Shown here: positions 1 to 64,000 of the stretch, in pieces
How the letters are laid out: every line of letters begins with the position of its first letter
How positions within the stretch are numbered: the stretch's first letter is position 1
From: Escherichia coli phage Shin27
Length of the DNA: 64,000 nt
Reading direction: 5' to 3' (one strand)
Sequence record: LC788709.1
Program-made: the position numbers and the translations under genes
Notes under the pieces: model-generated
What the model was told of the DNA's origin: nothing
Databases searched by the model: none
What the model saw: only the letters and a program-made list of their open reading frames with translations

Positions 1-189
1 TTTTTTTTTTTTTTTGAGAGGGTGCAAAACGAACCTCTTGCATTTTGCGTTTTCATATTGTACATAAGAACAGCCTAAGAATCAGCGAACTGTTAACATA
101 ACAGAACACGCGTTGCGTTGCTAGGATAATCAATGTTCAGGCTTGTTTCGCAGCAATATTTTTCAGTGACAGATTGCACTCCACTTATA

Positions 190-3100
190 CTACGGTAGTT
201 CTGTAATTGTTGGAGCATTTCCGTTAAGCATTGATTTTACAAGGTTTTTCAGTTCATATAACTCATTGCGTAATACGTTAATTTCCTCCTGTTGATTATC
301 AATCTTTGCTTTTTGCTCTTTGAATGCGTTAACAAGAAGTGCGACAACACCATTATAGTTAATGCCTTTGATTGCCTCGCCTTTTGGGTCTAGCTGACCA
401 TCGTTATTCAAAGAATGAACCGCTTCCGGCAAAACCCTTTCAACATCTTGTGCGATCAATCCAGCCTCAATACTATAAACGCTGTTTTCATCTTCAATTA
501 GATTGTTGCGCTTGTAGTAAGTATAACCAGTTAGATAATCAATTTTGTCGGATGCCGTTTCGATCTCTTTTAGATGTGCTTTTAATCTAATGTCAGACCT
601 GCTAACCCAATTTGATGCGCTACCATTTCCAGCACTATCAAAAATAAATTCAGCGCCCTTAACATAAAGATGTGTTTCAGCGCTGCCAGAAGTCCACGGA
701 ACAACATCCATGCCAGCTATCCAATCTTTCCCCCAATAAACAGATTTAAATATGGCAACCGCAGAATCAAATCCAGTGTGCTCAACAAGCAATCCAGACG
801 CACGACTACGCCAGTCGGCAAATGCACCACCCTCAACTTGACCAGCAATAAGAGCGTTTGGATCACCGCGCCTAACTCCATTTACATACATACCCCTTGC
901 GTAATCATCAGCATAAGATGATATGACCCTGTAAGTGTTTATTCCTGATGGAGTCCATGCAAATATTCTCGCTGAATCAGCAAACGCGCTTATGTGACCA
1001 TCACGATCCCATTTAAGACCTGAATCATGATCCCCAATTGCTATAGAGTAATCACCAAGAGCCGATTGAGCATCAGGACTTAATAACATCAATTGCTTAT
1101 CAGATCTTGCTATCCTGTACCATCCACCCCAAGAGCCATTATTGCAAATGATACCCCATTTATTGCCATTCATTGTGGTTGCAACAATATTTCCATACTC
1201 AACATGGCCGTTTGCATTTTTACGGTGAACATGCAATTCATACATCCACCAACCAGAGGCTTCAGGTGGTTGATATGTAACAAGTTCTCCGCTTGAGTAA
1301 TAACCGCTTTCTGCGTATGTTGACATAAACCCAAGAATGTTTGAAGTATCCGGGATGACAATTGCTTGACCACCAACAGGAGTGTTTAAGTTCTTTCTTG
1401 CTCCAACATCACTTGTTGCACCAGTGCCGCCCTGTTGAATTCCAAGAGGAACAAACTGTTGCGTTGCAGTATTCCAATAACCCCAGCCATCATTACCAAC
1501 CGTTAGGTATTTAATTGTATCTGGCGACTGAATAAATGTTTCACCATCACCCTGATTAAACCTGTTAACCTGAAAATTAATTCTCGCTTGAGCAACGTTT
1601 TCAGCACCAGTACCGCCAGCATCAATAGAAAGCGCAGATGTGCTGTTATTGTCATTACGCGTAACGCGCCATTCCCCATTGTTAGCGATCCGTAATTCAT
1701 AAGTCCATGCAGGATTACGAAAAGAATTATAAGCGCCAGCATATTGATCTTTTACAGAATTAACAGCCTCAACTTTTAGCGCCTCCCTTGCAAGGTCTTT
1801 GTTTGCAAGATCATTAAGGTTCTGATCCTTCTTTAACGACGCTTGCATAACCTGTTCTGCTGATGCAGCCGCTGTCTCCGCTCTATCTGCTGCACTGGTG
1901 GCATTAGTAGCTTTCTCTCCTGCTATTGTAGCGCTACCAGCGGCCTCCAGGGCCTTGTCTGTTGCTGTCGTTGCAGCAGTAGTGGCGGTATTTTTAAATA
2001 CCTCTGCTTCGTCTCTGTAGCCTTTGGTTGTGGTCATCGCTTGCGTAGCTGTATTCGCACTACCTGATGCACTTTGCTGAGCTAGCTTAGCAGCGTCTTC
2101 ACTAGCTTTTGAGTTAATTTCACTAGTCTTTGTATTAGTTTCTGAGTTTTTTGCTGCTAATGCTGATGTGGAGGCTTGTGCAGCGAATGCTTCTGCTTCA
2201 TCCCTGAATCCTTTGGAGTCAGAAGCAGAGGCAGCGGAATCAGCAGCATTAGTCTCACTAGTTTTTGCTGCTGCATATGCTGCTGCATTAGTCTCACTAG
2301 TTTTTGCATTAATCTCACTAGTTTTTGCATTAATCTCACTAGTTTTTGCTGCAGCTGATGATTCTTCACTAGTTTTTGCTGCTGCATATGCTGCTGCATT
2401 AGTCTCACTAGTTTTTGCATTAATCTCACTAGTTTTTGCATTAATCTCACTAGTTTTTGCTGCAGCTGATGATTCTATAGCAGTAGTTTCACTAATTTTT
2501 GCTGCAGCTGATGATTCTGCAGCTTTAGTAGCGGATGCAGCAGATTGAGAAGCAGAAATAGCAGACTGAGAAGCAGAAGCTTCAGAAGCTTCAGCAGAAA
2601 TAGCAGATTCATTCTCAGAATTCTTAGCATTAAGTTCTGAAGTCTTAGCAGCTATCTCGGAGTCTTTTGCAGTAGTAGCGTATTCTCCCGCCTCTGTAGC
2701 AGAACCAGCAGCAGCAATAGCCTGATTGGTAGATTCAGTAGCAGATGTAGCAGCATTTTGCTCAGAAGTAGCAGCAGCAGTCTTAGCAGCCTCAGCGTCC
2801 TTCTTAGCTTGTTCAGCTAATAGACGACTCTGTTCAGCATTTTGTGCAGCAAGTTCAGCAGAATCACGGAATCCTTTGGATTCCTCAGCTGACGTAGCAG
2901 AGGCATCAGCACTATCTTTAGATAAACCAGCTTGTCTCTCCGCTTCAGTAGCAGAAGCAGCAGATTGAGTTGCAGAAGTTTCTGAAGAGTTAGCGTAAAT
3001 TGCAGCTAGGTTCTCCGAGTCCTTAGCATTTGTTTCAGATTCTTTTGCTGCAATTTCAGAATCTTTTGCTGCCGCAGCAGAAGCAGCAGAGGCCTCAATA

Positions 3101-3240
3101 GCCCCTGTTAGTTCACTAGCAGTAATAGAACTAATAGAAGTACCTAAAACTACCGTATACTTAGGATATTTACTAGCAGTAGTTGTAGTGTCATCTATGT
3201 TCAGAATCTGCTGTACAATAATTTTAGTTTTAAGTGCCAT
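190..3240 (-). CDS. L-shaped tail fibre protein (T5 pb1-like) with A/S/T/E-rich repeat shaft and C-terminal intramolecular-chaperone-like domain
   Basis: 1016-aa ORF; low-complexity repeats; C-terminal ~150 aa resembles self-cleaving tail-fibre chaperone domains; distal end of tail module. Confidence 0.6.
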   Translation of the reverse strand: MALKTKIIVQQILNIDDTTTTASKYPKYTVVLGTSISSITASELTGAIEASAASAAAAKDSEIAAKESETNAKDSENLAAIYANSSETSATQSAASATEAERQAGLSKDSADASATSAEESKGFRDSAELAAQNAEQSRLLAEQAKKDAEAAKTAAATSEQNAATSATESTNQAIAAAGSATEAGEYATTAKDSEIAAKTSELNAKNSENESAISAEASEASASQSAISASQSAASATKAAESSAAAKISETTAIESSAAAKTSEINAKTSEINAKTSETNAAAYAAAKTSEESSAAAKTSEINAKTSEINAKTSETNAAAYAAAKTSETNAADSAASASDSKGFRDEAEAFAAQASTSALAAKNSETNTKTSEINSKASEDAAKLAQQSASGSANTATQAMTTTKGYRDEAEVFKNTATTAATTATDKALEAAGSATIAGEKATNATSAADRAETAAASAEQVMQASLKKDQNLNDLANKDLAREALKVEAVNSVKDQYAGAYNSFRNPAWTYELRIANNGEWRVTRNDNNSTSALSIDAGGTGAENVAQARINFQVNRFNQGDGETFIQSPDTIKYLTVGNDGWGYWNTATQQFVPLGIQQGGTGATSDVGARKNLNTPVGGQAIVIPDTSNILGFMSTYAESGYYSSGELVTYQPPEASGWWMYELHVHRKNANGHVEYGNIVATTMNGNKWGIICNNGSWGGWYRIARSDKQLMLLSPDAQSALGDYSIAIGDHDSGLKWDRDGHISAFADSARIFAWTPSGINTYRVISSYADDYARGMYVNGVRRGDPNALIAGQVEGGAFADWRSRASGLLVEHTGFDSAVAIFKSVYWGKDWIAGMDVVPWTSGSAETHLYVKGAEFIFDSAGNGSASNWVSRSDIRLKAHLKEIETASDKIDYLTGYTYYKRNNLIEDENSVYSIEAGLIAQDVERVLPEAVHSLNNDGQLDPKGEAIKGINYNGVVALLVNAFKEQKAKIDNQQEEINVLRNELYELKNLVKSMLNGNAPTITELP
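2245..2480. repeat. intragenic tandem repeats in tail fibre gene
   Basis: ~21-bp unit CTCACTAGTTTTTGC(A/T)... iterated about 8 times within two copies of a ~110-bp unit. Confidence 0.7.
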
Positions 3241-3662
3241 TATTGAGTTACTCCATCGCTGATGTATACTTTACCTTCCATAATACGGAAAGAATTGACT
3301 TCAGAGCCAATTACATCACGAGTCATTAGGATATCATAATAACCAGCAAAACGTTGTCTTGGGTTATACTTATCACGTTCTTTAGATGCTTTTTCACCAA
3401 TATTAGTAGTGTCTGCAATGGAAAGACTAATTGCAGCAGCACCTTGGGCAGCATCAATAATATGAGTTTTAAAATCAGCTAGAACCTCGGCGTTCTCATC
3501 TAAACTAGATTTAATAGTTCCTCGGAGTGAATATCCGGTTAAGTTAACAGGAACTTCTGTTGGTGGATATACACTGTCATCAACATCCATAAACTGCATG
3601 ATAAGACCATAAGGTACTTTCTCATCAACAACAATATCAATAACTCGGTTTTCTGTACTCAT
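3240..3662 (-). CDS. tail collar protein (T5 p132-like)
   Basis: 140-aa ORF between fibre and central-fibre genes; size and position match the T5 collar protein as recalled. Confidence 0.45.
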
Positions 3663-3667
3663 TATAA

Positions 3668-5725
3668 TTACCTTATATGGATATACCCACTATTTAGGTC
3701 TATCTTCATCTTGTAGTATGCTTCAGGGTTCCCTGATAATGCAGCATTTCTATCGTAGATTATATTAACACCTATTTGTGATAAGAAGGCATTTCCTGCC
3801 ACAATCTTATCAGCAGTTACAGTTCCATTAACAATCATGTTGCCATGAAGAACCATTGCAGGGTTAATCCATCCAGCCCCGTTCCATTGACGGGTAAATG
3901 CTGTTTGTGGAGCATTACTGTTAAATTGTGTTAAGACATCGTATTTAACTGGAGGTTTTCCAAAGTTATTTTGGAAGAATGCATTAGCCTGTCCATCATC
4001 CCAACCACCTAATCCAGGAATACCCATGGAGTACATCCCAGGACCACGCTGTCCATCATGTCCTATAGTACCTTCAGTACCACTCCACTGAACCACATCA
4101 GACCAGCTAGTACCTTCGAGAAGTTTGTTAGTAACTGGATCAAGTGTACCCGTAGTAGCATAGATATTTTGTGTCATATCTGTACGATTAGGTGGAGTTT
4201 TTGACCAACCAGGAGGTGGATAATCTTGTTCTAGCGGTTTAGCTGGTAGAGATGTTGCTAACTTATAAACAAATACTGTTTGTTTACCCTGTAATCCAGT
4301 ACCAATATCTACGTCACCATTTGGTGTTCCAATTACTACACCACTAGAAATACGTAGGGTAGTACCATCATAACGTATCCATTGTGTAGCATTACCAATG
4401 TCTAATTTAGCTTTGGCAGAGGTATTATCCATGCCCATCCAAATACCAGAGTTATTATCTCCCCAAGATTTACCTTGAGTGTAAATTGCTGGATTATCTT
4501 TACCAGACAAGTTAGTCATAATAAAGTTTGCAGCATTAATATCTCTAGTGATTACTTTACCATCAACGTTAACAATACGGTTTATAGGGTCGAAAGAAAT
4601 AGGTGCTTTACCTTCTTCATCTAGCAGACCAATGTTAATAGCACCAGTAGCTGCATCAATTAGGAATGTTTGTCTCCAGATTTCCCCATCTTTCATGCTG
4701 CCTTTAATAAAGGCATAGTTAACATCAATACCCGTCTCATTGACAAAGCTGTTGTCTAGAGGAGTATCTTCATTCAGAATAAATGTTACAGGAACTGACT
4801 CTGTTATATCTTGTTTATTTGGTCCCCAGGCAATTGATGATACCTTAAAAGTATGTTCAACTTTCCATGGGAATGATATAATTGTTGCAGCTCTGGCAGC
4901 ACCCACGTTTATCTTTTGAGCTTTAGCCCATCCGGTTTTAGCATATTCCTCGGAGTTTATGTAAGTAACCAAAAACTCACGAACGTTAGCACCAGCACCA
5001 CGTTCCCAATCCCACTCAATTCTAACATCATATCGTTCTTTACCATCTGCAATTCGTGCAGCTTTAAAAACAATATCGATAGGTGCGGTAGGAGGAACAA
5101 AGTTATAAGCTACAGTTAGAATACTAGGGAATTCATAGTATCCAGAAGAATCAACTGTAACACCATCAGGCATAGTTACTTGACCAGATATTCTGATCTT
5201 ATAATCTCCGATAGGAACTCCACCAAATTTAATAGTAGAACCTAAAGCCCCAATGTAATATTTAGTCCATGGACTGTCTTCAGTGGCTGTACTTTTTAAC
5301 TCAATAGTACAGTAGCTTGCTTCACCAGTTGTTTCCACAACAACTATCGGTGAGCCCACCCCAACATCCACGGGTTCTGACTCAGATCTTGCTGCAACAA
5401 TTATTGGCTTCTCTTTTGTTTTAAAGTTAGTTTCATTAGAGAGGTTAATACCAATTTTTGCATTTAAAAGTTCTGAGTCAATAATTGAGTCATAAAAAGC
5501 TCCCTGAACCTGATAGGTAGTTGAGGGAGTTAAGTTATTGATCATAACAAAGAAAGTGTCGATTCCAGTGAAATCTCTTCTATCCACTTCTTCGCCAAGT
5601 TTAAGCCAAAATGATCTACCGATAACATCGTAGTCGGTATAGATAGAATGCTGGATATACGCCATAGTATATCCAGTCATAATACTATTTAAGACCATCT
5701 TGGCTGGTGCATTATTCGAAATCAT
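3668..5725 (-). CDS. central straight fibre / tail tip protein (T5 pb4-like)
   Basis: 685-aa ORF directly downstream of the baseplate hub gene; size close to T5 pb4. Confidence 0.55.
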
Positions 5726-8575
5726 TTAAATAGATGCCCAATCCACAGATTGCTCGCCATTATCACCTTCTGCTCTTATACGGAAGCGTAACTTCCTATT
5801 AATACCTAGAGCATCCTCGTTATGAAGAGCATAGTCTGCCTTATTGTATATCAGTAGATAATCGTAGACATACTGATCTTCAATTCGTACACTTCTTAAT
5901 AAACGATCTAGGTTATCGTAGATTTCGAGAGTGTAGAAGATTCCATCAATAATATCTTCTTCTGGAATTCTATCCCAGGCCAACTTAACGTCTGGTCCTA
6001 CAAACTCCGATGCATCTCCTGAAGCTGTGTTAGTAACCCTGAAATTACTAACGACGCTTAAGTTTTTAGCAGAGTTAAGTTCTACCGATAGTGTTACAGG
6101 AGAACTTCGTCTACCATTAATATCTACAGCTCTAATCTCAAAGACTGCTAAACCAGCAGGTTCTCCAATAATTTCTTGGATCATTCGTAGATTTGGATTA
6201 GTTTCTAGTTGCTGTACTATATAAGGATCAGCATGCCCAGAGTGAACGATGGAGTAATAAACAACGTTATTAGTTAAGCTAGGAAGCCAAGATAGCTCAC
6301 CATTCTTACCAATAGATCCTACTTGTCCACCAGGTGTTGGTGTATACATAAAGTCTCTAGGAGGCAGTACGTTATTACTAACATCAGGAATATCATTACC
6401 ACTATTATCTACCTGTTCAGAGTTAATAAATACATCTTCTCCATACTCTTGTAGAGTAATATTAATCTTGCCTTCTCTTGAGTTCTCAACCTCATCTACT
6501 AGGAAGTATTTCTTATTCCACCCATAACGGTCATAAGTAAACGCTACTGGATCGTTGGGTTCAATACCAATGAAATGGTAAGGTAGAGAGAAAGATAGAG
6601 TTCGAGAGTAACGAGACTTTTTAAGTTCTCTATCAGCAAAACTACGTGCAGTGTAGTAGTTAGTAATGTTTGCAAAGGATAATTGCAGCTTTTTATCTAA
6701 TCCTTTATCCTGCTCTTTAAATATAGAGTTAAAGAATGTAATGGAGTTAGTTTTCCAGCTTAATGCGGGATCTAGTATAGAGGCTTGTACTGAGTTAAAC
6801 TTATTTCTACCAGTAGTATCTGATAGCTCCAGATCACCATAGGTATCTAAGAAGTCAATCTCTAATGGGGTGTTTGAGAACTTCTCAACAGTTATTCTAT
6901 ACTGTCCAGATAAGTTGTTGATAGCACCGCCATAAGACTCTATTAATCCCTGCACGTTTTTAAATACTGACTCAGAGGTATCGAGAATAGTATTCATTTG
7001 AACTATTTGTCTATTCTCTCCTACAGCATCAGTCCATCCAACGTATCTCCAGTAGGGCTGCCAAGAAACCTGATAGGATTCATCAATGATATCCAGGATA
7101 GCTGCTTCTTGAATAAGTTGCTGGAGAGGGAACTGATCAATAGTGATATTAGCACCGTAGCGGTCAGAGGTTAGGTAGTCCAGAGTTTGCCAGATACCAT
7201 TTAAGCTAGTCTTATCAGCAGTTACTCTACCATCTGAATGATAGATCTTAATCTTCTTACCTTGAACTTCAGCGCTAACTTCTGGAATTTCTGTTCTGTT
7301 TTCATTAATAGTAAAGCGAACAATAGCATAAGCAGTATCTAACAGTTTATAACGAGTGTCCCAGTATTCCGGTCCATTCTCATTCATGTTCTGTAGATAG
7401 AAACCTTTCTCTTTTGCAATGTTAACTAGAACATCAGCAGCAGATTGATCAGCCTTACCATGATAAGTCCAGATACGGATATCGCCATTACCATCATTAT
7501 ACTTATATTCCTGTCCATGAACAGAAGGTTCAGAGCTTGGTTGACCAGAAGCAATACGTTGCATGGTATCGCCAGCTACTTTCTTAGTACCAAAGCAAGT
7601 ACGAGACTTACTATCATTAGGATCAATACAGATCATTGGTACATCACCAAAGTAAAAATCTAGGAACCCATCAATCTCACCCTCACAGAAAGCGTATACT
7701 ACATATACGATATTAGGATTATGCAGTTCAGTATCTGCAAATACTGGGACTCCAGGAATTTTCTGAACTCCATATACTACTGGCAGGAATTTAGCAGCTA
7801 AGTTAAAATCAAGATCTACTTCCTTAGTTACAGTCTCATAGTATTTCTTTAGGCTATAGCTTCTAGAAAGACCAAATAACTTTTTCTTAGATTGTAACTT
7901 ATAACGTTCTTCCTGAACCTGATACTTAGCAAGAATAGAAATACTCTTGTTAGCATGAAAGAATCCGTAGTCCTCTTGATATTCAGGTCGTTTAGCACCA
8001 TTAGATGGAACTAATTGGCCAGCAACAATCTCAAGTCCCCTATGGTCAGCATCATCTGTGAAACGTCCGTTTACTCTATCAAAGTCATAGAATTGGTTTG
8101 AACAGTTCCATGTAATAACAGATGTACTAACTCCAGAAGTACCAATGTTATCCTTAATACCACCACCAGTGATTTTACCACGGAAGTAAAGTAAAGGACC
8201 ATTAGTATCTGGATCTACAGGAAGAATGTTACCTTCTTCATCAATAACCGCTTGATGGATTGAAATAGATCTATCTAGGAAGGATACACCATTTTGGACT
8301 AGTTTTAATACTTCATCCTCAGCAGTACCTGTGATAGTAAAAGAAAGGCTACCAATGGAAAGTTTTCTATTTTGTTTATGTGTTGTTATAGACTTAACTT
8401 TACCGGATGTGTAAAGAATACCATTATAAATTACATCCCTAAAATAGTCTGTAAGATAAATGTACGCAGAACTTGATCCGGTAGAGCTTGGCAATTCAAG
8501 AGTAATAAGGCATGCAGTTTTTATTTTATTATTGGTTCTTAGATACTCTCTTGCACTGTCAAGAATTTTCTTCAT
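5726..8575 (-). CDS. baseplate hub protein (T5 pb3-like)
   Basis: 949-aa ORF following the distal tail protein; size and position match T5 pb3 as recalled. Confidence 0.6.
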   Translation of the reverse strand: MKKILDSAREYLRTNNKIKTACLITLELPSSTGSSSAYIYLTDYFRDVIYNGILYTSGKVKSITTHKQNRKLSIGSLSFTITGTAEDEVLKLVQNGVSFLDRSISIHQAVIDEEGNILPVDPDTNGPLLYFRGKITGGGIKDNIGTSGVSTSVITWNCSNQFYDFDRVNGRFTDDADHRGLEIVAGQLVPSNGAKRPEYQEDYGFFHANKSISILAKYQVQEERYKLQSKKKLFGLSRSYSLKKYYETVTKEVDLDFNLAAKFLPVVYGVQKIPGVPVFADTELHNPNIVYVVYAFCEGEIDGFLDFYFGDVPMICIDPNDSKSRTCFGTKKVAGDTMQRIASGQPSSEPSVHGQEYKYNDGNGDIRIWTYHGKADQSAADVLVNIAKEKGFYLQNMNENGPEYWDTRYKLLDTAYAIVRFTINENRTEIPEVSAEVQGKKIKIYHSDGRVTADKTSLNGIWQTLDYLTSDRYGANITIDQFPLQQLIQEAAILDIIDESYQVSWQPYWRYVGWTDAVGENRQIVQMNTILDTSESVFKNVQGLIESYGGAINNLSGQYRITVEKFSNTPLEIDFLDTYGDLELSDTTGRNKFNSVQASILDPALSWKTNSITFFNSIFKEQDKGLDKKLQLSFANITNYYTARSFADRELKKSRYSRTLSFSLPYHFIGIEPNDPVAFTYDRYGWNKKYFLVDEVENSREGKINITLQEYGEDVFINSEQVDNSGNDIPDVSNNVLPPRDFMYTPTPGGQVGSIGKNGELSWLPSLTNNVVYYSIVHSGHADPYIVQQLETNPNLRMIQEIIGEPAGLAVFEIRAVDINGRRSSPVTLSVELNSAKNLSVVSNFRVTNTASGDASEFVGPDVKLAWDRIPEEDIIDGIFYTLEIYDNLDRLLRSVRIEDQYVYDYLLIYNKADYALHNEDALGINRKLRFRIRAEGDNGEQSVDWASI

Positions 8576-9186
8576 AGACTTTCCCTCAAGGAAAGTGAAA
8601 TACCAGTATATGTACCATTACTATTTAACGTAGAGCCAAAACTGTCTCCGTTCATTAATTTAGTTCTAAACAGAATACCATTAAATACCGGTTTCTCACT
8701 ACCCGTAGTAGTAATGAATAGATCAGGATAAACACTTATATTCCAAGTATTTCCTGCTGTGTTGATAGAAGTGATTTTGTACACTTTTGGATGGTTGGAC
8801 AATTTAAATAAATCGCCTGGTTTAGGCAGTCCACGAAGTGTACCTTTAGTGTCCATAATAACTATTGAACCTTTTTGTCCGGCAGGAATATTTACAGCAC
8901 TAGTATCACCACGAACTCGGAAAGCCTCATATTGTGGTAATAACACATCAATATAGCTACCTGTTCTTTTATAATCTAGAATGAATGAGTCTAATTTAGC
9001 AAATTCATCTGGGAATAATTCTGGATAAGAGATATTAATACCCCAATATTGAGCAGACACCTTAACCTCCCTAACTTTACCATTAGGTAATTCATCACGA
9101 ATCATAGGGTCATTGTCTACTAAGTTAACGCTTTCAAAACCTAACCCTGATAGCTCTGGGTTCGTGTATGGGTCTGGTAGTCTCAT
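8572..9186 (-). CDS. distal tail protein (T5 pb9-like)
   Basis: 204-aa ORF immediately after the tape measure gene. Confidence 0.6.
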   Translation of the reverse strand: MRLPDPYTNPELSGLGFESVNLVDNDPMIRDELPNGKVREVKVSAQYWGINISYPELFPDEFAKLDSFILDYKRTGSYIDVLLPQYEAFRVRGDTSAVNIPAGQKGSIVIMDTKGTLRGLPKPGDLFKLSNHPKVYKITSINTAGNTWNISVYPDLFITTTGSEKPVFNGILFRTKLMNGDSFGSTLNSNGTYTGISLSLRESL

Positions 9187-9212
9187 AGTTAATTTCTCCT
9201 CTTAATAACAAT

Positions 9213-9241
9213 ATTATAATAGGATTGGAAAATTTTATCAA
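9213..9241 (-). promoter_or_regulatory. sigma70-type promoter (TTGATA-N17-TATAAT) upstream of distal tail protein gene
   Basis: read on minus strand; follows the terminator hairpin after tape measure gene. Confidence 0.45.
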
Positions 9242-9257
9242 GAAATTTTTATTTTTC

Positions 9258-9290
9258 CATAAAGAAAAGGAGGACATAAAGTCCTCCTCC
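9258..9290 (-). terminator. rho-independent terminator after tape measure gene
   Basis: GC-rich hairpin GGAGGAC-ATAAA-GTCCTCC followed by U-run on minus strand. Confidence 0.5.
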
Positions 9291-9294
9291 AGTA

Positions 9295-12200
9295 TTAAGA
9301 ATTACCAAGTGATTTCAGGGTGGTTCCATTCTCATTAAGAGCCTGTTCTACGGCATCCCTGAAAGCAGCACTGTTGCTCGAAGCAAAGTCTCGGAAGCTA
9401 GCCGCATCCATCGTACTGATGTTCAGCACAATAGGTCTACCCGATGTACCCTTTGAAGATCCTTTGAGTTCATCAGTAGGAGTAGCCTTCATCGGAACCA
9501 TAGGAGTGATTACTTCGGTACCATGTTCACCCATCTGGTAACTAACTCCAGGATACATATTACCACCTTCTGCACGGGGTACGAAAGAGTTAGCATTACC
9601 AATCCCTTGATCTCCTCGAATATAAGAAAGCTCACCTGCGTTAGCCGACATAGAAACGTCTACGTTCTTCTGGCGCTCTCCAAGAGTTAAGTAACCAGCT
9701 GTCTCAGCACCAGAGTCCCCAATAGAAGACATACCAGATGCAGAGGATGCTTGAGCAAGAGCCATAGCACCTGCTAAACCAGCCGCAACCATCAGAGGAA
9801 TAGAGAATGGATACGGAACAGCTGTTGCTGCCTGCATCACCGCTACTGCCGTCTGGATAATGATTTGCTTCTTAGCCGCATCTTGCTGGATCTTGAGCTT
9901 TTCAGCCTCTAACTTCTTGATCTTAGCTTTAGATTGCTCAGATTTACCATCACGTTTCTGTTCTGCTGCAATAGCTGCATCAATAGCACTTACCTGTTGA
10001 CCAACACTATACTGAATCATTGAAGATACAGTTTGCATACCAGCCGCTACTAGAGAAGTGGTATCCAGAGATCCTTGTGAAAACTGGATCATAGCATTAG
10101 TTAGGTTACCCATGCTTTGTGCTACAGCAGTTGCTTCGGAGTTCAGTTCAGACAGCTTAGAAATAGCCTGGTCATAGGATGCCATTCTATTCTGCATATC
10201 CATATTTGCTTTATCATCTCCTTCCAGTCCAGTTGTTGGAGTGTAAACACCACCAACAGAAGAAGTGACTTGCTGCTGCATCTGAGCATCACGTTGCATC
10301 TTAAGCTGTGCTAGAGCTGCCGAAGTTTCTTGGATTTTACGCTTATACTCTTCCTGAGCTTGTGCATTTCCTTTTGTAATTTCCAGTAAACTTTGGTACA
10401 GAGCTTGCTGTTCGGTTAGTCTCTGAGATTCCCCCGTAACGTTTCTGCTAGTCTGTGAAATATTAAGAGCTCTTTCACGTCCAGAAGCCATTTCCCTTTG
10501 CTGATCCTGACGGAATTTCCAGATTTCACGTTCAATTTGTGCCTGAGCTCGTCTTGATTGTTCAGCTTCCTTCTGCTTATCAATCTGCTTGGAGTACCAC
10601 ACATACTTCTCTTTCTCGATAGTCAGTTCAAGGTTCAACTGAGCTAAACGATATTGAGTATCTGTCATAGTACGGTTATTCAGGAGAGCAATTTCACGAT
10701 CAACACCAAGAATCTTATCGGTATAGTCCTTAACCTTCTTCTGAGCTTCCATACCCTGGTTAGTGATCTTGATACGTTCTAGCTGAATCTTAGCTATCTC
10801 ACCTTCGATTGCTTTGTTACCCTTGTTAGTTTCTAGGACACGCTTAAGAGCTGCTTCCTGTTCTTCTAACTGTTGGATTTCCAGACGTCTACCAGCTTCC
10901 TGTGCTTTCTCTTTGTCCTTAGTCTGGCTATACACTTCGGCAATCTTCTGCTGAACTTCTAGCTGATTCTTAGTCTCATTACCAGTTAATTTTACATAAC
11001 CAGCAAGAGCTTGTGAAGCAGTCTTCATCTCACTAAGAGTATTATACCCTAAGTTCAGGCTCTTAACATACTCATCAGCATTTTTACCAGTACCCGCGGA
11101 TAGAGACTCAATAGTCTTAATCGTATCTGATAAGGATGCACTAGTTTTAGCCGCAGTATTAGTATTCTGAGCGATGTTCTGGATATCGTTAGCTAAATCA
11201 CTAGCAGTTTTCTTAGCCTGATCATATGCTTTCTGCTGTTCTGTCAGTCCTTTCAGAGTTGCAGAGTTGAAGTCATAAACCGCATCAGGGTCATTTGCAT
11301 CTTTCTGTAGGTTAATTTGCTTCTGGAATTCTGGATTAGCCTTAGCAGCTGCAGCACCAGCAGCTTGGTATGCCGATTTCCATGCATTAAGATTGCCAGT
11401 TGAATCCTCTACTTCCTTATCAAGACGCTCTACCTGGAGAGCTAATGCAGCAGTATCTGCAATAAATTTCTGGTTTTCTTCAGAAGATCCTATGCGAACT
11501 CCTCCTACTTCAAAACCTCCTGCAGCTAACCCTACCGGTGCACCTTGAGCAACTAAACGAATAGCCCCTGCTGTAGATGCATCTGCTTGCTGCATACGCT
11601 TATCTAGATCAGCTTTTAACTTATTACGCTTTTCTAGAGATTCTTTGTACATATCAAGAGCTTTATTATATCCTTCCTCAGAAGCGGAAAGACTTAAAGC
11701 TACAGCACCAACGTTAGTTGGGTCAATCTGACGGTTAGTTTCTTCCTGTGCTCTAGCAGCAGAGGCCGAGATAGATGCTTGAGAAGTATAGAACACTGCG
11801 TTGATAGAATCAATTACTGGCCCTAAATACTTAGCAGCAGCCTGTTGAACCTTTCTCAGTGCAGCATCAGCATTAGCAGCAAACTGTTCCCAGGGGGTTG
11901 CACGAAGTACATCATCAAGATAGCCGAAACGTTTAGTAGATTCAGCGATAACTGCGTTAGCATATGCTTGTTGCTTCTGGAAAGTAGAGAGACTATTAAC
12001 GTTATATGTAATACCTGTGTTAGCAGCATTTAACTGTTTAACGTAGTCTGCGTAAGCATCGTTAAGACGAATAGTAACACCAAGTTCGTCCAGAAGTTCG
12101 ATTTCTTGTTTAGATACACCCTTGATTACACGGTTAAGTGCATCAGTCATATCAACACCAAGAACAGCAGCAGCACGACGAGCTACTAGACCAAATTTAT

Positions 12201-13002
12201 TAAGTTGTTCAGCATCAAATCCATATGCAGAAGCAGAGGATGCCTGTCTCATTGCTTCTTCGAAGGAGATTGCATAACCAGCAGCCTCTTGTAGAGATCT
12301 AGCTAGAGTTTGTACAGGAGTACCTGTTTGAGTACCAACAATAGTACCAAACTTCTCAAGACGGTTTAACTGATCCCCCATCTTAAGTTGTTCGAAGGCA
12401 GATTGTAGAACGAACACGTTAGATGCGATAGCAGCATACATAAGAGGCAAACTACCGCCCACTTTAGCCATAGCTGCGAAATCACGAGTAGCACCACGTG
12501 CTGAACCAGAAGTATTACCAATTGCACGACTAGCACGTCCTGCGGAGGTAGTTGTATCGTTAAAGCCTCTAGCAGTATTGCCTAGTGCTCGGTTAGTATC
12601 ATATAATCTATCTTGAACTTTTTCGGTTGCAGCAGCTACATCGTTACCCATAGCCTTAACAGATTTACCCACATGTGTAAATCCAGACTCTAGCTTCTCA
12701 GATACTTCGATCATAGCAAGGGCAAGATCATCTAGCTTATCACCAATACCTTCAATGGATTTAGTGATACCAGCCATACCTCTACTAGCCTGCATTTTAG
12801 TTAGACTTTTAGCTGCTCTATCCGCCGCCCTCTCAATGGAGTAAAGAGTTTTGGGCATTTTTCCTAACTGCTCATTAGTCAGTTCGGAAGCGGCAGCAGC
12901 ATTTTCTAACGCATCGGAAACGTTCTCAATAGATTTTGCAGTACTGGTTGCCCCTTTCTGCTTTACATCTATAAGTAGTTCTCGTATTAGCTTATCAGTC
13001 AT
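9295..13002 (-). CDS. tail tape measure protein (T5 pb2-like)
   Basis: 1235-aa ORF, long Ala/Gln/Glu-rich coiled-coil, hydrophobic segment near C-terminus; position after chaperone genes. Confidence 0.8.
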   Translation of the reverse strand: MTDKLIRELLIDVKQKGATSTAKSIENVSDALENAAAASELTNEQLGKMPKTLYSIERAADRAAKSLTKMQASRGMAGITKSIEGIGDKLDDLALAMIEVSEKLESGFTHVGKSVKAMGNDVAAATEKVQDRLYDTNRALGNTARGFNDTTTSAGRASRAIGNTSGSARGATRDFAAMAKVGGSLPLMYAAIASNVFVLQSAFEQLKMGDQLNRLEKFGTIVGTQTGTPVQTLARSLQEAAGYAISFEEAMRQASSASAYGFDAEQLNKFGLVARRAAAVLGVDMTDALNRVIKGVSKQEIELLDELGVTIRLNDAYADYVKQLNAANTGITYNVNSLSTFQKQQAYANAVIAESTKRFGYLDDVLRATPWEQFAANADAALRKVQQAAAKYLGPVIDSINAVFYTSQASISASAARAQEETNRQIDPTNVGAVALSLSASEEGYNKALDMYKESLEKRNKLKADLDKRMQQADASTAGAIRLVAQGAPVGLAAGGFEVGGVRIGSSEENQKFIADTAALALQVERLDKEVEDSTGNLNAWKSAYQAAGAAAAKANPEFQKQINLQKDANDPDAVYDFNSATLKGLTEQQKAYDQAKKTASDLANDIQNIAQNTNTAAKTSASLSDTIKTIESLSAGTGKNADEYVKSLNLGYNTLSEMKTASQALAGYVKLTGNETKNQLEVQQKIAEVYSQTKDKEKAQEAGRRLEIQQLEEQEAALKRVLETNKGNKAIEGEIAKIQLERIKITNQGMEAQKKVKDYTDKILGVDREIALLNNRTMTDTQYRLAQLNLELTIEKEKYVWYSKQIDKQKEAEQSRRAQAQIEREIWKFRQDQQREMASGRERALNISQTSRNVTGESQRLTEQQALYQSLLEITKGNAQAQEEYKRKIQETSAALAQLKMQRDAQMQQQVTSSVGGVYTPTTGLEGDDKANMDMQNRMASYDQAISKLSELNSEATAVAQSMGNLTNAMIQFSQGSLDTTSLVAAGMQTVSSMIQYSVGQQVSAIDAAIAAEQKRDGKSEQSKAKIKKLEAEKLKIQQDAAKKQIIIQTAVAVMQAATAVPYPFSIPLMVAAGLAGAMALAQASSASGMSSIGDSGAETAGYLTLGERQKNVDVSMSANAGELSYIRGDQGIGNANSFVPRAEGGNMYPGVSYQMGEHGTEVITPMVPMKATPTDELKGSSKGTSGRPIVLNISTMDAASFRDFASSNSAAFRDAVEQALNENGTTLKSLGNS

Positions 13003-13011
13003 TTATTTTTC

Positions 13012-13046
13012 CCAATAAAAAAGGCTCTGGGCAAATCACCCAGAGC
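13012..13046 (-). terminator. rho-independent terminator
   Basis: hairpin GGCTCTGGG-CAAATCA-CCCAGAGCC followed by U6 on minus strand. Confidence 0.6.
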
Positions 13047-13082
13047 CAAGCCTCATCGTGGAACGCCCATTGGAGGAAACTT

Positions 13083-13451
13083 TTACTGAGCTCGAGATCT
13101 AGCATGCGGTTTAATGTTCGGAGTACGACCATTAGGTTTACTATGCTTCTCGGCTCTCTTACGAGCTGCATCTACAGCTTTCGAATCAAATATATTGATG
13201 ATGTGTAGAACAAACTCTTTCTCTATAGGATCAGTAATCCCATAGATATCAAATAAAACACCTAGTGCACTTTTGTCTTTTCCTATAAAGATAGGAAAGT
13301 CACCTGGTATGAAACAGTCAATAAGACTGTTATAAATATTCATACTAGTAGATACAATAGGTGGAAAATCTTCGAGTTCAACAGGCATTGCCTTAGGATC
13401 AGGTTCAATACCTAGTGACTCACAAAGCATTAAATATTGTTGTTTTGTCAT
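13083..13451 (-). CDS. tail assembly chaperone (putative)
   Basis: 122-aa ORF directly upstream of tape measure gene. Confidence 0.35.
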   Translation of the reverse strand: MTKQQYLMLCESLGIEPDPKAMPVELEDFPPIVSTSMNIYNSLIDCFIPGDFPIFIGKDKSALGVLFDIYGITDPIEKEFVLHIINIFDSKAVDAARKRAEKHSKPNGRTPNIKPHARSRAQ

Positions 13452-13512
13452 TTTAGATGCTGAGGATTTAATGCATTTATCTGCAAAATCGGCAACAGCA
13501 TCTAGTAACTGC

Positions 13513-13917
13513 TTACGCTTTTGAGCTACGAAAAGTGTCTAAGTGGAACACTGTCTGGTTGATCCAAGAATCAAACGCAGCAGAGTTCTGCATAAGCATG
13601 ATAGCATTATCGCGGCTAAATGGAACTTCAGTAGTAGGATCAGCTTCAGTTTCGATAAGCATCAGCTTCTCAACATCTCCAATCGTCAAGCCAGTCCAGC
13701 CAGCAATTGCAGTATCAACGAAAGCTTCAATAAACTTATCATCATCCTGAACCTGAATCATAGTACCGTTAACCCACTCATCACGCTTAGCGGAAGAGAT
13801 AACACGCTTAGATGCAGCACGAGACATGTAGTTCAGTTGCAGCTTGAAGTTAGGCATACCTGGGTAAGCCAGCTCAATAGTACGAGTTTCAAGGGTAATA
13901 TCTTTTAAATTGATCAT
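13513..13917 (-). CDS. tail assembly chaperone (putative)
   Basis: 134-aa ORF between tail-tube-proximal genes and tape measure. Confidence 0.35.
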   Translation of the reverse strand: MINLKDITLETRTIELAYPGMPNFKLQLNYMSRAASKRVISSAKRDEWVNGTMIQVQDDDKFIEAFVDTAIAGWTGLTIGDVEKLMLIETEADPTTEVPFSRDNAIMLMQNSAAFDSWINQTVFHLDTFRSSKA

Positions 13918-14813
13918 TTCTTTATTTCTCCAAAGAAGTCGATTCTTACCGGATCAGAGTCTGCAGTAGGGATTACATCCCATTCAACTCTGTATATATC
14001 CGAGAATTGTAGGCGTTTTGTTATACGTGCTGAAGGAAAATCAATCGAAATATGTTCATTTCGGATGGTTAATGGTATGTCAGTTTCGGGTTCAATATTA
14101 TAAAACATATCACCAGCAAATCGCTTGGTGTAGTAAAATGCAATTGTTGCCGAAGCATTCATTTCATTAACATAAGCTCTCTTATTATTATATATTTTGT
14201 TTATGTCAAATACGCTTTTATCTTCTCTCCAAGAACATTGTTGCTGGAATGACATAGAAGCGGATAAAAGAGCTGGTAAAACATTACTGTTGGTAGATAC
14301 TCTAGGAGGACTATATGACATAACTTTACCCTGAACAATAGAACCAGCAGGAGTAAAAGTAGACACCTCAGAGAACTTACCAGATTCAATTCCTACGTTT
14401 AGGATAGGAACGCTTTTATCTAGAGAAAAGTCTACAGTAGATACATAGCAATTCTCAAAGTATACACAGTTATTATCTTTATTAACTATGTATATATTAA
14501 ACATTGTTGGCTCAATATTTGTACTATAAAGTGGTAGTAAGAATGTGTTACCCTCTCGGTCAAAGCCCATCCATTCAAAGAAGTTAGCTTCAGTAAGGGT
14601 ATTACTAAAATTTATAGCCAGTGATATTGAAGATGGAGTTTGTGCATTAATAATAGAGTCAGCATAGTTGGTTCTACGATGGATAGTCCTACGAAGAGTT
14701 TTAAATTCCTCATAGGACGTATTGATATCGTAATTTGACAGGGCATCAAAATGATAAGCCCTGCCATCATACTCAACTATAACTTTTGACTCCCTCATTA
14801 GAGAGTAGTACAT
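13914..14813 (-). CDS. tail tip ring protein (T5 p140-like)
   Basis: 299-aa ORF downstream of tail tube gene; size matches T5 p140 as recalled. Confidence 0.4.
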   Translation of the reverse strand: MYYSLMRESKVIVEYDGRAYHFDALSNYDINTSYEEFKTLRRTIHRRTNYADSIINAQTPSSISLAINFSNTLTEANFFEWMGFDREGNTFLLPLYSTNIEPTMFNIYIVNKDNNCVYFENCYVSTVDFSLDKSVPILNVGIESGKFSEVSTFTPAGSIVQGKVMSYSPPRVSTNSNVLPALLSASMSFQQQCSWREDKSVFDINKIYNNKRAYVNEMNASATIAFYYTKRFAGDMFYNIEPETDIPLTIRNEHISIDFPSARITKRLQFSDIYRVEWDVIPTADSDPVRIDFFGEIKK

Positions 14814-14817
14814 TTAA

Positions 14818-16227
14818 TTAGCCACCAGAAGCAGTAACTGTAATGCTCTTAGTACCTTCTACACCAGAACCATCTTTAGCTACAGCTTTCACAGTAACTG
14901 CACCAGTCTTAGAAGCATCAGCGGTCAGTAAACCAGAAGTTGCATCAATAGTAGCAGCAGTACCAGAGGAAATAGACCAAGTTACTTCCTTATTAGTAGC
15001 TTCAGCAGGTAAAACGTCTACAGTCATCTGAAGAGTTGCGCTATTCTCAACGGAAGTTGTATCGCCCGCAGATTTAACAGTAATACCTGTTACCTTAACC
15101 GGAGCTGCTTTACCACCGTCACCAGTTGCAATCAGATTTGCAATAGTAGTTTTGGTGTACTTATTAGAGAAACCAAGATAACCTTCATCACCAGTATCCA
15201 GATCAGTAGGAATTGCTTTGAACTCTACAGAAGTACCAAGTACATCGTCAGTCTCAATAGTTGGGATGTTAACGTGAGCTTGCTTAGCAACTAGAACAGC
15301 GGCTGGGCGCTCATCATCATATTCACCGCCAAGTACTAGAGCGATTTCGAAACGGTTAACTACCTTCAGGGTCTTAATCAGATCTTTATACAGATCCATA
15401 GAACCTAGAGCTTTATCGCTAAGATAAGCGGTCAGAGAACCAGTTAATTCGAATGCACCAGTAAATGAACCGATTGGGATGTTAACACGGGACATGACGT
15501 TAGGAGTCAGATAGGTGATGTTGTTGTTAATTGTAAAGCTACCACCAGTGATCGGAATGTCATATGCCTTACCAGTATCCATATCCTTAATTTTGAGGAT
15601 AGTCAGTTTGTTCTTGATGTAAGAACCCTGGATAGTCATGTAAGTTTCATCATCAATACCCACAGTATCAGGATCAAAGGGAGCAGCGTCCAGAGGGATC
15701 AGCTGGTTACCATTACCCGACCAAGTTACACGACCGATATCTTCGATATCAACGTTTACTTCAGCCTGGTTGATCTGACAGGAATCGATGTAGCTCCATG
15801 CTTTATCAGTAAGGATGTAAATATGTAGCATTGCCAGCTCGTGGTATGCGTTATCCTTAAAGTTAACCATGAAGTTAGTTTCGTTAGTGTGAGCACCTGT
15901 ATCACCATCTAGGTTGATAGGCTTACCGCTAGAAAGAGCATGCCACAGCATGTAGTCCGGGACGATCTGCTTACTAGTAGTCTTATCTAAGTAAGGCAGG
16001 ATGTAAGTAGAGAAACTCCACTCAGCTGCGTTCAGGGAGTCGTTGAAACGTTTTGAACCACGAGTTGGACGCGGACCAGCTTCGTTAACAGTAATATCGG
16101 TTGAGTTACTGTCCTGACCCCAAGAAATATCATCTTGAACTAGAATCTCTTGCGTGTTGGTCTTATCGTGACCAGTCTTAACCGTAGACACGAAGATTCG
16201 AGTATTACGTAATAGTTGTAAAGACAT
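14818..16227 (-). CDS. major tail tube protein (T5 pb6-like) with C-terminal Ig-like domain
   Basis: 469-aa ORF; C-terminal T/S/V-rich Ig-like segment; position upstream of chaperones and tape measure. Confidence 0.7.
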   Translation of the reverse strand: MSLQLLRNTRIFVSTVKTGHDKTNTQEILVQDDISWGQDSNSTDITVNEAGPRPTRGSKRFNDSLNAAEWSFSTYILPYLDKTTSKQIVPDYMLWHALSSGKPINLDGDTGAHTNETNFMVNFKDNAYHELAMLHIYILTDKAWSYIDSCQINQAEVNVDIEDIGRVTWSGNGNQLIPLDAAPFDPDTVGIDDETYMTIQGSYIKNKLTILKIKDMDTGKAYDIPITGGSFTINNNITYLTPNVMSRVNIPIGSFTGAFELTGSLTAYLSDKALGSMDLYKDLIKTLKVVNRFEIALVLGGEYDDERPAAVLVAKQAHVNIPTIETDDVLGTSVEFKAIPTDLDTGDEGYLGFSNKYTKTTIANLIATGDGGKAAPVKVTGITVKSAGDTTSVENSATLQMTVDVLPAEATNKEVTWSISSGTAATIDATSGLLTADASKTGAVTVKAVAKDGSGVEGTKSITVTASGG

Positions 16228-16253
16228 TTATTTATATTCTCCTAATCTGTAAC

Positions 16254-16739
16254 TTATCTGCGAAGTGCCCTACGAGGTGGCTGATACCTCACTGTTACAT
16301 TTATTTCCGCTAAACCATATGGGGCCAGTAGACCCTCATCTGTAGCTACTGAGGTGATGCTCATATCAGTTGCCTCACATGGGAAGGTCGATCCATTAGG
16401 TTTACTAACAGTATATTCTAAATTTCCACCTGTGTCAATGACGGTTTTTATGTCAGCTACGAGTTTTTCAAGTTGCTCTTGAATATCTGTTTTCTCTTTA
16501 TCATACACGAGGATTGGAAGTTCTAAAAACACCCACTGTTGGCCTGAAGGAAGATACTGCCCAGTTTCAGTTCCGATATGGACTGCCACATAAGGAAATT
16601 CTCGGATTTCCTCGAATTTATAAGTTTGACGAGAAACGTTTCCATAAAGGTTATTGAAATACTCGTCAGGTTGTGAACCATCCATTTGTGTGGCGATTCG
16701 GTCAACCACTGCTTGTGCAATACTTGTTCTGTGATCCAT
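16254..16739 (-). CDS. tail terminator / completion protein (putative)
   Basis: 161-aa ORF between capsid and tail tube genes. Confidence 0.4.
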   Translation of the reverse strand: MDHRTSIAQAVVDRIATQMDGSQPDEYFNNLYGNVSRQTYKFEEIREFPYVAVHIGTETGQYLPSGQQWVFLELPILVYDKEKTDIQEQLEKLVADIKTVIDTGGNLEYTVSKPNGSTFPCEATDMSITSVATDEGLLAPYGLAEINVTVRYQPPRRALRR

Positions 16740-16742
16740 TTA

Positions 16743-17510
16743 TTAGGTTCCTTGATTAACCTTGATTTTATATCTAGAGTGAATCAGGTCTCTTGCAGCT
16801 TTTGCGATTGCTTCCCCAATAAGTTTTTGAGGGTTTCGAGCGCCAGGGTAAGGTCGTAGAGAAAGTCTTCGATATGTAGAAACTGCGGGGTTGAACACAG
16901 AGTAAGGACGAACCATATAGTTATACGTCACATTCAGCTCTGGAGCACCTTTACTAGTTTCTGCATCACGTAGCATAACGTCTTTAATCTTTAAGGAGTT
17001 AGCAAAGCGACCAGTTCTGAACTTCAATGGTGCCCCTGCTTTTTTCATATCCTTGATTAAATATTCCTTAGCAACTATCTCAAGAATAGCACGCATGTTA
17101 CTGTTCGATACGAAACGACCGGAAGCACCTGTTACTGCACCAGAATAGCCATCTTCAGTATCTCTAGGATCTCCAAAGTTTACCTGAACTCTACCGGTAG
17201 AACGTTTTTTACCAACAGCAGAACGTTTACCTGCTGTTGCTTGAATTAAATTCTCTAGAGCGCCTAAATCACCAGAAAGATCTAAATTAGAAGAAACAGC
17301 CTTCAGTATAGATGCTGTCCTAACATTTAATAAGTCTTGAGATACTGGTTTTGAGAATTTGAAAGATACCTGTGCAACTGTACCATCTCTTGTAGGATCT
17401 TTCAAACCTGTCTCAACTGTATACACAACAGTATTCTTATTATTCTCAGATCGTCCTGCAGTATCTAGCTGCTCTTTAATAATTTGTCTAGCTAGATCAG
17501 AAAGAGCCAT
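16743..17510 (-). CDS. head-tail joining / tail completion protein (putative)
   Basis: 255-aa ORF in connector region. Confidence 0.4.
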   Translation of the reverse strand: MALSDLARQIIKEQLDTAGRSENNKNTVVYTVETGLKDPTRDGTVAQVSFKFSKPVSQDLLNVRTASILKAVSSNLDLSGDLGALENLIQATAGKRSAVGKKRSTGRVQVNFGDPRDTEDGYSGAVTGASGRFVSNSNMRAILEIVAKEYLIKDMKKAGAPLKFRTGRFANSLKIKDVMLRDAETSKGAPELNVTYNYMVRPYSVFNPAVSTYRRLSLRPYPGARNPQKLIGEAIAKAARDLIHSRYKIKVNQGT

Positions 17511-18022
17511 TATACTCTCCTGTAGACTTCGATGATTGTACGAATATGCTCTGGAATACCAGACTTAGTATTGTTAAACGTAACTGTCTCACCACCAATA
17601 GTCTTGGCTTGACGATAATCTTGCTTATGCCAGTGGTCTACTAACAGACATGCTGCCAGTTTAAGATCTTCAGGCATTGGATTGAAACCACCTTGAGTAT
17701 ACTCTACATCCATATACCCTTCAGGAGGATTAAACTTAAGAAGAATAACACCATCAGGATACAGTTTAAACTGTTCCGGGTCTATTTCATTCTCGTTAAT
17801 AGTCATCTTTGTAATAGATGTGGCTGAAGGAGAACTCAGGAAATATTTCCTACGGCTAGGTTTTGTGGTAATTAATTGATCTACCGCATCTGCATCATCC
17901 ATACCTAGAAGGCTTGTAATCAGCGTATTGGCAGCTTTAATCATCATCTCAACCTGAGTTTCCATATCAGGACGTTTTAAATTCCCATATAGTTTATAAT
18001 CTTCAACAGTGATGATTTGCAT
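17510..18022 (-). CDS. head completion protein (putative)
   Basis: 170-aa ORF immediately downstream of major capsid gene. Confidence 0.4.
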   Translation of the reverse strand: MQIITVEDYKLYGNLKRPDMETQVEMMIKAANTLITSLLGMDDADAVDQLITTKPSRRKYFLSSPSATSITKMTINENEIDPEQFKLYPDGVILLKFNPPEGYMDVEYTQGGFNPMPEDLKLAACLLVDHWHKQDYRQAKTIGGETVTFNNTKSGIPEHIRTIIEVYRRV

Positions 18023-18031
18023 TTATTTTTC

Positions 18032-18060
18032 CCAATAAAAAAGGAGAGCCGAAGCTCTCC
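18032..18060 (-). terminator. rho-independent terminator after major capsid gene
   Basis: hairpin GGAGAGC-CGAA-GCTCTCC followed by U6 on minus strand. Confidence 0.6.
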
Positions 18061-18081
18061 TTATCGGCTGAAAAGCCTGTA

Positions 18082-19458
18082 TTAAGATGCAGCGTAAGCA
18101 CCAGATACAACGCCGTTTTCGAAGTAACGTTGCAGGTTAACACGCTGGGTAACGTAGTATGCATCACGCTGTTTGCCAGCTTGGCGCTCACGTTCAACAG
18201 TAACGGCACGCTGACGCGGCATTACGAAGTTATCTTTATAAACAATAACTGCGAATTCAGCGGAAGCAGCTTTAGCTGGGAAGTACTCAGAAACTACAAC
18301 CGGCAGACCGTAAATACGACCAACCTGACCCTGCAGTTTAACAGCATCGTTACCAACCTGGGCAACATCCTGCCATTCTTCATCTTCCAGCAGATCGTAG
18401 TAAGCATCCATAGATACGATCAGTACCAGTTTGCTTAGTTTCAGACCGTGACGGCCCAGTTTACGACGCAGCTTGGAGATAGTCTTAGCAGTTACCAGAA
18501 CAGAACCGTCAGCTTTAGCTTCGGTAACAACCTTAGCACCATCATCAGCAGCCAGTTTCAGCAGACCCTTAGGCTGACCAGTACCATTACCGGACATGAA
18601 AGCTTCTTCGATAGAAACAGCGTGTGCTTCGATCAGACGCTTACGCAGCAGAGGCAGCAGGGAGAAGATTGCATCTTCTTCAGTTTCATCAGTGATGAAG
18701 GATTTAGCAGCCAGCTTGTAAGTTTTGAAGCTGATTTCAGTCAGTTGACCTTTAACTTCGTCACCAACAGTTTCGTCAGTACCGAATTTGGAAGCATCTA
18801 CCCAAGTAGCACGACCAGCTTCTGGTTCAACGAGCATAGTAAGGATTTTGCTGGACATTGGCAGTTCATCGAACAGTGCACCAACTACCAGTTCCTTCTG
18901 CAGGTCACGGATAATACGGGTAGAGAAGATAGTTTCGTATGCTTCGCTAGACATGGAAACGGAAGAAGAACCGTTAACAGCTTTAACGTGAGCCTTACCA
19001 TGTTCAGTTTCGAATACGTCTTTCTCCATCATATAAGACAGAAGAACCAGTTTCTCAACTTCATCTTCGAAAGCATCCTGAGTGCCATAAAGAGCTTTAG
19101 CTACGCTATCACCAACGAAGGAACGACCTTCACGAGCTGCCAACAGAGACTTGATTTCGTCCTGAAGACCAACGATGGTTTCCTGTTGCTTTTCTACAGT
19201 CTGTGCAAACAGTTCTGCGCTCTTCTTAGACTTCTCATCCAGGTTCTTAACCAGATCCAGAGCTTCTTCCAGACGCTTACGGTCTTCACCAACAGCTTTA
19301 GATACTAGGTCGTTCATACGAGCCAGTTCTTTTTCTTCCTGCTCTTCACGCAGACGCTTAGCTTCCGCAGCTTTCTGAGCAGCAGTCAGACCTTCCAGAG
19401 ATTTAGCCAGATCACCCAGACCAAGTTCTTCCTTCAGCTTATTAATATCAATAGTCAT
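18082..19458 (-). CDS. major capsid protein precursor (T5 pb8-like, HK97 fold expected)
   Basis: 458-aa ORF following prohead protease; N-terminal coiled-coil scaffolding-like delta domain; size matches T5 pb8. Confidence 0.8.
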   Translation of the reverse strand: MTIDINKLKEELGLGDLAKSLEGLTAAQKAAEAKRLREEQEEKELARMNDLVSKAVGEDRKRLEEALDLVKNLDEKSKKSAELFAQTVEKQQETIVGLQDEIKSLLAAREGRSFVGDSVAKALYGTQDAFEDEVEKLVLLSYMMEKDVFETEHGKAHVKAVNGSSSVSMSSEAYETIFSTRIIRDLQKELVVGALFDELPMSSKILTMLVEPEAGRATWVDASKFGTDETVGDEVKGQLTEISFKTYKLAAKSFITDETEEDAIFSLLPLLRKRLIEAHAVSIEEAFMSGNGTGQPKGLLKLAADDGAKVVTEAKADGSVLVTAKTISKLRRKLGRHGLKLSKLVLIVSMDAYYDLLEDEEWQDVAQVGNDAVKLQGQVGRIYGLPVVVSEYFPAKAASAEFAVIVYKDNFVMPRQRAVTVERERQAGKQRDAYYVTQRVNLQRYFENGVVSGAYAAS

Positions 19459-19475
19459 TTTTAAATAATTCTCCG

Positions 19476-20108
19476 TTATTCTTTAACGTAGCCTAAAGCT
19501 ATCGCAAGTTTTTCTAGTTCAGAAAGATTACGTTCTTGAGCTGGGACAGCCTTAGAACTTGTTGCAGTAAAAGATTTGCGCCATTCAGTGTAATCGTGGC
19601 CATTCATACTCTTAGCGAGGTTGAACGTTGAGTCCTGATTACAAGGTACAGAAACTACCGAAACTTCGTATAGTTCTAAATCTTTAATAATAAATATGTC
19701 AGTAGCTTCATCCCATTCTGCGTCTAGGCAGCGGAATCCGATACTGAAGGTTTTCAGTACACCGTTTTTAATTAGTGAGAAGATAGCTGGATCAGAACTT
19801 TCATAAATCTCGCATTCAATTTCGAGACCCATTTCAGTAGGGTTAAGATCAATACACTTGCCGATTGGACGACGATGGTCGTGGCCGAAAAGAATAATCG
19901 GGTTTTTCATGTAGTTAGCAAGTGCATTAGACGTTTTCCATGCCGAAGCAGGAATTACGTCACCAGCGCGATCTTTACTAATTGTATTAGCGAATCCACG
20001 GATTTTTACAACACCCTCTTTGGATTCGCTATCAATAGACTTAATGTAAGCGTCTAAATGAACCGGTGCTGATTTTAACTTGTTATAGTCAATAGCAGCA
20101 TTTGTCAT
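19476..20108 (-). CDS. prohead protease (T5 pb11-like)
   Basis: 210-aa ORF between decoration and capsid genes; conserved His/Ser-containing protease-like core. Confidence 0.65.
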   Translation of the reverse strand: MTNAAIDYNKLKSAPVHLDAYIKSIDSESKEGVVKIRGFANTISKDRAGDVIPASAWKTSNALANYMKNPIILFGHDHRRPIGKCIDLNPTEMGLEIECEIYESSDPAIFSLIKNGVLKTFSIGFRCLDAEWDEATDIFIIKDLELYEVSVVSVPCNQDSTFNLAKSMNGHDYTEWRKSFTATSSKAVPAQERNLSELEKLAIALGYVKE

Positions 20109-20111
20109 TTA

Positions 20112-20594
20112 TTAAGCCTCCGGCGCAGGGTTGATAGTTGTTACACACTCATTAGAAGTAATGGAAGTAGATTTACTATCCGTTACAACAACTTTGTAAG
20201 TACCAGCATCTTCTGCAACAGCTGTAGCTTTGTTGAAATTAGGGCCAGTAACACCACTAAGTGGAGAACCGTCTTTAGTCCAAGCATAAGTATATGGTGC
20301 AGTACCACCAGTAACTGTTACGCCCAGATTAATTGCTGCACCAGTATCAACAGCTAGAGTTTTAGCCAAATTCTTCGTGAAAGCTAGAGCCGGAACAACC
20401 GGAGCAGTAACTTCGTATGCTTCTTTGAACTTATTCCAAACCTTGCGGTTGGTATGTGCAGTGGTCATTCCAAACTCTTTACGTAGAGTAGCGTAGTTTG
20501 GAACGAACTTGTGTGCTGCAACCGTAGCAAAGAAGATATGAGATTCTGGCAGCTTTTCACCAAAAATGGCCTTTAGACCATCATAATCAATCAT
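20112..20594 (-). CDS. capsid decoration protein with Ig-like domain (T5 pb10-like)
   Basis: 160-aa ORF downstream of portal; C-terminal Ig-like T/V/G-rich segment. Confidence 0.55.
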   Translation of the reverse strand: MIDYDGLKAIFGEKLPESHIFFATVAAHKFVPNYATLRKEFGMTTAHTNRKVWNKFKEAYEVTAPVVPALAFTKNLAKTLAVDTGAAINLGVTVTGGTAPYTYAWTKDGSPLSGVTGPNFNKATAVAEDAGTYKVVVTDSKSTSITSNECVTTINPAPEA

Positions 20595-21808
20595 TCTTTA
20601 TCCCCATCGGCAGTGCCTTGCGGTCTACCACCTTCTTGACCAGATACACCTGTTGCAGAACCAGCAACGTTAGCAGGAATACGAATCTTATTCATCTGCT
20701 CATCATCTAAAGGTTCAAGGTTAAGCTCTTCACGAGCCTCGTTACCAGTCATGATACCGTTATTAACCAAAGAGGTTAAATGTTTAGCCTCAGCTTCTTT
20801 ATCTGGCGTCAGTGCAGCTACTTCCTTAGTATTAGGAGTAACCTTGTAGCCAAAGAAGAAAGTAAGAGAACTAGTCAGCTTGTTCAGCATAGGAATGACA
20901 GTCATGTAATAGAACAATTCGATGTTTGGTCGAATGTTAGCATTATTACCACCATCAAGTAACACTTGCGGAACACCAAAGGCAAGACAGATGGATTTAT
21001 TAAATCCTTCGATATCTTCCTTGAAGTCTAGATCTTTAAAAGAGGATATTTGGGAGTACGGTTTTGCTTTCATACCACCATCTAGAATCAGGACAGTAGA
21101 CTGACCAGTACTAGGATTATAATCGAGTTGTAATTCTTCTTGTTTACGCTCACGCAATTTCTTGTTCAGGATTTCATCCGTCTCAAGAATAAGACCAATC
21201 ACAGTGCCGTTATCGAGGAACTTCTCTTTAAAGTTAAGCATTTTAGAACGCTTCTCAAGAGAGTCAATAACTGTAGCAACACGAGATTGTCCAGAAATTT
21301 GGGAGTTTGTGCCACACACGTAACTGTTATCCTTTATAAAGATAATCTCATCTACGCGATAGTCTATCTGGTTATTAAATATGAATTTTTTGATAAACTT
21401 ATTGGCATCTGCCTCTACTTGCATTAGTGCAGCAGGGACATGGTAAAGTGCTGTGCCATCCCAATAGATGTATGCACAACCCTCAAAAAGTAGGTCAGTG
21501 ACTACAAGTCTACGGAATGTGCTTATATCCATGAATGGATTAGGTCGTACATTTAAGAGAGTGTCTAGAGTCTTTGCCTTGACGCCATTAGCGTACGTGA
21601 CAATATTATATTTATCTCCGACAGTATAAGAACACTCCGCCGCACTATCGATAACCATGTTAGCAGTTCGGTTGAGAATCTCAATCTTACTGTAGGCTTG
21701 TCCAGTGGTAAATGGCTTACGGTTAGTGCGATGACTAACTGGTTCCATGTCTCTTATAATACGTTGACCCGGATTTAGCTTTTCAGTAATCCAGCTTTTT
21801 AAACCCAT
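20591..21808 (-). CDS. portal protein (T5 pb7-like)
   Basis: 405-aa ORF downstream of terminase; size and position typical. Confidence 0.75.
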   Translation of the reverse strand: MGLKSWITEKLNPGQRIIRDMEPVSHRTNRKPFTTGQAYSKIEILNRTANMVIDSAAECSYTVGDKYNIVTYANGVKAKTLDTLLNVRPNPFMDISTFRRLVVTDLLFEGCAYIYWDGTALYHVPAALMQVEADANKFIKKFIFNNQIDYRVDEIIFIKDNSYVCGTNSQISGQSRVATVIDSLEKRSKMLNFKEKFLDNGTVIGLILETDEILNKKLRERKQEELQLDYNPSTGQSTVLILDGGMKAKPYSQISSFKDLDFKEDIEGFNKSICLAFGVPQVLLDGGNNANIRPNIELFYYMTVIPMLNKLTSSLTFFFGYKVTPNTKEVAALTPDKEAEAKHLTSLVNNGIMTGNEAREELNLEPLDDEQMNKIRIPANVAGSATGVSGQEGGRPQGTADGDKE

Positions 21809-22332
21809 TATAAGAACCTTGCGAATCCTGATTTAGTTTCAGTCTTGACTTGTGTCTTTTCTTGAGGATTCTGTAGCTTTTCCTTTTGTTTAAGAACCCA
21901 TGCCTTCTGCTTATTAGCGGAAAAAAGAGGAGGTTCTTTAGTGTACACCTTATGTAATAGTTGGTGATGGTGTACACAAAGGGTAACAGTGTCATCTACT
22001 AGCTCATGCCTATATCTTTCATAGAATGCCGTCCTATTTGAGAGGACTGTTTCTTCGTCAGTGAAATCCAATTGGAGTTCTTTAGCAAATTTTTTGACTA
22101 GTAGAGACACTGTATGGTAATGATGAAGCTCTAATTCTTCACCACAACCACAGATTTCGCAGCGATCGGCTTTTTTATATTGACTTTTTATACCATCTCG
22201 CATGAGTGATATAGCATCACGTTTATATTTTACATTTCCTGCCACAGTATTCTCCTCAACTGTATGAATATAGTATACATAATCATGTCGAATTTGTAAA
22301 GGGGATTTTAAAATGCAGGAATGGGATACCAA
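21808..22332 (-). CDS. HNH endonuclease
   Basis: 174-aa ORF with CEICGC and HHY / VHHHQLLH motifs; inserted between terminase and portal. Confidence 0.5.
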   Translation of the reverse strand: MVSHSCILKSPLQIRHDYVYYIHTVEENTVAGNVKYKRDAISLMRDGIKSQYKKADRCEICGCGEELELHHYHTVSLLVKKFAKELQLDFTDEETVLSNRTAFYERYRHELVDDTVTLCVHHHQLLHKVYTKEPPLFSANKQKAWVLKQKEKLQNPQEKTQVKTETKSGFARFL

Positions 22333-22359
22333 CTGAGTAGTATCCCATCCTATACTTAT

Positions 22360-23676
22360 TTATTTCCCACGGGAAATTGAGTAAATTCCATAACGCAGTG
22401 CGTCACAAAGGTGAGAGTTCGCATCATGACGTGGTTTTTCACGTGATAATTTCTCTTCGCCTTCCTGGAAGTCCCACTTGTAGTTCGCTAGGGCGTGGAT
22501 CAATGAGGTACATGAAGCATCTACGATGATCTTACCTTGCTGGAACAGTGCTTGCAGGCATGCCAAACCATCTAGGACAGATTTCTTAGCAGGTGCAGAA
22601 GCGATTTCATGTTCATAGGCTAAGTCCTGACGGAACTGAGCAGCAGCGGAGTCTACAAATATACGATCAACATTATAACGATCTATGCAGTGTTGGATAT
22701 AAGCAGCGTGTTGAGCTGTAGTCTTTTCAGCTTGCTGATACTCTTCCAGTACGTAGTAAATATCTTCATCGTAGTGATACTTAATAGTAAGAACTGCTGT
22801 AGGATCACGATAACCAACGTCGATACCAAGTAATGTTTCGAATGCTTCATCATCTTTAAAGAAGTGACGCATACCCTTGAGGTCTTTAACATGCTCTATA
22901 GCATTGAAAGTATCAAAGATCTGACCTTCGAATACGGAGAAGTCAGCTTCATATTCTTGGCGGAAGTAGTTTTTACTAACAGTACGACGCGCTTCCTCGA
23001 TATCGTTCAGGTCAGCACGTGGGTTATCACGATATGTACCATGAATGGATACCCAGTTAGGTAACGTTTCGTTAAATCCTTTCTCGTAGAACTCTTTGAA
23101 CCAGTTACCACCACGAGGTGTGGAAATAAATAGAGCTTTAGAGTTTGGCTTATCTAGGGTAGGACGTAACTGAATATCGAAAGCTGCACCACCAACGTCG
23201 GAAATCGCTGCTTCGTCAAAAATGATGAAGTCATATGAACGACCAACCGCGGAGTCAGCCTGAGCCGCAGAAGCTAGTTTAAAGAGAGAACCATTCGCCA
23301 GTTCAATCTCTTTATCTTTGGCATTCTCACGTTCAGTCTGTAGTCCATACTTCTTAATAAGACCACGAATCTGAGACCAACCGATATTAGCTAGGGAGTA
23401 GTTAGGTGCAACTACCAGCACCTTCACATTAGGTTCCAGAAGTTTTAGGAACCCAAGTGTATATGCGATGAATGACTTACCTACACGACGTGATACACAT
23501 GCAGTCACGAAGCGGTGTTTTGGGTCTTCCAGCGCATTAATGATTGCAATCTGAGGGGCATTAGGTGTAATCCCCTCTTGAGCTAAAATGCTAGAGACTG
23601 GCAGACGGAAGAATCGTTTGTCAATACCAAAGTCAATAACATCTGTGGTGTTAATATAGTCTCTAGAGACTTTCAT
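22360..23676 (-). CDS. terminase large subunit
   Basis: 438-aa ORF; Walker A-like CVSRRVGKS, Walker B-like IIFDEAA, C-terminal nuclease acidic motifs. Confidence 0.85.
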   Translation of the reverse strand: MKVSRDYINTTDVIDFGIDKRFFRLPVSSILAQEGITPNAPQIAIINALEDPKHRFVTACVSRRVGKSFIAYTLGFLKLLEPNVKVLVVAPNYSLANIGWSQIRGLIKKYGLQTERENAKDKEIELANGSLFKLASAAQADSAVGRSYDFIIFDEAAISDVGGAAFDIQLRPTLDKPNSKALFISTPRGGNWFKEFYEKGFNETLPNWVSIHGTYRDNPRADLNDIEEARRTVSKNYFRQEYEADFSVFEGQIFDTFNAIEHVKDLKGMRHFFKDDEAFETLLGIDVGYRDPTAVLTIKYHYDEDIYYVLEEYQQAEKTTAQHAAYIQHCIDRYNVDRIFVDSAAAQFRQDLAYEHEIASAPAKKSVLDGLACLQALFQQGKIIVDASCTSLIHALANYKWDFQEGEEKLSREKPRHDANSHLCDALRYGIYSISRGK

Positions 23677-24158
23677 TATCTCTTACCTCCTCCTGCTAGA
23701 GCGGTAATAAGATTCATATAGTTTTCGTCACCACTTCCAGCAATAATATTATTCTGAATATTAGTCTGGTTAGCCGGAGTACGGGCTGCTGCCTTCACTT
23801 TCTCCAGTTCTACCATCATTTTCATTTCTTCCATCTTCATCTTGTGCGCCTTCCAGAGAATATCCATGATATCCTGGTCAGAACCCATGCCAGTTTCTTC
23901 AAGTTCTTCCAGCTTACGCTTGATAACTTCGTCAAGAACTCCGAATAAGCGGTCACGATTACGGAAGCCACTTTCCATAAAGATATCGTTGAGATAGTTT
24001 TTAACTTCCCCACGATTCATTATATCACGGAATGCAATCTCGGACATTCCAAGACTACGAGCGGCGGCAGGAACATCACTACCGCACTGTAAATAGGCTT
24101 CAATAACATCCATGCCTTCGGGAGACATGAGATCGGGAACTAATACATCATTTGCCAT
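23676..24158 (-). CDS. terminase small subunit (putative, HTH)
   Basis: 160-aa ORF translationally coupled upstream of large subunit; helix-turn-helix-like segment. Confidence 0.5.
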
Positions 24159-24168
24159 ATATCCTCCT

Positions 24169-25950
24169 TTAGGTTAGGCGTTGAACTGTTACACGTAGTC
24201 TTGGCAAGAAAACAGCTGCCGCTTCTGCAGCGTGAATGATAACACCCAACTCAACGTTGCCATTACCAAGGTTTTTAATAGTATAAATATATCCGTTCCT
24301 ACGGAAAGCAAACTCATCAGGCCTACTAGCCCAAGTCTGTGTATAACTATAGGAAGTTGTACTGTGATAAGGTACTAGATATCCAGGTGGCAGAGTAAGA
24401 ATCTGGTGGAATACACCATCACCAGCTGTATAACTTTGTTGACGTCTACCTTGTACCTGCCAAGCGCTACCGCCGTAAGTACGCACAGGCATTCCAGCAG
24501 TATTAAGATTACCCATAATAACTTCAGTAGTTAATATAACAGTAGAGTGAGCATTTGGTAATCCCAACCAAACTGTGGCCAAAGGTGTGTAGAAGTCACC
24601 AGCACCAGGGTAGGATGGAGTTATATCGTCCCCTACATAAGTACTTGCAACGTTGCCTGGGAATAACCTGAGTGGTACAGTACTAGGACTCCACACAGGT
24701 CCATGTTCATTACCAATGGAGTTGGTATTAGTATCTACATACCATTGTTTACCTACACCAAATTTATATAAGCTAATTTGAGAAGCTGCACCCCCATAGT
24801 TAACAGGAGACCACAACCCGCCATTACTAGAGCCGATAAATTCACATCGTGCAGTATTATCACCAAAAACTCCGGTATACGCAGCGTTATTACCAACATA
24901 CTCCATATCAGGGCGATAGCCTAAGTTTCCGAAAGCATTCTGGTTAATAAATTTATAGCCTGTATTTGGTAGGCTAACACCTTTAATAGTAAAATTAGAC
25001 GGAGATATTAGGATATCTGAACCGGTAAATGGATTACCAGAAACTCCCATACTACCATTAGAATAGCGCAGATTTAGCACATACCAAATAACCTTAGTTG
25101 GCGTAACGTTATACCAGTCCTGTACATATACCTTTCTAGCAGACTGAGCAGCCATATTAGAAGTAGAACCTCTACAAACATATATTTTTTCTGGGTATGC
25201 AGGAGATTGGTAAAGAACGTTTACGTTATCTGGTAGTACGCCTTTTTTACCTGCGAAGCCACGAATATTAGAACTACAAACATAAAACCAATCATGGCCT
25301 CTACCAGCAGAACCAATAGGCGCCTGCCAGTTAGGTTCCCAATAATCTGCGTTACCACCATCTAAAGGAACAGTAGAGACACCAGTTGGAAAACCCATAA
25401 GACTCCAGGCTCTGGCAATGGCTTCACCAGCAGAAACACCACCAGGTCTAAAGATCTGGAAACCAGAGGACTGTAGTAAACTGCCTCCAGAACCTTGCCT
25501 AGCAATAGATTCCTCATGACCAAGACCACCATTATAGATATAAGTACCATGAGCTAAACTATCACCGATCGCAAAAGCAGATGTTACAGATAATTCAGCA
25601 CCAGCACGTGGTGGGTCTTCAAAGAATGATAAGAACTGGCCAACCTGAGATTGAGTACCATTCAGAAATCCACGATGAGTACCGTTTATCTCAATAGCAG
25701 TTAATATAACTCTACCCGGATCATTGGATTTAATATTTATAATATCCCAAGGCATCTGAGTAACAAAGTATCCATTACCTGCATTACCTAGGGCTGCTTC
25801 ATAAGTCCCATCAACTAGGACAAATGGCATATCTGAGTGGAAGATACTATTAGTATTTGGAGAGTAGTGCTGATTTATATCACCACCATTAGCAGCGTTT
25901 AGAGATAATACAGTTTTACCATCACTAAATTTTCCTGCGAAAAAACTCAT
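24169..25950 (-). CDS. receptor-binding tail protein (T5 pb5/Oad-like)
   Basis: 593-aa Gly/Asn/Tyr-rich ORF at the end of the late module, divergent from a lipoprotein gene as for T5 oad-llp. Confidence 0.5.
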
Positions 25951-25975
25951 ACAATCTCCTTCTTTAAAAATGTAT

Positions 25976-26004
25976 TTGCTTAGATCCCTCTATTTTGCTA
26001 TAAT
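25976..26004 (+). promoter_or_regulatory. T5-type sigma70 promoter (TTGCTT-N17-TATAAT) for the llp-like gene
   Basis: consensus hexamers with 17-bp spacer, AT-rich leader ATATTTATAAATT, ~30 bp upstream of ATG at 26034. Confidence 0.6.
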
Positions 26005-26033
26005 ATATTTATAAATTAAACAGAGGAACGATT

Positions 26034-26300
26034 ATGAAAAAGTTACTAGCCATCGTAGTTGCAGCAGTAGTGTTGACGGGTTGTGTGCCAGCTCCCGAGC
26101 CATTTTGTAAGGCATATGTGAAGTCTTATGGTCATGTTGGTGAAGAACACTACGCTTTAGATATTCGAGAAGCACGTACTGTGGGCTACCGATTCCCTAA
26201 AACTCAGTTACGCACTAAGTTTGGGTGGTGGGATTTGTCACAGTTTGATCTCAAATATGGTGATTGCAAATTTAAACTAGAACAATCTGGTCACTTGTAA
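26034..26300 (+). CDS. llp: lipoprotein, Llp-like receptor-blocking / superinfection-exclusion candidate
   Basis: 88-aa ORF with signal peptide and lipobox LTGC; divergent from putative RBP gene; own sigma70 promoter. Confidence 0.55.
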   Translation: MKKLLAIVVAAVVLTGCVPAPEPFCKAYVKSYGHVGEEHYALDIREARTVGYRFPKTQLRTKFGWWDLSQFDLKYGDCKFKLEQSGHL

Positions 26301-26629
26301 TTAGTATAAAGTAAAAAGATCTCGAAGTAAACAAAAATTTTTATTTCTGGGATGAGGTACAGGTAGCAAACACAATGCAAGATGAAGAAAAGTCCTTTCA
26401 GGAACCTGTTAACTTTGAAATAAATCCCAGGAATAAAAAGCAATACATGATGCAATTGATGAAATCATTCAAGACGTCATAGAAGATACAATAGAAGACG
26501 TGATGGGAACATCCTTCTTACTAGAAGAATCCGGCTTCGACGAAGTAATGGATCTAATCGGGACAGTCGTAATGGTTCGTGCAATTGCTAGGGTATTCCA
26601 AATACCAAGACTATAGGAGAAGCAAAGAG

Positions 26630-26764
26630 ATGTCAGACGACAACAGAAGAAAGAACAGACGCGGGGAAGTGTACGAAAGTTGGATAAATAGTTTCGGATT
26701 CGGGACTGTGTTATTCTTTATCTTTGTACTCTTTTGGTTAGCAGCTATGGCGGGGTGGTTATAA
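26630..26764 (+). CDS. small membrane protein
   Basis: 44-aa ORF from ATG with AGGAG RBS, basic N-terminus and C-terminal TM helix; ORF track gives a longer GTG-start version from 26579. Confidence 0.35.
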   Translation: MSDDNRRKNRRGEVYESWINSFGFGTVLFFIFVLFWLAAMAGWL

Positions 26765-26868
26765 TGGAAGTAGTAATTATTACTTTACTAGTTGTGGTAA
26801 TTATAGGGCAGTGTATTTTAGATAACCACTTAGCTCGTATTGAACGTAAGCTGCGGGGAGATAAATAA
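26764..26868 (+). CDS. small membrane peptide
   Basis: 34-aa ORF, N-terminal TM helix, stop overlaps next start (TAATG). Confidence 0.3.
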   Translation: MEVVIITLLVVVIIGQCILDNHLARIERKLRGDK

Positions 26869-27062
26869 TGGATTGGTTAGGACTTATTACACTTGTAGTA
26901 TGGATTGTCTGGATTGTTGGATACATGACGTCACATCGTAATCGTATACAGAAGCTAGAGGATAAAGTCACCCAACTAAACATTAATATGGATAAGTTAC
27001 TGGACTCCCAACGTAATGATCGGGCGCGTATTCACCAACTTGAGAGGGAATTAGATGTTTAG
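26868..27062 (+). CDS. small membrane protein with coiled-coil tail
   Basis: 64-aa ORF, N-terminal TM, translationally coupled. Confidence 0.4.
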   Translation: MDWLGLITLVVWIVWIVGYMTSHRNRIQKLEDKVTQLNINMDKLLDSQRNDRARIHQLERELDV

Positions 27063-27300
27063 CTTTGTAGCTATCTTCATTATCGGAGTGCTTGCGGGGA
27101 TCTTCGGAACACTCGGGGCGATTAACAAGCATCGTGAATACGTTGCGGGAATATCGCGGGAGCTTTCGGAAAGGGAGCGGAGGTTTGCGGAGAAACGTGC
27201 GGAGTTTGAGCGGGAGTGGTCGGATGGATCTCGGGCGTCGCGGAGGAGATTTCGTATGTCAGAATCAGGAGACAAGCCGGTAGACCGGTGTTCCTCCTAA
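27055..27300 (+). CDS. small membrane protein with charged coiled-coil tail
   Basis: 81-aa ORF, N-terminal TM, R/E-rich C-terminus. Confidence 0.4.
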   Translation: MFSFVAIFIIGVLAGIFGTLGAINKHREYVAGISRELSERERRFAEKRAEFEREWSDGSRASRRRFRMSESGDKPVDRCSS

Positions 27301-27463
27301 GTTAGCGCTAATTACCAATTCTCGAAATCTCATAAGATTACACATGAAGGTGTGCCCAGAGGTTACCTAGATGAGAATGAGTCTCATTACCGCCCCGGTA
27401 CTTAGCAAGCTAATAGTCACACTATGTGATGATAACATAGTGTGACTATTTTATTTTTAATTG

Positions 27464-28198
27464 TTAGGCGACTTTTAATTTATCAATGAATTGTTGCGGG
27501 CTGCAACTATATTCTGCGCGTTCTTCCTCGGTCATACCTTCCCAACACATTTTTAAACGGTCGGCTAGGAATTGATAATCATTATCATCATCTAATGATT
27601 CATCAATAAAGGTTTCACCGATCAATGTTACGCCGATTGATAGGATATCATTAACGGCTTGAGCGTCCAGCGTTTTAAATCCAGCACTTGCCGCCGCCGA
27701 TAATACGCCTTTATGATCATCAATCATCGTAAAATCAGCGTTCGGATATAACTGTTTAAACAGTTCAAAGTAATAGCTTTTGTATACAGCGTCTTTACTA
27801 TGATATATTTCGCTAACCTTATCCGCTTCAAAGTATTTGTGTAATGTATCGCGAGAGAATACGCGGATATTGCTATTTCCGCGCCCTCGCAAGCCTTGTT
27901 TACGCAAATAAAAGTAATCGCTTTTAGACATAAGGCGCGCGGTACAAATAATATTTAAAGTATTTGCATCATTCATACATTGGCGCATATATTCAACCAA
28001 TGGCAATAAAGAATCCTGCATAATTAAATCATGTTTACAGGCTTCGCGTGAATACTTATTTAAATTTAAATTCCCGTTATCATCAAAGCAAGGCGCTACA
28101 CGGTGGAAAGAATTAATGATAGTTCCGTCTAAGTCCCAAATCATAACGCGGGAAATATGCGGGAAAGCGCGGGCAATATTCAAGGTTACTTGATTCAT
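27464..28198 (-). CDS. dmp: HAD-family 5'-deoxyribonucleotidase (T5 Dmp-like)
   Basis: 244-aa ORF with HAD motif I (IWDLDGTI); size and position next to A1-like gene. Confidence 0.65.
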   Translation of the reverse strand: MNQVTLNIARAFPHISRVMIWDLDGTIINSFHRVAPCFDDNGNLNLNKYSREACKHDLIMQDSLLPLVEYMRQCMNDANTLNIICTARLMSKSDYFYLRKQGLRGRGNSNIRVFSRDTLHKYFEADKVSEIYHSKDAVYKSYYFELFKQLYPNADFTMIDDHKGVLSAAASAGFKTLDAQAVNDILSIGVTLIGETFIDESLDDDNDYQFLADRLKMCWEGMTEEERAEYSCSPQQFIDKLKVA

Positions 28199-28285
28199 TT
28201 GTTACATTCTCCATTTAAGGGATTTAGGTTAATTCAATCTTGCCAGCTAATTATATTGGATTAGCTGGCAATGTTCAATTAACTA

Positions 28286-28678
28286 TTAATTAGTGAGGCC
28301 ATACGCTAGCGCGTCACCAATAAAGCTAATATCTTCACCATGTACGCTAGAACGAATCCCCGCGCAAGTGTAAACCATCGCGCTAGCTTCTGGATTGCAG
28401 ACCGGACACGGCTTAACAACTGCAAACGCTAGACCGGATTTAAGCGCATCAATAATAATTGTTTGCACTGTCAAAGTATCAGCGTAAACGCCTTTTGCTT
28501 TCGTATGGCTTGCCACTTTGCCGGTATCATAAGCAAAGGTAGTAACCTGCAAAGCGTCGTTATAATTCAGCAAATCAAAATTAACTTGCCCCGCCTCGAC
28601 GTGATAACGTTCACCATTAGAATAAACTAGAACGATGGAAGAAGTAGCACGATCAAAAGGAATGTTTTGGTTTTTCAT
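28286..28678 (-). CDS. hypothetical pre-early protein
   Basis: 130-aa ORF between dmp-like and A1-like genes. Confidence 0.4.
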   Translation of the reverse strand: MKNQNIPFDRATSSIVLVYSNGERYHVEAGQVNFDLLNYNDALQVTTFAYDTGKVASHTKAKGVYADTLTVQTIIIDALKSGLAFAVVKPCPVCNPEASAMVYTCAGIRSSVHGEDISFIGDALAYGLTN

Positions 28679-28710
28679 GTTTATGACTCCAGATTATTTA
28701 ATTACGGGAT

Positions 28711-28989
28711 TTATTGAAAAAATACATTTAAAGATAAATCAGTTTTACGAAAATATGTTTCGTCGCCGTCTTTCCTTTCTTGATTAAGGTAATCGCCTGT
28801 CATTACCTGAATATGATCTTTTTCGAAAAAGATCATATTTTCGCCAATATTACTATCCCATACGGCATACATTCCCGCGTACATTCCACGGGTAACTAAA
28901 TAAACGCAACTATCAAAAGACATTTCAGACCATGCAATATCTTCTAAACAATTGCTATCAGGGATAGATATATTAATTTTACTAGCCAT
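28711..28989 (-). CDS. hypothetical pre-early protein
   Basis: 92-aa ORF. Confidence 0.4.
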   Translation of the reverse strand: MASKINISIPDSNCLEDIAWSEMSFDSCVYLVTRGMYAGMYAVWDSNIGENMIFFEKDHIQVMTGDYLNQERKDGDETYFRKTDLSLNVFFQ

Positions 28990-29041
28990 TTAATAAACCT
29001 TTTATTAATGGCGGTATATTTCAACCGCCGATTAAATTTAA

Positions 29042-30706
29042 TTATGCAAAGAATTTACCGTTTTTGAAATCAATCAAAGTACGTTGCCCGTTTGCATAGG
29101 TAATTAAATGCGTTTGCGTCCAGCTTGACGCGCCCACGTTGTAGCCCATATCAAGGGAACCAGCAACGCCAGCGGTATAAACGCCGCCGTAAATGCTAGC
29201 CGTGTGAGTGTGACCAGTGTTAAGGCGTCCCAACTTTTTAAACTGCTTAGGATTGCCCCGACTGCCGTTAATGCCATTGTGACCATGTACGCCGCATTCA
29301 ATGCCAGCGATTTTAAAGGACTGGTCAGTAGTCAAAAAAATGGCGTTAAATTCGCATCCTGCAACGTTTCTAAGCGCATAATCTAACACGTTAAAGGTAT
29401 CATCCTTTTCAGCAATAGCGGCGTAAATCGCAGCGTTTAGACGGTGATACAGTTCCGCGTTTGCGGGATCATCTTTAATGTTTGCGTTACGATCATCTAA
29501 CCAGCGGGATAATGCTAAATCATGGTTAGATTCCACAATGATTGTTTGACTAAAATCACGTTCCATAGATTCTAATACGCGTCCAGTATCGATAAGATCA
29601 TCAATAACTTTATCACGTCCGGCGGCGTATTGTTTCGCAAGGAATACACCACTAGCGCGGTTATGATGGTTACGCGATGTAAAATCATGCACGTCATGAA
29701 TAAATTGATATTTCGGTTTAAGAATATCAAGCAAGCTGTTTTCACTAGCCCATGAAGCGACGGCGCAATCATCATCTAATTTTTCGGCGTGAATATCGCC
29801 ATATTGCAAGCCTAGAACATGATCGGACGTTTCAAAACATCCGGTAGGCATAGCGCAAACATTCAAATCATAGAACATTCCGCTTTCATCCATTGTTTCA
29901 ATCTGGCGAGCATAAAATTCGCCGTCGTCGTCGAACTCTACCAGCAAAGCGCCATAATTATGTAAAGCCTCAGCTTTTTGACCTGCTTTCTGCTGAATGT
30001 AGTTTTTAAGCGTAGCCGTTCCGGTTGAATACATACGGCACACTACTTCACCTTTTAACGCTGGCACACTTTCAGCGGTAATTTTAGCGTGACCAATTGC
30101 CAGACCTTCAATATTTAAAGCCGTGGCGGTTTCTGCGAATCCTGAAAGCGGGTAATCTGCCGTTGGTAAAACGTTAATTTCAGCCATGAAAGCAAAGCGG
30201 CGGTTATTTAAAAATACGTTTTTATCACAAACATATTTATCAAATGCGGGATCGTATTTAATACCGTTTGCCCCTTCCCCGTTCTGAAATCCGTTTTTGT
30301 TGTAAATGAATTTGCTAACAAGTAATTCAGCGCCGCAATATTCAGCGAATTTTTCCAGACTTGCTAAAAAGTTTTTATGCGGGAAAGTATTATTTTGAAT
30401 CGACGTTAGAATAAAACGGCGACCGGACTTAACTTCCCATTGCTCAACGGTGCTAGAAACAATTCCCGCCGCCTCTGGGCGATCATCGTTTTTAATCGCC
30501 TTTTCGGCTTTTGCCGCTTTCGGTTTCGCTGGTTTATTTGCTTCCAGCCAGTCACAAATTGCGGTCGAATGTTTCGGCGTACCATAAACAGCTTTTGAAA
30601 TATCGTCGCAAACTTCCAATTTAGTAGCGCGTAAACGCTTACCGTAGAAGTTAAAATCTGCGGCCATTTTCAAAATTTGAGCTTGTTTTTCTGCGGAAAT
30701 ATTCAT
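29042..30706 (-). CDS. A1: metallophosphoesterase, T5 A1-like (host DNA degradation / second-step transfer)
   Basis: 554-aa ORF with calcineurin-like motifs (GDIHAE, NHD, GHTHT); size matches T5 A1 as recalled. Confidence 0.65.
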   Translation of the reverse strand: MNISAEKQAQILKMAADFNFYGKRLRATKLEVCDDISKAVYGTPKHSTAICDWLEANKPAKPKAAKAEKAIKNDDRPEAAGIVSSTVEQWEVKSGRRFILTSIQNNTFPHKNFLASLEKFAEYCGAELLVSKFIYNKNGFQNGEGANGIKYDPAFDKYVCDKNVFLNNRRFAFMAEINVLPTADYPLSGFAETATALNIEGLAIGHAKITAESVPALKGEVVCRMYSTGTATLKNYIQQKAGQKAEALHNYGALLVEFDDDGEFYARQIETMDESGMFYDLNVCAMPTGCFETSDHVLGLQYGDIHAEKLDDDCAVASWASENSLLDILKPKYQFIHDVHDFTSRNHHNRASGVFLAKQYAAGRDKVIDDLIDTGRVLESMERDFSQTIIVESNHDLALSRWLDDRNANIKDDPANAELYHRLNAAIYAAIAEKDDTFNVLDYALRNVAGCEFNAIFLTTDQSFKIAGIECGVHGHNGINGSRGNPKQFKKLGRLNTGHTHTASIYGGVYTAGVAGSLDMGYNVGASSWTQTHLITYANGQRTLIDFKNGKFFA

Positions 30707-30814
30707 AACTAAATCAACTCCTATAAAGGGATAAATATTAATACTGGCAATATTGCCAAATATAACGCCTTGCCTGAAGTGAGGACAATTTAAAAGGCGT
30801 TATAATTTGCAATA

Positions 30815-31060
30815 TTATTCTAGAATTGGCATAAGACTAGAACTAAAACCGCAACTAATAGCCAGCGTTAAAAATATAATCGCTAGATATTTTTGTTTAT
30901 TAGCTTGACGTTTAAACATATCAGCGGCATAAGCTGAATTAATGCCGATAATAGAGATTATATATTTGCCGTAATTAAATATAAATATAGCGGCAACTAT
31001 AAATAAACCTAAAATAAACGCTTCACTAGGGAAGAAAATCATTTTAATAACTCCGGTCAA
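30815..31060 (-). CDS. small membrane protein
   Basis: 81-aa ORF with two predicted TM helices. Confidence 0.4.
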   Translation of the reverse strand: MTGVIKMIFFPSEAFILGLFIVAAIFIFNYGKYIISIIGINSAYAADMFKRQANKQKYLAIIFLTLAISCGFSSSLMPILE

Positions 31061-31100
31061 AGGGAAATTATAGCGGGGAATATTCCCCGCTAATTAGAAT

Positions 31101-31517
31101 TTATTCACCTGCGGCCTGTTTTACTTCCTCCGCTACGCCTAACAATTGCGCTACGGCGTCCAGCGTTTCCAGTTTAGCACTTTCAAGGCTTGCCAGATCG
31201 TCGGCATCTTTTACGATACCTGAATCAATGGCGTGTTTAGCGATGACGCGCACATAGTGAGCTTTACGAATTGAGCTACCGCCGCCAACTTTGCGAGGTT
31301 TATCGCTTTTCTGATAGGCTTTTGCGCTTGTCAGTTTAGAACGTACAGACACCGGACTAGCAGCACCAACGGCGGCGGCAATTTCTTTCAGGCCGTCACT
31401 GTTAGCAAATTCACTTCCGCTTTTAGCGACCATTTCAGAATACATAGAAACAGCTTTTTCGGTGTTTTCTTCGTTCCAAGAGAATTTTGCGGTTTTTTCG
31501 GTTTTAACGTTAGACAT
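31101..31517 (-). CDS. hypothetical pre-early protein (possible A2 equivalent by size and position)
   Basis: 138-aa ORF immediately upstream of A1-like gene. Confidence 0.35.
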   Translation of the reverse strand: MSNVKTEKTAKFSWNEENTEKAVSMYSEMVAKSGSEFANSDGLKEIAAAVGAASPVSVRSKLTSAKAYQKSDKPRKVGGGSSIRKAHYVRVIAKHAIDSGIVKDADDLASLESAKLETLDAVAQLLGVAEEVKQAAGE

Positions 31518-31805
31518 AATTTAATACTCCATTCAATTATTAATTAAGGGATTATGATTAACTAAATGTTAATCGCTATATATTCTATTAGCTAGAATAT
31601 ATATAACGGAAACATTTTATTTTTATTTCCAGTTTCAAGCGGTTTATTAATTCCCGAATATATTTATATTCTCACCTTACCCGGCTTGCCAGAGAATTAA
31701 TAAGGCAACATTGTATTTATACGCTGTTTATTATTCCGTTCACGCTAGGAATATTTCGAGTTATCTTTATTGCCTAACTAAGCATGATATGTAAGGCGCA
31801 TTAAT

Positions 31806-32057
31806 TTATGCGATAGCTTGCCATTTATCATCTTTCTGAATGATTTTTACAACGTCGCCAGATTTAACACGGACGTTATAAATAGGCTTGCCGTGGTTAC
31901 TGCGTTCCGTTTCCGCATAGACCGCTTCAATCTTATCAAAGGGATCAAGCGCCGCACCTTTAATACGTTCAGCTTTTCCAGTTAATTCATCCGTTTTAGT
32001 AACGAAAGGAATAAAAACGGATTGACCTACTTTCGGTGCGGTGATAACGTTTTGCAT
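31806..32057 (-). CDS. hypothetical protein
   Basis: 83-aa ORF with GGAG RBS. Confidence 0.4.
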   Translation of the reverse strand: MQNVITAPKVGQSVFIPFVTKTDELTGKAERIKGAALDPFDKIEAVYAETERSNHGKPIYNVRVKSGDVVKIIQKDDKWQAIA

Positions 32058-32223
32058 TTTTAATACTCCGGTTTATTGGGGGATTATTCCACAATAGCGC
32101 CTCGATACTTTGAAACGCTATTAGATTATAATCCGCTAGGAGTTAGCCTAAACATTACCGTTTTTCCAAATTGTTAAAGAGCAGTTACTACGGGGAACAT
32201 CTTAAAACCTATCGGCTAGCGTG

Positions 32224-32433
32224 TCAATCGTTTTTTAAACTTTTTTCGATTTGATGGGAGTTATATAAATCAATCATTATATTACGCCACACCATTTCCA
32301 GCCCTTGTTGCTTGCCTTTCTTGTATTGCTTGAATCTGTATTTTACAGATCGTTGCGCTACTGTCAACAAATTTTTTGTTCTGCTATCAAGCGACTTGAT
32401 AGGCTTGCCAGTGATCAAAAGCGTTTGTTTCAT
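32224..32433 (-). CDS. hypothetical basic protein
   Basis: 69-aa ORF with AAGGA RBS, Lys/Arg-rich. Confidence 0.35.
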   Translation of the reverse strand: MKQTLLITGKPIKSLDSRTKNLLTVAQRSVKYRFKQYKKGKQQGLEMVWRNIMIDLYNSHQIEKSLKND

Positions 32434-32840
32434 ATCGTCGATTCCTTATAATATCTAAGTTTACCGCCGATAGGCTTTAAGATGTTCCCTAATTTTTAAA
32501 GAGCATGGCAGGGTTTTGAAAGGTCAAACAGACTGTCAATCGCTGTTATCCCCGCCGTGTAGTTCGTCATTGCCGCCCTACGTGATAAATAATAGGAGAA
32601 TACCGAGAAGGGCGCAAGCGTATTTTTGTAAAGAAACGTAAAGAAAACCACTACTCGCAAACGTCCAGCGGCGCATTAAATTTAATGAAACGGGCGCGCG
32701 AATAACACCAAAACAACCATTTTAGCAAGTAATTTTTTTCATTTATATTTGCTTTGCCATACTTGACAAAATCTAAAATCCTCGTGGTGAGGTTTTCTCG
32801 GTGTATCCCTTATGATTGCCTATCCTTTCCTTTGAGGCGC

Positions 32841-32867
32841 TTAGAATGCGTTACAGAGCGTTTTAGA
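32841..32867. repeat. 27-bp exact direct repeat, copy 1
   Basis: TTAGAATGCGTTACAGAGCGTTTTAGA identical to 37085-37111. Confidence 0.8.
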
Positions 32868-33185
32868 CCCTGTTAATAACTTATACAAAAAGCAAAAATG
32901 AAATTTAATGAGTTATCCACTTGATTTTTCAAAAAAGTATTTTCTGCTGTTATTTTTCATTGACAAATAAGTTTAGACGTGCATTTATTGGTTAGCAGAC
33001 TAATAATCGCTAGGAGGATAATCACGCTGGTGGATTGTAACAGCCGAAACAGTTAGCGGACTATTAATACTTTAAAAACCTATTAGCCAACTAACTATTT
33101 CATAATATATAATATACACATAAATTAATGAGAAATAATAACTATGAGAAACTATCGGGCTAAGTGAGAACCACTATCATTTAGG

Positions 33186-33255
33186 TTATGCACAAAGCTA
33201 TCCACAGCACAAAATAACTTGACGCAATAGGCGACGTTTTGGCGACTTATCCACA
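33186..33255 (+). promoter_or_regulatory. DnaA-box cluster
   Basis: TTATGCACA 33186-33194, cTATCCACA 33198-33206, TTATCCACA 33247-33255. Confidence 0.5.
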
Positions 33256-33295
33256 GACTTATATACAGGTTATCCTACTGTATAAATATACAGGG
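33241..33295. repeat. inverted-repeat arm L (DnaA box + LexA-like box)
   Basis: TTATCCACA at 33247-33255 and TACTGTATAAATATACAG at 33276-33293; reverse-complement partner at 37141-37205. Confidence 0.65.
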
Positions 33296-33543
33296 TAGAA
33301 TGGTAGCAGTAACAACCGCAATCAAATTTAAGCGGCCTAGAACGCGCTACACGGCGTTTTCTCACTGCTACCCTTATTATAATAAAGCCTTGTGTACGCT
33401 TACAGAGAGCTAGAAATAGAAAACGCGCGATTATCATAAAAACGGGCAGTAGGCAAGGAATAAAAAACCTTTTCTTTTTTTCTTGCCCCTAGCGAACAAT
33501 TATCTATATCATTCACTCACCGATTAACGAGGGAGACAAAGAA

Positions 33544-34545
33544 ATGTCTACTGTAAGAATTGCAGTACCAGCAAACGCAACTATTATTAAAGGTAGTTTG
33601 CGCAACCTGCTAGATGGTAGTAGTGCGGCAAGTATTCAGCACACCGCCGCAATGGTTGAAAAAATTCACGAGGATATTTTAGATAATAATGATACTCATT
33701 ATTCAGTCGATGATTTCACGCTATTACTAGACCAGACAAGGGCGCTAGTAATTTTCAACCGTGATTATCACATTTTCCGTAATAGTCAGGGAACTGATAT
33801 TGATTTTATCATTGTTGGTTATAGTGAGTCTCATAGTGGTTACATTGCGCGATTATATAACGTGCAAGAAAAAGAGCAGGTAACAGCAACAAAAGTAAAT
33901 AATATCAGATTGGATAGTGTCGGATCGTTATTAAATAGTATCTGGCGTGAATTATCATCCAGTTATAAAGGTGCTGATAGTGACGCAATCGAAACAACTG
34001 GCGTATTGTGCTTTGAACGCGCTAGCGGTAACATGTTGATCCCTAACGATTATTTAGAGTATGGGAATGAATCAAACGTTGCAAACGCTGGATTTACACT
34101 TTTACCGCTTGACAATGTAGCAAAACAGGCTGTAAACTCTCAAACTTCAAGCGCAAATGCGCAAACTACTGAAAATAAAGGAAATATTATGTCTAAAGTA
34201 TCTTCTATCGTTGCCGCTAATAAATCCGCCGTTGTTAACGCTGCTAAACTGGAAGCGGGTAAAATTGCACTGACTCAAATCACAAAAGTAGCGGCGAAAA
34301 AAGCGCCGTTTATGATTAAAGGTTATATCGATACGCCGATCGGTCGCGTAGTGATCGCTAACCTGTTAAGCGTAGCGGTTGACCAGTACGCCCCGACTAA
34401 TGCGAAAGCGAAAGCGGTAGCAGGCGCGGCAATGGAAGCGGCAATGCTGGAAATGGTACAGAGTTTCAATATTGCGGAAATGATCGATGAAATGGTAAAA
34501 GGTATTGACATTTCTACTTTTACCACTAACACCGAAAGTGAGTAG
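33544..34545 (+). CDS. hypothetical protein, first gene of plus-strand pre-early cassette
   Basis: 333-aa ORF with GAGGGAG RBS; Ala/Lys-rich C-terminal half; no recognisable motif. Confidence 0.55.
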   Translation: MSTVRIAVPANATIIKGSLRNLLDGSSAASIQHTAAMVEKIHEDILDNNDTHYSVDDFTLLLDQTRALVIFNRDYHIFRNSQGTDIDFIIVGYSESHSGYIARLYNVQEKEQVTATKVNNIRLDSVGSLLNSIWRELSSSYKGADSDAIETTGVLCFERASGNMLIPNDYLEYGNESNVANAGFTLLPLDNVAKQAVNSQTSSANAQTTENKGNIMSKVSSIVAANKSAVVNAAKLEAGKIALTQITKVAAKKAPFMIKGYIDTPIGRVVIANLLSVAVDQYAPTNAKAKAVAGAAMEAAMLEMVQSFNIAEMIDEMVKGIDISTFTTNTESE

Positions 34546-34612
34546 TAATAACTAGCGGGGATTATTTCCCCGCGTTACTATTTCCCTGTTAATTGTTAGG
34601 AGACTACTTATT

Positions 34613-34921
34613 ATGCAACTGAATCAAATCATGTTGACGCAATTAGCCGAAAAAATGCCGAATAGCCCCCATGTTAATTATTCGGACGATCAAAGCAATA
34701 TTCCTATATGGGAAAAACAAGGCCGTCCCTTTTTATGGGAACATGTAGAAAGCGCGAATAATTATCATGCTTTCTTTGATCGTGGTTATGGCTGGCTATG
34801 TATTTTTGTAGACGAAACTTTGCTGGATTATGGAATGGATGAAATAGTCCGTGATGACGTAATTTTCTTAAATAAAGGATTTTACAGTGTAGCAAATTCT
34901 CTTTATTTCCCTGCTAATTAA
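34613..34921 (+). CDS. hypothetical protein
   Basis: 102-aa ORF with AGGAG RBS. Confidence 0.5.
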   Translation: MQLNQIMLTQLAEKMPNSPHVNYSDDQSNIPIWEKQGRPFLWEHVESANNYHAFFDRGYGWLCIFVDETLLDYGMDEIVRDDVIFLNKGFYSVANSLYFPAN

Positions 34922-34934
34922 TAGGAGGCTAGTT

Positions 34935-35429
34935 ATGTCAGAAGAAAAATATGGCTTTTCACTAGAAAGTGTGAATGAAGCTAAACACGATATGATAGTT
35001 TTAGTTGATTGTCATACTGGCTATTGCGGGGAAGGCTGGACGGAGGAACATTTTGTTCCCGCTGGCTGTGATCTGGACGCTTTCGCAAACGAACACGCAT
35101 ATGATAATGCTTCTCGTTTCGGTAGTGATGGGGAAGAAGATGAAGAAACAGGGGAATGGATTGAAAATGATAATGTTTATGCGAGTATTTATCATTATCA
35201 ATTGAGTAAATCCGGTATTTATGTAAATGGCGGCGATCCTATTAATACCGTTATGAAACTAATTATTAAACACGGTGGCGCGGAAATAATTGGTAACAAG
35301 GCGTTATTATATGCAAATCGATTAAAACAGCTTGTTTATATTCCTGATAATTCCCGTTGGGATGAATATGCCGTTTTACAGAAAGAACTAAAACGCTGTT
35401 TCGGTGTGGAAGCATTAGAAATAGTCTAA
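34935..35429 (+). CDS. hypothetical acidic protein (DNA-mimic / anti-restriction candidate)
   Basis: 164-aa ORF with TAGGAGG RBS; strongly acidic segment DGEEDEETGEWIENDN. Confidence 0.5.
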   Translation: MSEEKYGFSLESVNEAKHDMIVLVDCHTGYCGEGWTEEHFVPAGCDLDAFANEHAYDNASRFGSDGEEDEETGEWIENDNVYASIYHYQLSKSGIYVNGGDPINTVMKLIIKHGGAEIIGNKALLYANRLKQLVYIPDNSRWDEYAVLQKELKRCFGVEALEIV

Positions 35430-35536
35430 TGTAAAGTTTTGTAAAGGTCGCCTATTATGGCGACCTTTTTTGTTATAATGCCTTTACACCGAAACGGTGG
35501 GTTGAAAATTTTCCCTGATTTCTAGGAGGCGTTAAA

Positions 35537-35764
35537 ATGGTACATTCATCATCTTCTGCAATTTTTAACGGTATGGAATGGGTATCCGTTCCCGCTATTG
35601 TCAGCGTTATGGTTTCTGAGTTCGGCATAGGTAAAACTTATGTTACCATTCAGGGGCTTTACGACAATGACAAGATTGACCAGCAAACCGCCGGATTTTT
35701 GCTGGATGAATTGAAAGCTAACCATTGCACTAAAAAGCAAGCGGCAAAAATTGTTTTAATGTAA
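35537..35764 (+). CDS. hypothetical protein
   Basis: 75-aa ORF with TAGGAGG RBS. Confidence 0.45.
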   Translation: MVHSSSSAIFNGMEWVSVPAIVSVMVSEFGIGKTYVTIQGLYDNDKIDQQTAGFLLDELKANHCTKKQAAKIVLM

Positions 35765-35810
35765 TTAATAAAGGGGGTATATTATCCCCTAATTTCTAGG
35801 AGCTAATAAA

Positions 35811-35960
35811 ATGGTTATTTTTCGATCTATTCTAGCTAGTATCTTGGGCGCTATTTTATCACTGTTTGTAATAGCTTTCGGCGTTAACGTGGTTATTATT
35901 GGAGCAGGTATCGCTGGGTTTTCTTACTTGTTAGGCTGTATGACTGGTAAAGGGGAATAA
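35811..35960 (+). CDS. small membrane peptide
   Basis: 49-aa hydrophobic ORF with TAGGAG RBS; below ORF-track size cutoff. Confidence 0.35.
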   Translation: MVIFRSILASILGAILSLFVIAFGVNVVIIGAGIAGFSYLLGCMTGKGE

Positions 35961-35962
35961 AA

Positions 35963-36175
35963 ATGTTAAAGAATGTTTCCCTTGCCCGTTCTAAAGGTTT
36001 TAAGCTGGTGGATGTTAACACGTTCGAGCGTCCAGATTGTAAAATCGAATATGTAGCACGCAACAAAAACGCTTTCCGTGTTACTGAAAAGAAATTTGAC
36101 AAGCGCGGAAATTTGGTAGCCGAAACGGTTAAACACTTTGCTACTTTTTACGCTGCGTTTCGTGGGGTATTATGA
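35963..36175 (+). CDS. hypothetical protein
   Basis: 70-aa ORF tightly packed after preceding ORF. Confidence 0.45.
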   Translation: MLKNVSLARSKGFKLVDVNTFERPDCKIEYVARNKNAFRVTEKKFDKRGNLVAETVKHFATFYAAFRGVL

Positions 36176-36273
36176 GATCCTTATATATTGCTCTAGCGTT
36201 TGCTACCGTTGGCGTTGTTTGCTCATTCGCTGCATTTGTTCTAAAAATGTACCTGATATTTTCCCAGCTTTAG
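36172..36273 (+). CDS. small membrane peptide
   Basis: 33-aa hydrophobic ORF overlapping previous stop (ATGA). Confidence 0.25.
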   Translation: MRSLYIALAFATVGVVCSFAAFVLKMYLIFSQL

Positions 36274-36284
36274 GAGCTTGACAA

Positions 36285-36632
36285 ATGGTTATTTATGAGG
36301 GTAATCGCTTTGTTACTAATTGCCGTCCGGCATTATTAGCAAACTATTTAAATCAGCTTTCCCCTGTTTATAAAGGCGTGGTTAACATCTATGAAGGCAA
36401 AGCGCACTATAGAATTAATGCCGTTGTCGCTCGCGAGCTTGCCTTTCAGTTTCTTACTTTTAACTCATGCGATATTCAGGTTATGGGTGAGTCTTTGATT
36501 GCAGAAAATGAAGATGAATTTATTAACATTTTCCGCAAAGTATGTACAGAGCGCCTGATTATGAAAGGCGCATATATTCAATCAACCGCTGATAGTATTG
36601 AAACAGCGTTTCGAAAAATTGTAAATGAATAG
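36285..36632 (+). CDS. hypothetical protein
   Basis: 115-aa ORF with TAGGAG RBS. Confidence 0.5.
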   Translation: MVIYEGNRFVTNCRPALLANYLNQLSPVYKGVVNIYEGKAHYRINAVVARELAFQFLTFNSCDIQVMGESLIAENEDEFINIFRKVCTERLIMKGAYIQSTADSIETAFRKIVNE

Positions 36633-36755
36633 CTGGTGGCGTAAAACGCAATCCCATAAATCTAATAATACCGCTGGGAAACATTCCCAGCGTTTACGAT
36701 TTGGGAACGGCTTCACAATGTTAATAATAATCATTCTCATTCTAGGAGCAATGGC

Positions 36756-36995
36756 ATGGCTGTAAGAATTTTACGATATGTAGAACGTAAAGAAACCGAT
36801 ATTATGCAGCATCATTTAACTGATGGGCAATACGCGCAATTTTTAGAAATGCAGAAAAGCGGAGCTAGTACGGCGGCGCTAGGGGCGTGGATCAATTCAG
36901 TTTCAACGTGTACGCATTTTGATTCATACGGGTATACGCCAGCCGAAACCGTCCAGATCTTTGACGACTACGAGAAGGAATACATAGCAGACTAA
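36756..36995 (+). CDS. hypothetical protein, last gene of cassette
   Basis: 79-aa ORF with TAGGAG RBS. Confidence 0.45.
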   Translation: MAVRILRYVERKETDIMQHHLTDGQYAQFLEMQKSGASTAALGAWINSVSTCTHFDSYGYTPAETVQIFDDYEKEYIAD

Positions 36996-37084
36996 TAATA
37001 GCGGGGCGCAACTATCGGCCCCGCCTTTTCTGCCTGCAAACAAATTTCCCCTTATTAAAATACCTCCTCCAAAAATAAACGCGT

Positions 37085-37111
37085 TAGAATGCGTTACAGA
37101 GCGTTTTAGAG
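37085..37111. repeat. 27-bp exact direct repeat, copy 2
   Basis: identical to 32841-32867. Confidence 0.8.
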
Positions 37112-37140
37112 CTATATTAGAGTTATTCACTACGTAGGAA

Positions 37141-37205
37141 TACTGTATATTTATACAGTAGAATAACCTGTGGATAAGTCAGTGGATAACGCCTCAAAAT
37201 CGCTA
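37141..37205. repeat. inverted-repeat arm R (LexA-like box + DnaA boxes)
   Basis: TACTGTATATTTATACAGTA at 37141-37160, TGTGGATAA at 37169-37177. Confidence 0.65.
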
Positions 37206-37251
37206 GGATTTTGTCAAGTCAAATCGTGCTGTTAATAAACCTGTGGATAAC
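37169..37251 (-). promoter_or_regulatory. DnaA-box cluster
   Basis: reverse complement of TTATCCACA at 37169-37177 and 37243-37251, near-match at 37181-37189. Confidence 0.5.
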
Positions 37252-37269
37252 TTAAATAGCAGTGTTTCT

Positions 37270-37420
37270 CACTTCGCTTTCTAAATGCGAATCATTCTCA
37301 TTATGCGACTCATTCGTATTCAATTCTGTAAATGATAATCATTCCCATTCCACTTTCTAAATGCGAGTAGTTCTCATTCGCATTCAACTTCTCAAATGCG
37401 AATCAATCTCATTATCAGTT
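37270..37420. repeat. three copies of ~25-bp motif (CTTTCTAAATGCGAATCATTCTCATT family)
   Basis: copies near 37277, 37344, 37385. Confidence 0.6.
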
Positions 37421-37463
37421 GCATTTCGGCAGGCAGGGCATTTTCTATTTGCCCTGCGCTTTT

Positions 37464-38065
37464 GTGCAAATCCGACATCTGCCCCCACGGATTACGTGCC
37501 AGCGTGCATGTGCGAATCCGACAATTTTTGGTAGTGTGCAAATCCGATGGGAAATATTTTTTATATGTGCGAATCCGACAATGAATTTTCCTAAAAACTC
37601 CAGCAATCCGCAACTGCGATGCAATCCAGCTGGATTTACTAGAGTATGCGCAAATCCGACATGAGTTTATTTGTGCAAAACCGACAAGATTTTTGTGACT
37701 TCGATGAGAGGGTGTGTGATTGTGAGGGTTTGGGGAGAAGTGCGAATCCGATGAGATTTTGGGAGGAACTACGGAAGGAGCAGCGGTGATGGTGCTTTAG
37801 CACCGGTTTGCTGCATTTTTGAGGATAATGCGGGATGTTTTGGCTAGAATTGAGATTAGGGGAGATAAAGCGAAATTTTATTAGCAAAATGGGGCAAAAT
37901 CGCTTGACAAGTGAAAATTCCTGTGGCTCTAAAAAACTCAGGCAAATATGGGCCTTCGGCCCGAAATAATGCTGCTATTTTCAGTGTTCCTAAAAACTTT
38001 GGAGACTCCTATCAATGTGCAAATCCGACCATAAATTTCTAGAAACACAGTGTGCAAATCCGATA
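37464..38065. repeat. dispersed array of ~10 copies of 14-bp motif GTGCRAATCCGAYR
   Basis: copies at 37464, 37510, 37538, 37567, 37648, 37673, 37740, 38017, 38052, degenerate at ~37603; irregular spacing. Confidence 0.75.
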
Positions 38066-38230
38066 GCAATTTCCAGAAATGTGTTTTGGAAAAATGTCTC
38101 CTAGAAATAACCGCCCTCCCTATAACCGCCCTGTATTAAACCGCCTATTGCTGGAGTTTCTAGGAACATGAAAACCGCCTGAGTTGGCGAGAGTTTTCCT
38201 AGAAACTTAGGAGTCTACTAGAAAGTGTTG
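38030..38230. repeat. cluster of TTCTAGAA-type palindromes and AACCGCC repeats
   Basis: TTTCTAGAAAC, TCCTAGAAA, TTTCTAGGAAC, TTCCTAGAAAC plus four AACCGCC copies at 38100-38170. Confidence 0.6.
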
Positions 38231-38528
38231 TGCTATCCTAGCAGATGAGCGGCAACAGGTGTATCATCTTGAACATTAATTTATCTATTCAACAGTATTA
38301 GTTTTTATATAAGTATAAGATCCCCAGGGGATTGTGAGAGATGCTCCACCCCTGGGATACGAATTGCGTGAGATGGTACAAAACTTCTGAAGATTTCCCT
38401 AGCCCTCCGACAAGCTACGGGGGAAATAGAAGTTTCCCATCCACCATCCGTATCCGGGTGGATCTCTTTATTCTATGTTATTTCATAGAGTTATTATAAC
38501 ATGCAGAAATCATAACGTCAAGTAGAGT

Positions 38529-39419
38529 TTATTCATCGAACATGAGATTTCCTTTCATCCCCATCTCCGCATACTCCATGAGTTCTCCTAGGGATCTCAC
38601 AGGGTAATCTACTTTACTGAAGTTATCATAGATCTTACATGAACTCTCGTACAACTCGTTAGGTATCTGCAATTTGTTATCAGTTAGCTTCTCATAACGT
38701 GTAGAAGATTTTGTACCTTCAAACAGAACTGCAATAACTGCGGCGATTTGTTTGGTAAGATCATCTGCTCCTAGAATTATTCTATTAATAGCAATCGTTA
38801 CTTCATGCTTAGGTTTCACAGGTGGAAGGATAGGCTTGAGATCCTTAGGTAAAGGTTCTGTTCCTAGGAATCCTTCTTTTGTGCGGAACCAATAATTATC
38901 TAGATCAGATATTGTCTTAGACTTATTCCATATAGTGAAGCAAGGTTTATTTCCTTCACGATCTCTGTATTCACGAACTGGAAGATAATGATCAGGGAAT
39001 GAGTTGAGTGCATCATGCATTGGTGAGCCTGTCTTTTTAAATGACAAACCGTACAACTCATTATAATTCATAACTTCATCTTCATAAACATGGAAATCTT
39101 TATATGCTGGAAGATTAAACCATTCCTGAAGTGAATGAACTGCAAAACGTTGTGCCCAAGCATGCATCACAAGAACTCTGTACTCTTTTACTTCATCTTT
39201 TGGAGAAGTACCTCTAACTGTTCTAGCTGACCGAATACAGAACATCTCAACAACACGTCTCTCGTTTAAAGAAAGCTCAGAGTAACAACGTTCATGGCAA
39301 CCTTCTAGCATTTCTAGAAGTTCACGTAGTTTCTCTACATCGACCGGTGGAAAAGGTCTCTCTTCCACCGCGAATTTACCAACTACACCTTTCGGCTTTC
39401 TATTACTATAAAATCCCAT
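38529..39419 (-). CDS. hypothetical early protein
   Basis: 296-aa ORF, last gene before the repeat region. Confidence 0.5.
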   Translation of the reverse strand: MGFYSNRKPKGVVGKFAVEERPFPPVDVEKLRELLEMLEGCHERCYSELSLNERRVVEMFCIRSARTVRGTSPKDEVKEYRVLVMHAWAQRFAVHSLQEWFNLPAYKDFHVYEDEVMNYNELYGLSFKKTGSPMHDALNSFPDHYLPVREYRDREGNKPCFTIWNKSKTISDLDNYWFRTKEGFLGTEPLPKDLKPILPPVKPKHEVTIAINRIILGADDLTKQIAAVIAVLFEGTKSSTRYEKLTDNKLQIPNELYESSCKIYDNFSKVDYPVRSLGELMEYAEMGMKGNLMFDE

Positions 39420-40030
39420 TAACGACCTCTAGCCTTATCTGCATCAATAGCTTCGAATACTTTCGTTAACATTTCTTCAAGCTCACCTTCTTTGCTAGGA
39501 TTGCTCAAACGAATAGTATATGAGTTCCTAGAAACTCCTGAGTCTTCTTGTGCTCCGCGATCTTTTGCAAAGCCCATCATTGCAACGCCAGCTTTATTCC
39601 ACTCGTCTACGCTAGATGCTTCCCCAAATTTATATGATTGCGTATTGCTTACCACGCCACCACAAGGAACATTGTGCATATCCGGCATTAATCTTTTATC
39701 GGAATTATTCAGCATTGCGATTGGTCCCGACTGCCACGGATCTCGAATAGTCACTGGAGTACTCGGGCGGTTCACTTCAGTCTTCACGAGTTTGTATCCA
39801 GCATCGATTAGTGCATTAATCAGATTATCAGCCGGGATACGAGCCGTGCCAAAGATAGCACGAGCATTCATAAGCTTAGCCTGAAATTCCTTGCAACCTT
39901 GAAGATCAGTGTGCAAAAACGACAGTTGCATAGATTTAAACTGTACTGTAGCAGTCAGATCTTTAAAGCTGTAATCCCATGTGTCGAGTTCATGATCTGC
40001 AACTACTTTAATGGTTTGTTGTGTAAACAT
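39419..40030 (-). CDS. hypothetical early protein
   Basis: 203-aa ORF. Confidence 0.5.
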   Translation of the reverse strand: MFTQQTIKVVADHELDTWDYSFKDLTATVQFKSMQLSFLHTDLQGCKEFQAKLMNARAIFGTARIPADNLINALIDAGYKLVKTEVNRPSTPVTIRDPWQSGPIAMLNNSDKRLMPDMHNVPCGGVVSNTQSYKFGEASSVDEWNKAGVAMMGFAKDRGAQEDSGVSRNSYTIRLSNPSKEGELEEMLTKVFEAIDADKARGR

Positions 40031-40215
40031 TATTTATTCTCCAGTTTATCTAACAGCTTACGAGCTGCGATATTGTGTTGTTTAATTTCTCTGTTAAGAA
40101 TCTCGTTCTCACAGTTTAACTCTAGATTCTTAGTATTAAGACGACTGCAAATCAGTATCAAGCCTAGAATAGTTAAGAGTGAACCGCCCAGTAATATAAG
40201 AAGTAATGTTTCCAT
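40030..40215 (-). CDS. small membrane protein
   Basis: 61-aa ORF with N-terminal TM. Confidence 0.35.
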   Translation of the reverse strand: METLLLILLGGSLLTILGLILICSRLNTKNLELNCENEILNREIKQHNIAARKLLDKLENK

Positions 40216-40448
40216 TATTTGATTCCCATGTAACGTTTAAGATAAACAATGAAGTCTTCCGGTGCATGCTCTAGGCTACCTTGAGCCACGAATAACTTCA
40301 GAGCTTCACGTTGTAGTTTAAGAGTCGCCACCTCGCCACGTAACTTTGTTAGATCCTCTGCTAATTCTCTGGCTCTACGCATAATAACGAAAGATACAAG
40401 TATTACTATGAATAACATAACTACTAAGACGCTTGCTACAATTTCCAT
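40215..40448 (-). CDS. small membrane protein
   Basis: 77-aa ORF with N-terminal TM and coiled coil. Confidence 0.35.
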   Translation of the reverse strand: MEIVASVLVVMLFIVILVSFVIMRRARELAEDLTKLRGEVATLKLQREALKLFVAQGSLEHAPEDFIVYLKRYMGIK

Positions 40449-40735
40449 TAGTTACCCCAAATTAACATCCAACTCTTATCAAAGTTAGATACTCTATTAA
40501 TTAATTCGCCCATAGAAATGTTATTGTTGTCTATGGCTTCTTGTACAAACTCTTTACCGAAATCATCTACTAGGTATTCTGTACCATTTATAATAATCTT
40601 GTAGAGAGCTGGGACTAAAGGATGTTGATGATTAAGAGGACTCTCGTTAACAATTATCTCATTCTTTCCCCACGTCGTCTTGAACAGTTTGTGAGAGAGT
40701 AGAGCTAAGGGGTTTGACCAGACTACGTACTCCAT
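40448..40735 (-). CDS. hypothetical protein
   Basis: 95-aa ORF; overlaps 3' end of upstream ORF by 77 nt in another frame. Confidence 0.35.
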   Translation of the reverse strand: MEYVVWSNPLALLSHKLFKTTWGKNEIIVNESPLNHQHPLVPALYKIIINGTEYLVDDFGKEFVQEAIDNNNISMGELINRVSNFDKSWMLIWGN

Positions 40736-41201
40736 CTTTCTTTAACTCCTGTTTTAACTTTTGATCTTTATTATACCAAATTATGTGCTCACCGTCAACT
40801 ACAAATTTGTGGAAAGGTGCTGGTACGGTGTACACTCCATATTCTGTTAAGCGTGTCACAACTTTATGTGCACATAATCGGCAACCATGTCCTTCTAAGT
40901 GAGACCGTGCAGTTTGCAAGAAGTAACCATCATGATCTGGACAATAGATCTCAACTTGCTGTTGCATAGTTCTATACTTAACTCTCTCGTATCCAAAGAA
41001 CTTACCATGTGCTTCTACAGCTCTCCTGATAAAGATTAGATTAAGTGCATCTTGCTGGAAGTCTGGATGAAGTTGTTTGAGTTTAATTCTATTAATAGAT
41101 CCATCTGATTTAGTGAATCTATTTATGGGAAACTGTAATGCTTCCTCATAAAGTAATTCGTTTATTTTATCTCTCATAGTATACACGAAAGGCCAGAACA
41201 A
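40659..41201 (-). CDS. hypothetical protein (Cys/His-containing)
   Basis: 180-aa ORF; HEGHGCRLC motif; 3' end overlaps next ORF. Confidence 0.4.
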   Translation of the reverse strand: MFWPFVYTMRDKINELLYEEALQFPINRFTKSDGSINRIKLKQLHPDFQQDALNLIFIRRAVEAHGKFFGYERVKYRTMQQQVEIYCPDHDGYFLQTARSHLEGHGCRLCAHKVVTRLTEYGVYTVPAPFHKFVVDGEHIIWYNKDQKLKQELKKDGVRSLVKPLSSTLSQTVQDDVGKE

Positions 41202-41222
41202 TTAAGTCCTGGCCTCTAGAAA

Positions 41223-41645
41223 TTAGGTAGCGTCAATGCTCACTAAATCCGTTATAAATTCACCTGATTCCATAGGGATAGAGATCGCAGGGTCACATTC
41301 ACAGGAGGTTATCCATTCGTCCCATTTACTATCAAGTAAAGAGATAAAGCTATCAGGACTTCCTCTTTCTTTATACCTAGCTAAATATTCTTCTTTTAGC
41401 TCTCGTTCTGGATAAAGCAAAATAAAATCTATTCCAGCAGCATGAAGAGCATCTCGTACTTCTTTATGGCTAGAAACTAAGATCAGTTTACCTTCTTCTA
41501 TAGCTTGTGAAATGTGCTCAATATAGTTTGCTGGAAAGTTATCCTTCGGGAACTTAGAAGAATCCGAATCTAGTACACGTGGAAAACACTTAGTGAAGTA
41601 AGTCTTACCGCACCCTGGAAAAGCAGATATAACATTAAATTGCAT
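41223..41645 (-). CDS. P-loop NTPase-like small protein
   Basis: 140-aa ORF with Walker A-like FPGCGKT at N-terminus. Confidence 0.45.
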   Translation of the reverse strand: MQFNVISAFPGCGKTYFTKCFPRVLDSDSSKFPKDNFPANYIEHISQAIEEGKLILVSSHKEVRDALHAAGIDFILLYPERELKEEYLARYKERGSPDSFISLLDSKWDEWITSCECDPAISIPMESGEFITDLVSIDAT

Positions 41646-41655
41646 AATTATTTCC

Positions 41656-42039
41656 TTAATGAAGTTGCTTGCCGTTTAAGGCCATATCAGCGGTTTCCAG
41701 AAGAGATTCAGTAATCTCACGAGAAACTAGATATTCATCAATTGAGTGGCGGCGTTTGCAGGCATAAGCATTAACAATCAGATCTAGAGCACCAAGAACA
41801 TCATGAATAGTTACTTCTTCATCCTTGTCTAACTCTTCTTTGGTAATCTCAATTAACTGGCCAACTGCCATTAAAAGCCCAAGAATATCTGCTGTTTCGC
41901 CTGCCACCAGCGGATTAGCACATCCTACTGTAAGATCGAAAGCATGATTGACAATTGACTGCCCATCAACGCTTCCTTCCTCAATCTGCTTCTCCAACTG
42001 CTTCATCTGCTCTAGCACTGGATTTTTCTTTTGTGTCAT
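41656..42039 (-). CDS. hypothetical protein
   Basis: ORF trimmed to internal ATG with AGGAAA RBS; ORF track gives 41656..42105. Confidence 0.4.
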   Translation of the reverse strand: MTQKKNPVLEQMKQLEKQIEEGSVDGQSIVNHAFDLTVGCANPLVAGETADILGLLMAVGQLIEITKEELDKDEEVTIHDVLGALDLIVNAYACKRRHSIDEYLVSREITESLLETADMALNGKQLH

Positions 42040-42448
42040 GGTAAAGATTTCCTGTATCAGTTGGAAGGAATGCCGATTGTGCCTTCGGCGGATGTTGTTT
42101 AGCAATCCAGTTGAGGATCAGTACACGGCTAGGAACGATATCGGTATTATACCAGAAATCATGAACCCAATGTCGTGCATTTTCAAACTTACCGAACTTA
42201 TACGCTTTCTTGAACAGCTCAAAACCAAAACAGTCAGGTGCAAAATCTACATCACGATAAGGAATTACCTTAGATCCGGTGAGATCTTGAATCGCTGCGT
42301 TAATCTCTGTATGCGAGAACTTCGTTTCATGGAAAGTATTAAAGAAGCGGTAATTAAAACGTCCGTTCGTTTCGACAAACAACTGGATGAATAAATCATT
42401 AAATTGGCCATCAAACCAGTAATTCTGTAATCTTTGCAGTGCTGTCAT
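41981..42448 (-). CDS. hypothetical protein
   Basis: 155-aa ORF. Confidence 0.4.
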   Translation of the reverse strand: MTALQRLQNYWFDGQFNDLFIQLFVETNGRFNYRFFNTFHETKFSHTEINAAIQDLTGSKVIPYRDVDFAPDCFGFELFKKAYKFGKFENARHWVHDFWYNTDIVPSRVLILNWIAKQHPPKAQSAFLPTDTGNLYHDTKEKSSARADEAVGEAD

Positions 42449-42645
42449 TTACGAACCCCATTTATTGCTGCGATAACGCCTTCATACATGAAAGGAAGAA
42501 CTTGTGAAATGTGGAAATCTTGGACTGTCCAACCAGCTTCTTGATACATAATGTTAATGATTGCACAACTTAACATAAAAGCTGGTAGAATTATAAAGTA
42601 ATCCCACGTTGCTTTCTGCAAGTTAGGGTTATAAAAATTAATCAT
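42445..42645 (-). CDS. small membrane protein
   Basis: 66-aa ORF with TM helices. Confidence 0.35.
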   Translation of the reverse strand: MINFYNPNLQKATWDYFIILPAFMLSCAIINIMYQEAGWTVQDFHISQVLPFMYEGVIAAINGVRK

Positions 42646-42745
42646 CTGTTTTTAAGTCTCCGTATTACTTTGGCCTGCTCAACGATTATGAAAGCGGCAA
42701 CCACTAAACCGAAGATTAGGATTGCCGTAACAGTTGTTAAATCAA

Positions 42746-43078
42746 TCAAGGCAGACGCCAAATATAATGGGCTGTCCAAAGTGTTTCTGGTTCATCGTCA
42801 TGATGCATCACTAGGGACTCTGGAGAATAACTATTAGCCAGTTCTTTACGAACCATCTCACGTTCTTCGCCAGTTTCAATATTTTTAACAATCACTTTCA
42901 TATTAAGAGGAGTTAGCTCAGAAAGTGGTCGCCATAAGTCTTCCAGATCTGTTTTAGTTTTATTCTGGATGGATTGCAAGACTTCTAGTGTCTGAGGATC
43001 TACATTAATAAACCCACGTTCAGTAACAAAACCTAGAAACTCGTCCAGCAGGGTTAATTCACTAAAATTAAGCTTCAT
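42746..43078 (-). CDS. hypothetical protein
   Basis: 110-aa ORF. Confidence 0.4.
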   Translation of the reverse strand: MKLNFSELTLLDEFLGFVTERGFINVDPQTLEVLQSIQNKTKTDLEDLWRPLSELTPLNMKVIVKNIETGEEREMVRKELANSYSPESLVMHHDDEPETLWTAHYIWRLP

Positions 43079-43313
43079 CTTTCAGAATATCCTCGATCAT
43101 GTCAGAAGATTGCTGTAGTTCGTCTACAATGCGTTTAACGTCAGTTTTTGTCACTTTACAGGCCAACATCGTGAACAGCATTGCAACGATGATGATAGGA
43201 ACTGGCAGAACAAACAGTGCTACTTTAGCAACGTTCTTCGGGGTCCAGGTATGATACTTAGTAACCAGAACACCAACAATAACCAGATAAAAAGCTAAGA
43301 TAATTAACATCAT
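43068..43313 (-). CDS. small membrane protein
   Basis: 81-aa ORF with two TM helices. Confidence 0.35.
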   Translation of the reverse strand: MMLIILAFYLVIVGVLVTKYHTWTPKNVAKVALFVLPVPIIIVAMLFTMLACKVTKTDVKRIVDELQQSSDMIEDILKDEA

Positions 43314-43591
43314 TTCTTAATCTCCGTGATTACCTGAGCGCGCAGGACTTTAATAGGAAGTTTAGTGTTACCAACAAGAGTTTCAATATTCGTTAGCTTT
43401 TCTTTAAGAAGATCTGAGCGTCTTTGTGCTAATTCGATATCTTCTTCCTGTTCAACGAGACGTTTAACTAGCCCATCATTGGTGAGGCGCATCCTATCCA
43501 TATTTTTATTAGCATTAATAATGCCAATGATTCCACCAATTGCTGCTAAAGTCGTGAGAACCAGTAATCCAATTAAAATTTCTGTTATCAT
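43310..43591 (-). CDS. small membrane protein with coiled coil
   Basis: 93-aa ORF with N-terminal TM. Confidence 0.35.
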   Translation of the reverse strand: MITEILIGLLVLTTLAAIGGIIGIINANKNMDRMRLTNDGLVKRLVEQEEDIELAQRRSDLLKEKLTNIETLVGNTKLPIKVLRAQVITEIKK

Positions 43592-43995
43592 TTAAATACT
43601 CCATTAGCACACCACATGGATGGTGGGACTTCTTCTACATTTCCATAAAATTTGATCTTAAATAAGACACTACCTTTATTTTGGCAGAAAATCTTTCCTT
43701 CCTCTACCATAATTTTTGCTTGATTTGTGTCACCAGATCTTAAAACATCTATTACTGTAACCCCTGTAAATCTGGAGAATTGTTCATCAGCATATTCACC
43801 TTGTTGACGGTGTCTCTGCTCCATTTCCATGGCTGCTTTCTTTGCCTCTTCCCATTTATCCTTATGCTGGGTTGGGGCTTCCTTAACTTCTACTTTATCA
43901 CGCTGGTTAAGCATGAAATCGGTAACACCGAGTGTGATAGCTAGAGAGACTAGGGCATTCAGCCCTAGTACAAGTAAGAATTTTCCATTAGTCAT
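43588..43995 (-). CDS. membrane-anchored protein
   Basis: 135-aa ORF with N-terminal TM. Confidence 0.4.
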   Translation of the reverse strand: MTNGKFLLVLGLNALVSLAITLGVTDFMLNQRDKVEVKEAPTQHKDKWEEAKKAAMEMEQRHRQQGEYADEQFSRFTGVTVIDVLRSGDTNQAKIMVEEGKIFCQNKGSVLFKIKFYGNVEEVPPSMWCANGVFK

Positions 43996-44264
43996 TATTT
44001 CTTACCTTTCAGTTGCTTAACTTCACGCTCAAAAGATGCTGCACGACGTTCGGCAGTTGCCTGATGCTCTTTCGCAAAACGTGCTTCTTGTTTCGCAAGG
44101 TTGAATGCCATAGCATTCTTGTTCAGAGAATCATACATCTTTTTCATTGCCGGAATAGACATCTTCATGAGCTGACCTTCAAACCCTTGCATGTCCAACA
44201 GGATAGCCAATACGTTTGCCATTTCAGTTTTAGTCATGTTTTCCATTTGAACTTCCTCTCTCAT
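43995..44264 (-). CDS. hypothetical protein
   Basis: 89-aa ORF directly downstream of a T5-type promoter. Confidence 0.4.
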   Translation of the reverse strand: MREEVQMENMTKTEMANVLAILLDMQGFEGQLMKMSIPAMKKMYDSLNKNAMAFNLAKQEARFAKEHQATAERRAASFEREVKQLKGKK

Positions 44265-44278
44265 TAATTTATAAATAT

Positions 44279-44307
44279 ATTATATAAGATTTCTGGACAT
44301 TTAGCAA
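44279..44307 (-). promoter_or_regulatory. T5-type early promoter (TTGCTA-N17-TATAAT)
   Basis: minus-strand hexamers with 17-bp spacer and conserved AT-rich leader. Confidence 0.55.
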
Positions 44308-44312
44308 GTAAA

Positions 44313-44843
44313 TTATTTATTTAATTCTTCTAATGCTGGAAGCAACCCGCGAAAGACTTCCTTAACTGCTAGCTCTCCGTGAAGCTCTTCCCTTAGTATA
44401 TTAGCTGCTTCAACAGCTAAATTTAGATCTTGGTATCTAAAGTAGCCACCATGTACTGGAGTACTTTCAGAATTTCTGGCTTGGACTCTCCATTGCTGGA
44501 GATCTTTCTTCCAGCTAACCCCTAGATATCCAGAATTAGATTGTGCGACTTTATTACGATTATTTTCCTGAGATGTGGCATCCTTTAGATTACACCATCT
44601 GTTATCTTTTCTTATATTATTTAAGTGATGAACTAAACCTGGGATATAACCCTCCATATACAGGAAAGCTAATCTATGGGCTGCATATCTTTTTCTGTTT
44701 ATCCCGATAAATATATAACCATCTTTATCGGGACTGCCAGCGATAGCTCCAGCTTTAGCTCTACCCTTACTGACTTTCCTTATAAAGTCTCCTGTATCGG
44801 GATTATATTCAAATAGTTCTTTTAGTAGTTCTTGTGTTATCAT
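44313..44843 (-). CDS. HNH homing endonuclease (HNH_3/AP2-like)
   Basis: 176-aa ORF; motifs YAAHRLAF, HHLNNIRKDNRWCNL. Confidence 0.6.
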   Translation of the reverse strand: MITQELLKELFEYNPDTGDFIRKVSKGRAKAGAIAGSPDKDGYIFIGINRKRYAAHRLAFLYMEGYIPGLVHHLNNIRKDNRWCNLKDATSQENNRNKVAQSNSGYLGVSWKKDLQQWRVQARNSESTPVHGGYFRYQDLNLAVEAANILREELHGELAVKEVFRGLLPALEELNK

Positions 44844-45275
44844 TTACCAATCGTTAACGAAACCTGAGAACTCAGAAGCAAAGACTAACTCAAATTTCTC
44901 AGCAATTTCAGGATGATCTTTACAGATCAGTTCAATGCACTTCTCAGGTTCCATACCATCTTCTTCAGGATCACCGTAATACTTGTCCCAAAGATCATCA
45001 GGAATAACTTGCTCAGCTAGATCTTGGAAGTTCACTAACTGATAGCGTGGAGTATCCTCATTAATAAAGATCTCATGCAATTCCTCAGATACTTCTCCCT
45101 TATAATCGGAAATTAGCAGAGCATTGCAAGCAAAACATTCCCACATCATCAAACGCTCAGAAATCGGGTTCGATTTGTCTTGAACATAGGACTGAAAGAC
45201 TGCCTTAAAAGTAGCTTTAACTTGCTCAAACTTATCTGCTGTTGCGATTAAAAGTGCTTTATCAATCTTTTGCAT
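44844..45275 (-). CDS. hypothetical acidic protein
   Basis: 143-aa ORF downstream of a T5-type promoter. Confidence 0.45.
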   Translation of the reverse strand: MQKIDKALLIATADKFEQVKATFKAVFQSYVQDKSNPISERLMMWECFACNALLISDYKGEVSEELHEIFINEDTPRYQLVNFQDLAEQVIPDDLWDKYYGDPEEDGMEPEKCIELICKDHPEIAEKFELVFASEFSGFVNDW

Positions 45276-45305
45276 TTTGATTCCTTCTCATCAATTTATA
45301 AAGTA

Positions 45306-45334
45306 ATTATACAGAAAACTAAGCATTTTAGCAA
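45306..45334 (-). promoter_or_regulatory. T5-type early promoter (TTGCTA-N17-TATAAT)
   Basis: as above, upstream of 44844..45275. Confidence 0.55.
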
Positions 45335-45436
45335 ATGAAGTTTTAAAATAAAAGGCCTAAGCCTAGGCCCGTAAAGAAAGAGATAAGAACTACTATCCCT
45401 ATTGCTATAAATATCTCACGAGCCATGCCATCAAAA

Positions 45437-46027
45437 TCAAACATTGATATCTCCCCTCAATACCGCTGCCACATCTTCATCGATTTGGAGTATTTCACCA
45501 GTAGTGCAGTTAACCACTTTATCATAGCTTGTGAACTTGCCAGACACAATATCCTCTAGAGGAATAGGAGTCTTGCTCATCTCAAAAGAGACGTTGATAT
45601 AACGTGGGTCACGCACAGAATTGGTGTGCACATGTCCGTGAATGTTTAGCTTACCACGAAGTTCTGCTTCGTGCAATGGACAATGTGACAGCCAAAACTT
45701 CTTGCCACCACCTGTTTGCTTACCTAGAGCCTGAATATCATCATAAACGTCTACAAGATCTTTAATACGCAGACCCTGACGTTCAGCATCGTGGTTGCCC
45801 ATGATTAATTGGTTAGGCACATTGTAGATAACCGACTTCAATTTAGCCAACCCTTCACGCCCCACGGCAATATCTCCTAGCAATACAAGTTTTGTACGCT
45901 TGCCAATGTGCTTGGACAAAGTATCTAGGATATATTCATCGTGCTCTTTCCTGTTCTTAAACCACGGACGGAAGCGAAGAGTTCCAGGATGGTCTAGGTG
46001 CAAATCCGACCAGAATTTAACTTTCAT
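45437..46027 (-). CDS. calcineurin-like metallophosphoesterase
   Basis: 196-aa ORF with DLHLDH, GDIAVG, GNHD, GHVH motifs. Confidence 0.55.
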   Translation of the reverse strand: MKVKFWSDLHLDHPGTLRFRPWFKNRKEHDEYILDTLSKHIGKRTKLVLLGDIAVGREGLAKLKSVIYNVPNQLIMGNHDAERQGLRIKDLVDVYDDIQALGKQTGGGKKFWLSHCPLHEAELRGKLNIHGHVHTNSVRDPRYINVSFEMSKTPIPLEDIVSGKFTSYDKVVNCTTGEILQIDEDVAAVLRGDINV

Positions 46028-46233
46028 TACTTATTCCTTACACAAGTTGAGGTAATAGTATAACTATCGTAGAATATACCTTTTGTGAGTCCAATTTGGA
46101 TGCTGGAATTATCCAGCTTACCTCCAGCTACGTCACACAAGTGTCTAGTATCTTCTGCGGTGAATCTCATACTATTATCATAAGGATCACATCCAGCTAG
46201 TATTAGTACTGATACTAGTAGTAATCTCTTCAT
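46027..46233 (-). CDS. small lipoprotein
   Basis: 68-aa ORF with signal peptide and lipobox LAGC. Confidence 0.4.
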   Translation of the reverse strand: MKRLLLVSVLILAGCDPYDNSMRFTAEDTRHLCDVAGGKLDNSSIQIGLTKGIFYDSYTITSTCVRNK

Positions 46234-46601
46234 TACAGAACTTCCTCCGCATATTTATTCCAACCCTGACAATAACTACTAATACCACGAAGTTTGAATA
46301 TTTCATCATAAACCTCATGGTGCTCTTTTGCTTCTTGATATCCTTTGTCAAGTTCTTCTTGTCGTGCTTGCTCAAAATCAACACGATTCTCTAGCATTTT
46401 CCAGACTTTTTCATACTCTGGCCAGTCATGCTCTACCACAACGGTTTTGAGATCCTCTTTTCCACGTTGTGCTCGACTATACCACAGTTTGGATAAGATA
46501 TGTTCCAAAGTGGTAAAGTTGCTTTGAGTGATATGCCCTAATTCTAGGGCTTTCTCAATATCAGACAACTTTATAACTACATAACGTTCTTCACGTTCCA
46601 T
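46233..46601 (-). CDS. hypothetical protein
   Basis: 122-aa ORF. Confidence 0.4.
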   Translation of the reverse strand: MEREERYVVIKLSDIEKALELGHITQSNFTTLEHILSKLWYSRAQRGKEDLKTVVVEHDWPEYEKVWKMLENRVDFEQARQEELDKGYQEAKEHHEVYDEIFKLRGISSYCQGWNKYAEEVL

Positions 46602-47464
46602 TATAGAATCCTCTGTACACCACAGCTATCATTTTTATCTGTGGTAAATGTCAAGATCTTACCAGCTTCATCATTAACTTGCGCAACCGTCAACTGCCCG
46701 TTGAAAACACCGCCAGTATCGAGATAAACACGGTTCTTGTACAGAATTGGGTAAGGAACACCAGTGTGGCCATGGAATACGAAATCTACACTTTCAACTT
46801 CTGGCACTTCCACAGTCAGTTCATCTTTAAATCCTGCATAACGCTGGAAATAGGGGTGCTCTGCACCTTGCTTAGACAGATGAAAACCAATTTCCTGAAT
46901 TACATCACGATCCCATAGATATGGCTCAATGTAATAACTAGGATGATCATTAGGATCATTTTCACTTGCAGCGATATGATCAATAATATCATCCCAATTA
47001 GGTGTATGTACATCGAATCCCGCATCTTTATACTGGAATGGTATTCCACCATGAACAACACCATATTTCTTGCCACGATGGAGTACAGTCATGAATACTG
47101 GCATTTTAACTGCCATATCTTCTGCGATACCTTTAATTGTATCGGTATCTAGATCATTCATTGCCCACATTCCACCATTATACATCCAGTTGGCGTAGTC
47201 ACCAGCAATCATAAACTGATCATGGTTGCCACGAACGCTGCGGAAGCGTGGGTTATATAAGAATTTGGCTAGAACCTGTAAGTTCTGCGGGCCACGGTCA
47301 ATTAAGTCGCCAACACAGACAACATAGTCACGCTTCTCTTTATATCCTGCTAGTTTAAGAGCATCTTCCAGCATATCATTACAGCCGTGAATATCTCCTA
47401 CGAAGAACAGGTTAACATCGTCTGGTACTACTAACATTTCATGCAGGTTAAATTCTTTTTTCAT
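46601..47464 (-). CDS. Ser/Thr protein phosphatase (PPP family)
   Basis: 287-aa ORF with GDIHGC, GDLIDRG, GNHD motifs. Confidence 0.7.
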   Translation of the reverse strand: MKKEFNLHEMLVVPDDVNLFFVGDIHGCNDMLEDALKLAGYKEKRDYVVCVGDLIDRGPQNLQVLAKFLYNPRFRSVRGNHDQFMIAGDYANWMYNGGMWAMNDLDTDTIKGIAEDMAVKMPVFMTVLHRGKKYGVVHGGIPFQYKDAGFDVHTPNWDDIIDHIAASENDPNDHPSYYIEPYLWDRDVIQEIGFHLSKQGAEHPYFQRYAGFKDELTVEVPEVESVDFVFHGHTGVPYPILYKNRVYLDTGGVFNGQLTVAQVNDEAGKILTFTTDKNDSCGVQRIL

Positions 47465-47495
47465 TATCTGGTTCCTTTCTCAAGTTTATAGGTAT

Positions 47496-47524
47496 ATTAT
47501 ATCAAAATTTTAAGCGTTTAGCAA
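47496..47524 (-). promoter_or_regulatory. T5-type early promoter (TTGCTA-N17-TATAAT)
   Basis: immediately after terminator 47527-47557, upstream of phosphatase gene. Confidence 0.55.
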
Positions 47525-47526
47525 AT

Positions 47527-47557
47527 AAAGAAAAACCCAGATCAGCTAAGATCTGGG
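47527..47557 (-). terminator. rho-independent terminator
   Basis: hairpin CCCAGATC-AGCTAA-GATCTGGG followed by U-run on minus strand. Confidence 0.6.
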
Positions 47558-47566
47558 TTGGATTTA

Positions 47567-47857
47567 TTAATCTTCTGGATTATCTTCCAGGAAGTTTTTG
47601 ATTGCATCGTGCATAGTTTCCTTACGAAGCTGACGACCAATCAGAATGTGGTTGGCTTCCACACGACCATTCGGTAGACGATCTGCTAGAACTACTACAG
47701 GAACTTGTCTAACACCGAACTTCTGCATAAGTTCTGTATTATCAGTCTCTTTATGAACTTCTAGACTGTAGCCCTGTACTACTTTATCGAATACAGGCTC
47801 GAAAAGTTTACATGGGTTGCAAGTGGAACCTTTTAATAGATATATTAATTTACTCAT
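47567..47857 (-). CDS. thioredoxin/glutaredoxin-like protein
   Basis: 96-aa ORF with CNPC redox motif near N-terminus. Confidence 0.5.
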   Translation of the reverse strand: MSKLIYLLKGSTCNPCKLFEPVFDKVVQGYSLEVHKETDNTELMQKFGVRQVPVVVLADRLPNGRVEANHILIGRQLRKETMHDAIKNFLEDNPED

Positions 47858-48260
47858 GTTTATTAATGGCCTCCAAAAAGCCTTTCATTACCTTGACAGT
47901 TGCAGTGCTAAGATCTAAGGTAGCACCTAAGCACTCGGATACAGCAGCTTGATAAGGGGCTTTTAGCCTGCCTTCCGGTACTTGTACTTTCTTATAGGTT
48001 TTCTTCTTGACTTTATCCAGCATCGTTTCAAGAACATTGAGAGGCAACTTCTGACCTTCAATATTCACGCCAAGCTCTTCCATTAGCATGGTATTTAAGT
48101 CAATACGAGTAAGTTTCTTGCCCTTGCTAGACATACGAATTCCCGCCTTTTTCTCAAGTTTTGCACGCTCTGGTGAATCGAGGTCACGTAATGCGATGTT
48201 CAATTCATACGGAGCCATATTGTAATGGTTAGCCATCTGAGTATAGTAACGATCTGACAT
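47850..48260 (-). CDS. hypothetical protein
   Basis: 136-aa ORF. Confidence 0.4.
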   Translation of the reverse strand: MSDRYYTQMANHYNMAPYELNIALRDLDSPERAKLEKKAGIRMSSKGKKLTRIDLNTMLMEELGVNIEGQKLPLNVLETMLDKVKKKTYKKVQVPEGRLKAPYQAAVSECLGATLDLSTATVKVMKGFLEAINKHE

Positions 48261-48293
48261 TTGTGAAACTCCTCTGATTCAATTTATATAAAT

Positions 48294-48322
48294 ATTATAT
48301 AAAAATTTCAGCGGAAAGTCAA
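48294..48322 (-). promoter_or_regulatory. T5-type early promoter (TTGACT-N17-TATAAT)
   Basis: upstream of 47850..48260. Confidence 0.55.
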
Positions 48323-48335
48323 CTACTTTTTTATA

Positions 48336-48752
48336 TTAGTGTGCTTGATGTGGGAATCTCTTCCTAACTAAGTACATAGTTATTGGATATATTGAATACA
48401 TAAGTATAGGGGAGAAAAGGGTGAAATAAGCCGTGACTCCCCCAGCTAACATTAGTGGTATCAATGCTAGAGTAAGGGCCATAAGAATCATACCGAATGA
48501 GACAGCCAGGGCTACTGTGATGCAGTTCTCTAACTCCATCCAAAGCCAACAATATTTCGTATTCCTCTGGCAGTTGCATTTGCAAACGCCGAATGTGCCC
48601 ATAATTATATACTCTAGCCCATGAACGACTTTCTTTAATGTATCATTTTGGGTAACTAGTGCGACAACAGTGAGAATTATCATTAAGATGAAAATTACTA
48701 GGCTTATTTTCCATATTCCTAGTAATATCATGGTGAATAGTTCTGCAAACAT
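48336..48752 (-). CDS. multi-pass membrane protein (lysis-associated candidate)
   Basis: 138-aa ORF with 3-4 TM helices and a Cys cluster; adjacent to endolysin. Confidence 0.4.
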   Translation of the reverse strand: MFAELFTMILLGIWKISLVIFILMIILTVVALVTQNDTLKKVVHGLEYIIMGTFGVCKCNCQRNTKYCWLWMELENCITVALAVSFGMILMALTLALIPLMLAGGVTAYFTLFSPILMYSIYPITMYLVRKRFPHQAH

Positions 48753-48827
48753 GGCTTTCTCCTATCATTAAGTTTTTAAAGCCCCCTTTGCTTTAAAAGG
48801 CGGGAATTACCCCGCCTTGATTTATTA

Positions 48828-49241
48828 TCAGACTAATTCTACGTGACCACCGTCGTAAGTACCACGATCGATCTCATCATGATAATCACCAGAACTATTC
48901 CAGTCGGCACCAAAACGAAGTTTGACACCAAGTTCCTTACCGGCTTGTTCAAAAGCCTTCTTAACAGCCCAAAATGCTTCCAGATCTTTCCAATCAATCT
49001 TTCCATTAATATATGGTGCAAAATCGATAGCGTCTCCAGTTACATGCTTACTCTTGCTAGGGTCTTTCAAAAATGAAGTACCATTAGCAATGTTTTGGGC
49101 ACTTTGTGCTACTGTACGAATACCCTGTACGATTGTGAAATCATATGGAGATAATTCTAAAGCCCTACGAGCTACCTTTTGTAGCTCGGGCTTAACAGTT
49201 GCTAATTGTTTTTCGCTATTTTTACCAAATTTAAAACTCAT
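48828..49241 (-). CDS. lys: endolysin, M15-type peptidoglycan peptidase (T5 Lys-like)
   Basis: 137-aa ORF with VanY/M15-like HVTGDAIDF and DGGHVE motifs; size equals T5 endolysin as recalled. Confidence 0.7.
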   Translation of the reverse strand: MSFKFGKNSEKQLATVKPELQKVARRALELSPYDFTIVQGIRTVAQSAQNIANGTSFLKDPSKSKHVTGDAIDFAPYINGKIDWKDLEAFWAVKKAFEQAGKELGVKLRFGADWNSSGDYHDEIDRGTYDGGHVELV

Positions 49242-49894
49242 ATAGATCTACCTAATGATCTCCGTTGTGGGGAACAGAGCTTTGCTAAGTACTCATTAAA
49301 TTGTTCCGAATCAGCTGTATCTACGGGTTTATCCTTCCATGCAATACCTATGTATCCAGCATAGATATTATTTAGGTTGAAATATGGACAAGTGTAGACG
49401 TAATTAAAAGTAATGTTCTTAAATGCTGGTATATTTGACCCAGTATATTTATTTACTTTTACACTTAAATCCGCAGCGTAGTTAAAGCCTTCCAGGTGAC
49501 GTCTATAAAGTTCAGACGTCTTATTTACTGCTTTATCGGCCAAGTCAGCCCTATCCAATTGCGCATTGCTTTCCCATGCAATAATGTTTGAATAATCATT
49601 TATAGCATCTGGTTTATACTTTACTACAAAAACGGCATCCGCACCAGTCTGGGAGAAAAGAACCATACTCTTTTCTCGTGCTACATTAGGAAAGTTATCT
49701 ATCCTTTGGGTTTGAACATCCTGTAAAACCGAAGACGTGGAGAAAGTCTTTAAAAATGACATCACCTCGCTAGTGTTACTTACAAACAAGAAAATAATGA
49801 CAGCAACTAAGATAGTTAGCAGACGTTTTAGTAGTGAAGCTGGATCTTTCGCTTCTTGTAGCAGTATCGTTAATAGTTGTATAAACTTTTCCAC
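49238..49894 (-). CDS. membrane protein upstream of endolysin (holin candidate)
   Basis: 218-aa ORF with single N-terminal TM; translationally coupled to endolysin. Confidence 0.4.
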   Translation of the reverse strand: MEKFIQLLTILLQEAKDPASLLKRLLTILVAVIIFLFVSNTSEVMSFLKTFSTSSVLQDVQTQRIDNFPNVAREKSMVLFSQTGADAVFVVKYKPDAINDYSNIIAWESNAQLDRADLADKAVNKTSELYRRHLEGFNYAADLSVKVNKYTGSNIPAFKNITFNYVYTCPYFNLNNIYAGYIGIAWKDKPVDTADSEQFNEYLAKLCSPQRRSLGRSI

Positions 49895-49917
49895 TTGTAA
49901 CCTCCTCTAACCACTAC

Positions 49918-49946
49918 CATTATACTAATTCTAGAGTAAAATTACA
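49918..49946 (-). promoter_or_regulatory. sigma70-type promoter (TTGTAA-N17-TATAAT) upstream of lysis cassette
   Basis: upstream of 49238..49894. Confidence 0.45.
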
Positions 49947-50007
49947 ATGTGTTTTTTAAGATCACTTCTGGAGCACAATTTTTTGTCGTTGTCAAGAAGA
50001 ATTTTAG

Positions 50008-50041
50008 GCAAAAGAAAAGCCAGAGTCGTTAAACTCTGGCT
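50008..50041 (-). terminator. rho-independent terminator after ClpP-like gene
   Basis: hairpin GCCAGAG-TCGTTAAAC-TCTGGC followed by U-run on minus strand. Confidence 0.55.
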
Positions 50042-50050
50042 TAAAACTAC

Positions 50051-50650
50051 TTACACTTCTCCATGTTCTTCTGGATGCGGGGCTTGAGCTTTACTACACT
50101 GCTCTTTACGATAATTCGCCAAAATTTCAATACGCTTATTGATTTCTTTGCTGTTGAGATAGATATTCTTATTCTCTTTTACCATATCCTCGATTTCGTC
50201 GACAGAGAAGAACGGAAAGTAAATATCTAGCATCATATCTTCTACAAACTGGTTGTAGGATTCATAGGCTTTCTTGATTTCTTGACCTTTCTCGCAGAAT
50301 CCGCCAGAGAACGTATGTCCCATAAGCGTAGCATGTGGATGTACAACCCAACCGTGGCAAGACAGGAAGATTGTGCAGTAAGCAGAAGCACTAGGACCGA
50401 GCAGGTGTCCAATAACAGTTCCACGACAGTTAGCGATTAGGTTAGATAGTTGTGCAGCAGTATCAACGTAACCACCCGGCCCATTAATCATCAGATTAAT
50501 TTCATCATCTTCACCAGCCTGCATCAGTATCATGGATAGGTCACGATACTCATCCGGTGAGCCTAATTCTTCATCAAAGAAAAAGGTATATTCGTTAGAT
50601 TGGCGAACAGTGTGAAACAGGTTAGTCTTTTCTTCTTTCTTATTAGTCAT
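50051..50650 (-). CDS. ClpP-like serine protease
   Basis: 199-aa ORF; INGPGG, GPSASAY, LMGHTFSGG segments resemble the ClpP core. Confidence 0.55.
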   Translation of the reverse strand: MTNKKEEKTNLFHTVRQSNEYTFFFDEELGSPDEYRDLSMILMQAGEDDEINLMINGPGGYVDTAAQLSNLIANCRGTVIGHLLGPSASAYCTIFLSCHGWVVHPHATLMGHTFSGGFCEKGQEIKKAYESYNQFVEDMMLDIYFPFFSVDEIEDMVKENKNIYLNSKEINKRIEILANYRKEQCSKAQAPHPEEHGEV

Positions 50651-50662
50651 AGTGATCCTTAA

Positions 50663-51415
50663 TTATCCAACTAGTGGTTCTAGTTCTAAGTCACAGAAGT
50701 GGTACACATCGGTACGAAGTGCATCAAGTCCGTTGAAGGTATTCTCAAATTTATGAGAAATGTATTTTTCAGGAATACCGCTTTCAGACGGATGATCTGT
50801 CTCGATGCGATACTTATTAGTAATACCAGATTCAACCTTAATAAGCATGGAATCCATATCTAGAGTATTGGTTTCCATGATTAGCTCTCCCTCATTGGGG
50901 AAACGCACATCGGTAACGATTGCGACGTCTGGGTCGTCTTTATCGATGGATTGCTCCAGAATTATGAGCCAAATGCGTTCATGCACCAGCTGCCTTCCTA
51001 ACTCAGTACCTACAAGCTGTAGCATTTTTCTTGGGGAGATAAATACGCTATACAGCGCATCATCAGCTTGCCCAATTAACTGCTGAGGATCAAGGTATTT
51101 TCCTTCAAAAATCGGCCAAACGTACGAGAAGTCCTCAAACTTATCGATACCATACTTAAACCATACGTCTCTAGCTCGCTCCAATTGAGATTGTGTGACC
51201 GTAAACCATTGGTCAATCTCTTTTCCCCTGCGCTCTCCCAGAAACTCTGGAGTTACCCCGAGGATTACGGATGCAAGTTCGTAAACGGGTTTAGCAAAAC
51301 TGTAACGACGGGATAAACACGTTGGGAACGTGTCATTACACCAGTCAATCATTAATTCTGCAACGGTATCTTTTCCCGCACCAGCCTCACCATGTAAACC
51401 GACTAATACTGACAT
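50663..51415 (-). CDS. deoxynucleoside monophosphate kinase-like P-loop protein
   Basis: 250-aa ORF with N-terminal GEAGAGKDT P-loop as in phage dNMP kinases. Confidence 0.5.
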   Translation of the reverse strand: MSVLVGLHGEAGAGKDTVAELMIDWCNDTFPTCLSRRYSFAKPVYELASVILGVTPEFLGERRGKEIDQWFTVTQSQLERARDVWFKYGIDKFEDFSYVWPIFEGKYLDPQQLIGQADDALYSVFISPRKMLQLVGTELGRQLVHERIWLIILEQSIDKDDPDVAIVTDVRFPNEGELIMETNTLDMDSMLIKVESGITNKYRIETDHPSESGIPEKYISHKFENTFNGLDALRTDVYHFCDLELEPLVG

Positions 51416-51768
51416 TAATCTTTCCTATTTGTAATGGGTGGATAGTAAACTAAGCAACGTTTTTCTTGTAAATCTTGACGATAGAAGCAAACCATACCAG
51501 TCAGTCGTGAAATGTAAGAGTAAACTGCTTCCTCGCATTTTGCTTTTGCATTCCAATCTTTGTAAGGTACAACAACTACTACGCCATCTTCGCCATTCGT
51601 AGCTAATTTCTTTTCGAATTTGAAATCAAAGCTACACGGCTGAAGTCCTTTAGGCCAGTCAACATGGGCTTGCTTTAACTCATGTGAAGGCTCTGGTTTT
51701 ATTTCTTCTGCACAGCCTGTGATTGTGATTGCGGCTGCGAGCAGTACTCCAAGTTTCCAGTTAAGCAT
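51415..51768 (-). CDS. lipoprotein
   Basis: 117-aa ORF with signal peptide and lipobox ITGC. Confidence 0.45.
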   Translation of the reverse strand: MLNWKLGVLLAAAITITGCAEEIKPEPSHELKQAHVDWPKGLQPCSFDFKFEKKLATNGEDGVVVVVPYKDWNAKAKCEEAVYSYISRLTGMVCFYRQDLQEKRCLVYYPPITNRKD

Positions 51769-52148
51769 GCTAATCTTTCCTCGAACTCCTTACTCTGCTT
51801 TTTAGCAATTAATGTAACCAATCCAGGCTTTGCAGCTATAATGTCTTGACGACTAAGTGCTTTATCAAGCTGACTAATTTTCTTGTCTAGATCTGCTTGG
51901 GAAACATTATTCATTGTGAAATACTGATTCATACGAGTTTCACGAAGTTCACTTTCAGCTTTCACATTATTAAGGGAAGTCTCTAGGGACGTAATCTTTT
52001 TAGTAGCTACTGCAAGATCACCTGCTAGAGTCTCAACCTTATTTACTAAGTGATAAGCACCGAATCCGATACCTATCGCAAGACCAGCTCCCAGGATATA
52101 CCACTTACCTTGCCATATTCCTGAAAGAAGTTTTTGTATCAAATCCAT
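51699..52148 (-). CDS. membrane-anchored coiled-coil protein
   Basis: 149-aa ORF; N-terminal TM; overlaps neighbours. Confidence 0.4.
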   Translation of the reverse strand: MDLIQKLLSGIWQGKWYILGAGLAIGIGFGAYHLVNKVETLAGDLAVATKKITSLETSLNNVKAESELRETRMNQYFTMNNVSQADLDKKISQLDKALSRQDIIAAKPGLVTLIAKKQSKEFEERLACLTGNLEYCSQPQSQSQAVQKK

Positions 52149-52803
52149 GTGCTGCTAACCTGTCTTTATCTGATACGGTAATCATATCAGGCTCACCAGT
52201 TCCTAGTACACCGAAGATATACTGTTCGAGAACTTGGTGTAAACGGTATAAGTTACTTTCAATTTCCTGCCACGGAATACCTGACTGGTGGAAACGAATG
52301 TTTGTCTGAATTACGAAGTTACGAACATCATCGTTATCGTTCTTCTTAATACCTTTCACATATGCAATTGGTACGCGCAGTTCAGATAAGATACGTTCTG
52401 CTTTAGGTTTTGCTTCAACCAACATATCTCGCATGGTTTCACGAACATCACCACGATTCTTGTCTAGTAAGTAAGAACGGGCATGTAATCCCATTTCTTC
52501 CATTTTATCAAATACAGCATCGATGTTGAACGTTTTGAAACTGAATGCCGGATGCCAGCAGGACAGCTCATGTAACCAGTAAACTTCACCTGCAATAAAC
52601 AGCGGATTTACTGAGTATTCGAAATCACCACGGAAGGATAAGGAACCTTCACGAAACACCTGACGATTATGAACAATATTCTTTTCTACATCGTCGGTTA
52701 CTTTTACTCGCAGCTCTTCAGTTTTACGCTCCCAGACACGATCTGGATCAAATAAACTATTCTGCAAATCGTATACATCATTGAACTTTGAAATGATTCT
52801 CAT
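52105..52803 (-). CDS. hypothetical protein
   Basis: 232-aa ORF downstream of a T5-type promoter. Confidence 0.5.
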   Translation of the reverse strand: MRIISKFNDVYDLQNSLFDPDRVWERKTEELRVKVTDDVEKNIVHNRQVFREGSLSFRGDFEYSVNPLFIAGEVYWLHELSCWHPAFSFKTFNIDAVFDKMEEMGLHARSYLLDKNRGDVRETMRDMLVEAKPKAERILSELRVPIAYVKGIKKNDNDDVRNFVIQTNIRFHQSGIPWQEIESNLYRLHQVLEQYIFGVLGTGEPDMITVSDKDRLAAHGFDTKTSFRNMAR

Positions 52804-52834
52804 AAATTATCCTTTTGCCTCAATCTATAAACAT

Positions 52835-52863
52835 ATTATACAATACTTGTGGCATCTGAGCAA
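52835..52863 (-). promoter_or_regulatory. T5-type early promoter (TTGCTC-N17-TATAAT)
   Basis: upstream of 52105..52803, after terminator 52876-52913. Confidence 0.5.
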
Positions 52864-52875
52864 CTGAAATTTTAT

Positions 52876-52913
52876 TACAAAAATAGCCCAGTCGCAAAAT
52901 TGCAGGCTGGGCT
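52876..52913 (-). terminator. rho-independent terminator
   Basis: hairpin AGCCCAG...CTGGGCT followed by U-run on minus strand. Confidence 0.5.
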
Positions 52914-52948
52914 TTGTCATTATTATTCTTGCTAGGAGGTGATTATCA

Positions 52949-53338
52949 TCACTCTTGTTTACTTAATTCTCTAGCACGACGTAGCGATCCAGCGGTTCTC
53001 CATAGTTTAATGTCGTCAACAACTTCTTTGTAGGGAGCAATAGTAAGACCTAGCGGCCCCGCTACCAACAGTCCAAAGAAACCAATTACACGCATGTAAA
53101 GCAAGCATTCTTTGGGAGTCATTGACTGGACAGCCTGTCTTTCCTCAGCACTGTCGAACTCGTGTTCTCGATCGTCTAAACGTAGGTACTTAATAAACCA
53201 TTCAGCAGAATATTCATCCAGATGACGAATAACTGCAATAGCATAGCCTAAACCAATAATAAACCATGCTGCTACAATGAATAAAATAAAGCTCATGATA
53301 TCTCCAGTTAAAGTTGAGGTCAGCGACCAACTCACCAC
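52949..53338 (-). CDS. membrane protein
   Basis: 129-aa ORF with 3 TM helices. Confidence 0.45.
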   Translation of the reverse strand: MVSWSLTSTLTGDIMSFILFIVAAWFIIGLGYAIAVIRHLDEYSAEWFIKYLRLDDREHEFDSAEERQAVQSMTPKECLLYMRVIGFFGLLVAGPLGLTIAPYKEVVDDIKLWRTAGSLRRARELSKQE

Positions 53339-53413
53339 TTACCGCACTAAAGGGGCACGACTCCCTTATCCGTAACAGTTGCAGGTGACGCAACTCGGTC
53401 CTACGCGAGTTCT

Positions 53414-53698
53414 TTACTTGCTCTGCATTTCAGCGCGAAACTTTTTCATCTTACGAGTTTTACGGAAGAAGAAGTAAGTAGCTACTGGCCCGAACAAGGT
53501 GTCCATGATAAGCATACCTGACATAATGAATTTGAACATCTTTTCATTGTCAAATTCTGCTAATTCTGGTGGACGATATTTGTTTATAACATAAAGAATA
53601 ACATCTTTATTTTTAGAGATATACAGATCATCAATCAGGCTGTAAATCGCGACAACTGCACCAATAACAAACCACAAAGCAAATGGAGAGATAATCAT
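53414..53698 (-). CDS. membrane protein
   Basis: 94-aa ORF with 2 TM helices. Confidence 0.4.
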   Translation of the reverse strand: MIISPFALWFVIGAVVAIYSLIDDLYISKNKDVILYVINKYRPPELAEFDNEKMFKFIMSGMLIMDTLFGPVATYFFFRKTRKMKKFRAEMQSK

Positions 53699-53988
53699 TT
53701 AAGATCCTTTTCATCAATTAGAATAGTAACAAACAATGGTACACAACCTGGGCACAAATCTTTACCAAACTTTTCCATCACATCCCAAAGTGGTAAAGTA
53801 ATCACACCATTCTTAACTCTAGGATCTGTATACTCAGCTATTCGTTTATTTGCAAAATCAGTAGCTAAATCTGAGTTATGCTCGTAGCTATAATCAGTCC
53901 AGAATTTAACATGATCCTTTCTAAGATATTCTAGTACAGCATCAGTTGCTGGAATCTGTACTAGACTGTTGAGATTTAGCTCTTTCAC
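53695..53988 (-). CDS. hypothetical protein
   Basis: 97-aa ORF. Confidence 0.4.
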   Translation of the reverse strand: MKELNLNSLVQIPATDAVLEYLRKDHVKFWTDYSYEHNSDLATDFANKRIAEYTDPRVKNGVITLPLWDVMEKFGKDLCPGCVPLFVTILIDEKDLK

Positions 53989-54439
53989 GTTCTTCTCTCC
54001 GACGTTTGCGTTCTTTCATCATGTAAGCTGCTACAACTTCATGATAGTAGTCATTAATGTTATCTTCTGGCAAGAAATGTTTAATTGTTTCTAGCTGACA
54101 GATAACACGGTAAAGATGTTTATTTGGTAGACATAGTTTCATGCCCATAACAAATCCAGAGAAGCCTGGAACACTGAACATGGGTTGGGCTTCTACGTTG
54201 CCCTCTGGATTGATACTAAGTTCAATCGAGATGCCCATTTTCATGCTATAAAGCTGACAGCCTTCACCATTGCCAAATCTTGACCAAACAGTGAAGTCCT
54301 CATCTATCTGATCTTGGATTTCTTCGACTGCATGTTTAATTCTAGGGTCTAAATTACTCATCTTCACCTTCAAAGTCGCAGTCATAACGGCAAGTAAAAG
54401 AATCAGAACTATTAGTACGTTGAGTAGTGATTTCACCAC
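53942..54439 (-). CDS. membrane-anchored protein
   Basis: 165-aa ORF with N-terminal TM. Confidence 0.4.
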   Translation of the reverse strand: MVKSLLNVLIVLILLLAVMTATLKVKMSNLDPRIKHAVEEIQDQIDEDFTVWSRFGNGEGCQLYSMKMGISIELSINPEGNVEAQPMFSVPGFSGFVMGMKLCLPNKHLYRVICQLETIKHFLPEDNINDYYHEVVAAYMMKERKRRREERERAKSQQSSTDSSN

Positions 54440-54653
54440 GTTTACTAACAGTAACAGCCGGAGTAGAGAAGTTTTTATTAGTATATATTTCTACTTTGCC
54501 ATTACGTTCTTTTACATCACGTACTTTACCATATTCGGTGGTAATGCCATTCTGCTGAACTTTAACATTACCATTTTTCATAGAAACTTTGGTAGATGCC
54601 AGAGAACCGAAACTAACTGCTGAAATTACTAGAGCAATAATAAACTTATTCAT
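54354..54653 (-). CDS. secreted small protein
   Basis: 99-aa ORF with N-terminal signal peptide. Confidence 0.35.
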   Translation of the reverse strand: MNKFIIALVISAVSFGSLASTKVSMKNGNVKVQQNGITTEYGKVRDVKERNGKVEIYTNKNFSTPAVTVSKRGEITTQRTNSSDSFTCRYDCDFEGEDE

Positions 54654-54925
54654 TATTCTTCTCCTTCACAATCGGAACAGTAGGAACCTTCTTCAGAACG
54701 ATCATGCTCTGGACACCACCAATTACAGTTACCACACTGGAAGACTTCAGCACTACTACAAGTTTCCATTAGAAGATCTTCAATTTCAGTATCTTCCATA
54801 TGTACGCCTTTCTCGGCTAACATTTCCTGAAATACTATAGCAGACTCGAATAAACTATTGCAACTGCCTTGCATATAGGAAACGATGAATATTCTAGCCA
54901 TTTCATTAATTTCTGCTTCTTTCAT
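54653..54925 (-). CDS. Cys-rich zinc-ribbon-like protein
   Basis: 90-aa ORF with CGNCNWWC and CSDC motifs. Confidence 0.4.
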   Translation of the reverse strand: MKEAEINEMARIFIVSYMQGSCNSLFESAIVFQEMLAEKGVHMEDTEIEDLLMETCSSAEVFQCGNCNWWCPEHDRSEEGSYCSDCEGEE

Positions 54926-54955
54926 TTCAAAGCCCTCTCATCAATTTATATAAAT

Positions 54956-54984
54956 ATTATATCAAAAGGAGAGGGTTTTAGCAA
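54956..54984 (-). promoter_or_regulatory. T5-type early promoter (TTGCTA-N17-TATAAT)
   Basis: upstream of 54653..54925. Confidence 0.55.
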
Positions 54985-55001
54985 ATGAATTATTTACGAA
55001 A

Positions 55002-55397
55002 TTAGTCGTAGCACCACCATAACCCACGCTTACGCAGATCATGATCGCGATTATAGTCGTAATTTTCTGGATCTTTCATCACACGATGAAGTTCGCGACG
55101 GTTTCCCTGACGAACCATTTTGTTAGAATGCCACTTAACATTCCTACTAACAGAATCCCACCAGTGCCCATCTTTCTTCTCGTTACGGATGATATTTTCC
55201 TGAATCTCCTTCTCAATTTCATCCCAAGTTTTAGCCCATGCTTCATTGGATCGAACTTGATAATACTTCCACTGCTTACCCTCCCTATCCGTGTAGGTAT
55301 ACGGAATACGGATATTAGTGCTATGAAAATTATAAGTAGAACGATGTGCATCACGCCAGTGACGATCACCAGATTGTTTACGATATGTACGGCTCAT
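55002..55397 (-). CDS. hypothetical basic protein
   Basis: 131-aa ORF, Arg/Lys/Trp-rich. Confidence 0.4.
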   Translation of the reverse strand: MSRTYRKQSGDRHWRDAHRSTYNFHSTNIRIPYTYTDREGKQWKYYQVRSNEAWAKTWDEIEKEIQENIIRNEKKDGHWWDSVSRNVKWHSNKMVRQGNRRELHRVMKDPENYDYNRDHDLRKRGLWWCYD

Positions 55398-55455
55398 ATT
55401 ACCTCCATTAAGTCTTTTAAATTAACTTAATGTGGGCGAACTTCAAAATATAACA

Positions 55456-55641
55456 TCAGTAATCTCCGTTGTTGTTGTATACTACCCCACTGCTCGGGAG
55501 TTCTTCTACTATCACATCCTCGAATTCTATAGAACTTCTATGGTTTCTAGTCAGTTCGATTGCTTCTTCTGCAGTTTCTGCAACGACAATAGCTGTACCA
55601 CCTAACCACAGGCCGCTATAGTTCACTTTAAAAATTTTCAT
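55456..55641 (-). CDS. hypothetical protein
   Basis: 61-aa ORF. Confidence 0.3.
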   Translation of the reverse strand: MKIFKVNYSGLWLGGTAIVVAETAEEAIELTRNHRSSIEFEDVIVEELPSSGVVYNNNGDY

Positions 55642-55659
55642 TTCGAAAATCCTACATAC

Positions 55660-55695
55660 AAGAAAACCCCAGACTACCTATTCAATAGCTGGGGT
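55660..55695 (-). terminator. terminator-like hairpin
   Basis: CCCCAG...CTGGGG stem with large loop flanked by T/A runs. Confidence 0.35.
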
Positions 55696-55705
55696 TTATT
55701 ATTAA

Positions 55706-56005
55706 TTAGATAATTTCGACAATATCCTGAGTTACAAAACCGTCGAATTCATCAGAGATACCACCTGTAAAGGTGATGCCCATAATCATTGCATCCATCT
55801 TTTTAATCTCCGAGATTTTCATGCCTGCTTTACTATTCTTATAGTATTTGCGAGGATTCCCACACATCCAACAAGAACAGATGCAAGGAGTGGTAGTGAT
55901 AATGCCTAACCGCTTAGGACTTTCTTCATGTGGGAAGACTGTCCAATACTTTTTGCGATTGTTTTTCACACGTTGCCGGTGATGGCGTCTTAATGCTCGA
56001 TCCAC
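55706..56005 (-). CDS. Cys-rich small protein
   Basis: 99-aa ORF with CICSCWMC motif. Confidence 0.35.
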   Translation of the reverse strand: MDRALRRHHRQRVKNNRKKYWTVFPHEESPKRLGIITTTPCICSCWMCGNPRKYYKNSKAGMKISEIKKMDAMIMGITFTGGISDEFDGFVTQDIVEII

Positions 56006-56086
56006 ACATTTCTCCTAAAACTTGGGAGATAAATGGAGTTTGCTCGACTACCTTGCGTAGCTGGGAGAAATCGTATCCAAACCCCA

Positions 56087-56455
56087 TTATATCGCCTGAG
56101 TAAATGTACGACTAATAACGTCGTTCTGTTGTTCACGCGTCAATGCGTTAAATCGAACAGCATAGCCAGAGACACGGATGGTCAACTGAGGATATTTTTC
56201 AGGATGTTTCTGTGCATCCAAAAGCTGATCACGGCTTAACACATTGACATTTAGGTGCTGACCACCCTCGACTTGAGGAACCACTTCCACATCTACAATG
56301 CGAAAGGCCTCAGGGTCAAAGTGAGGTGTGATACCTTCTAGATCTTCGACTAGAACTTTCTGTTTAAGTTCACCATCTTTAGAATATAGTTGAATGATCT
56401 GATTGTTATGAACAATGTTAATTACGCCAGACTTAAGACTTTGATATGCTTTCAT
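56087..56455 (-). CDS. grcA: autonomous glycyl radical cofactor (GrcA/YfiD-like)
   Basis: 122-aa ORF; C-terminal [10 protein letters not shown]...[24 protein letters not shown] matches the glycyl-radical signature RVSGY and the E. coli GrcA C-terminus as recalled. Confidence 0.7.
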
Positions 56456-56820
56456 TAGATCTCCCTGATGTTAGAATTTGGCTCAGCTTTTTGTTAACCC
56501 AGAAGCAAGATAAAAACTGGAAGGCAGGCTTGCTTATTAAGTGAATACCCGATAATCGCTCGTAGTCCGGCTTGTGGATTGATAGTCCCATTCAGTTTAA
56601 TAAGCACAGGAGCTTTGATTTTAACGTTGCGATCTTCCAGGTCTGTTGCAACTACGTGATTGCTCACGCTAAGACAATGGCTATCTAAAGTCTTAGCTTC
56701 TACATTTATACTCCTGGATAGCATGGAGTTGCAGTCTACTTCCTGCTGTCACGCCCGGCCATTTATAGAATGTGGACTCTCTTCTCAGCAGGATCTGGTA
56801 CAATGACCTGATCCTCTGTT

Positions 56821-56896
56821 TGGTAGTTAGTAGTGGATTTGAACCACTGTAGTCGCTCCGTATGAAGGAGGTGCATAACCACTCTGCCAACTAACT
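56821..56896 (-). tRNA. tRNA-Met(CAT): tRNA with CAT anticodon (Met / initiator / Ile2 not distinguishable)
   Basis: hand fold: 7-bp acceptor, T-loop TTCAAAT, anticodon loop TTCATAC, encoded CCA. Confidence 0.6.
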
Positions 56897-56902
56897 ATAA
56901 TT

Positions 56903-56978
56903 TGGTACTCCGACTTGGGATCGAACCAAGATTTGACGATTATCGGTCGCCTGTTCTAACCGTTTGAACTATCGGAGC
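56903..56978 (-). tRNA. tRNA-Ile(GAT): tRNA-Ile (GAT) candidate
   Basis: hand fold: acceptor GCTCCGA/TCGGAGT, T-loop TTCGATC, anticodon loop CCGATAA (C at position 33), CCA encoded. Confidence 0.5.
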
Positions 56979-56979
56979 A

Positions 56980-57273
56980 TTACATCATTTCGTCTAAGTA
57001 AGAAGTATACTGGTATTTAGCTTCTCCAGTTTTATCTACTTCGACTTCTGTTCTAGGTACTTTTCGTACCAGACCGTGAATCATCTTGTACTGAATAGAC
57101 TTAGATGGTTCGTGATCTTTTGGAAATACTTGTTTAACCGTTACTACTTTGAAGCCTTCACGAGGTGTTAGCACAACAACTTGATCACCTTCTTTTATTT
57201 TCCAAGACTCAGGAAATTCGTAAGTGTAGCGTTGACCACCCGTTTGGAACACGACAGAAAGATAACGTTTCAT
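56980..57273 (-). CDS. hypothetical protein
   Basis: 97-aa ORF between tRNA genes, downstream of a T5-type promoter. Confidence 0.4.
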   Translation of the reverse strand: MKRYLSVVFQTGGQRYTYEFPESWKIKEGDQVVVLTPREGFKVVTVKQVFPKDHEPSKSIQYKMIHGLVRKVPRTEVEVDKTGEAKYQYTSYLDEMM

Positions 57274-57303
57274 TTGGTTTCCCTCTCATTAATTTATGTA
57301 AAT

Positions 57304-57332
57304 ATTATAACAAGAAATAAGAGAGAAGGCAA
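57304..57332 (-). promoter_or_regulatory. T5-type early promoter (TTGCCT-N17-TATAAT)
   Basis: upstream of 56980..57273 and the first tRNAs. Confidence 0.5.
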
Positions 57333-57347
57333 ATGAATTTTTAAATT

Positions 57348-57422
57348 TGGTGCTCCCACCAGGAATCGAACCCGGTTCAGATGCTTACAAGGCAACTGCA
57401 TCGCCAGCAATGCTTTAGGAGC
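57348..57422 (-). tRNA. tRNA-Thr(TGT): tRNA-Thr (TGT)
   Basis: hand fold: acceptor GCTCCTA/TGGGAGC, D-stem GCAT/ATGC, anticodon loop CTTGTAA, T-loop TTCGATT. Confidence 0.6.
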
Positions 57423-57589
57423 AATAAACCCGTTATTTCAACGGAATTTCTTTTTCAAATACAGGAGACTTATCAGACATTACTGTCATAGCCAACTGCT
57501 GTAGAAATTCGAATGAGAGTTTTAAACGTTCTTCACCCAACTCAACCTCAACACACTTCATTTGCTTATCAACCTTTAGCTTTAGATTA

Positions 57590-57811
57590 TCAGCCCTCTT
57601 CGGGTTCTCTTTGCTCAGCTATTGCTAGCCAGTCTGGTAAAAGAAACTTAGTACGAAATTCTTCATATGTTTCTTCTGGATGAAAGCTATAGCCTTGCTT
57701 TTCATCATTTAATAAAACCGAACCGTCTTCCTGTTCATAAGCTCGGTATGTTTCACCAATAATTAAAACTCGTCTATTGGGGTTTTTATTACGAAACTCA
57801 AAAACGTCCAT
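57590..57811 (-). CDS. hypothetical protein
   Basis: 73-aa ORF. Confidence 0.35.
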   Translation of the reverse strand: MDVFEFRNKNPNRRVLIIGETYRAYEQEDGSVLLNDEKQGYSFHPEETYEEFRTKFLLPDWLAIAEQREPEEG

Positions 57812-57826
57812 AACGTTTCCTTAAGT

Positions 57827-57901
57827 TGGTGCGGGATACGAGAGTCGAACTCGTGTCTACTGGTTGGAAGCCAGTTATTCTAGCCACTGAACTAATCACG
57901 C
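57827..57901 (-). tRNA. tRNA-Gly(TCC): tRNA-Gly (TCC)
   Basis: hand fold: anticodon arm ACTGG-CTTCCAA-CCAGT, T-loop TTCGACT, CCA encoded; one acceptor mismatch. Confidence 0.6.
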
Positions 57902-57907
57902 ATAAAT

Positions 57908-57983
57908 TGGCTGGAGAAGGAGGAATCGAACCTACCATTAACGGAGTCAAAGGCCGTTGTGCTAACCGTTACACTACTCTCCA
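57908..57983 (-). tRNA. tRNA-Gln(TTG): tRNA-Gln (TTG)
   Basis: hand fold: U1-A72 acceptor, anticodon loop CTTTGAC, T-loop TTCGATT. Confidence 0.6.
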
Positions 57984-57989
57984 AGTATT

Positions 57990-58065
57990 TGGCTGGGATG
58001 CCACGGATCGAACGTGGAACCTTCGGAGTCAGAGGCCGACGATCTGCCAATTGATCTACATCCCA
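57990..58065 (-). tRNA. tRNA-Gln(CTG): tRNA-Gln (CTG)
   Basis: hand fold: U1-A72 acceptor TGGGATG/CATCCCA, D-stem GATC/GATC, anticodon loop CTCTGAC. Confidence 0.6.
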
Positions 58066-58072
58066 ATAATTT

Positions 58073-58273
58073 TTATTCTACAGGAACCGTGGCAATTGGA
58101 TCTGGTTCTTCTAGACGTTTACCATTATGGTCAACACGAATAATACCACAACCTTCACAGATTACAACAGCACCATAGCCTTCTTTAACTTCGGCTTCTG
58201 TAATCAGACCAGAAAGATCACCAGTATCTTTGCCCCACATATCGATAGAGCATTCTTTGCAGAAATCAGCCAT
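58073..58273 (-). CDS. Cys-rich zinc-ribbon-like small protein
   Basis: 66-aa ORF with CKEC and CEGC pairs. Confidence 0.35.
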   Translation of the reverse strand: MADFCKECSIDMWGKDTGDLSGLITEAEVKEGYGAVVICEGCGIIRVDHNGKRLEEPDPIATVPVE

Positions 58274-58287
58274 ATTTTAGTTCCTGT

Positions 58288-58362
58288 ATAAGTTAATTGG
58301 TGCATCCTCAGGGAATCGAACCCCGATCGTAAAGTTCGTAGCTTTACATTCTTTCCGTTGAA
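58288..58362 (-). tRNA. tRNA-Arg(ACG): tRNA-Arg (ACG)
   Basis: hand fold: anticodon arm TAAAG-CTACGAA-CTTTA, T-loop TTCGATT, CCA encoded. Confidence 0.65.
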
Positions 58363-58367
58363 ATAAG

Positions 58368-58444
58368 GACGCATATTTGGGGTGGCTAGTGGAATTCGAA
58401 TCCACATAGGCCTGATTCACAATCAGGATCATTAACCAATTATG
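58368..58444 (-). tRNA. tRNA-His(GTG): tRNA-His (GTG)
   Basis: hand fold: acceptor GTGGCTA/TAGCCAC, discriminator C, anticodon arm CCTGA-TTGTGAA-TCAGG. Confidence 0.65.
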
Positions 58445-58699
58445 ATATAGCCACAATTGAATACTATTAGGGGATGATCAGTCCTCCATTTGGCCGTCTA
58501 AGGTACCAAAGTTAGTCATTCTGCGCACAGGTTTTTCTCCTGATTCTTTATTGCGAATGCTCTCTAATAATACTCAATTGTGGCGGCTCTCCGAAACTCT
58601 TCTACTCTAGCCTTAGCAGCTTACTCCCGAACGCATGTCGGGAAAGTCTTACTAAGAACATCAAATAGCACCGTTACACTTTGAGCCATTAATGTATCA

Positions 58700-58835
58700 A
58701 GAAGCAGAAGGACTTGAACCTTCACGAGATAGACCATTTATCTCAGCCTCGTTTTCGGGTATCTTATGAGGAGTGGATGTTCCCCTTACGCCCTTTAGGA
58801 AGCCCCGTCTACCGATTCCGGCATACTTCAAGATT
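58700..58835 (-). ncRNA. tRNA-like element of atypical length (no canonical cloverleaf found)
   Basis: contains GGTTCAAGTCC T-arm and GAATCGGTAGA D-loop-like motifs but ~130 nt and no pairing acceptor stem by hand. Confidence 0.25.
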
Positions 58836-58925
58836 TGGCAGAAGATAATGGAGTCGAACCATCACCGTATCACTACAGCGGGCCGGTTTTCAAGACCGGT
58901 TACGTACCACTACGTCCTATCTTCT
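58836..58925 (-). tRNA. tRNA-Ser(TGA): tRNA-Ser (TGA), class II
   Basis: hand fold: perfect acceptor AGAAGAT/ATCTTCT, anticodon arm CCGGT-CTTGAAA-ACCGG, long variable arm, CCA encoded. Confidence 0.7.
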
Positions 58926-59152
58926 AGTATTTGTTCTACTTCTTTTCGAAGATCTTCTGGATTATCATGATAGGTTGTTTGCCATACATAAATAACTCCA
59001 GTATCACATGCTTTATCAAATATTTCTCGCTCAGGAAGTTTCATGCCCATTGCGTACTTGATATGAAACTCTAAAGCTTGCTTACTAGGGAATGTATGAC
59101 GCAAGAAAAACTTATCATTAACTAAATCCAACATCATAATCTTGACTTTCAT
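58910..59152 (-). CDS. hypothetical protein
   Basis: 80-aa ORF; 3' end overlaps tRNA-Ser by ~16 nt. Confidence 0.35.
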   Translation of the reverse strand: MKVKIMMLDLVNDKFFLRHTFPSKQALEFHIKYAMGMKLPEREIFDKACDTGVIYVWQTTYHDNPEDLRKEVEQILEDRT

Positions 59153-59173
59153 TTATATTCCCTATTAGTTGTT

Positions 59174-59266
59174 TGGCGGAAGAAGAGAGATTCGAACTCT
59201 CAAGCCTGCTTTAACAAGTCAGCCACTTTCCAAGCGGTTTTCGTCACCTAATCGATTTGCTCTTCC
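59174..59266 (-). tRNA. tRNA-Ser(GGA): tRNA-Ser (GGA) candidate, class II
   Basis: hand fold: acceptor GGAAGAG/TTCTTCC, anticodon loop TTGGAAA, long variable arm, T-loop TTCGAAT. Confidence 0.55.
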
Positions 59267-59440
59267 GTAGATCTCAGGATTAAATCATAAACTTCATTAG
59301 CAGATACTGGAAGTATGAGATTATACATCTTTTGGTCATACCTCTGACCATACTCTATAAACACATACTCTTTAGTTAATGTATTAACAGCTAACCAGAT
59401 ATCAGTTATAGGAGTTTTCATCATGAGTTAATCCAATGTT

Positions 59441-59521
59441 TGGTAGGGATGGAGGGACTCGAACCCACACCCGAAGACTAGAACCTAAATCTAGCGCGTC
59501 TGCCAATTTCGCCACATCCCC
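59441..59521 (-). tRNA. tRNA-Leu(TAG): tRNA-Leu (TAG)
   Basis: hand fold: acceptor GGGGATG/CATCCCT, D-loop AAATTGGCAGA, anticodon arm CTAGA-TTTAGGT-TCTAG, extended variable region. Confidence 0.6.
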
Positions 59522-59528
59522 ATTTTAT

Positions 59529-59747
59529 TTAGTTAGAAATAAATAGTAACCCTGCAACAATGGAACCTATGCCACTGAATACCATTATCAGCATAGCTTC
59601 TAAGCTGATAAAGCGGACGTTATATGGAGCGCCCCAAGAATAATCAGTAAAGAAAGTTTTCTTTTCTTTAGCTAAATCTTTAATAGTTCTAAAATAGATA
59701 GCTAGTGCTAAAGCTACAAGAACTACAGAGGCTGCTAAGAATACCAT
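59529..59747 (-). CDS. small membrane protein
   Basis: 72-aa ORF with two TM helices. Confidence 0.35.
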   Translation of the reverse strand: MVFLAASVVLVALALAIYFRTIKDLAKEKKTFFTDYSWGAPYNVRFISLEAMLIMVFSGIGSIVAGLLFISN

Positions 59748-59766
59748 ATTATTTCCTTAATTTGTT

Positions 59767-59842
59767 TGGTGGAGTCACTCAGAATTGAACTGAGTTCCAC
59801 TGCTTGCAAGGCAGTAAGTTTAACCAAATAACCTATGACCCC
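59767..59842 (-). tRNA. tRNA-Ala(TGC): tRNA-Ala (TGC)
   Basis: hand fold: G3-U70 in acceptor, anticodon arm ACTGC-CTTGCAA-GCAGT. Confidence 0.65.
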
Positions 59843-59847
59843 GAATT

Positions 59848-59926
59848 TGGTGGAGAATAAGAGATTCGAACTCTTCTGATATCCTCGGTGCAAGCGAGGT
59901 GTCCACTCCAAGCAGACCCATTCCCC
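59848..59926 (-). tRNA. tRNA-Ala(TGC): second tRNA with TGC anticodon (Ala-like, 7-nt variable loop)
   Basis: hand fold: acceptor GGGGAAT/ATTCTCC with G3-U70, anticodon arm CCTCG-CTTGCAC-CGAGG, T-loop TTCGAAT. Confidence 0.5.
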
Positions 59927-59929
59927 AAA

Positions 59930-60165
59930 ATCTTTAAGTTTACTAAGGCTATTAGCTCGGTGTGCGTATTACCCTCAGACATTAGCCAGTAGAGGATAAC
60001 CGCTCTTCACAAACCCGATACACTATTCAGTTGCCGCTGAATCTAGTGGACTAATCTAGAACTTATTGCAAAGTATCCCCCGCCATTAAGGGTCTACTTG
60101 CAATTGTGCTTTTTGGCAGCCAGTCCTAGGTCGAGCTAATACCTTAGTGAACTTTGATGAGGATT
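59930..60165 (-). ncRNA. ORF-free ~235-nt segment in tRNA array (candidate stable small RNA)
   Basis: no ORF >= 60 aa on either strand, lies downstream of promoter 60189-60217 and upstream of tRNAs. Confidence 0.2.
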
Positions 60166-60188
60166 TCTCCTCATCAATTTATATAAAT

Positions 60189-60217
60189 ATTATAACAAGA
60201 AATTAAGCATCAAGCAA
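60189..60217 (-). promoter_or_regulatory. T5-type early promoter (TTGCTT-N17-TATAAT)
   Basis: upstream of the ORF-free segment and tRNAs 59767-59926. Confidence 0.55.
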
Positions 60218-60569
60218 GTACATTTTTAGCGATTTCTTGTATTTCCTTAACGTCACTAACGAAAAGGTAATCAGAGCTTCCAGAGTGCATACTCTGCATA
60301 ACCACACCATCCTCTGGTGCATCTTCTTTCAAAGTAATACCTAACCAGAACTCGGCAAAACTAGGTGTTACCTCACCTTGACTTGCCTTGAATACATCGG
60401 CTTCTGTGATCTCCTGACCAGTAGAGAGTCCCATGTACGGTACGTTCAGATCAATATCTTTGTAAAACTCAGCTAGATCTTGTTCGAAGTCCCAACCTTT
60501 AGAGATAGCGAACTCCATTGTTACATGACCGAAATAGCCTTGAACCTTGCTTGATAATTGCATTTGCAA
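60210..60569 (-). CDS. hypothetical acidic protein
   Basis: 119-aa ORF. Confidence 0.4.
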   Translation of the reverse strand: MQMQLSSKVQGYFGHVTMEFAISKGWDFEQDLAEFYKDIDLNVPYMGLSTGQEITEADVFKASQGEVTPSFAEFWLGITLKEDAPEDGVVMQSMHSGSSDYLFVSDVKEIQEIAKNVLA

Positions 60570-60588
60570 TTCCTTATTTTGAGTTAAT

Positions 60589-60662
60589 TGGTACTCGGTG
60601 ATAGAATCGAACTATCGCAACCGCCGTGTAAAGACGGGGTTCTCCCATTAAACTAACCGAGC
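60589..60662 (-). tRNA. tRNA-Val(TAC): tRNA-Val (TAC)
   Basis: hand fold: anticodon arm CCGTC-TTTACAC-GGCGG, T-arm GATAG-TTCGATT-CTATC. Confidence 0.65.
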
Positions 60663-60666
60663 AATT

Positions 60667-60744
60667 TGGTGGATTGCCTGGGATTCGAACCCAGAACTGA
60701 CGGATTAAAGGTCCGCTACTCTTATCCGGTTGAGCTAGCAATCC
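60667..60744 (-). tRNA. tRNA-Lys(TTT): tRNA-Lys (TTT)
   Basis: hand fold: perfect acceptor GGATTGC/GCAATCC, anticodon loop CCTTTAA (C at position 33), T-loop TTCGAAT. Confidence 0.6.
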
Positions 60745-61208
60745 AATTTTTCTACTAATAATTTAAAAGCATCTAGTACAGGTACTTCAAACCATTCCCC
60801 GGATACTCTGTAGTCTTTGAGAAGATTATGTAACTCTTTCTCCGTACGTCTTTTATCTGACGAAAATCTGAAATGGTGTAGCTTGTAGTCTCTATTAGGT
60901 GAATAGGTTTGATAACTTGCTAACCTCTCATTTACATCTATAGTCATACCTATTTTATACATGCCTGGCCATGCGGGATTACCGATTACATATACAAAAC
61001 CTTCCGTTATAGGTATTTTATGTTCTCTTTTGTATTTTAAGAGATTTAAAGCTGCCATTCGATAACAGAATTTAAATTCTGAAGTTTTTAACTTACCCTC
61101 TTTACCAGAAATTTCATTATATTTGCTCATATAAGCTCTTATAAGCTTATCATCTATAATAAAATTATCAGGAAGGTTTAAGGCAGCTAAAACTTTATTA
61201 ATTAGCAT
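60735..61208 (-). CDS. T5orf172 / GIY-YIG-like domain protein
   Basis: 157-aa ORF; GFVYVIGNP...GMYKIGMT segment resembles T5orf172-type domain. Confidence 0.4.
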   Translation of the reverse strand: MLINKVLAALNLPDNFIIDDKLIRAYMSKYNEISGKEGKLKTSEFKFCYRMAALNLLKYKREHKIPITEGFVYVIGNPAWPGMYKIGMTIDVNERLASYQTYSPNRDYKLHHFRFSSDKRRTEKELHNLLKDYRVSGEWFEVPVLDAFKLLVEKLDC

Positions 61209-61383
61209 AAACTTCCTTAATAGAGTAGACTTTCAAGTAAGGATGATTAATACCAAATTCCGCCATTACTTCATTTTCATCTTTACCATAATGGGCTAGT
61301 GGATACTTCTTACGATCTTTACTAGAACGTAAATCACTTACTTTTAAACGAAATAATTTCATTTCGAAATCCTTCTATTAAAT

Positions 61384-61461
61384 TGGAAGCGGGTGCAGGA
61401 ATCGAACCTACCTCTTTCTAGCTTATGAGACTAGCGATCTCTACCAGAGATCTAACCCGCA
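61384..61461 (-). tRNA. tRNA-Met(CAT): tRNA with CAT anticodon and unpaired 1:72 position (initiator-like feature)
   Basis: hand fold: D-stem GATC/GATC, anticodon arm CTAGT-CTCATAA-GCTAG, T-loop TTCGATT, CCA encoded. Confidence 0.5.
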
Positions 61462-61467
61462 ATTGTT

Positions 61468-61545
61468 TGGTCTCCGTGGGAGGATTTGAACCCCCGACCC
61501 TATCGCCCCAAACGAAACGCTCTGGCCAAACTGAGCTACACGGAG
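61468..61545 (-). tRNA. tRNA-Pro(TGG): tRNA-Pro (TGG)
   Basis: hand fold: perfect acceptor CTCCGTG/CACGGAG, D-arm GCTC/GAGC, anticodon loop TTTGGGG, T-loop TTCAAAT. Confidence 0.65.
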
Positions 61546-61577
61546 AATATTCTTTGTTAACTCACTTTATAAAATAT

Positions 61578-61606
61578 ATTATACAGAGAATTAAGCTAAA
61601 TAGCAA
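61578..61606 (-). promoter_or_regulatory. T5-type early promoter (TTGCTA-N17-TATAAT)
   Basis: upstream of tRNA-Pro and the CAT tRNA. Confidence 0.55.
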
Positions 61607-61624
61607 CTACATTTTTTAATAAAT

Positions 61625-61855
61625 TTACTTATTGCGTAGGCCACCTGGAGGGTTCAAGCCCCACGGCTGACAAAGAAGTTTGCGAGACTTCTCTTAAACG
61701 CCAGAATAGACCCGCCGATCTATCGGAACCTACTCAATAAGTAAACTTTCGTTTACCTACACCTACCTGGTCGGGAGGATTTTCAGCGACTAGAACCGGC
61801 CGGAAACTCATCGCCTTGTTTATCTAGGAGTCCGTTCTCTAGGAAGCAGAAACCT
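61625..61855 (-). ncRNA. ORF-free ~230-nt segment in tRNA array (candidate stable small RNA)
   Basis: no ORF, between tRNA-Gly(GCC) and promoter 61578-61606. Confidence 0.2.
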
Positions 61856-61860
61856 AAATT

Positions 61861-61934
61861 TGGTGCGGTCGGAGGGAATCGAACCCTCAACTTCTGGTTG
61901 GCAACCAAAAATTATACCTTTTAACTACGAACGC
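61861..61934 (-). tRNA. tRNA-Gly(GCC): tRNA-Gly (GCC)
   Basis: hand fold: anticodon arm TTTGG-TTGCCAA-CCAGA, T-loop TTCGATT, CCA encoded. Confidence 0.6.
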
Positions 61935-61944
61935 ATAATAAGTC

Positions 61945-62060
61945 AATCTAGGCAGGACTTGAACCTGCTATCACTTGTGCGGATTTACGAGAACCATTCT
62001 TTCACTCGAATCGAACGAGCTTCTACCCTCGGCAAGCTGGTGTCCCCTCTCCACCACGCT
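61945..62060 (-). ncRNA. tRNA-like fragments (possible tRNA pseudogene or atypical RNA)
   Basis: two T-arm-like motifs (GCAGG-TTCAAGT-CCTGC and GCTCG-TTCGATT-CGAG) without a complete cloverleaf by hand. Confidence 0.2.
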
Positions 62061-62147
62061 AGAATGATAATTAGTGCCTGCTCCTTTGAATCAAGAAGTC
62101 CACCCCGGACTTTGGGTCTTTGCAGTACATCACGCTGCTCTGATGTT

Positions 62148-62224
62148 TGGTACACCCACTAGGACTTGAACCTAGAACCTACCGCTTAAGAGGCGGTAGC
62201 TCTAACCAATTGAGCTATGGATGT
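62148..62224 (-). tRNA. tRNA-Lys(CTT): tRNA-Lys (CTT)
   Basis: hand fold: D-arm GCTC-AATTGGTTA-GAGC, anticodon arm ACCGC-CTCTTAA-GCGGT, T-arm CTAGG-TTCAAGT-CCTAG. Confidence 0.6.
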
Positions 62225-62230
62225 ATAATT

Positions 62231-62305
62231 TGGCGGTACTAAGGGTAATCGAAACCCTACCTCTCCCGTGACAGGGGAGTATCCTAACCGTTAGACTATA
62301 GTACC
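62231..62305 (-). tRNA. tRNA-Asp(GTC): tRNA-Asp (GTC)
   Basis: hand fold: perfect acceptor GGTACTA/TAGTACC, anticodon arm CTCCC-CTGTCAC-GGGAG. Confidence 0.65.
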
Positions 62306-62877
62306 TTTAACTTTTTAAGTTCTTTAGGATTGCCTCCTAAAGAAGTGTATCTTTTACGCAACCCATTATCTGAATAACTTAACTTTCTCCCTGCACCTGA
62401 CCAGCCTAGCTCTCTTACTGTAACCTCGATTATTTCTTTAGTTATAGAGATATCTTTTGGTTTATGTGAAGAGCACTCCTGACATTTTTCAGCTTTTAAA
62501 GAAATAGCTTTACCACAATCCTTACAACAATTATCATGGTTTAGTTTACTAAATCCTTTATCTTTTAAAGTCTTTTCTAGATGCTGCTCTTTTGTGAGCA
62601 CTTGTAAGTTATTAAGACCCCAATAAGTAATGTCTGTGTTAATATGGTCAACTTCTAGTTCAGAGTCTAGACTTGGTAATTTCTTAAATGCACATGCTAA
62701 AATCCTATGTACACCGGTATTTCTCTGTTGACCATTTTTATGGAGACGTATAGATAAGTATCCGTAATTACTGGTTATTTGGGTTAGTATTTTGTTTGAT
62801 TTGATACTAAATACTAACCCATCCAAACTTACTAAGTACTCCTCAAACCCTGGAATGGGTAAGGATATTCCGTGCAT
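62296..62877 (-). CDS. HNH homing endonuclease
   Basis: 193-aa ORF; NUMOD4-like N-terminus, HNH core VDHINTD...NNLQVLTKEQH; abuts tRNA-Asp. Confidence 0.6.
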   Translation of the reverse strand: MHGISLPIPGFEEYLVSLDGLVFSIKSNKILTQITSNYGYLSIRLHKNGQQRNTGVHRILACAFKKLPSLDSELEVDHINTDITYWGLNNLQVLTKEQHLEKTLKDKGFSKLNHDNCCKDCGKAISLKAEKCQECSSHKPKDISITKEIIEVTVRELGWSGAGRKLSYSDNGLRKRYTSLGGNPKELKKLKVL

Positions 62878-62880
62878 AAT

Positions 62881-63066
62881 TTACTCAGTTTTGAGTTTTT
62901 CGATAGCTTCCTCAACCTCTTTTAGAGCTTCACGACGCTCTACTTGACCTTGAAGTTCTTCAAGAAGTTCAGCTTTCAGAGCCTTAATAATATTACCACG
63001 AACCTTAATATTATTAATCAGATTATCACGATCAGCTTCTAGTCGAGCAATTGCACGAGTTGTCAT
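62881..63066 (-). CDS. small coiled-coil protein
   Basis: 61-aa ORF. Confidence 0.3.
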   Translation of the reverse strand: MTTRAIARLEADRDNLINNIKVRGNIIKALKAELLEELQGQVERREALKEVEEAIEKLKTE

Positions 63067-63169
63067 ATCTATTTCCTCAGTTGTTAATGAAAAATGGTAT
63101 CTGTGACTGAATTCGATATCAGCAATGATAGCTGGTTGGCTACCGGTTTACTTAACTCTACACAGAATA

Positions 63170-63252
63170 TGGCGGGCCGTGTAGGATTCGAACCTACGTT
63201 GTCTTTCGACATGGATTAACAGTCCACCGCCAAACCGCTTGGCTAACGACCC
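63170..63252 (-). tRNA. tRNA-Asn(GTT): class II-like tRNA (Tyr-type architecture) with GTT (Asn) anticodon
   Basis: hand fold: 3-bp D-stem GCC/GGC, anticodon arm GTGGA-CTGTTAA-TCCAT, 13-nt variable arm, T-arm GTAGG-TTCGAAT-CCTAC, discriminator G. Confidence 0.5.
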
Positions 63253-63259
63253 TAAAATT

Positions 63260-63335
63260 TGGACGACCGCATGAGATTCGAACTCACATAAGGAGGTTTT
63301 GCAGGCCTCCGCCTAAGCCATTCAGCCAACGGTCG
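63260..63335 (-). tRNA. tRNA-Cys(GCA): tRNA-Cys (GCA)
   Basis: hand fold: anticodon loop CTGCAAA, T-loop TTCGAAT, CCA encoded. Confidence 0.55.
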
Positions 63336-63513
63336 ATTTATCTTGCTTTTCGAGATTAGTAAACTCTAGATCTTTAGAATGTCCTATAGATCTAGCATAA
63401 TAGCCATCTCCAGCATCGTAGCCTGATTTACCGCACTCACACATCTTAAACTCTCTATAATGAGTGAAAATATGTTCAGAACCACAACACTTAAATTTAA
63501 CTAACATTTTCAT
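63322..63513 (-). CDS. Cys-rich zinc-ribbon-like small protein
   Basis: 63-aa ORF with CCGSEH and CECG motifs. Confidence 0.35.
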   Translation of the reverse strand: MKMLVKFKCCGSEHIFTHYREFKMCECGKSGYDAGDGYYARSIGHSKDLEFTNLEKQDKSTVG

Positions 63514-63752
63514 TTAACACGCTCCGGTAAATCTTCGAGTTTATATTGAGTAGCCACATTAGCAGCATCTAGTAACAAACCCATATGTTTAAGAATCCTA
63601 GTGATAGCCTCGCCTTCTGCTTCTTCTACAAAAGTGCGTAGTTGAATGAAGTCAATACCCCCATCCATACCAGAGAAAATGTTTAGTAAGCGAAGCATTA
63701 CCAGCTTACGTTCTTTCAATTCTTGTTCTGTCATGTTGCTTCTCCAGTTCAA
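63510..63752 (-). CDS. hypothetical protein
   Basis: 80-aa ORF directly downstream of a T5-type promoter. Confidence 0.4.
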   Translation of the reverse strand: MNWRSNMTEQELKERKLVMLRLLNIFSGMDGGIDFIQLRTFVEEAEGEAITRILKHMGLLLDAANVATQYKLEDLPERVK

Positions 63753-63763
63753 TTTATGTAATA

Positions 63764-63792
63764 ATTATACAGAACTTTAAGCGGTTAAGCAA
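63764..63792 (-). promoter_or_regulatory. T5-type early promoter (TTGCTT-N17-TATAAT)
   Basis: upstream of 63510..63752. Confidence 0.55.
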
Positions 63793-63801
63793 CTACATTT
63801 T

Positions 63802-64000
63802 TTAAGAATTTGATGCCTTTCTTTTTCTTCTTATATTTCCACGTTAACGGGTTCTGTCGATTATGAACGCTTGAGATCTTTGTCTCGTCAAAGTTCTTCA
63901 AAACCATGTAATCACAGGCCAACTGTTCTAGTGGGATGTGATCTCCATCAAAAGCATAAACATAAGGCTGTTGACTAGCACGATAATGATAGACTTTGTT
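63802..64000 (-). CDS. hypothetical protein, 3' portion only (gene start beyond window)
   Basis: open minus-strand frame running to window edge, stop near 63802. Confidence 0.3.

Follow-up and report, generated by a model that had tools for sequence, protein, structure and literature searches.

Promoter cassettes in the early region of Shin27

The window analyzed here, the whole 64,000-nucleotide stretch of Escherichia coli phage Shin27 (LC788709.1), represents a T5-like phage of the genus Epseptimavirus with 99.6% identity to E. coli phage Wa28 and a base composition of ∼60% A+T. Ten canonical copies of a promoter cassette were found between positions 44279 and 63792, all of them on the minus strand, without exception running in the direction of the genes, and sited in the early region. 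The first bases of their −35 hexamers lie at 63792, 61606, 60217, 57332, 54984, 52863, 48322, 47524, 45334, and 44307, and the outermost bases of the first and last copies are exactly the interval ends. The +1 positions were assigned by homology to the T5 promoter PN25, for which Klimuk et al. (2020; PMC7472727) give TATAATAGATTCAT as −12 to +2; +1 is therefore the A of ATAAATT. The cassettes and associated features are as follows:

63741-63807, minus strand: cassette; −35 TTGCTT 63787-63792, −10 TATAAT 63764-63769, inferred +1 63757, start codon 63734 (+24); orthologue of T5P18 (AY587007) and P14b (NC_005859)
61555-61621, minus strand: cassette; −35 TTGCTA 61601-61606, −10 61578-61583, box with a one-base insertion (TATAAAGTGAG), no Shine-Dalgarno; directly drives tRNA-Pro and tRNA-Met; orthologue of T5P17 / P13a
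60166-60232, minus strand: cassette; −35 TTGCTT 60212-60217, −10 60189-60194, +1 60182, box ATAAATTGATGAGGAG kept with no open reading frame after it; orthologue of T5 P13b (NC_005859), in AY587007 only "repeat b copy 3"
57281-57347, minus strand: cassette; −35 TTGCCT 57327-57332, −10 57304-57309 after TG (TGtTATAAT), +1 57297, start codon 57273 (+25); orthologue of T5P16 / P11
54933-54999, minus strand: cassette; −35 TTGCTA 54979-54984, −10 54956-54961 after TG, +1 54949, start codon 54925 (+25); orthologue of T5P14
52812-52878, minus strand: cassette at the head of a unit with dnk and a ClpP-like gene; −35 TTGCTC 52858-52863, −10 52835-52840, +1 52828 (ATAGATTGA), start codon 52803 (+26); orthologue of T5P13
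48271-48337, minus strand: cassette; −35 TTGACT 48317-48322, −10 48294-48299, +1 48287, start codon 48260 (+28); orthologue of T5P11
47473-47539, minus strand: cassette directly after a terminator hairpin (47534-47559); −35 TTGCTA 47519-47524, −10 47496-47501 after TG, +1 47489 (ATAAACTTGA), start codon 47464 (+26) of a Ser/Thr phosphatase; orthologue of T5P10
45283-45349, minus strand: cassette preceded by a terminator hairpin (45353-45370); −35 TTGCTA 45329-45334, −10 45306-45311, +1 45299, start codon 45275 (+25); orthologue of T5P9 / "P-F 30"
44256-44322, minus strand: cassette; −35 TTGCTA 44302-44307, −10 44279-44284, +1 44272, start codon 44246 (+27) of a DUF7179 protein; orthologue of T5P8
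49919-49947, minus strand: atypical promoter of the holin/endolysin operon; TTGTAA-17-TATAAT then GGTAGTGGTTAGAGGAGG, no ATAAATT box; orthologue of T5P12
59927-60182, minus strand: non-coding transcript segment driven by the 60217 promoter; orthologue of T5 RNA2H
41990-42448, minus strand: orthologue of gpT5.026, with 90% amino-acid identity to the T5 protein
25961-26033, plus strand: family copy outside the interval; −35 TTGCTT 25976-25981, −10 25999-26004, +1 26011 (ATAAATTAAACAGAGG), start codon 26034; counterpart of T5P41
33084-33135, plus strand: partial copy within the divergent pre-early promoter region; −10 TATAAT 33108-33113, box ATAAATTAATGAG from 33120

The motif family is real, occurring far more often than chance predicts. 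The core pattern TTGCTW-N17-TATAAT (≤1 mismatch) matched 11 times in the window vs. 2.09 expected, a count reached in 0 of 100 shuffles, and TATAAT-N6-ATAAATTRATGAG (≤3 mismatches) matched eight times vs. 0.09 expected, which bears out the preliminary description of a TTGCTW hexamer, 17-bp spacer, TATAAT, and downstream element at these positions. A generic sigma-70 consensus scan gave no excess (53 sites vs. 53.6 in shuffled sequence). The copies form a motif family and are not near-identical repeats, as they had first been called: over −50 to +17, pairwise identity averages 60% (range 48–72%; 26% for random window pairs), exact shared stretches are short, and agreement is greatest in the two hexamers (−35 and −10) and at +1 to +9.

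The number of copies in the interval, previously put at 12 or more, also needs correction. It holds the ten canonical copies plus the atypical lysis promoter, relaxed matrix scans of 44279–63792 found no others, and 12 is reached only if two sites outside it, 25976–26004(+) and the partial 33108–33135(+), are added. The lysis promoter (49919–49947) is not a family member; Klebsiella and Vibrio relatives have the same odd design ahead of their holin gene. The partial copy has a poor −35 (TAGCCA, 18-bp spacer), a leader of ∼210 nt to the next gene, and no counterpart in T5. The plus-strand copy at 25976–26004 is complete, scoring 63 bits with a matrix not trained on that site, and thus confirms that the llp-like gene carries the same design. 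That gene (26034–26300) encodes a Cor-family superinfection-exclusion lipoprotein (PHROG 1119, E = 1e-23) and sits beside the receptor-binding protein gene, a placement like that of T5 llp.

Cassette anatomy and counterparts in T5

Each cassette is ∼75 bp long, and its parts keep a fixed register. An A-tract (about −47 to −41, the place expected for an UP element) is followed by the −35 hexamer TTGCTW, a spacer of 17 bp in every canonical copy, the consensus −10 hexamer TATAAT (preceded by TG in four copies), a 6-bp AT-rich discriminator, and a box, ATAAATTRA, at the inferred +1 to +9. The gap from −10 to box is 6 bp (7 bp in one copy). A purine-rich, GAGAGG-like Shine-Dalgarno sequence occupies +10 to +17, with GAGG or GGAG present in all coding copies, and the start codon falls at +24 to +28, leaving a 5′ untranslated region of 23–27 nt that wholly contains the box. 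Read by eye, the "ATATT" early-class signature of Klimuk et al. occurs in only six of the ten copies, and several carry a 10–12 bp AT palindrome (ATTTATATAAAT or ATTTATAAAT) centered near +1.

Each of the ten copies has a positional orthologue among the promoters annotated for T5 (GenBank AY587007, RefSeq NC_005859). Nine are labeled "putative early promoter" in AY587007 (T5P8–T5P11, T5P13, T5P14, and T5P16–T5P18), the tenth being "repeat b copy 3," and labels in NC_005859 include P-F 30, P11, P13b, P13a, and P14b. A matrix derived from the window found 33 sites in T5, all within the early region (13–76 kb) and all co-oriented with early genes, among them PN25 (T5P33) at 63133 with 51.5 bits. 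When part of the T5 late region (100–112.5 kb) was scanned with the downstream pattern, the sole match was the llp promoter, itself annotated as early promoter T5P41. The likeness to the T5 early promoters, named PN25, P25, P26, and P28 by Gentz and Bujard (1985) and T5P6–T5P38 and T5P41 in AY587007, extends base for base from the A-tract through TTGCTW, 17 bp, TATAAT, the AT-rich discriminator, and ATAAATTRA to GAGAGG. Genomic positions, orientation, and downstream genes all match as well, and the copies are therefore one-to-one orthologues. The phages themselves differ in genus (Epseptimavirus vs. Tequintavirus), and are ∼75–90% identical at the nucleotide level within homology blocks; differences lie in the bases of the spacer, discriminator, and far leader, in the replacement of some downstream genes, and in an additional gene that follows P10 in T5. 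The earlier comparison with the architecture of strong T5 early promoters was thus correct: the repeated motif is the well-known strong T5-like early promoter set, already annotated in T5. The same cassette was found in family members infecting Klebsiella, Providencia, and Vibrio, with the box kept across genera whose Dnk is only 29–46% identical to that of the window.

Between window and T5 orthologues, the fraction of substituted positions was 0.00 in the −10 hexamer, 0.08 in both the −35 hexamer and +1 to +9, 0.20 in the Shine-Dalgarno region, 0.22 in the discriminator, 0.26 in the spacer, and 0.33 at +18 to +26. The box is thus conserved like the −35 hexamer and more than the Shine-Dalgarno sequence. 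It is missing from the late, pre-early, and lysis promoters, including a late promoter (9213–9241) with an equally short Shine-Dalgarno leader, and is kept in the copies driving tRNAs or RNA2H; translation thus does not require it.

Early-class promoters and their start region

The cassettes are very probably sigma-70-dependent early-class promoters of a T5-like phage, in which the start region acts in promoter escape and is joined to an ordinary ribosome-binding site. Each would stand at the head of a leftward early transcription unit made up of protein genes, tRNAs, or a stable RNA. Given the cassette anatomy, the "conserved leader" resolves into two parts. The first would be a start region specific to the early class, comprising the discriminator and +1 to +9 and acting on DNA and nascent transcript; it may allow fast escape from a very tightly bound promoter, mark the early class, and probably also offer a handle by which phage factors such as gpT5.026 turn that class down. 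The second would be an ordinary, unstructured ribosome-binding site. Because the box lies at a fixed distance from the −10 hexamer and is kept before tRNAs and non-coding RNA, and because late promoters with equally short Shine-Dalgarno leaders are without it, a role in transcription initiation rather than translation is indicated, and the best reading of +1 to +9 is that of an initial transcribed sequence helping escape and distinguishing the early class.

Control over escape through the initial transcribed sequence (ITS, or "downstream sequence region") was defined on PN25 itself (Kammerer et al., 1986; Hsu laboratory). The account in PMC12464699, citing Kammerer 1986, is that replacing +3 to +20 lowered full-length RNA ∼tenfold and slowed escape from 3 to 45 min, an effect of wholesale replacement in one T5 promoter and not of the ATAAATTGA box alone. 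The window box belongs to the same sequence class as the native start region ATAAATTTGAGAGAGGAG, both being AT-rich and purine-rich on the non-template strand. By analogy, the start site and escape effect of PN25 and the effects of gpT5.026, shown for T5 only, would carry over to each Shin27 copy. The "ATATT" signature, carried by only six copies, counts against this reading, as does the small effect of gpT5.026 on transcription in vitro. Against a role in escape, conservation of +1 to +9 would be equally expected if the first nine RNA nucleotides were the functional target, and sequence analysis alone does not separate DNA-level from RNA-level function at these positions.

The box could instead be mainly a class-specific regulatory tag, with a phage-encoded factor, either gpT5.026 on polymerase or a DNA-binding protein, recognizing the discriminator and +1 to +9 so that the early class is shut off together at the early-to-late switch, efficient escape being secondary. 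We regard this as possible but doubtful; it overlaps with the role in escape and does not exclude it. Restriction of the box to the early class in window and T5 alike, and its conservation across genera with such divergent Dnk, are consistent with a tag, as is a T5.026 homologue in a Klebsiella phage. In T5, gpT5.026 binds RNA polymerase, weakens its contacts at −5 to +2 (cutting binding to this segment ∼eightfold to tenfold), and lowers early transcripts; in a T5.026 mutant, early RNA rises and late RNA falls (Klimuk et al.; PMC7472727). However, the protein binds the beta subunit away from DNA, its small effect on transcription in vitro does not exceed twofold, and class switching persists in the mutant phage (PMC7472727). 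The AT palindromes near +1 would suit such a tag, but chance easily makes these in such AT-rich sequence, and no sequence-specific binder of the box is known. The gpT5.026 orthologue probably lies in the unit started at 44307, with no strong terminator or other family promoter in between, and is a candidate for acting in trans together with the discriminator and start region specific to early promoters.

Further roles proposed for the cassettes

Beside promoter function, and as an added evolutionary role rather than an alternative to it, the cassettes, in which a terminator hairpin often precedes the promoter, might act as linkers for recombination through which gene modules are shuffled, deleted, or inserted; this has been proposed for the PeSL (promoter-early stem-loop) motifs in T4-type phages (Arbiol et al., 2010, PMC2839356; Comeau et al., 2014, PMC4122927). 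Of the 36 ends of window-vs.-T5 homology blocks, eight fell ≤15 bp from a cassette, vs. 2.2 expected at random (P about 0.001), but the enrichment was marginal (P = 0.06) under a null with breaks at any gene or tRNA boundary, and the comparison covers a single genome pair. An HNH endonuclease gene (44313–44843) directly upstream of the 44307 cassette, the replacement, in comparison with T5, of the gene following the 54984 cassette (the break coinciding exactly with its start codon), terminator hairpins abutting three canonical cassettes and the atypical lysis promoter, and the listing of parts of T5 cassettes in AY587007 as dispersed repeats a, b, and c all point toward such a role; the ∼60% identity among copies and their short exact stretches argue against it. 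Like PeSL, the cassettes are dispersed composites of hairpin and early promoter in many copies, flanking small, variable early genes, and synteny breaks tend to cassette edges. They differ in that sequences and phage families are unrelated, that only some window copies have an adjacent hairpin, and that the enrichment of breaks here is marginal against the gene-boundary null. We consider this role unlikely.

The preliminary description also put the leader forward as a possible shared element for processing or translation control, which is true only in the trivial sense that it carries the Shine-Dalgarno sequence. The nine coding leaders showed no RNA structure (−0.5 to −5.6 kcal/mol, z −1.6 to +1.7), and Rfam matched tRNAs only, placing the leaders in no family. 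A stronger form would have a common translational repressor, nuclease, or ribosome-recruiting interaction act at the RNA level on the shared 5′ end AUAAAUUGAUGAGAGG, on the model of the operators of T4 RegA or of the GGAG that RegB cleaves in early Shine-Dalgarno sites, where a short sequence is likewise common to the translation-initiation regions of many early messages. The position of the box fully inside the untranslated region, GAGG or GGAG in every coding copy, and open, AU-rich leaders, as expected for efficient S1- and 30S-dependent initiation, would fit, as would the RNA2H copy, where no translation is needed and a Shine-Dalgarno-like sequence is buried in a perfect 10-bp hairpin. In that transcript the conserved leader is locked in the 5′ hairpin TTGATGAGGA-GAAA-TCCTCATCAA, the RNA that follows is strongly structured (−93.8 kcal/mol, z = −6.5), and the T5 annotation reads "RNA2H, stable RNA with unknown functions." However, unlike the T4 sites, the box is locked to the promoter and not to the start codon, whose distance varies from +24 to +28, and it also stands before tRNA genes. 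The lower substituted fraction at +1 to +9 than in the Shine-Dalgarno region (0.08 vs. 0.20), translation of late genes from equally short box-less leaders, the lack of conserved structure or Rfam match, and the finding of no promoter-less leader copies beyond the number expected by chance likewise make RNA-level targeting quite improbable. We know of no RegA- or RegB-like factor in T5-like phages.

Finally, a chance product of AT-rich, low-complexity intergenic DNA, to which the ∼60% A+T content and the lack of excess in the generic sigma-70 scan might point, has practically no probability, being already refuted by the counts of the extended, specific motif, the matrix matches in T5, and the orthologous conservation there, along with strict co-orientation with genes and recurrence of the motif in distant genera as well as at least 120 stretches from IMG/VR.

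A family of T5-type early promoters

The region from 44000 to 64000 shares 99.6% identity over 99% of its length with Escherichia coli phage Wa28 (Demerecviridae, Markadamsvirinae, Epseptimavirus) and is matched by 670 phage records, the majority of them from Salmonella, Escherichia, and Klebsiella phages. The corresponding region of the Wa28 record carries only minus-strand genes, together with 21 tRNAs that were confirmed here, and has no promoter annotation. According to the gene layout of a RefSeq-annotated relative, late genes (including those for terminase and the receptor-binding tail protein) extend up to ∼26 kb of the window and are followed by a small lipoprotein gene on the plus strand, pre-early genes (A1 and A2 homologues) at ∼27–36.6 kb, and a leftward early region from ∼37 kb to the window end.

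Matches to TTGCTW-N17-TATAAT with at most one mismatch numbered 11 in the window, against 2.09 expected from dinucleotide-preserving shuffles, none of which reached 11. The downstream portion of the motif was sharper than this core pattern alone, with eight matches to TATAAT-N6-ATAAATTRATGAG at three or fewer mismatches vs. 0.09 expected, so that both the −35/−10 design and the downstream element of the preliminary description are real. The interval 44279–63792 contains ten canonical copies, each on the minus strand, and its two limits coincide exactly with the outermost bases of the copies at either end; the −35/−10 pair at 49919–49947, the eleventh, lacks the downstream element. Relaxed matrices for the upstream and downstream halves, scanned separately, detected no further copies in this interval. 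Outside it, a full copy at 25976–26004(+) precedes the llp-like (Cor-family lipoprotein) gene and scored 63 bits against a matrix built without it, bearing out the proposal that this gene has the same design on the plus strand, and a partial copy at 33108–33135(+) has the −10 hexamer and downstream box with a poor −35. A site at 32740(−) with a good −35 was rejected as an extra copy for want of a −10. The proposed count of at least 12 thus holds for the window as a whole and not for the interval, where ten are canonical, and “near-identical” is too strong a term: pairwise identity over −50 to +17 averages 60% (48–72%), compared with 26% for random pairs.

All ten copies pair one-to-one by position with sites in phage T5, nine of them with promoters annotated in the T5 reference record AY587007 and one with P13b of the RefSeq record NC_005859.

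Promoters of the interval (first base of the −35 hexamer, all minus strand) and their T5 counterparts in AY587007 and RefSeq
44307: T5P8; RefSeq unnamed “promoter”
45334: T5P9; RefSeq P-F 30
47524: T5P10; RefSeq unnamed “promoter”
48322: T5P11; RefSeq unnamed “promoter”
49947 (atypical): T5P12; RefSeq unnamed “promoter”
52863: T5P13; RefSeq unnamed “promoter”
54984: T5P14; RefSeq unnamed “promoter”
57332: T5P16; RefSeq P11
60217: “repeat b copy 3” only; RefSeq P13b
61606: T5P17; RefSeq P13a
63792: T5P18; RefSeq P14b

Throughout the T5 early region, AY587007 marks segments of 70 bp as “putative early promoter” (T5P6 to T5P38), and these have the same design as the window copies. A matrix built from the window copies only recovered 33 sites in T5 positions 1–100,000, all of them within 13–76 kb and all pointing in the direction of early transcription (on the minus strand as far as 54 kb and on the plus strand from 55 kb onward). 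Among these was the classic T5 early promoter PN25 (63133(+), T5P33), at 51.5 bits. In the remaining T5 sequence scanned, 100–112.5 kb, the sole match to the downstream pattern was the llp promoter, annotated as “putative early promoter T5P41.” With every copy paired to a T5 site and PN25 recovered, the assignment to early promoters of the strong T5 type was upheld, and the feature is the T5 early-promoter family, already known, as it occurs in an Epseptimavirus phage. Cloning and sequencing of T5 early promoters date back to the 1980s, and PN25 is the basis of pQE-type expression vectors. Given that T5 promoters are annotated in both T5 reference records and PN25 is a standard tool, the family carries little weight as a discovery; the practical gain is that the transcription units of an Epseptimavirus genome are mapped precisely, its own record having no promoter annotation.

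Architecture of the cassette

The ten copies share a single register. Upstream of the −35 hexamer, at approximately −47 to −41, an A-tract with consensus AAAAAT and high information content occupies the “−43 region,” the position of an UP element; in the 47524 copy this A-rich block is replaced by the T-tail of the adjoining terminator. The −35 hexamer (−35 to −30) is TTGCTW or a close variant (TTGACT, TTGCCT, and TTGCTC, once each) and is followed in 10/10 copies by a 17-bp spacer and TATAAT (−12 to −7). Within the spacer, GCTTAA is semi-conserved and the 3′ part is rich in T; four copies have TG before the −10. The discriminator is a six-base stretch, AT-rich in every copy. When T5 early and late promoters were aligned, the main difference was in the discriminator, with ATATT in the early class (Klimuk et al., 2020, PMC7472727); by that criterion, counting from the last bases of the −10, literal ATATT occurs in six of the ten copies and in the llp-like copy.

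Downstream of the discriminator lies the box, ATAAATT(G/A)A, present with no more than one mismatch at offset 6 in 8/10 copies and at offset 7 in one; the 47524 copy has ATAAACTTGA at this position. A purine-rich stretch with GAGG or GGAG spans +10 to +17, and in the eight protein-coding copies of the interval the start codon falls at +24 to +28, in agreement with annotated gene starts. The start region of PN25 is laid out in the same way, and because its positions −12 to +2 are given as TATAATAGATTCAT (Klimuk et al., 2020, PMC7472727), we infer by homology that the window copies start transcription at the A of ATAAATT.

Three canonical copies and the atypical lysis promoter are immediately preceded by rho-independent terminator hairpins, of which those at 47534–47559, 45353–45370, and 50017–50042 are the clearest, so that the region reads as a chain of units, each composed of terminator, promoter, leader, and genes. 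The hairpin at 47534–47559 is perfect over 10 bp and scored as a terminator on both strands; on the minus strand its T-tail continues into the site of the upstream A/T block of the 47524 promoter, so that terminator and promoter share bases. Hairpins abutting promoters, and homology-block ends located at cassettes, resemble the T4-type PeSL cassettes (PMC2839356, PMC4122927). Of the 36 block ends between the window and T5, 8 lie no more than 15 bp from a cassette, where random placement would give 2.2 (P about 0.001). When the breaks are instead drawn from gene and tRNA boundaries, the excess becomes marginal (P = 0.06), and a side role of the cassettes as PeSL-like recombination joints is possible but unlikely. 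An HNH homing-endonuclease-type gene at 44313–44843(−) (Pfam HNH_3, E = 5e-11; PHROG 99, E = 1e-58) lies directly upstream of the 44307 cassette at a synteny break with T5, and a second ORF of similar size is found among the tRNAs at 62296–62877(−).

Role of the conserved leader

The preliminary description had suggested that the leader might be a shared processing or translation-control element. Conservation within the cassette was compared across ten pairs of window and T5 orthologues.

Fraction of positions substituted, by region, in ten window–T5 orthologue pairs
−10 hexamer: 0.00
−35 hexamer: 0.08
+1 to +9: 0.08
+10 to +17 (Shine-Dalgarno): 0.20
Discriminator: 0.22
Spacer: 0.26
+18 to +26: 0.33

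In these pairs, positions +1 to +9 are conserved as strongly as the −35 hexamer. The distance from the box to the −10 is fixed (6 bp in nine copies, 7 bp in one), while that to the start codon varies. The box is also kept where nothing is translated, namely before tRNA-Pro (61606), before a stable RNA (60217), and in several T5 copies upstream of tRNAs. Conversely, the Shine-Dalgarno leaders of the late promoter at 9213–9241 (orthologue of T5P39) and of the 49947 lysis promoter are just as short and have no box; the box is therefore not a general requirement for translation.

An operator or cleavage site of the RegA/RegB type would account for a conserved element close to the start codon of many early genes; the element is instead locked to the −10 and precedes tRNA genes as well, which makes this reading unlikely. 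A structured cis-regulatory leader RNA, or a member of a curated RNA family, was rejected. Over +1 to +45, none of the nine coding leaders is significantly structured (−0.5 to −5.6 kcal/mol, z −1.6 to +1.7), and Rfam searches returned only tRNAs at gathering thresholds, with nothing credible at E-values up to 1 within 58400–62200. A leader independent of promoters is dismissed by the box-only matches, which at three or fewer mismatches gave three extra sites vs. 2.0 by chance and hence no promoter-less excess.

Given the fixed spacing to the −10, the conservation, the untranslated copies, the short leaders without a box, and the lack of structure, we argue that the best-conserved part of the leader would serve the initiation of transcription and not control at the RNA level. 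Its remaining part is a ribosome-binding site of the ordinary, open kind. The suggestion of a shared processing or translation-control element holds only in the trivial sense that the leader carries the Shine-Dalgarno sequence; the box is locked to the −10 and retained before tRNAs, and the coding leaders are unstructured. PN25 is the model promoter for escape studies, in which the part played by +3 to +20 has been examined since Kammerer et al. (1986); replacing +3 to +20 lowered full-length RNA about tenfold and lengthened the escape half-time from 3 to ∼45 min (PMC12464699).

Early-class specificity and breadth

The box is confined to one temporal class. Pre-early promoters lack it and have TTGACA-type −35 and different −10 hexamers, and neither late promoters nor the holin/endolysin promoter has it. 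Amid the late genes it does occur before the Cor-family lipoprotein gene (PHROG 1119, E = 1e-23); llp, the positional counterpart of this gene in T5, is called “expressed early during infection” by Decker et al. (1994) in their title, as cited in PMC9586334.

The T5 RNA-polymerase-binding protein gpT5.026 (RefSeq locus tag T5.026, ORF024 of AY587007) has an orthologue at 41990–42448(−) with 90% identity. In T5 this protein binds the polymerase beta subunit, and polymerase binding to −5/+2 drops eightfold to tenfold; without it, early transcripts go up and late transcripts go down (PMC7472727). Because neither a strong terminator nor another family promoter was found between the 44307 promoter and the orthologue's gene, the gene is probably expressed from a family promoter itself. 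It is conceivable, if rather unlikely, that the discriminator and box (ATAAATTGA) form a family-wide temporal tag through which a conserved phage factor bound to polymerase, of the gpT5.026 family or another, would switch off the whole early class at once; such a tag, if real, would be the missing mechanism for the T5 early-to-late switch. Since +1 to +9 is constrained like the −35, specific to the early class, and kept in distant Demerecviridae, the question of how T5 times its gene classes could be addressed by box swaps.

The cassette, including ATAAATT(G/A)ATGAGAGG, occurs in the early regions of three distant relatives.

Cassette occurrence in distant relatives (amino acid identity of Dnk to that of the window)
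Klebsiella phage Boggle_ER46 (46%): about 12–17 sites, 12 within two mismatches of the box
Providencia phage PSTCR5, Priunavirus (35%): 9 matches to the pattern vs. 0.34 expected, the majority having the box
Vibrio phage VPG01, Ermolyevavirinae (29%): 7 matches to the pattern vs. 0.22 expected, the majority having the box

The box is conserved from Escherichia and Salmonella phages to those of Klebsiella, Providencia, and Vibrio, and the complete cassette is thus shared by Demerecviridae whose hosts belong to other bacterial families. In IMG/VR, at least 120 stretches match TTGCT-N18-TATAAT-N6-ATAAATTRA exactly; among the matches listed, most are on contigs of 104–128 kb, the size of T5-like genomes, and a few are on contigs of other size (e.g., 187,821 and 136,132 bp). 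A limited literature search found no published description of this family-wide motif conservation, which we regard as a modest extension of known facts.

The holin/endolysin promoter at 49919–49947(−) has TTGTAA-17-TATAAT followed by GGTAGTGGTTAGAGGAGG, without the early box. Holin genes of T5 (T5P12), the Klebsiella phage (locus position 21487), and the Vibrio phage (locus position 19962) are preceded by the same odd design, and this recurrence suggests that the lysis genes may form a separate timing class.

Between the 60217 promoter and tRNA-Ala lies a 256-nt non-coding segment, 59927–60182(−), with a predicted folding energy of −93.8 kcal/mol (z = −6.5 to −7.2), in which the conserved leader folds into a 5′ hairpin, perfect over 10 bp and capped by a GAAA loop, ahead of a closing helix of ∼25 bp. 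It matched no Rfam family and was rejected as a new non-coding RNA, being the orthologue of T5 “RNA2H, stable RNA with unknown functions,” already annotated in NC_005859 and kept in more than 400 phage records. Folding of the gaps among the tRNAs at 58455–58835, 61607–61860, and 61935–62147(−) was not unusual (z −1.8 to +0.9). The first two of these gene-free gaps contain T-arm-like GGTTCAAGTCC motifs and correspond to stable or tRNA-like RNAs of T5 (RNA1/RNAI/RNAIII and RNAIV/RNA2, respectively), and a weak tRNA-Sec match at 59178–59266(−) (23.8 bits) has the appearance of a degenerate tRNA.

The partial early-type site at 33108–33135(+), for which no T5 counterpart was found, would have a leader of ∼210 nt. 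It lies between the divergent pre-early operons (32700–33300), where three DnaA-box-like TTATCCAC(A/T) motifs occur near 32915, 33195, and 33245.

What the first reader, a model, noticed from the sequence alone, without database searches (positions are those of the whole stretch)
50051..50650. ClpP-like protease in the early region
The ORF has INGPGG and Ser/His-containing segments resembling the ClpP catalytic core. There is no scaffold or capsid context; the structural prohead protease is a separate gene at 19476. An early ClpP-like protease could remodel host proteolysis or degrade defence proteins.
Basis: partly seen in the sequence, partly recalled or inferred. Interest (0 to 1): 0.45.

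Follow-up and report, generated by a model that had tools for sequence, protein, structure and literature searches.

The report
Known T5 ClpP-like protease, Asn-variant triad
This is a real gene for a ClpP-fold serine protease that all T5-like phages carry among their early genes; it is already annotated in hundreds of genomes, its function is still unknown, and its catalytic Asp is replaced by Asn.

Summary

What is added here:
- Ser89 and His112 are invariant in 169 relatives. The third triad residue is Asn162 in the T5 clade, against Asp or Glu elsewhere. This change co-occurs perfectly with Gly120 to Glu.
- The positions that align to ClpP's ClpX/ClpA docking pocket are polar and variable. 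The N-terminus has no counterpart to ClpP's axial loop and helix A. 'ATP-dependent' is therefore an unsupported transferred label.
- The family scores closer to ClpP-related phage head-maturation proteases than to cellular ClpP, yet in six lineages it lies in DNA/nucleotide-metabolism modules.
- dN/dS is about 0.07.

The targets are unknown, and a role against host defences is untested. It is an ordinary, known gene with an open function.

The parts
50051..50650 (-). CDS of 199 aa: phage ClpP-like serine protease, the orthologue of T5.042 and BF23 ORF45
   Evidence: ORF list. Pfam PF00574 above cut-off. PHROG 1827 E=2e-88. 100% identical proteins in Salmonella phages. T5.042 synteny. ClpP fold.
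50471..50488 (-). Codons for I55-N-G-P-G-G60, the oxyanion-hole loop motif (ClpP 'INSPGG')
   Evidence: Coordinates. G59 and G60 are invariant in 169/169 relatives, and the motif aligns to E. coli ClpP N-S-P-G-G.
50384..50386 (-). Codon TCT for Ser89, the predicted nucleophile (aligns to E. coli ClpP Ser97)
   Evidence: Ser in 169/169 family members.
50315..50317 (-). Codon CAT for His112, the predicted general base (aligns to E. coli ClpP His122)
   Evidence: His in 168/169, and the one exception is a truncated fragment.
50165..50167 (-). Codon AAT for Asn162, at the position of ClpP catalytic Asp171. Asn is found only in the T5-like clade.
   Evidence: Codon survey of T5-like orthologues: AAT 26, AAC 1, GAT/GAC 2.
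50291..50293 (-). Codon for Glu120 in the handle turn (GG-F-C-E-K-G). This position is Gly in 154/161 other family members, and the change co-occurs perfectly with Asn162.
   Evidence: Coordinates were computed with the same rule that verified.
50656..50660 (-). Shine-Dalgarno-like AAGGA, 5 nt upstream of the ATG. The dNMP kinase stop codon lies 12 nt upstream of the ATG.
   Evidence: Sequence; ORF coordinates.
50017..50042 (-). Intrinsic-terminator-like hairpin (11-bp stem plus T-run) immediately after the stop codon. It ends the spanin-dnk-clp transcription unit.
   Evidence: T5 carries an annotated terminator at the syntenic place, followed by a promoter for the holin.
50663..51415 (-). Upstream, apparently co-transcribed gene: deoxynucleoside monophosphate kinase (T5 dnk orthologue). 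It marks the early nucleotide-metabolism context.
   Evidence: Pfam DNMK. Annotation in relatives. 81.7% amino-acid identity to T5 dnk.

Best explanation
The gene encodes a non-structural, phage-specific member of the ClpP (S14) clan. It is a ~22-kDa ClpP-fold serine peptidase made with the early nucleotide-metabolism genes, in the same apparent transcription unit as dNMP kinase.

Shown:
- ClpP fold.
- Conserved oxyanion loop, nucleophile Ser89, His112 and substrate-strand Gly-Gly.
- Strong purifying selection.
- Presence in more than 400 T5-like phage records.
- Location in DNA/nucleotide-metabolism modules in distant phage lineages.

Inferred:
- It assembles into ClpP-like rings, because the handle helix and strand are retained.
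- It cleaves peptides or unfolded polypeptides inside the infected cell without docking ClpX/ClpA in the canonical way. The docking-pocket positions are polar and variable, and the N-terminal region has no counterpart to ClpP's gate and helix A.
- In the T5 clade the acid of the triad is replaced (D162N) together with G120E. Catalysis is therefore probably attenuated, or made dependent on assembly or a partner, rather than abolished.

Substrates and physiological role are unknown.
For: Family and fold:
- Pfam PF00574 scores 31.1 bits, above the 20.2 cut-off.
- A family profile hits only ClpPs in the PDB.
- The model has pLDDT 94.1.

Catalytic residues:
- Among 169 relatives, G59 and G60 are 169/169, S89 is 169/169, H112 is 168/169, and position 162 is D 137, E 17, N 8.
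- Asn162 and Glu120 are fixed together across the T5-like clade down to 59% identity.

Selection and spread:
- dN/dS is 0.07 at dS ~1 against T5, similar to holin and endolysin.
- About 440 phage records hold an orthologue with at least 80% identity.
- 532 clusters (50% identity) match at E<1e-30.

Context:
- T5-like phages: dnk, then clp, then a terminator.
- Other lineages: PhoH, RNR, UvsY, UvsW, gp32, DHFR and Dam as neighbours.

No canonical docking:
- E. coli ClpP Y60, Y62, F82, I90, M92, F112, L114 and L189 align to N52, M54, N74, H82, L84, V102, H104 and A178. These columns are polar or variable across the family.
- Residues 1-19 have no predicted secondary structure.
- No Clp/AAA+ unfoldase is annotated in T5 between 15 and 80 kb.
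Against: - No biochemical data exist. The only paper found that mentions the protein says its function is 'currently unknown' (PMC10644984).
- A Ser-His-Asn triad is inactive on its own in Listeria ClpP1 (PMC9257651), so the T5-clade protein could be inactive or need a partner.
- Oligomeric state could not be modelled here.
- The docking-pocket argument rests on a ~17%-identity alignment and on pocket residues recalled from the ClpP literature.
- Detection in BF23 virion preparations hints at a different location.
- Early timing is inferred from synteny with T5 early genes, not measured.
Confidence: 0.55

Rival explanations
1. Virion-associated or morphogenetic protease. On this reading it is a diverged ClpP-type head-maturation protease that is packaged into capsids. 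It would process a virion component, or be ejected with the DNA to act at the start of infection.
For: - All 60 family members tested score better against the NCBIfam 'head maturation protease, ClpP-related' model (best 2.8e-24; this protein 41.2 bits) than against ClpP models (best 1.5e-12; this protein about 20 bits).
- PHROG head-maturation families also match (phrog_1684, E=1e-20).
- The BF23 orthologue ORF45 was identified in virion MS with 3 peptides (PMC10644984).
Against: - The score is far below the family cut-off (41 against 120 bits).
- The gene is never in a head module in the six lineages inspected.
- The phage has its own S78 prohead protease next to the capsid gene.
- The BF23 signal is about 0.07% of the capsid protein's intensity, in PEG-precipitated rather than gradient-purified virions. 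The early enzyme DHFR was found in the same preparation, which suggests carry-over.
- A large ClpP-like barrel would co-precipitate easily (inference).
Confidence: 0.12
2. Modifier of the host Clp machinery. Like Listeria ClpP1 (Ser-His-Asn, inactive alone, unable to bind AAA+ partners), a heptamer of the phage protein would stack on a host ClpP heptamer. The mixed barrel would have changed activity or specificity, redirecting ClpXP/ClpAP during infection.
For: - The same Asp-to-Asn triad variant and the same lack of unfoldase-docking features are described for LmClpP1, which becomes active only in a ClpP1/ClpP2 heterocomplex (PMC9257651).
- LmClpP1 (4jcq, 4ryf) is among the top structural matches.
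- The handle region is retained.
- The coupled G120E/D162N swap lies in the handle and at its base. By analogy with ClpP structures, not measured here, these elements sit near the ring-ring interface.
Against: - Only 15-20% identity to E. coli ClpP and other bacterial ClpPs, far lower than between natural ClpP1/ClpP2 pairs (my recollection).
- Most of the family keeps Asp and infects unrelated hosts, so the ancestral function cannot depend on this.
- No multimer model or interaction data are available.
Confidence: 0.1
3. Catalytically dead pseudo-protease in the T5 clade. It would keep the ClpP fold as a binding, chaperone-like or decoy module, for example sequestering host adaptors or substrates.
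For: The canonical acid of the triad is lost (Asn162), and a conserved handle Gly is replaced by Glu120. LmClpP1 with the same triad is inactive alone.
Against: - Ser89, His112 and the Gly-Gly oxyanion loop stay invariant throughout the Asn clade despite dS ~1. That is not expected if catalysis had been given up.
- The swap looks compensatory (acid lost at 162, acid gained at 120) rather than degenerative.
Confidence: 0.1
4. Lysis-timing factor. The protease would process or degrade a lysis protein (T-type holin, spanin, or an antiholin-like membrane protein), because it is embedded in the lysis gene cluster.
For: - In Demerecviridae the gene order is spanins, dnk, clp, holin, endolysin.
- In Vibrio T5-like phages the clp gene overlaps the start of the endolysin gene.
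Against: - A terminator and a separate promoter lie between clp and the holin.
- Outside Demerecviridae the family is not next to lysis genes.
- The protein has no signal peptide or TM segment visible in the sequence. No predictor was run.
Confidence: 0.05

Closest known systems
T5.042 ('ATP-dependent protease') of phage T5, ORF45 'Clp protease' of BF23, and PHROG 1827
   Same: Orthologue. It shares 88% amino-acid identity with T5.042 and the same gene order (spanins, dnk, clp, terminator, promoter, holin, endolysin). Identical 199-aa proteins exist in Salmonella phages. The PHROG match is full-length.
   Different: Nothing substantive. The function of these orthologues is itself unknown (PMC10644984), and the name 'ATP-dependent' comes from similarity only.
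Bacterial ClpP (E. coli ClpP, peptidase family S14; PDB 1tyf, 3mt6)
   Different: - Only 15-20% identity to the bacterial ClpP structures matched.
- NCBIfam ClpP equivalog score is 15 bits against a cut-off of 308.6.
- Asp171 aligns to Asn162.
- The residues that form ClpP's IGF/LGF docking pocket are not conserved.
- The N-terminal region has no counterpart to ClpP's axial hairpin and helix A.
- A long C-terminal helix (167-189) stands where ClpP ends in 'GLVDSILTHRN'.
- Family-specific invariants are D49, Q67, K121, Y144, F147, E152 and R173.
Listeria monocytogenes ClpP1 (PDB 4jcq; heterocomplex 4ryf)
   Same: Ser-His-Asn triad and no AAA+ docking sites. It is among the best structural matches.
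   Different: LmClpP1 is a cellular paralogue that works with a cognate ClpP2. No cognate partner is known for the phage protein, sequence identity is about 20-22%, and most of the phage family keeps Asp.
ClpP-related phage head-maturation proteases (NCBIfam NF045542; PHROG 1684, 94)
   Same: These are the best-scoring curated models for every family member tested. They are phage-borne and, as far as I recall, do not depend on an ATPase.
   Different: Scores are far below the family cut-off. The gene is never in a head module. This phage uses an S78 prohead protease.

Membership tests
Peptidase clan/family S14, Pfam PF00574 CLP_protease | Profile score above the curated gathering threshold | tested here: met
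   31.1 bits against 20.2, E=2.6e-7.
Peptidase clan/family S14, Pfam PF00574 CLP_protease | ClpP alpha/beta fold with handle | tested here: met
Peptidase clan/family S14, Pfam PF00574 CLP_protease | Nucleophile Ser and general-base His at the canonical positions, plus the Gly-Gly oxyanion loop | tested here: met
   S89 aligns to Ser97, H112 to His122, and G59-G60 to the ClpP loop. All are invariant in the family.
Peptidase clan/family S14, Pfam PF00574 CLP_protease | Third triad residue Asp (E. coli Asp171) | tested here: not met
   Asn162 (AAT) in this protein and in the whole T5-like clade. Asp or Glu in 154/169 relatives.
Canonical ATP-dependent ClpP subunit (TIGR00493 / ClpXP, ClpAP core) | Equivalog-level sequence score | tested here: not met
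   TIGR00493 15.2 bits against 308.6; PRK00277 20 bits against 249.
Canonical ATP-dependent ClpP subunit (TIGR00493 / ClpXP, ClpAP core) | Hydrophobic pocket that binds the IGF/LGF loops of ClpX/ClpA | tested here: not met
   The aligned residues are N52, M54, N74, H82, L84, V102, H104 and A178, and the columns are polar or variable across the family. Caveats: the alignment is at low identity, and the pocket residue list is from my knowledge of the ClpP literature.
Canonical ATP-dependent ClpP subunit (TIGR00493 / ClpXP, ClpAP core) | Conserved N-terminal axial hairpin and helix A that gate the pore | tested here: not met
   Residues 1-19 have no predicted secondary structure. N-terminal length varies from 0 to 68 residues in the family, and the sequence is not conserved. 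E. coli residues 17-28 have no aligned counterpart.
Canonical ATP-dependent ClpP subunit (TIGR00493 / ClpXP, ClpAP core) | Double heptameric ring; ATP-dependent degradation with an AAA+ partner | not testable with these tools
   No multimer prediction or biochemistry is available. No Clp/AAA+ unfoldase is annotated in T5 between 15 and 80 kb.
ClpP-related head-maturation protease (NCBIfam NF045542) | Score above the curated cut-off | tested here: not met
   41.2 bits against 120. It is nevertheless the best-scoring curated family for all 60 relatives tested.
ClpP-related head-maturation protease (NCBIfam NF045542) | Gene in the head module beside portal, scaffold and capsid genes | tested here: not met
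   It lies between dNMP kinase and holin, about 30 kb from the portal, S78 protease and capsid genes. Contexts are non-structural in other lineages too.
ClpP-related head-maturation protease (NCBIfam NF045542) | Protein present in proheads or virions | tested here: inconclusive
   The only evidence is literature: BF23 ORF45 with 3 peptides at low intensity in PEG-precipitated virions, alongside DHFR (PMC10644984).
PHROG 1827 (phage 'ATP-dependent protease', non-structural) | Full-length profile match | tested here: met
   E=2.1e-88, residues 1-198 on profile positions 5-201 of 202.

The most novel reading that the evidence does not exclude
In T5-like phages the ClpP-like protease may have moved its catalytic acid. 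The coupled substitutions D162N and G120E put a new carboxylate in the handle turn. By analogy with ClpP structures, this turn lies near the ring-ring interface (not measured here). The active site would then be completed only in trans, when two rings stack, either phage-phage or phage ring on host ClpP ring. That would give an assembly-gated, unfoldase-independent protease switched on during early infection to degrade particular host proteins, possibly defence or stress proteins.
Probability: 0.1. Interest if true: 0.65.

Novelty: already known. Interest (0 to 1): 0.3.

Why it matters
The gene itself is not a discovery. It is T5.042, present and annotated in hundreds of T5-like genomes. What remains open is why a large, diverse set of virulent phages (T5-like, Pakpunavirus, Barbavirus, Certrevirus, T4-like vibriophages) keeps a stand-alone ClpP-fold protease among replication and nucleotide-metabolism genes. 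The family comprises 532 clusters at 50% identity with E<1e-30, and in the T5-like clade the gene is under strong purifying selection. If the enzyme is active, it would be a widespread phage-encoded intracellular protease with unknown targets. That bears on host takeover, amino-acid recycling or counter-defence. The analysis also corrects the transferred label 'ATP-dependent', and it flags a clade-specific D162N/G120E swap that gives direct mutagenesis targets.

Tried and rejected
None found a functional study. The only relevant items were the BF23 virion MS remark and the Listeria ClpP1 precedent. The T5 virion proteomics paper (PMC3911642) is not held.\n- C-terminal extension: I tested whether the 320-aa Vibrio homologue carries a fused holin or TM domain. 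It does not. The extension is acidic and has no hydrophobic stretch.\n- Conserved partner gene: a neighbour-clustering analysis over 14 lineage representatives found only Demerecviridae synteny, plus PhoH adjacency in three or four other lineages. PhoH is not adjacent here, and none was found in the window. T5 has phoH about 30 kb away.\n- search for related loci failed with the 60-sequence alignment because it had no conserved stretch. It was rerun with A1. Of the 80 loci returned, 43 belong to a different clade closer to canonical ClpP (36% identity to E. coli ClpP) and were excluded.\n- The dnk dN/dS of 0.47 is an artefact of an ungapped alignment. The proteins are 81.7% identical with 2 gaps.\n- Distances between Ser89, His112, Asn162 and Glu120 could not be measured, because model coordinates are not exposed and multimers cannot be predicted here.

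Full report
**Observation**

The ORF list shows an ATG-to-stop ORF of 199 aa at exactly 50051..50650 on the minus strand. The other ORFs that overlap it are 46-60 aa and were not examined further. The protein contains LMINGPGG (INGPGG is residues 55-60, window 50471-50488), a GPSAS89A motif and an LMGH112T motif. An AAGGA Shine-Dalgarno sits 5 nt before the ATG. The stop codon of the upstream dNMP kinase gene is 12 nt before the ATG. An 11-bp hairpin with a T-run follows the stop codon at 50042..50017. A promoter-like site at 49947..49919 precedes the next gene, the holin.

**Where the window comes from**

The region is 99.2-99.6% identical to T5-like phages of the genus Epseptimavirus, such as Salmonella phages 3-29, beppo and SH9 and E. 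coli phage Wa28. [quoted passage not shown] The T5 orthologue is T5.042, 'ATP-dependent protease, identified by sequence similarity'. In T5 the order is promoter, T5.047, hegF, two Rz-like spanins, dnk, T5.042, terminator, promoter, holin, endolysin. The window has the same order. The ORF at 19476..20108 is a Peptidase_S78 prohead protease (68.5 bits). It lies between the portal/decoration genes and the major capsid gene.

**Family and fold**

- Pfam CLP_protease is matched above its gathering score: 31.1 against 20.2 bits, E=2.6e-7.
- PHROG 1827 is matched over the full length at E=2e-88.
- A profile of 16 relatives hits only ClpPs in the PDB, best 6.9e-14.
- AlphaFold2 with a 60-sequence alignment gives pLDDT 94.1 and pTM 0.87.

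The protein is therefore a genuine member of the ClpP clan.

The family is large. A profile search of 1.84 billion cluster representatives gives 13,324 hits at E<1e-3 and 532 at E<1e-30.

**Catalytic residues**

I aligned the query, 168 relatives and E. coli ClpP.

| Query position | E. coli ClpP equivalent | Distribution among query + 168 relatives |
|---|---|---|
| Ser89 | Ser97 | S in 169/169 |
| His112 | His122 | H in 168/169 |
| Gly59-Gly60 | oxyanion loop | G in 169/169 |
| Asn162 | Asp171 | D 137, E 17, N 8, T 5 |

HMMER alignments to Coxiella, Thermus and other ClpPs place the same column on the catalytic Asp.

Asn occurs only in the query and its relatives down to 59% identity, which is the T5-like enterobacterial clade and includes T5 itself. 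In 29 T5-like orthologues the codon is AAT in 26, AAC in 1, and GAT/GAC in 2; the two Asp cases are My1-like phages. Sugarland-like phages also have Asp.

A scan for clade-specific changes at otherwise conserved columns found only two real substitutions. These are D162N and G120E, where others have Gly in 154/161, and they co-occur perfectly. A third flagged column, 158, is a gap in most relatives. Gly120 aligns to the conserved handle Gly of ClpP (E. coli G130). The pattern reads as an acid lost at 162 and an acid gained at 120. I could not measure distances or model the oligomer, so what this means remains unexplained.

**Features of canonical ClpP that are missing**

- NCBIfam ClpP equivalog and subfamily models score 15-21 bits against cut-offs of 228-347.
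- The residues that form the ClpX/ClpA IGF/LGF-loop pocket in E. coli ClpP are Y60, Y62, F82, I90, M92, F112, L114 and L189 (list from my knowledge of the ClpP literature). They align to N52, M54, N74, H82, L84, V102, H104 and A178. Across the family these columns are mostly polar or charged, and variable.
- Residues 1-19 have no predicted secondary structure. The N-terminal segment varies from 0 to 68 residues in the family. E. coli residues 17-28 (helix A) have no aligned counterpart.
- The C-terminus is a long helix (167-189). Some relatives extend it to more than 300 aa with acidic tails.
- No Clp or AAA+ unfoldase is annotated in T5 between 15 and 80 kb. As far as I know, the rest of the genome is pre-early or structural.

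'ATP-dependent' is therefore a transferred name, not a supported property.

**Relation to phage head proteases**

For all 60 family members tested, the best curated NCBIfam model is 'head maturation protease, ClpP-related' (best 2.8e-24; 41.2 bits for this protein). ClpP models come second (best 1.5e-12). PHROG head-maturation families also match. None reaches the curated cut-off.

The gene is never in a head module:
- T5-like phages have dnk upstream and holin/endolysin downstream.
- Barbavirus has PhoH, clp, Dam.
- Pakpunavirus has small early ORFs and tRNAs nearby.
- Certrevirus has PhoH nearby and a DNA methyltransferase next.
- A T4-like vibriophage has DHFR, clp, DNA repair protein.
- Two metagenomic contigs have PhoH, PD-(D/E)XK nuclease, UvsY and UvsW, or PhoH and RNR.

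The family looks like a phage branch of the ClpP clan, related to prohead proteases, that has settled in early DNA-metabolism modules.

The one experimental datum concerns BF23. [quoted passage not shown] It had 3 peptides and an intensity of 2.8e7, against 4e10 for the capsid protein. The early enzyme DHFR appeared in the same preparation (PMC10644984). This may be carry-over.

**Selection**

Against T5, dN is 0.072 and dS is 1.0, giving a ratio of 0.07. This is comparable to holin (0.054) and endolysin (0.021). About 440 phage records carry an orthologue with at least 80% identity. A few deposited genomes have truncated copies. These are either sequencing errors or a hint that the gene is dispensable in the laboratory.

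**Mechanism**

Best supported (confidence about 0.55): an early, non-structural ClpP-fold serine peptidase. It probably forms ClpP-like rings and cleaves peptides or unfolded chains without canonical unfoldase docking. In the T5 clade the D162N/G120E swap would make catalysis weaker or dependent on assembly.

Rivals:
- A packaged or morphogenetic protease (0.12).
- A Listeria-ClpP1-like partner of host ClpP (0.10). The Listeria precedent is a Ser98-His123-Asn172 enzyme that is inactive alone, has no AAA+ binding, and is active in the ClpP1/2 complex (PMC9257651).
- A pseudo-protease (0.10).
- A lysis-timing factor (0.05).

**Novelty and verdict**

The entity is already known and annotated, and its function is uncharacterised. 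This analysis adds three things: the Asn/Glu swap, the missing unfoldase-docking features, and the affinity to head-maturation proteases. Interest is modest (0.3). It would rise only if the protease proves to have specific host or defence targets.

Noticed in passing
window 50291-50293 and 50165-50167 (minus strand): Glu120 and Asn162 are the only two conserved family columns substituted specifically in the T5-like clade (G120E, D162N), and they co-occur perfectly. This may be a compensatory relocation of the catalytic acid.
   Followed up: partly
window 48336-52148 (minus strand): The lysis genes are split. A spanin-like pair (51699-52148 and the overlapping 51415-51768, orthologues of T5.045/T5.044) lies upstream of dnk and clp. 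The T-type holin (49238-49894, PF11031) and M15 endolysin (48828-49241) follow after a terminator and promoter. A multi-TM 138-aa protein (48336-48752) comes next.
   Followed up: partly
L004:3198-3983, L041:5313-5951, L040:4432-5250, L006:1255-2001: In four unrelated phage lineages a PhoH-like ATPase gene lies directly upstream of, or close to, the ClpP-like gene. T5 has phoH (T5.098) about 30 kb away, and none was found in this window.
   Followed up: partly
L044-L087 (43 IMG/VR loci): This is a separate clade of ~215-aa ClpP genes on marine and metagenomic viral contigs. It is 36% identical to E. coli ClpP, much closer to the canonical enzyme than the T5 family. It was excluded from the analysis.
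   Followed up: no
L003:3899-4861: The ClpP-like gene of Vibrio T5-like phages is 320 aa, with a ~130-residue acidic C-terminal extension that has no hydrophobic stretch. Its end overlaps the start of the endolysin gene by 11 nt.
   Followed up: partly
L030:6001-6501; P0016; BFVD A0A482N5C1: A few T5-like genomes carry truncated copies of the gene (166, 136 and 157 aa). In L030 the reading frame breaks at the Asn162 codon region. These are either sequencing errors or evidence that the gene is dispensable.
   Followed up: no
L002:3304-3549 (T5 RefSeq T5.036): An 81-aa early-region ORF is labelled 'major head protein' in the T5 RefSeq record. This is probably a mis-annotation and is unrelated to the finding.
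   Followed up: no
window 50663-51415: The dNMP kinase gene is more diverged from T5 (81.7% amino-acid identity, with two indels) than the adjacent ClpP-like gene (88%), holin or endolysin.
   Followed up: partly

Follow-up and report, generated by a model that had tools for sequence, protein, structure and literature searches.

The locus examined here raises the question of what a 122-aa phage protein does when its C-terminal half resembles the end of a host fermentation enzyme. GenBank records give very different answers: the same 122-aa protein is labeled 'ribonucleotide reductase subunit', 'pyruvate formate-lyase', '2-ketobutyrate formate-lyase', 'hypothetical protein', or 'glycyl radical cofactor', and the T5 record describes the orthologue T5.056 as a 'putative acetyltransferase-related protein, identified by match to IPR001150'. 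Among the labels attached to the 122-aa protein, only 'glycyl radical cofactor' is defensible. A first-pass annotation, made from the letters of the sequence, had proposed a phage-encoded GrcA-like autonomous glycyl-radical cofactor; every sequence test that we ran agrees with this proposal, as does the published rescue activity of the phage T4 homologue, Y06I. The feature itself is already known, having been annotated in many T5-like genomes and belonging to a family that was characterized experimentally in 2001. The residual value of the T5-type gene lies in its inconsistent annotation across databases and in its unusually divergent N-terminal half.

We analyzed a 64,000-nt stretch of Escherichia coli phage Shin27 (LC788709.1), referred to here as the window. 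The 3 kb around the gene are 98-99% identical to the T5-like phages Wa28, 1-23, S114, and bux, and by sequence the window belongs to a T5-like phage (Epseptimavirus, Demerecviridae). The protein does not differ at any residue from bux_122 of Salmonella phage bux (100% identity), which carries the label 'glycyl radical cofactor', and its orthologue in phage T5, T5.056, is identical at 115 of 122 residues. Homologues were found by tblastn in 1,583 phage records, about 440 of which, at 80% identity or more, are T5-like phages; the remaining homologues, at ~50-75% identity, are carried by T4-like phages (gene vs.6), and homologues also occur in jumbo phages of ~350 kb and in large Vibrio phages. 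Just a 67-aa C-terminal piece is annotated in Citrobacter phage YZU-L1 (P0033). The ORF in the window is intact, starting with ATG and comprising 122 codons and a stop according to the window's ORF list. The positions of the gene, its parts, and its surroundings are collected in Table 1.

Table 1. Features at and around the GrcA-like gene, in window coordinates and in the order of minus-strand transcription
Feature	Coordinates	Strand	Basis or remark
Sigma-70 promoter-like site, TTGCCT-17-TATAAT, extended -10 TG	57304..57332	minus	Promoter scan, 10/12 matches
ORF	56980-57273	minus	First after the P11-type promoter
tRNA-Met	56821-56896	minus	Between tRNA-Ile and spacer
Spacer, ~345 nt	56465-56809		Between tRNA-Met and GrcA-like gene; absent from T5
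76-aa ORF in spacer	56494-56724	minus	Matches phrog_19031
Shine-Dalgarno sequence GGGAG	56461..56465	minus	5 nt before ATG of GrcA-like gene, read from sequence
GrcA-like gene	56087..56455	minus	ORF list: ATG start, 122 aa, stop codon within coordinates; family from matches in Pfam, NCBIfam, PHROG, PDB
Divergent N-terminal half, residues 1-60	56276..56455	minus	Putative counterpart of GrcA N-terminal region
Glycyl-radical domain, residues 61-122	56090..56275	minus	Alignments; equivalent to PflB 698-759, GrcA 66-127
RVSGY radical loop, residues 94-98	56162..56176	minus	Codons CGT GTC TCT GGC TAT, read from sequence
Codon of radical glycine G97	56165-56167	minus	R94-A99 invariant in homologue alignment
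99-aa basic protein, T5.055 homologue, phrog_4499	55706-56005	minus	Directly downstream of GrcA-like gene
Predicted rho-independent terminator (ACCCCAG...CTGGGGT then TTTTCTT)	55661..55697	minus	After gene 55706-56005; matches T5-annotated terminator

The sole Pfam family found in the protein was Gly_radical (PF01228), which matched residues 62-103 with an E value of 4.1e-18 and a score of 66 bits against a cutoff of 22. The three best NCBIfam models were all GrcA models (TIGR04365, E 2.4e-34; GrcA3, E 5.9e-34; GrcA2, E 6.9e-26), and below them came the C-terminal ends of pyruvate formate-lyase (PFL) and of other glycyl-radical enzymes. The protein also belongs, over its full length, to PHROG 1209, the phage family that contains Y06I (E 7e-47, residues 1-122 against profile positions 1-121 of 121). 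The best sequence match among solved structures was E. coli GrcA/YfiD (6owr, E 2.2e-29), followed by E. coli PFL (E 1.6e-26, residues 61-121 against 698-758). With 122 aa, the product falls into the ~14-kDa class of small stand-alone proteins whose C-terminal half is PF01228. It did not reach the TIGR04365 equivalog cutoff of 170 bits, scoring 118.3 bits with only residues 54-121 aligned. E. coli GrcA scored 234 bits, and the T4-type vs.6 protein used for calibration, which was that of phage AR1 and is near-identical to the validated T4 protein, also fell below the cutoff at 154.9 bits. Given that the cutoff is tuned to bacterial proteins, a phage member may score below it, and the shortfall does not exclude the phage protein from the family.

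The first-pass annotation had reported an RVSGY glycyl-radical signature and a resemblance of the C-terminal 60 aa to GrcA/YfiD and PFL, and both observations held up on explicit alignment. Over residues 61-122, the protein is identical to E. coli GrcA at 49 of 62 positions, to PflB at 48 (PflB ~698-760), to TdcE at 52 (TdcE ~703-764), and to T4-type vs.6 at 48, which corresponds to 77-84% identity over 62 residues and is far beyond chance. The radical glycine loop is conserved in these alignments, including those to PflB and TdcE, and the exact RVSGYAV loop of E. coli GrcA is present, with G97 as the radical glycine; the equivalent residues are G734 in PflB and G102 in GrcA. An alignment of 33 diverse homologues has 34 invariant C-terminal positions (R94-A99 and 28 others), and V100 is kept in at least 90% of the sequences. 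In an AlphaFold2 (AF2) model with a mean pLDDT of 75, G97 forms the tip of a beta-hairpin (residues 92-95 and 98-101) that is followed by the C-terminal helix, and a Foldseek search of this model against the PDB returned the YfiD NMR structure, 6owr, as the only significant match (E 2.5e-6).

These comparisons also bear on the formate-lyase labels. A full-length PFL is a barrel of ~760 aa with Cys418/Cys419, and the phage protein has 122 aa; the PFL model TIGR01255 aligned to it solely at profile positions 683-743, with 84 bits where the cutoff is 994. The phage protein has the C-terminal domain in common with PflB and TdcE but lacks their catalytic barrel of ~700 residues and their active site with Cys418/Cys419; it therefore cannot itself be a formate-lyase, and labels such as 'pyruvate formate-lyase' are misnomers. 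E. coli GrcA, on the other hand, has the same two-part layout as the phage protein, with a ~60-aa N-terminal half and a ~62-aa glycyl-radical domain. The two differ in that E. coli GrcA is a host stress gene, while the T5-type gene is phage encoded and reads as an early phage gene, and in that their N-terminal halves are not detectably similar in a direct comparison.

We considered whether the N-terminal half belongs to the same family as the radical domain. A direct hhalign comparison of the N-terminal halves of T5-type proteins and bacterial GrcA was not significant (probability 2-18%). However, the T5-type half aligned with that of the other phage types at 80% probability (E 1.6e-6), and that of the other phage types aligned with bacterial GrcA at 98.6% probability (E 6e-15). 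The N-terminal half of the T5-type protein would thus be linked to bacterial GrcA only via intermediate phage sequences and, by these comparisons, appears to be the most diverged in the GrcA family. Given this chain of alignments, the whole protein is best read as a very divergent GrcA homologue, and not as a radical domain fused to an unrelated sequence. For the first ~55 residues of the phage protein, the AF2 model showed a beta-rich fold with four or five strands and a pLDDT of ~83. The possibility of a distinctive folded N-terminal domain in the phage protein was rejected, given that the bacterial GrcA control yielded the same prediction, a beta-rich N-terminal half with a pLDDT of ~89 and a short helix. 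A Foldseek search with the N-terminal half found no match among solved structures. By NMR, residues 1-60 of E. coli YfiD are disordered in solution (PMC8683613), and the predicted beta-rich fold may be a conformation that is adopted when the region is bound to cleaved PFL. The same residues of YfiD are required for binding to cleaved PFL and for efficient radical installation and are dispensable for catalysis (PMC8683613). Since the N-terminal half of the T5-type protein is without detectable direct similarity to that of bacterial GrcA, its binding specificity could differ, and the divergent half could help to define what the N-terminal region of such spare-part proteins recognizes.

Because the similarity to E. 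coli genes at the DNA level is confined to the 3' half of the phage gene (nt 184-369, about 75%), we weighed the possibility that the gene is a non-functional captured fragment of the 3' end of host pflB, tdcE, or grcA. Against this stand the intact ORF with its Shine-Dalgarno sequence and the retention of the gene in about 440 T5-like genomes. In the comparison with T5.056, dS was 0.58 and dN was 0.034, giving a dN/dS of 0.058; by half, the ratio was 0.088 (residues 1-60) and 0.026 (residues 61-122). Both halves are under strong purifying selection, and even the N-terminal half, which is the part without DNA similarity to the E. coli genes, has a ratio of only 0.09 compared with 0.06 overall. 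The GC content of the gene (40.7%) matches that of the phage window (39.9%) and not that of E. coli grcA, pflB, and tdcE (48-53%). The selection and conservation data refute the captured-fragment reading, to which we assign practically no probability. Third codon positions are saturated, with about 45-52% identity to each of grcA, pflB, and tdcE. Given the phage-like GC content and the low third-position identity to the E. coli paralogues, the gene is an old, ameliorated phage gene and not a recent host fragment.

The T4 homologue makes a useful comparison on this point. T4 vs.6 (Y06I) is 51% identical to the T5-type protein over the full length (E 5e-38), is of similar length (120 versus 122 aa), begins with the same MKAYQxL, and also belongs to PHROG 1209. 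The two proteins have the same C-terminal radical domain, but their N-terminal halves match at only 17 of 51 positions. They also differ at the DNA level: the 3' 185 nt of T4 vs.6 are 97.8% identical to E. coli K-12 grcA, whereas the T5-type gene is 71-74% identical to any E. coli paralogue. The vs.6 gene of the T4-like phage AR1 has 97% third-position identity to grcA in its 3' part. No DNA similarity to grcA was detectable in the 5' half of T4 vs.6, and the T4-type gene looks like a chimera of a recently host-derived radical domain and a phage-type N terminus. The 3' identity thus points to a recent exchange between T4-type phages and the host, with no sign of such an exchange in the T5-type gene; recent capture from the host was rejected for the latter on its 71-74% DNA identity and its third-position identity of about 45-52%.

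The surroundings of the gene argue for early expression. In T5 and other Demerecviridae, the orthologues occupy this same position, following tRNA-Ile and tRNA-Met within the early tRNA region. The gap from tRNA-Met to the gene is 13 nt in T5, and in the window the spacer takes its place. This spacer was found in about 257 T5-like (Epseptimavirus-type) records, many of which have only its final ~145 nt. For the 365-nt interval that precedes the GrcA-like gene, Rfam gave no structured-RNA match, and the fold energy was ordinary (z = -0.57). The promoter-like site listed in Table 1 is strong and is orthologous, and nearly identical in sequence, to P11, an early promoter annotated in T5. The order of transcription on the minus strand is promoter, ORF 56980-57273, tRNA-Ile, tRNA-Met, spacer, GrcA-like gene, 99-aa ORF, and terminator. 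From this arrangement, the P11-type promoter probably drives ORF 56980-57273, both tRNAs, and the GrcA-like gene as a co-transcribed unit, and the gene for the 99-aa protein probably shares the transcript. The 99-aa protein has a cysteine cluster, C-I-C-S-C-W-M-C-GNPRK, and no Pfam family was found in it. Scans of 10 neighboring ORFs against Pfam and PHROG for operon partners returned only families of unknown function, and the neighbors thus provide no pathway context for the GrcA-like gene.

The function of the family is known from work on its two validated members, E. coli YfiD and T4 Y06I, which are the only ones (PMC8683613). Wagner et al. (BBRC 285:456, 2001; Knappe and co-workers; cited in PMC8683613) described YfiD and Y06I as 'spare part' proteins: the PFL-activating enzyme installs a glycyl radical on them, after which O2-cleaved PFL is active again (PMC8683613). 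The homology, the intact motif, the selection, the conservation, and the genomic context of the T5-type protein were all obtained in our analysis, and we infer its activation by PflA and its rescue of cleaved PFL from this published work on YfiD and Y06I. A search of the literature for the T5-type protein found no functional study, and the BF23 paper did not mention it. Taken together, we consider it about 80% probable that the protein is an autonomous glycyl-radical cofactor of the GrcA/YfiD/Y06I type that is expressed early from a host-type promoter, together with the phage tRNAs, and rebuilds O2-cleaved host PFL. Repair of oxygen-damaged host PFL, as suggested in the first-pass annotation, is the best-supported of the proposed roles, given the published rescue by Y06I.

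In such a mechanism, O2 would cleave active host PflB at its radical glycine, and probably TdcE, the PflB paralogue, as well, so that the C-terminal radical domain is lost. The C-terminal 62 residues of the phage protein would duplicate the lost piece, with its beta-strand, RVSGYAV glycine loop, and helix, and could dock into the damaged enzyme with the assistance of the N-terminal half. The host activase PflA would then install a new radical on G97, and the conversion of pyruvate to acetyl-CoA and formate would be restored. The fermentative supply of ATP and acetyl-CoA, as well as formate production, could in this way be maintained during infection under microaerobic, gut-like conditions. The phage would thereby carry a replacement part for an enzyme of host metabolism, making the gene an auxiliary metabolic gene suited to the oxic/anoxic boundary of the gut. 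The concept of a repair part has been established since 2001 through the work on T4, and annotation of the gene in the T5 family goes back to the T5 genome (T5.056).

When E. coli PflA and NrdG were used as tblastn queries, neither the window nor the complete bux genome yielded a match with an E value of 0.1 or below; the best match was a 22-aa stretch of NrdG (E 0.76), and a scan for CxxxCxxC activase motifs returned only chance or irrelevant occurrences. Given that neither the window nor bux revealed a PflA- or NrdG-like activase, the GrcA-like protein and the phage NrdD presumably depend on host activases, in the case of the GrcA-like protein on PflA. In T4-like phages, by contrast, an annotated activase adjoins nrdD.

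An alternative to repair is that the protein acts as a decoy or modulator, titrating host PflA or occupying PflB/TdcE and thereby redirecting or shutting down the fermentative metabolism of the host. A PflA decoy would likewise need the RVSGYAV loop, so the sequence by itself is compatible with this alternative, and the strong divergence of the N-terminal half from bacterial GrcA means that binding behavior could differ. However, the whole 62-residue domain is nearly as strictly conserved as it is in functional GrcA and PFL, this conservation extends beyond the activase-recognition loop to the beta-strand and helix that rebuild the barrel, and the T4 homologue restores activity and does not inhibit it. 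We therefore regard a decoy or modulator as unlikely and favor repair.

Within the repair reading, the identity of the partner enzyme deserves comment. The protein could in truth pair with another host glycyl-radical enzyme instead of PflB, above all TdcE (2-ketobutyrate formate-lyase). Over its C-terminal 62 residues the phage protein is closer to TdcE (52/62) than to the other two E. coli paralogues, and its last 24 residues differ from TdcE at only two positions; by tblastn, the match to TdcE was 85% over 61 aa (E 1.3e-27), compared with 57% over 98 aa for PflB (E 1e-26). Yet the differences between the paralogues are few (48, 49, and 52 of 62), the comparison with each of them is saturated at third codon positions, and PflB and TdcE share their activase and their chemistry, such that the protein may serve both. 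A dedicated partnership with TdcE or another such enzyme therefore has, in our judgment, a small chance of being correct, somewhat above that of the decoy.

The first-pass annotation had offered a second role, in which the protein serves a phage anaerobic ribonucleotide reductase, and it had suggested looking for nrdD and nrdG elsewhere in the genome. This part fared differently. A tblastn search of the window with the bux NrdD gave no match better than E 0.75; nrdD is present in the close relative, bux, and an nrdG-like gene was found in neither the window nor bux. The bux NrdD (bux_74), encoded ~29 kb from the GrcA-like gene, is full length, 52% identical to E. coli NrdD, and contains the NRDD domain PF13597 (E 6e-173) as well as a PF01228 domain of its own. 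About 390 phage records have an NrdD at 90% identity or more, and NrdD is near-universal in T5-like phages, whose two glycyl-radical proteins are NrdD and the GrcA-like protein.

The GrcA-like protein could accordingly be imagined to provide the phage's own NrdD with a spare or auxiliary radical domain, as the presence of NrdD in T5-like phages and the 'ribonucleotide reductase subunit' label of some GenBank records might suggest. The phage NrdD, however, has its own Gly_radical domain, its loop is RVCGY with a Cys-rich insertion in front of it, and its C terminus is identical to the GrcA-like protein at only 17 of 59 positions, against 48-52 of 62 for PflB and TdcE; these three points make a direct cofactor role very unlikely. 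The gene for NrdD also lies outside the window, at the distance seen in relatives. An anaerobic ribonucleotide reductase subunit would be recognized by PF13597, by RVCGY with a Zn-binding Cys cluster, or by an NrdG activase; Pfam found no PF13597 match in the GrcA-like protein, which has no cysteines and hence no CxxxCxxC motif. The 'ribonucleotide reductase subunit' label is not supported for this gene, nor is the direct cofactor role, which we rate as highly improbable.

The two phage proteins may instead be connected indirectly. PFL is the cell's source of formate. Passages in PMC5704485 and PMC4493059 give formate as the reductant of class III reductases of the E. coli/T4 type. We speculate that the T5-type GrcA and the phage NrdD could form a functional pair, in which PFL kept alive under fluctuating O2 secures formate for NrdD, and in which the diverged N-terminal half might tune binding to the Salmonella/E. 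coli enzyme or to TdcE; we hold this only tentatively, as one possibility with the odds against it. If true, the pairing of GrcA with NrdD would secure the dNTP supply for phage replication.

Several further observations were made across the window. All 21 tRNA genes are on the minus strand and form a cluster at 56821-63335, with small ORFs interspersed. The cluster includes adjacent duplicates, namely, two tRNA-Ala(tgc) genes and tRNA-Gln ttg/ctg; the second tRNA-Ala (59848-59926) has a low score of 38 bits, and the long-arm tRNA-Ser at 58836-58925 matches tRNA-Sec in Rfam below the threshold. In the window, late structural genes (1-37000), with tail proteins among their products, are joined to the early region (37353-64000). 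The early region is 98-99.7% identical to bux, and positions 2895-7370 align at 96%, in the opposite orientation, with the tail genes of bux. The segment at ~42500-44840 had no match of at least 800 nt among the bux pieces compared. At that place bux carries a homing-endonuclease gene, bux_147, an indication that the content of mobile elements is variable.
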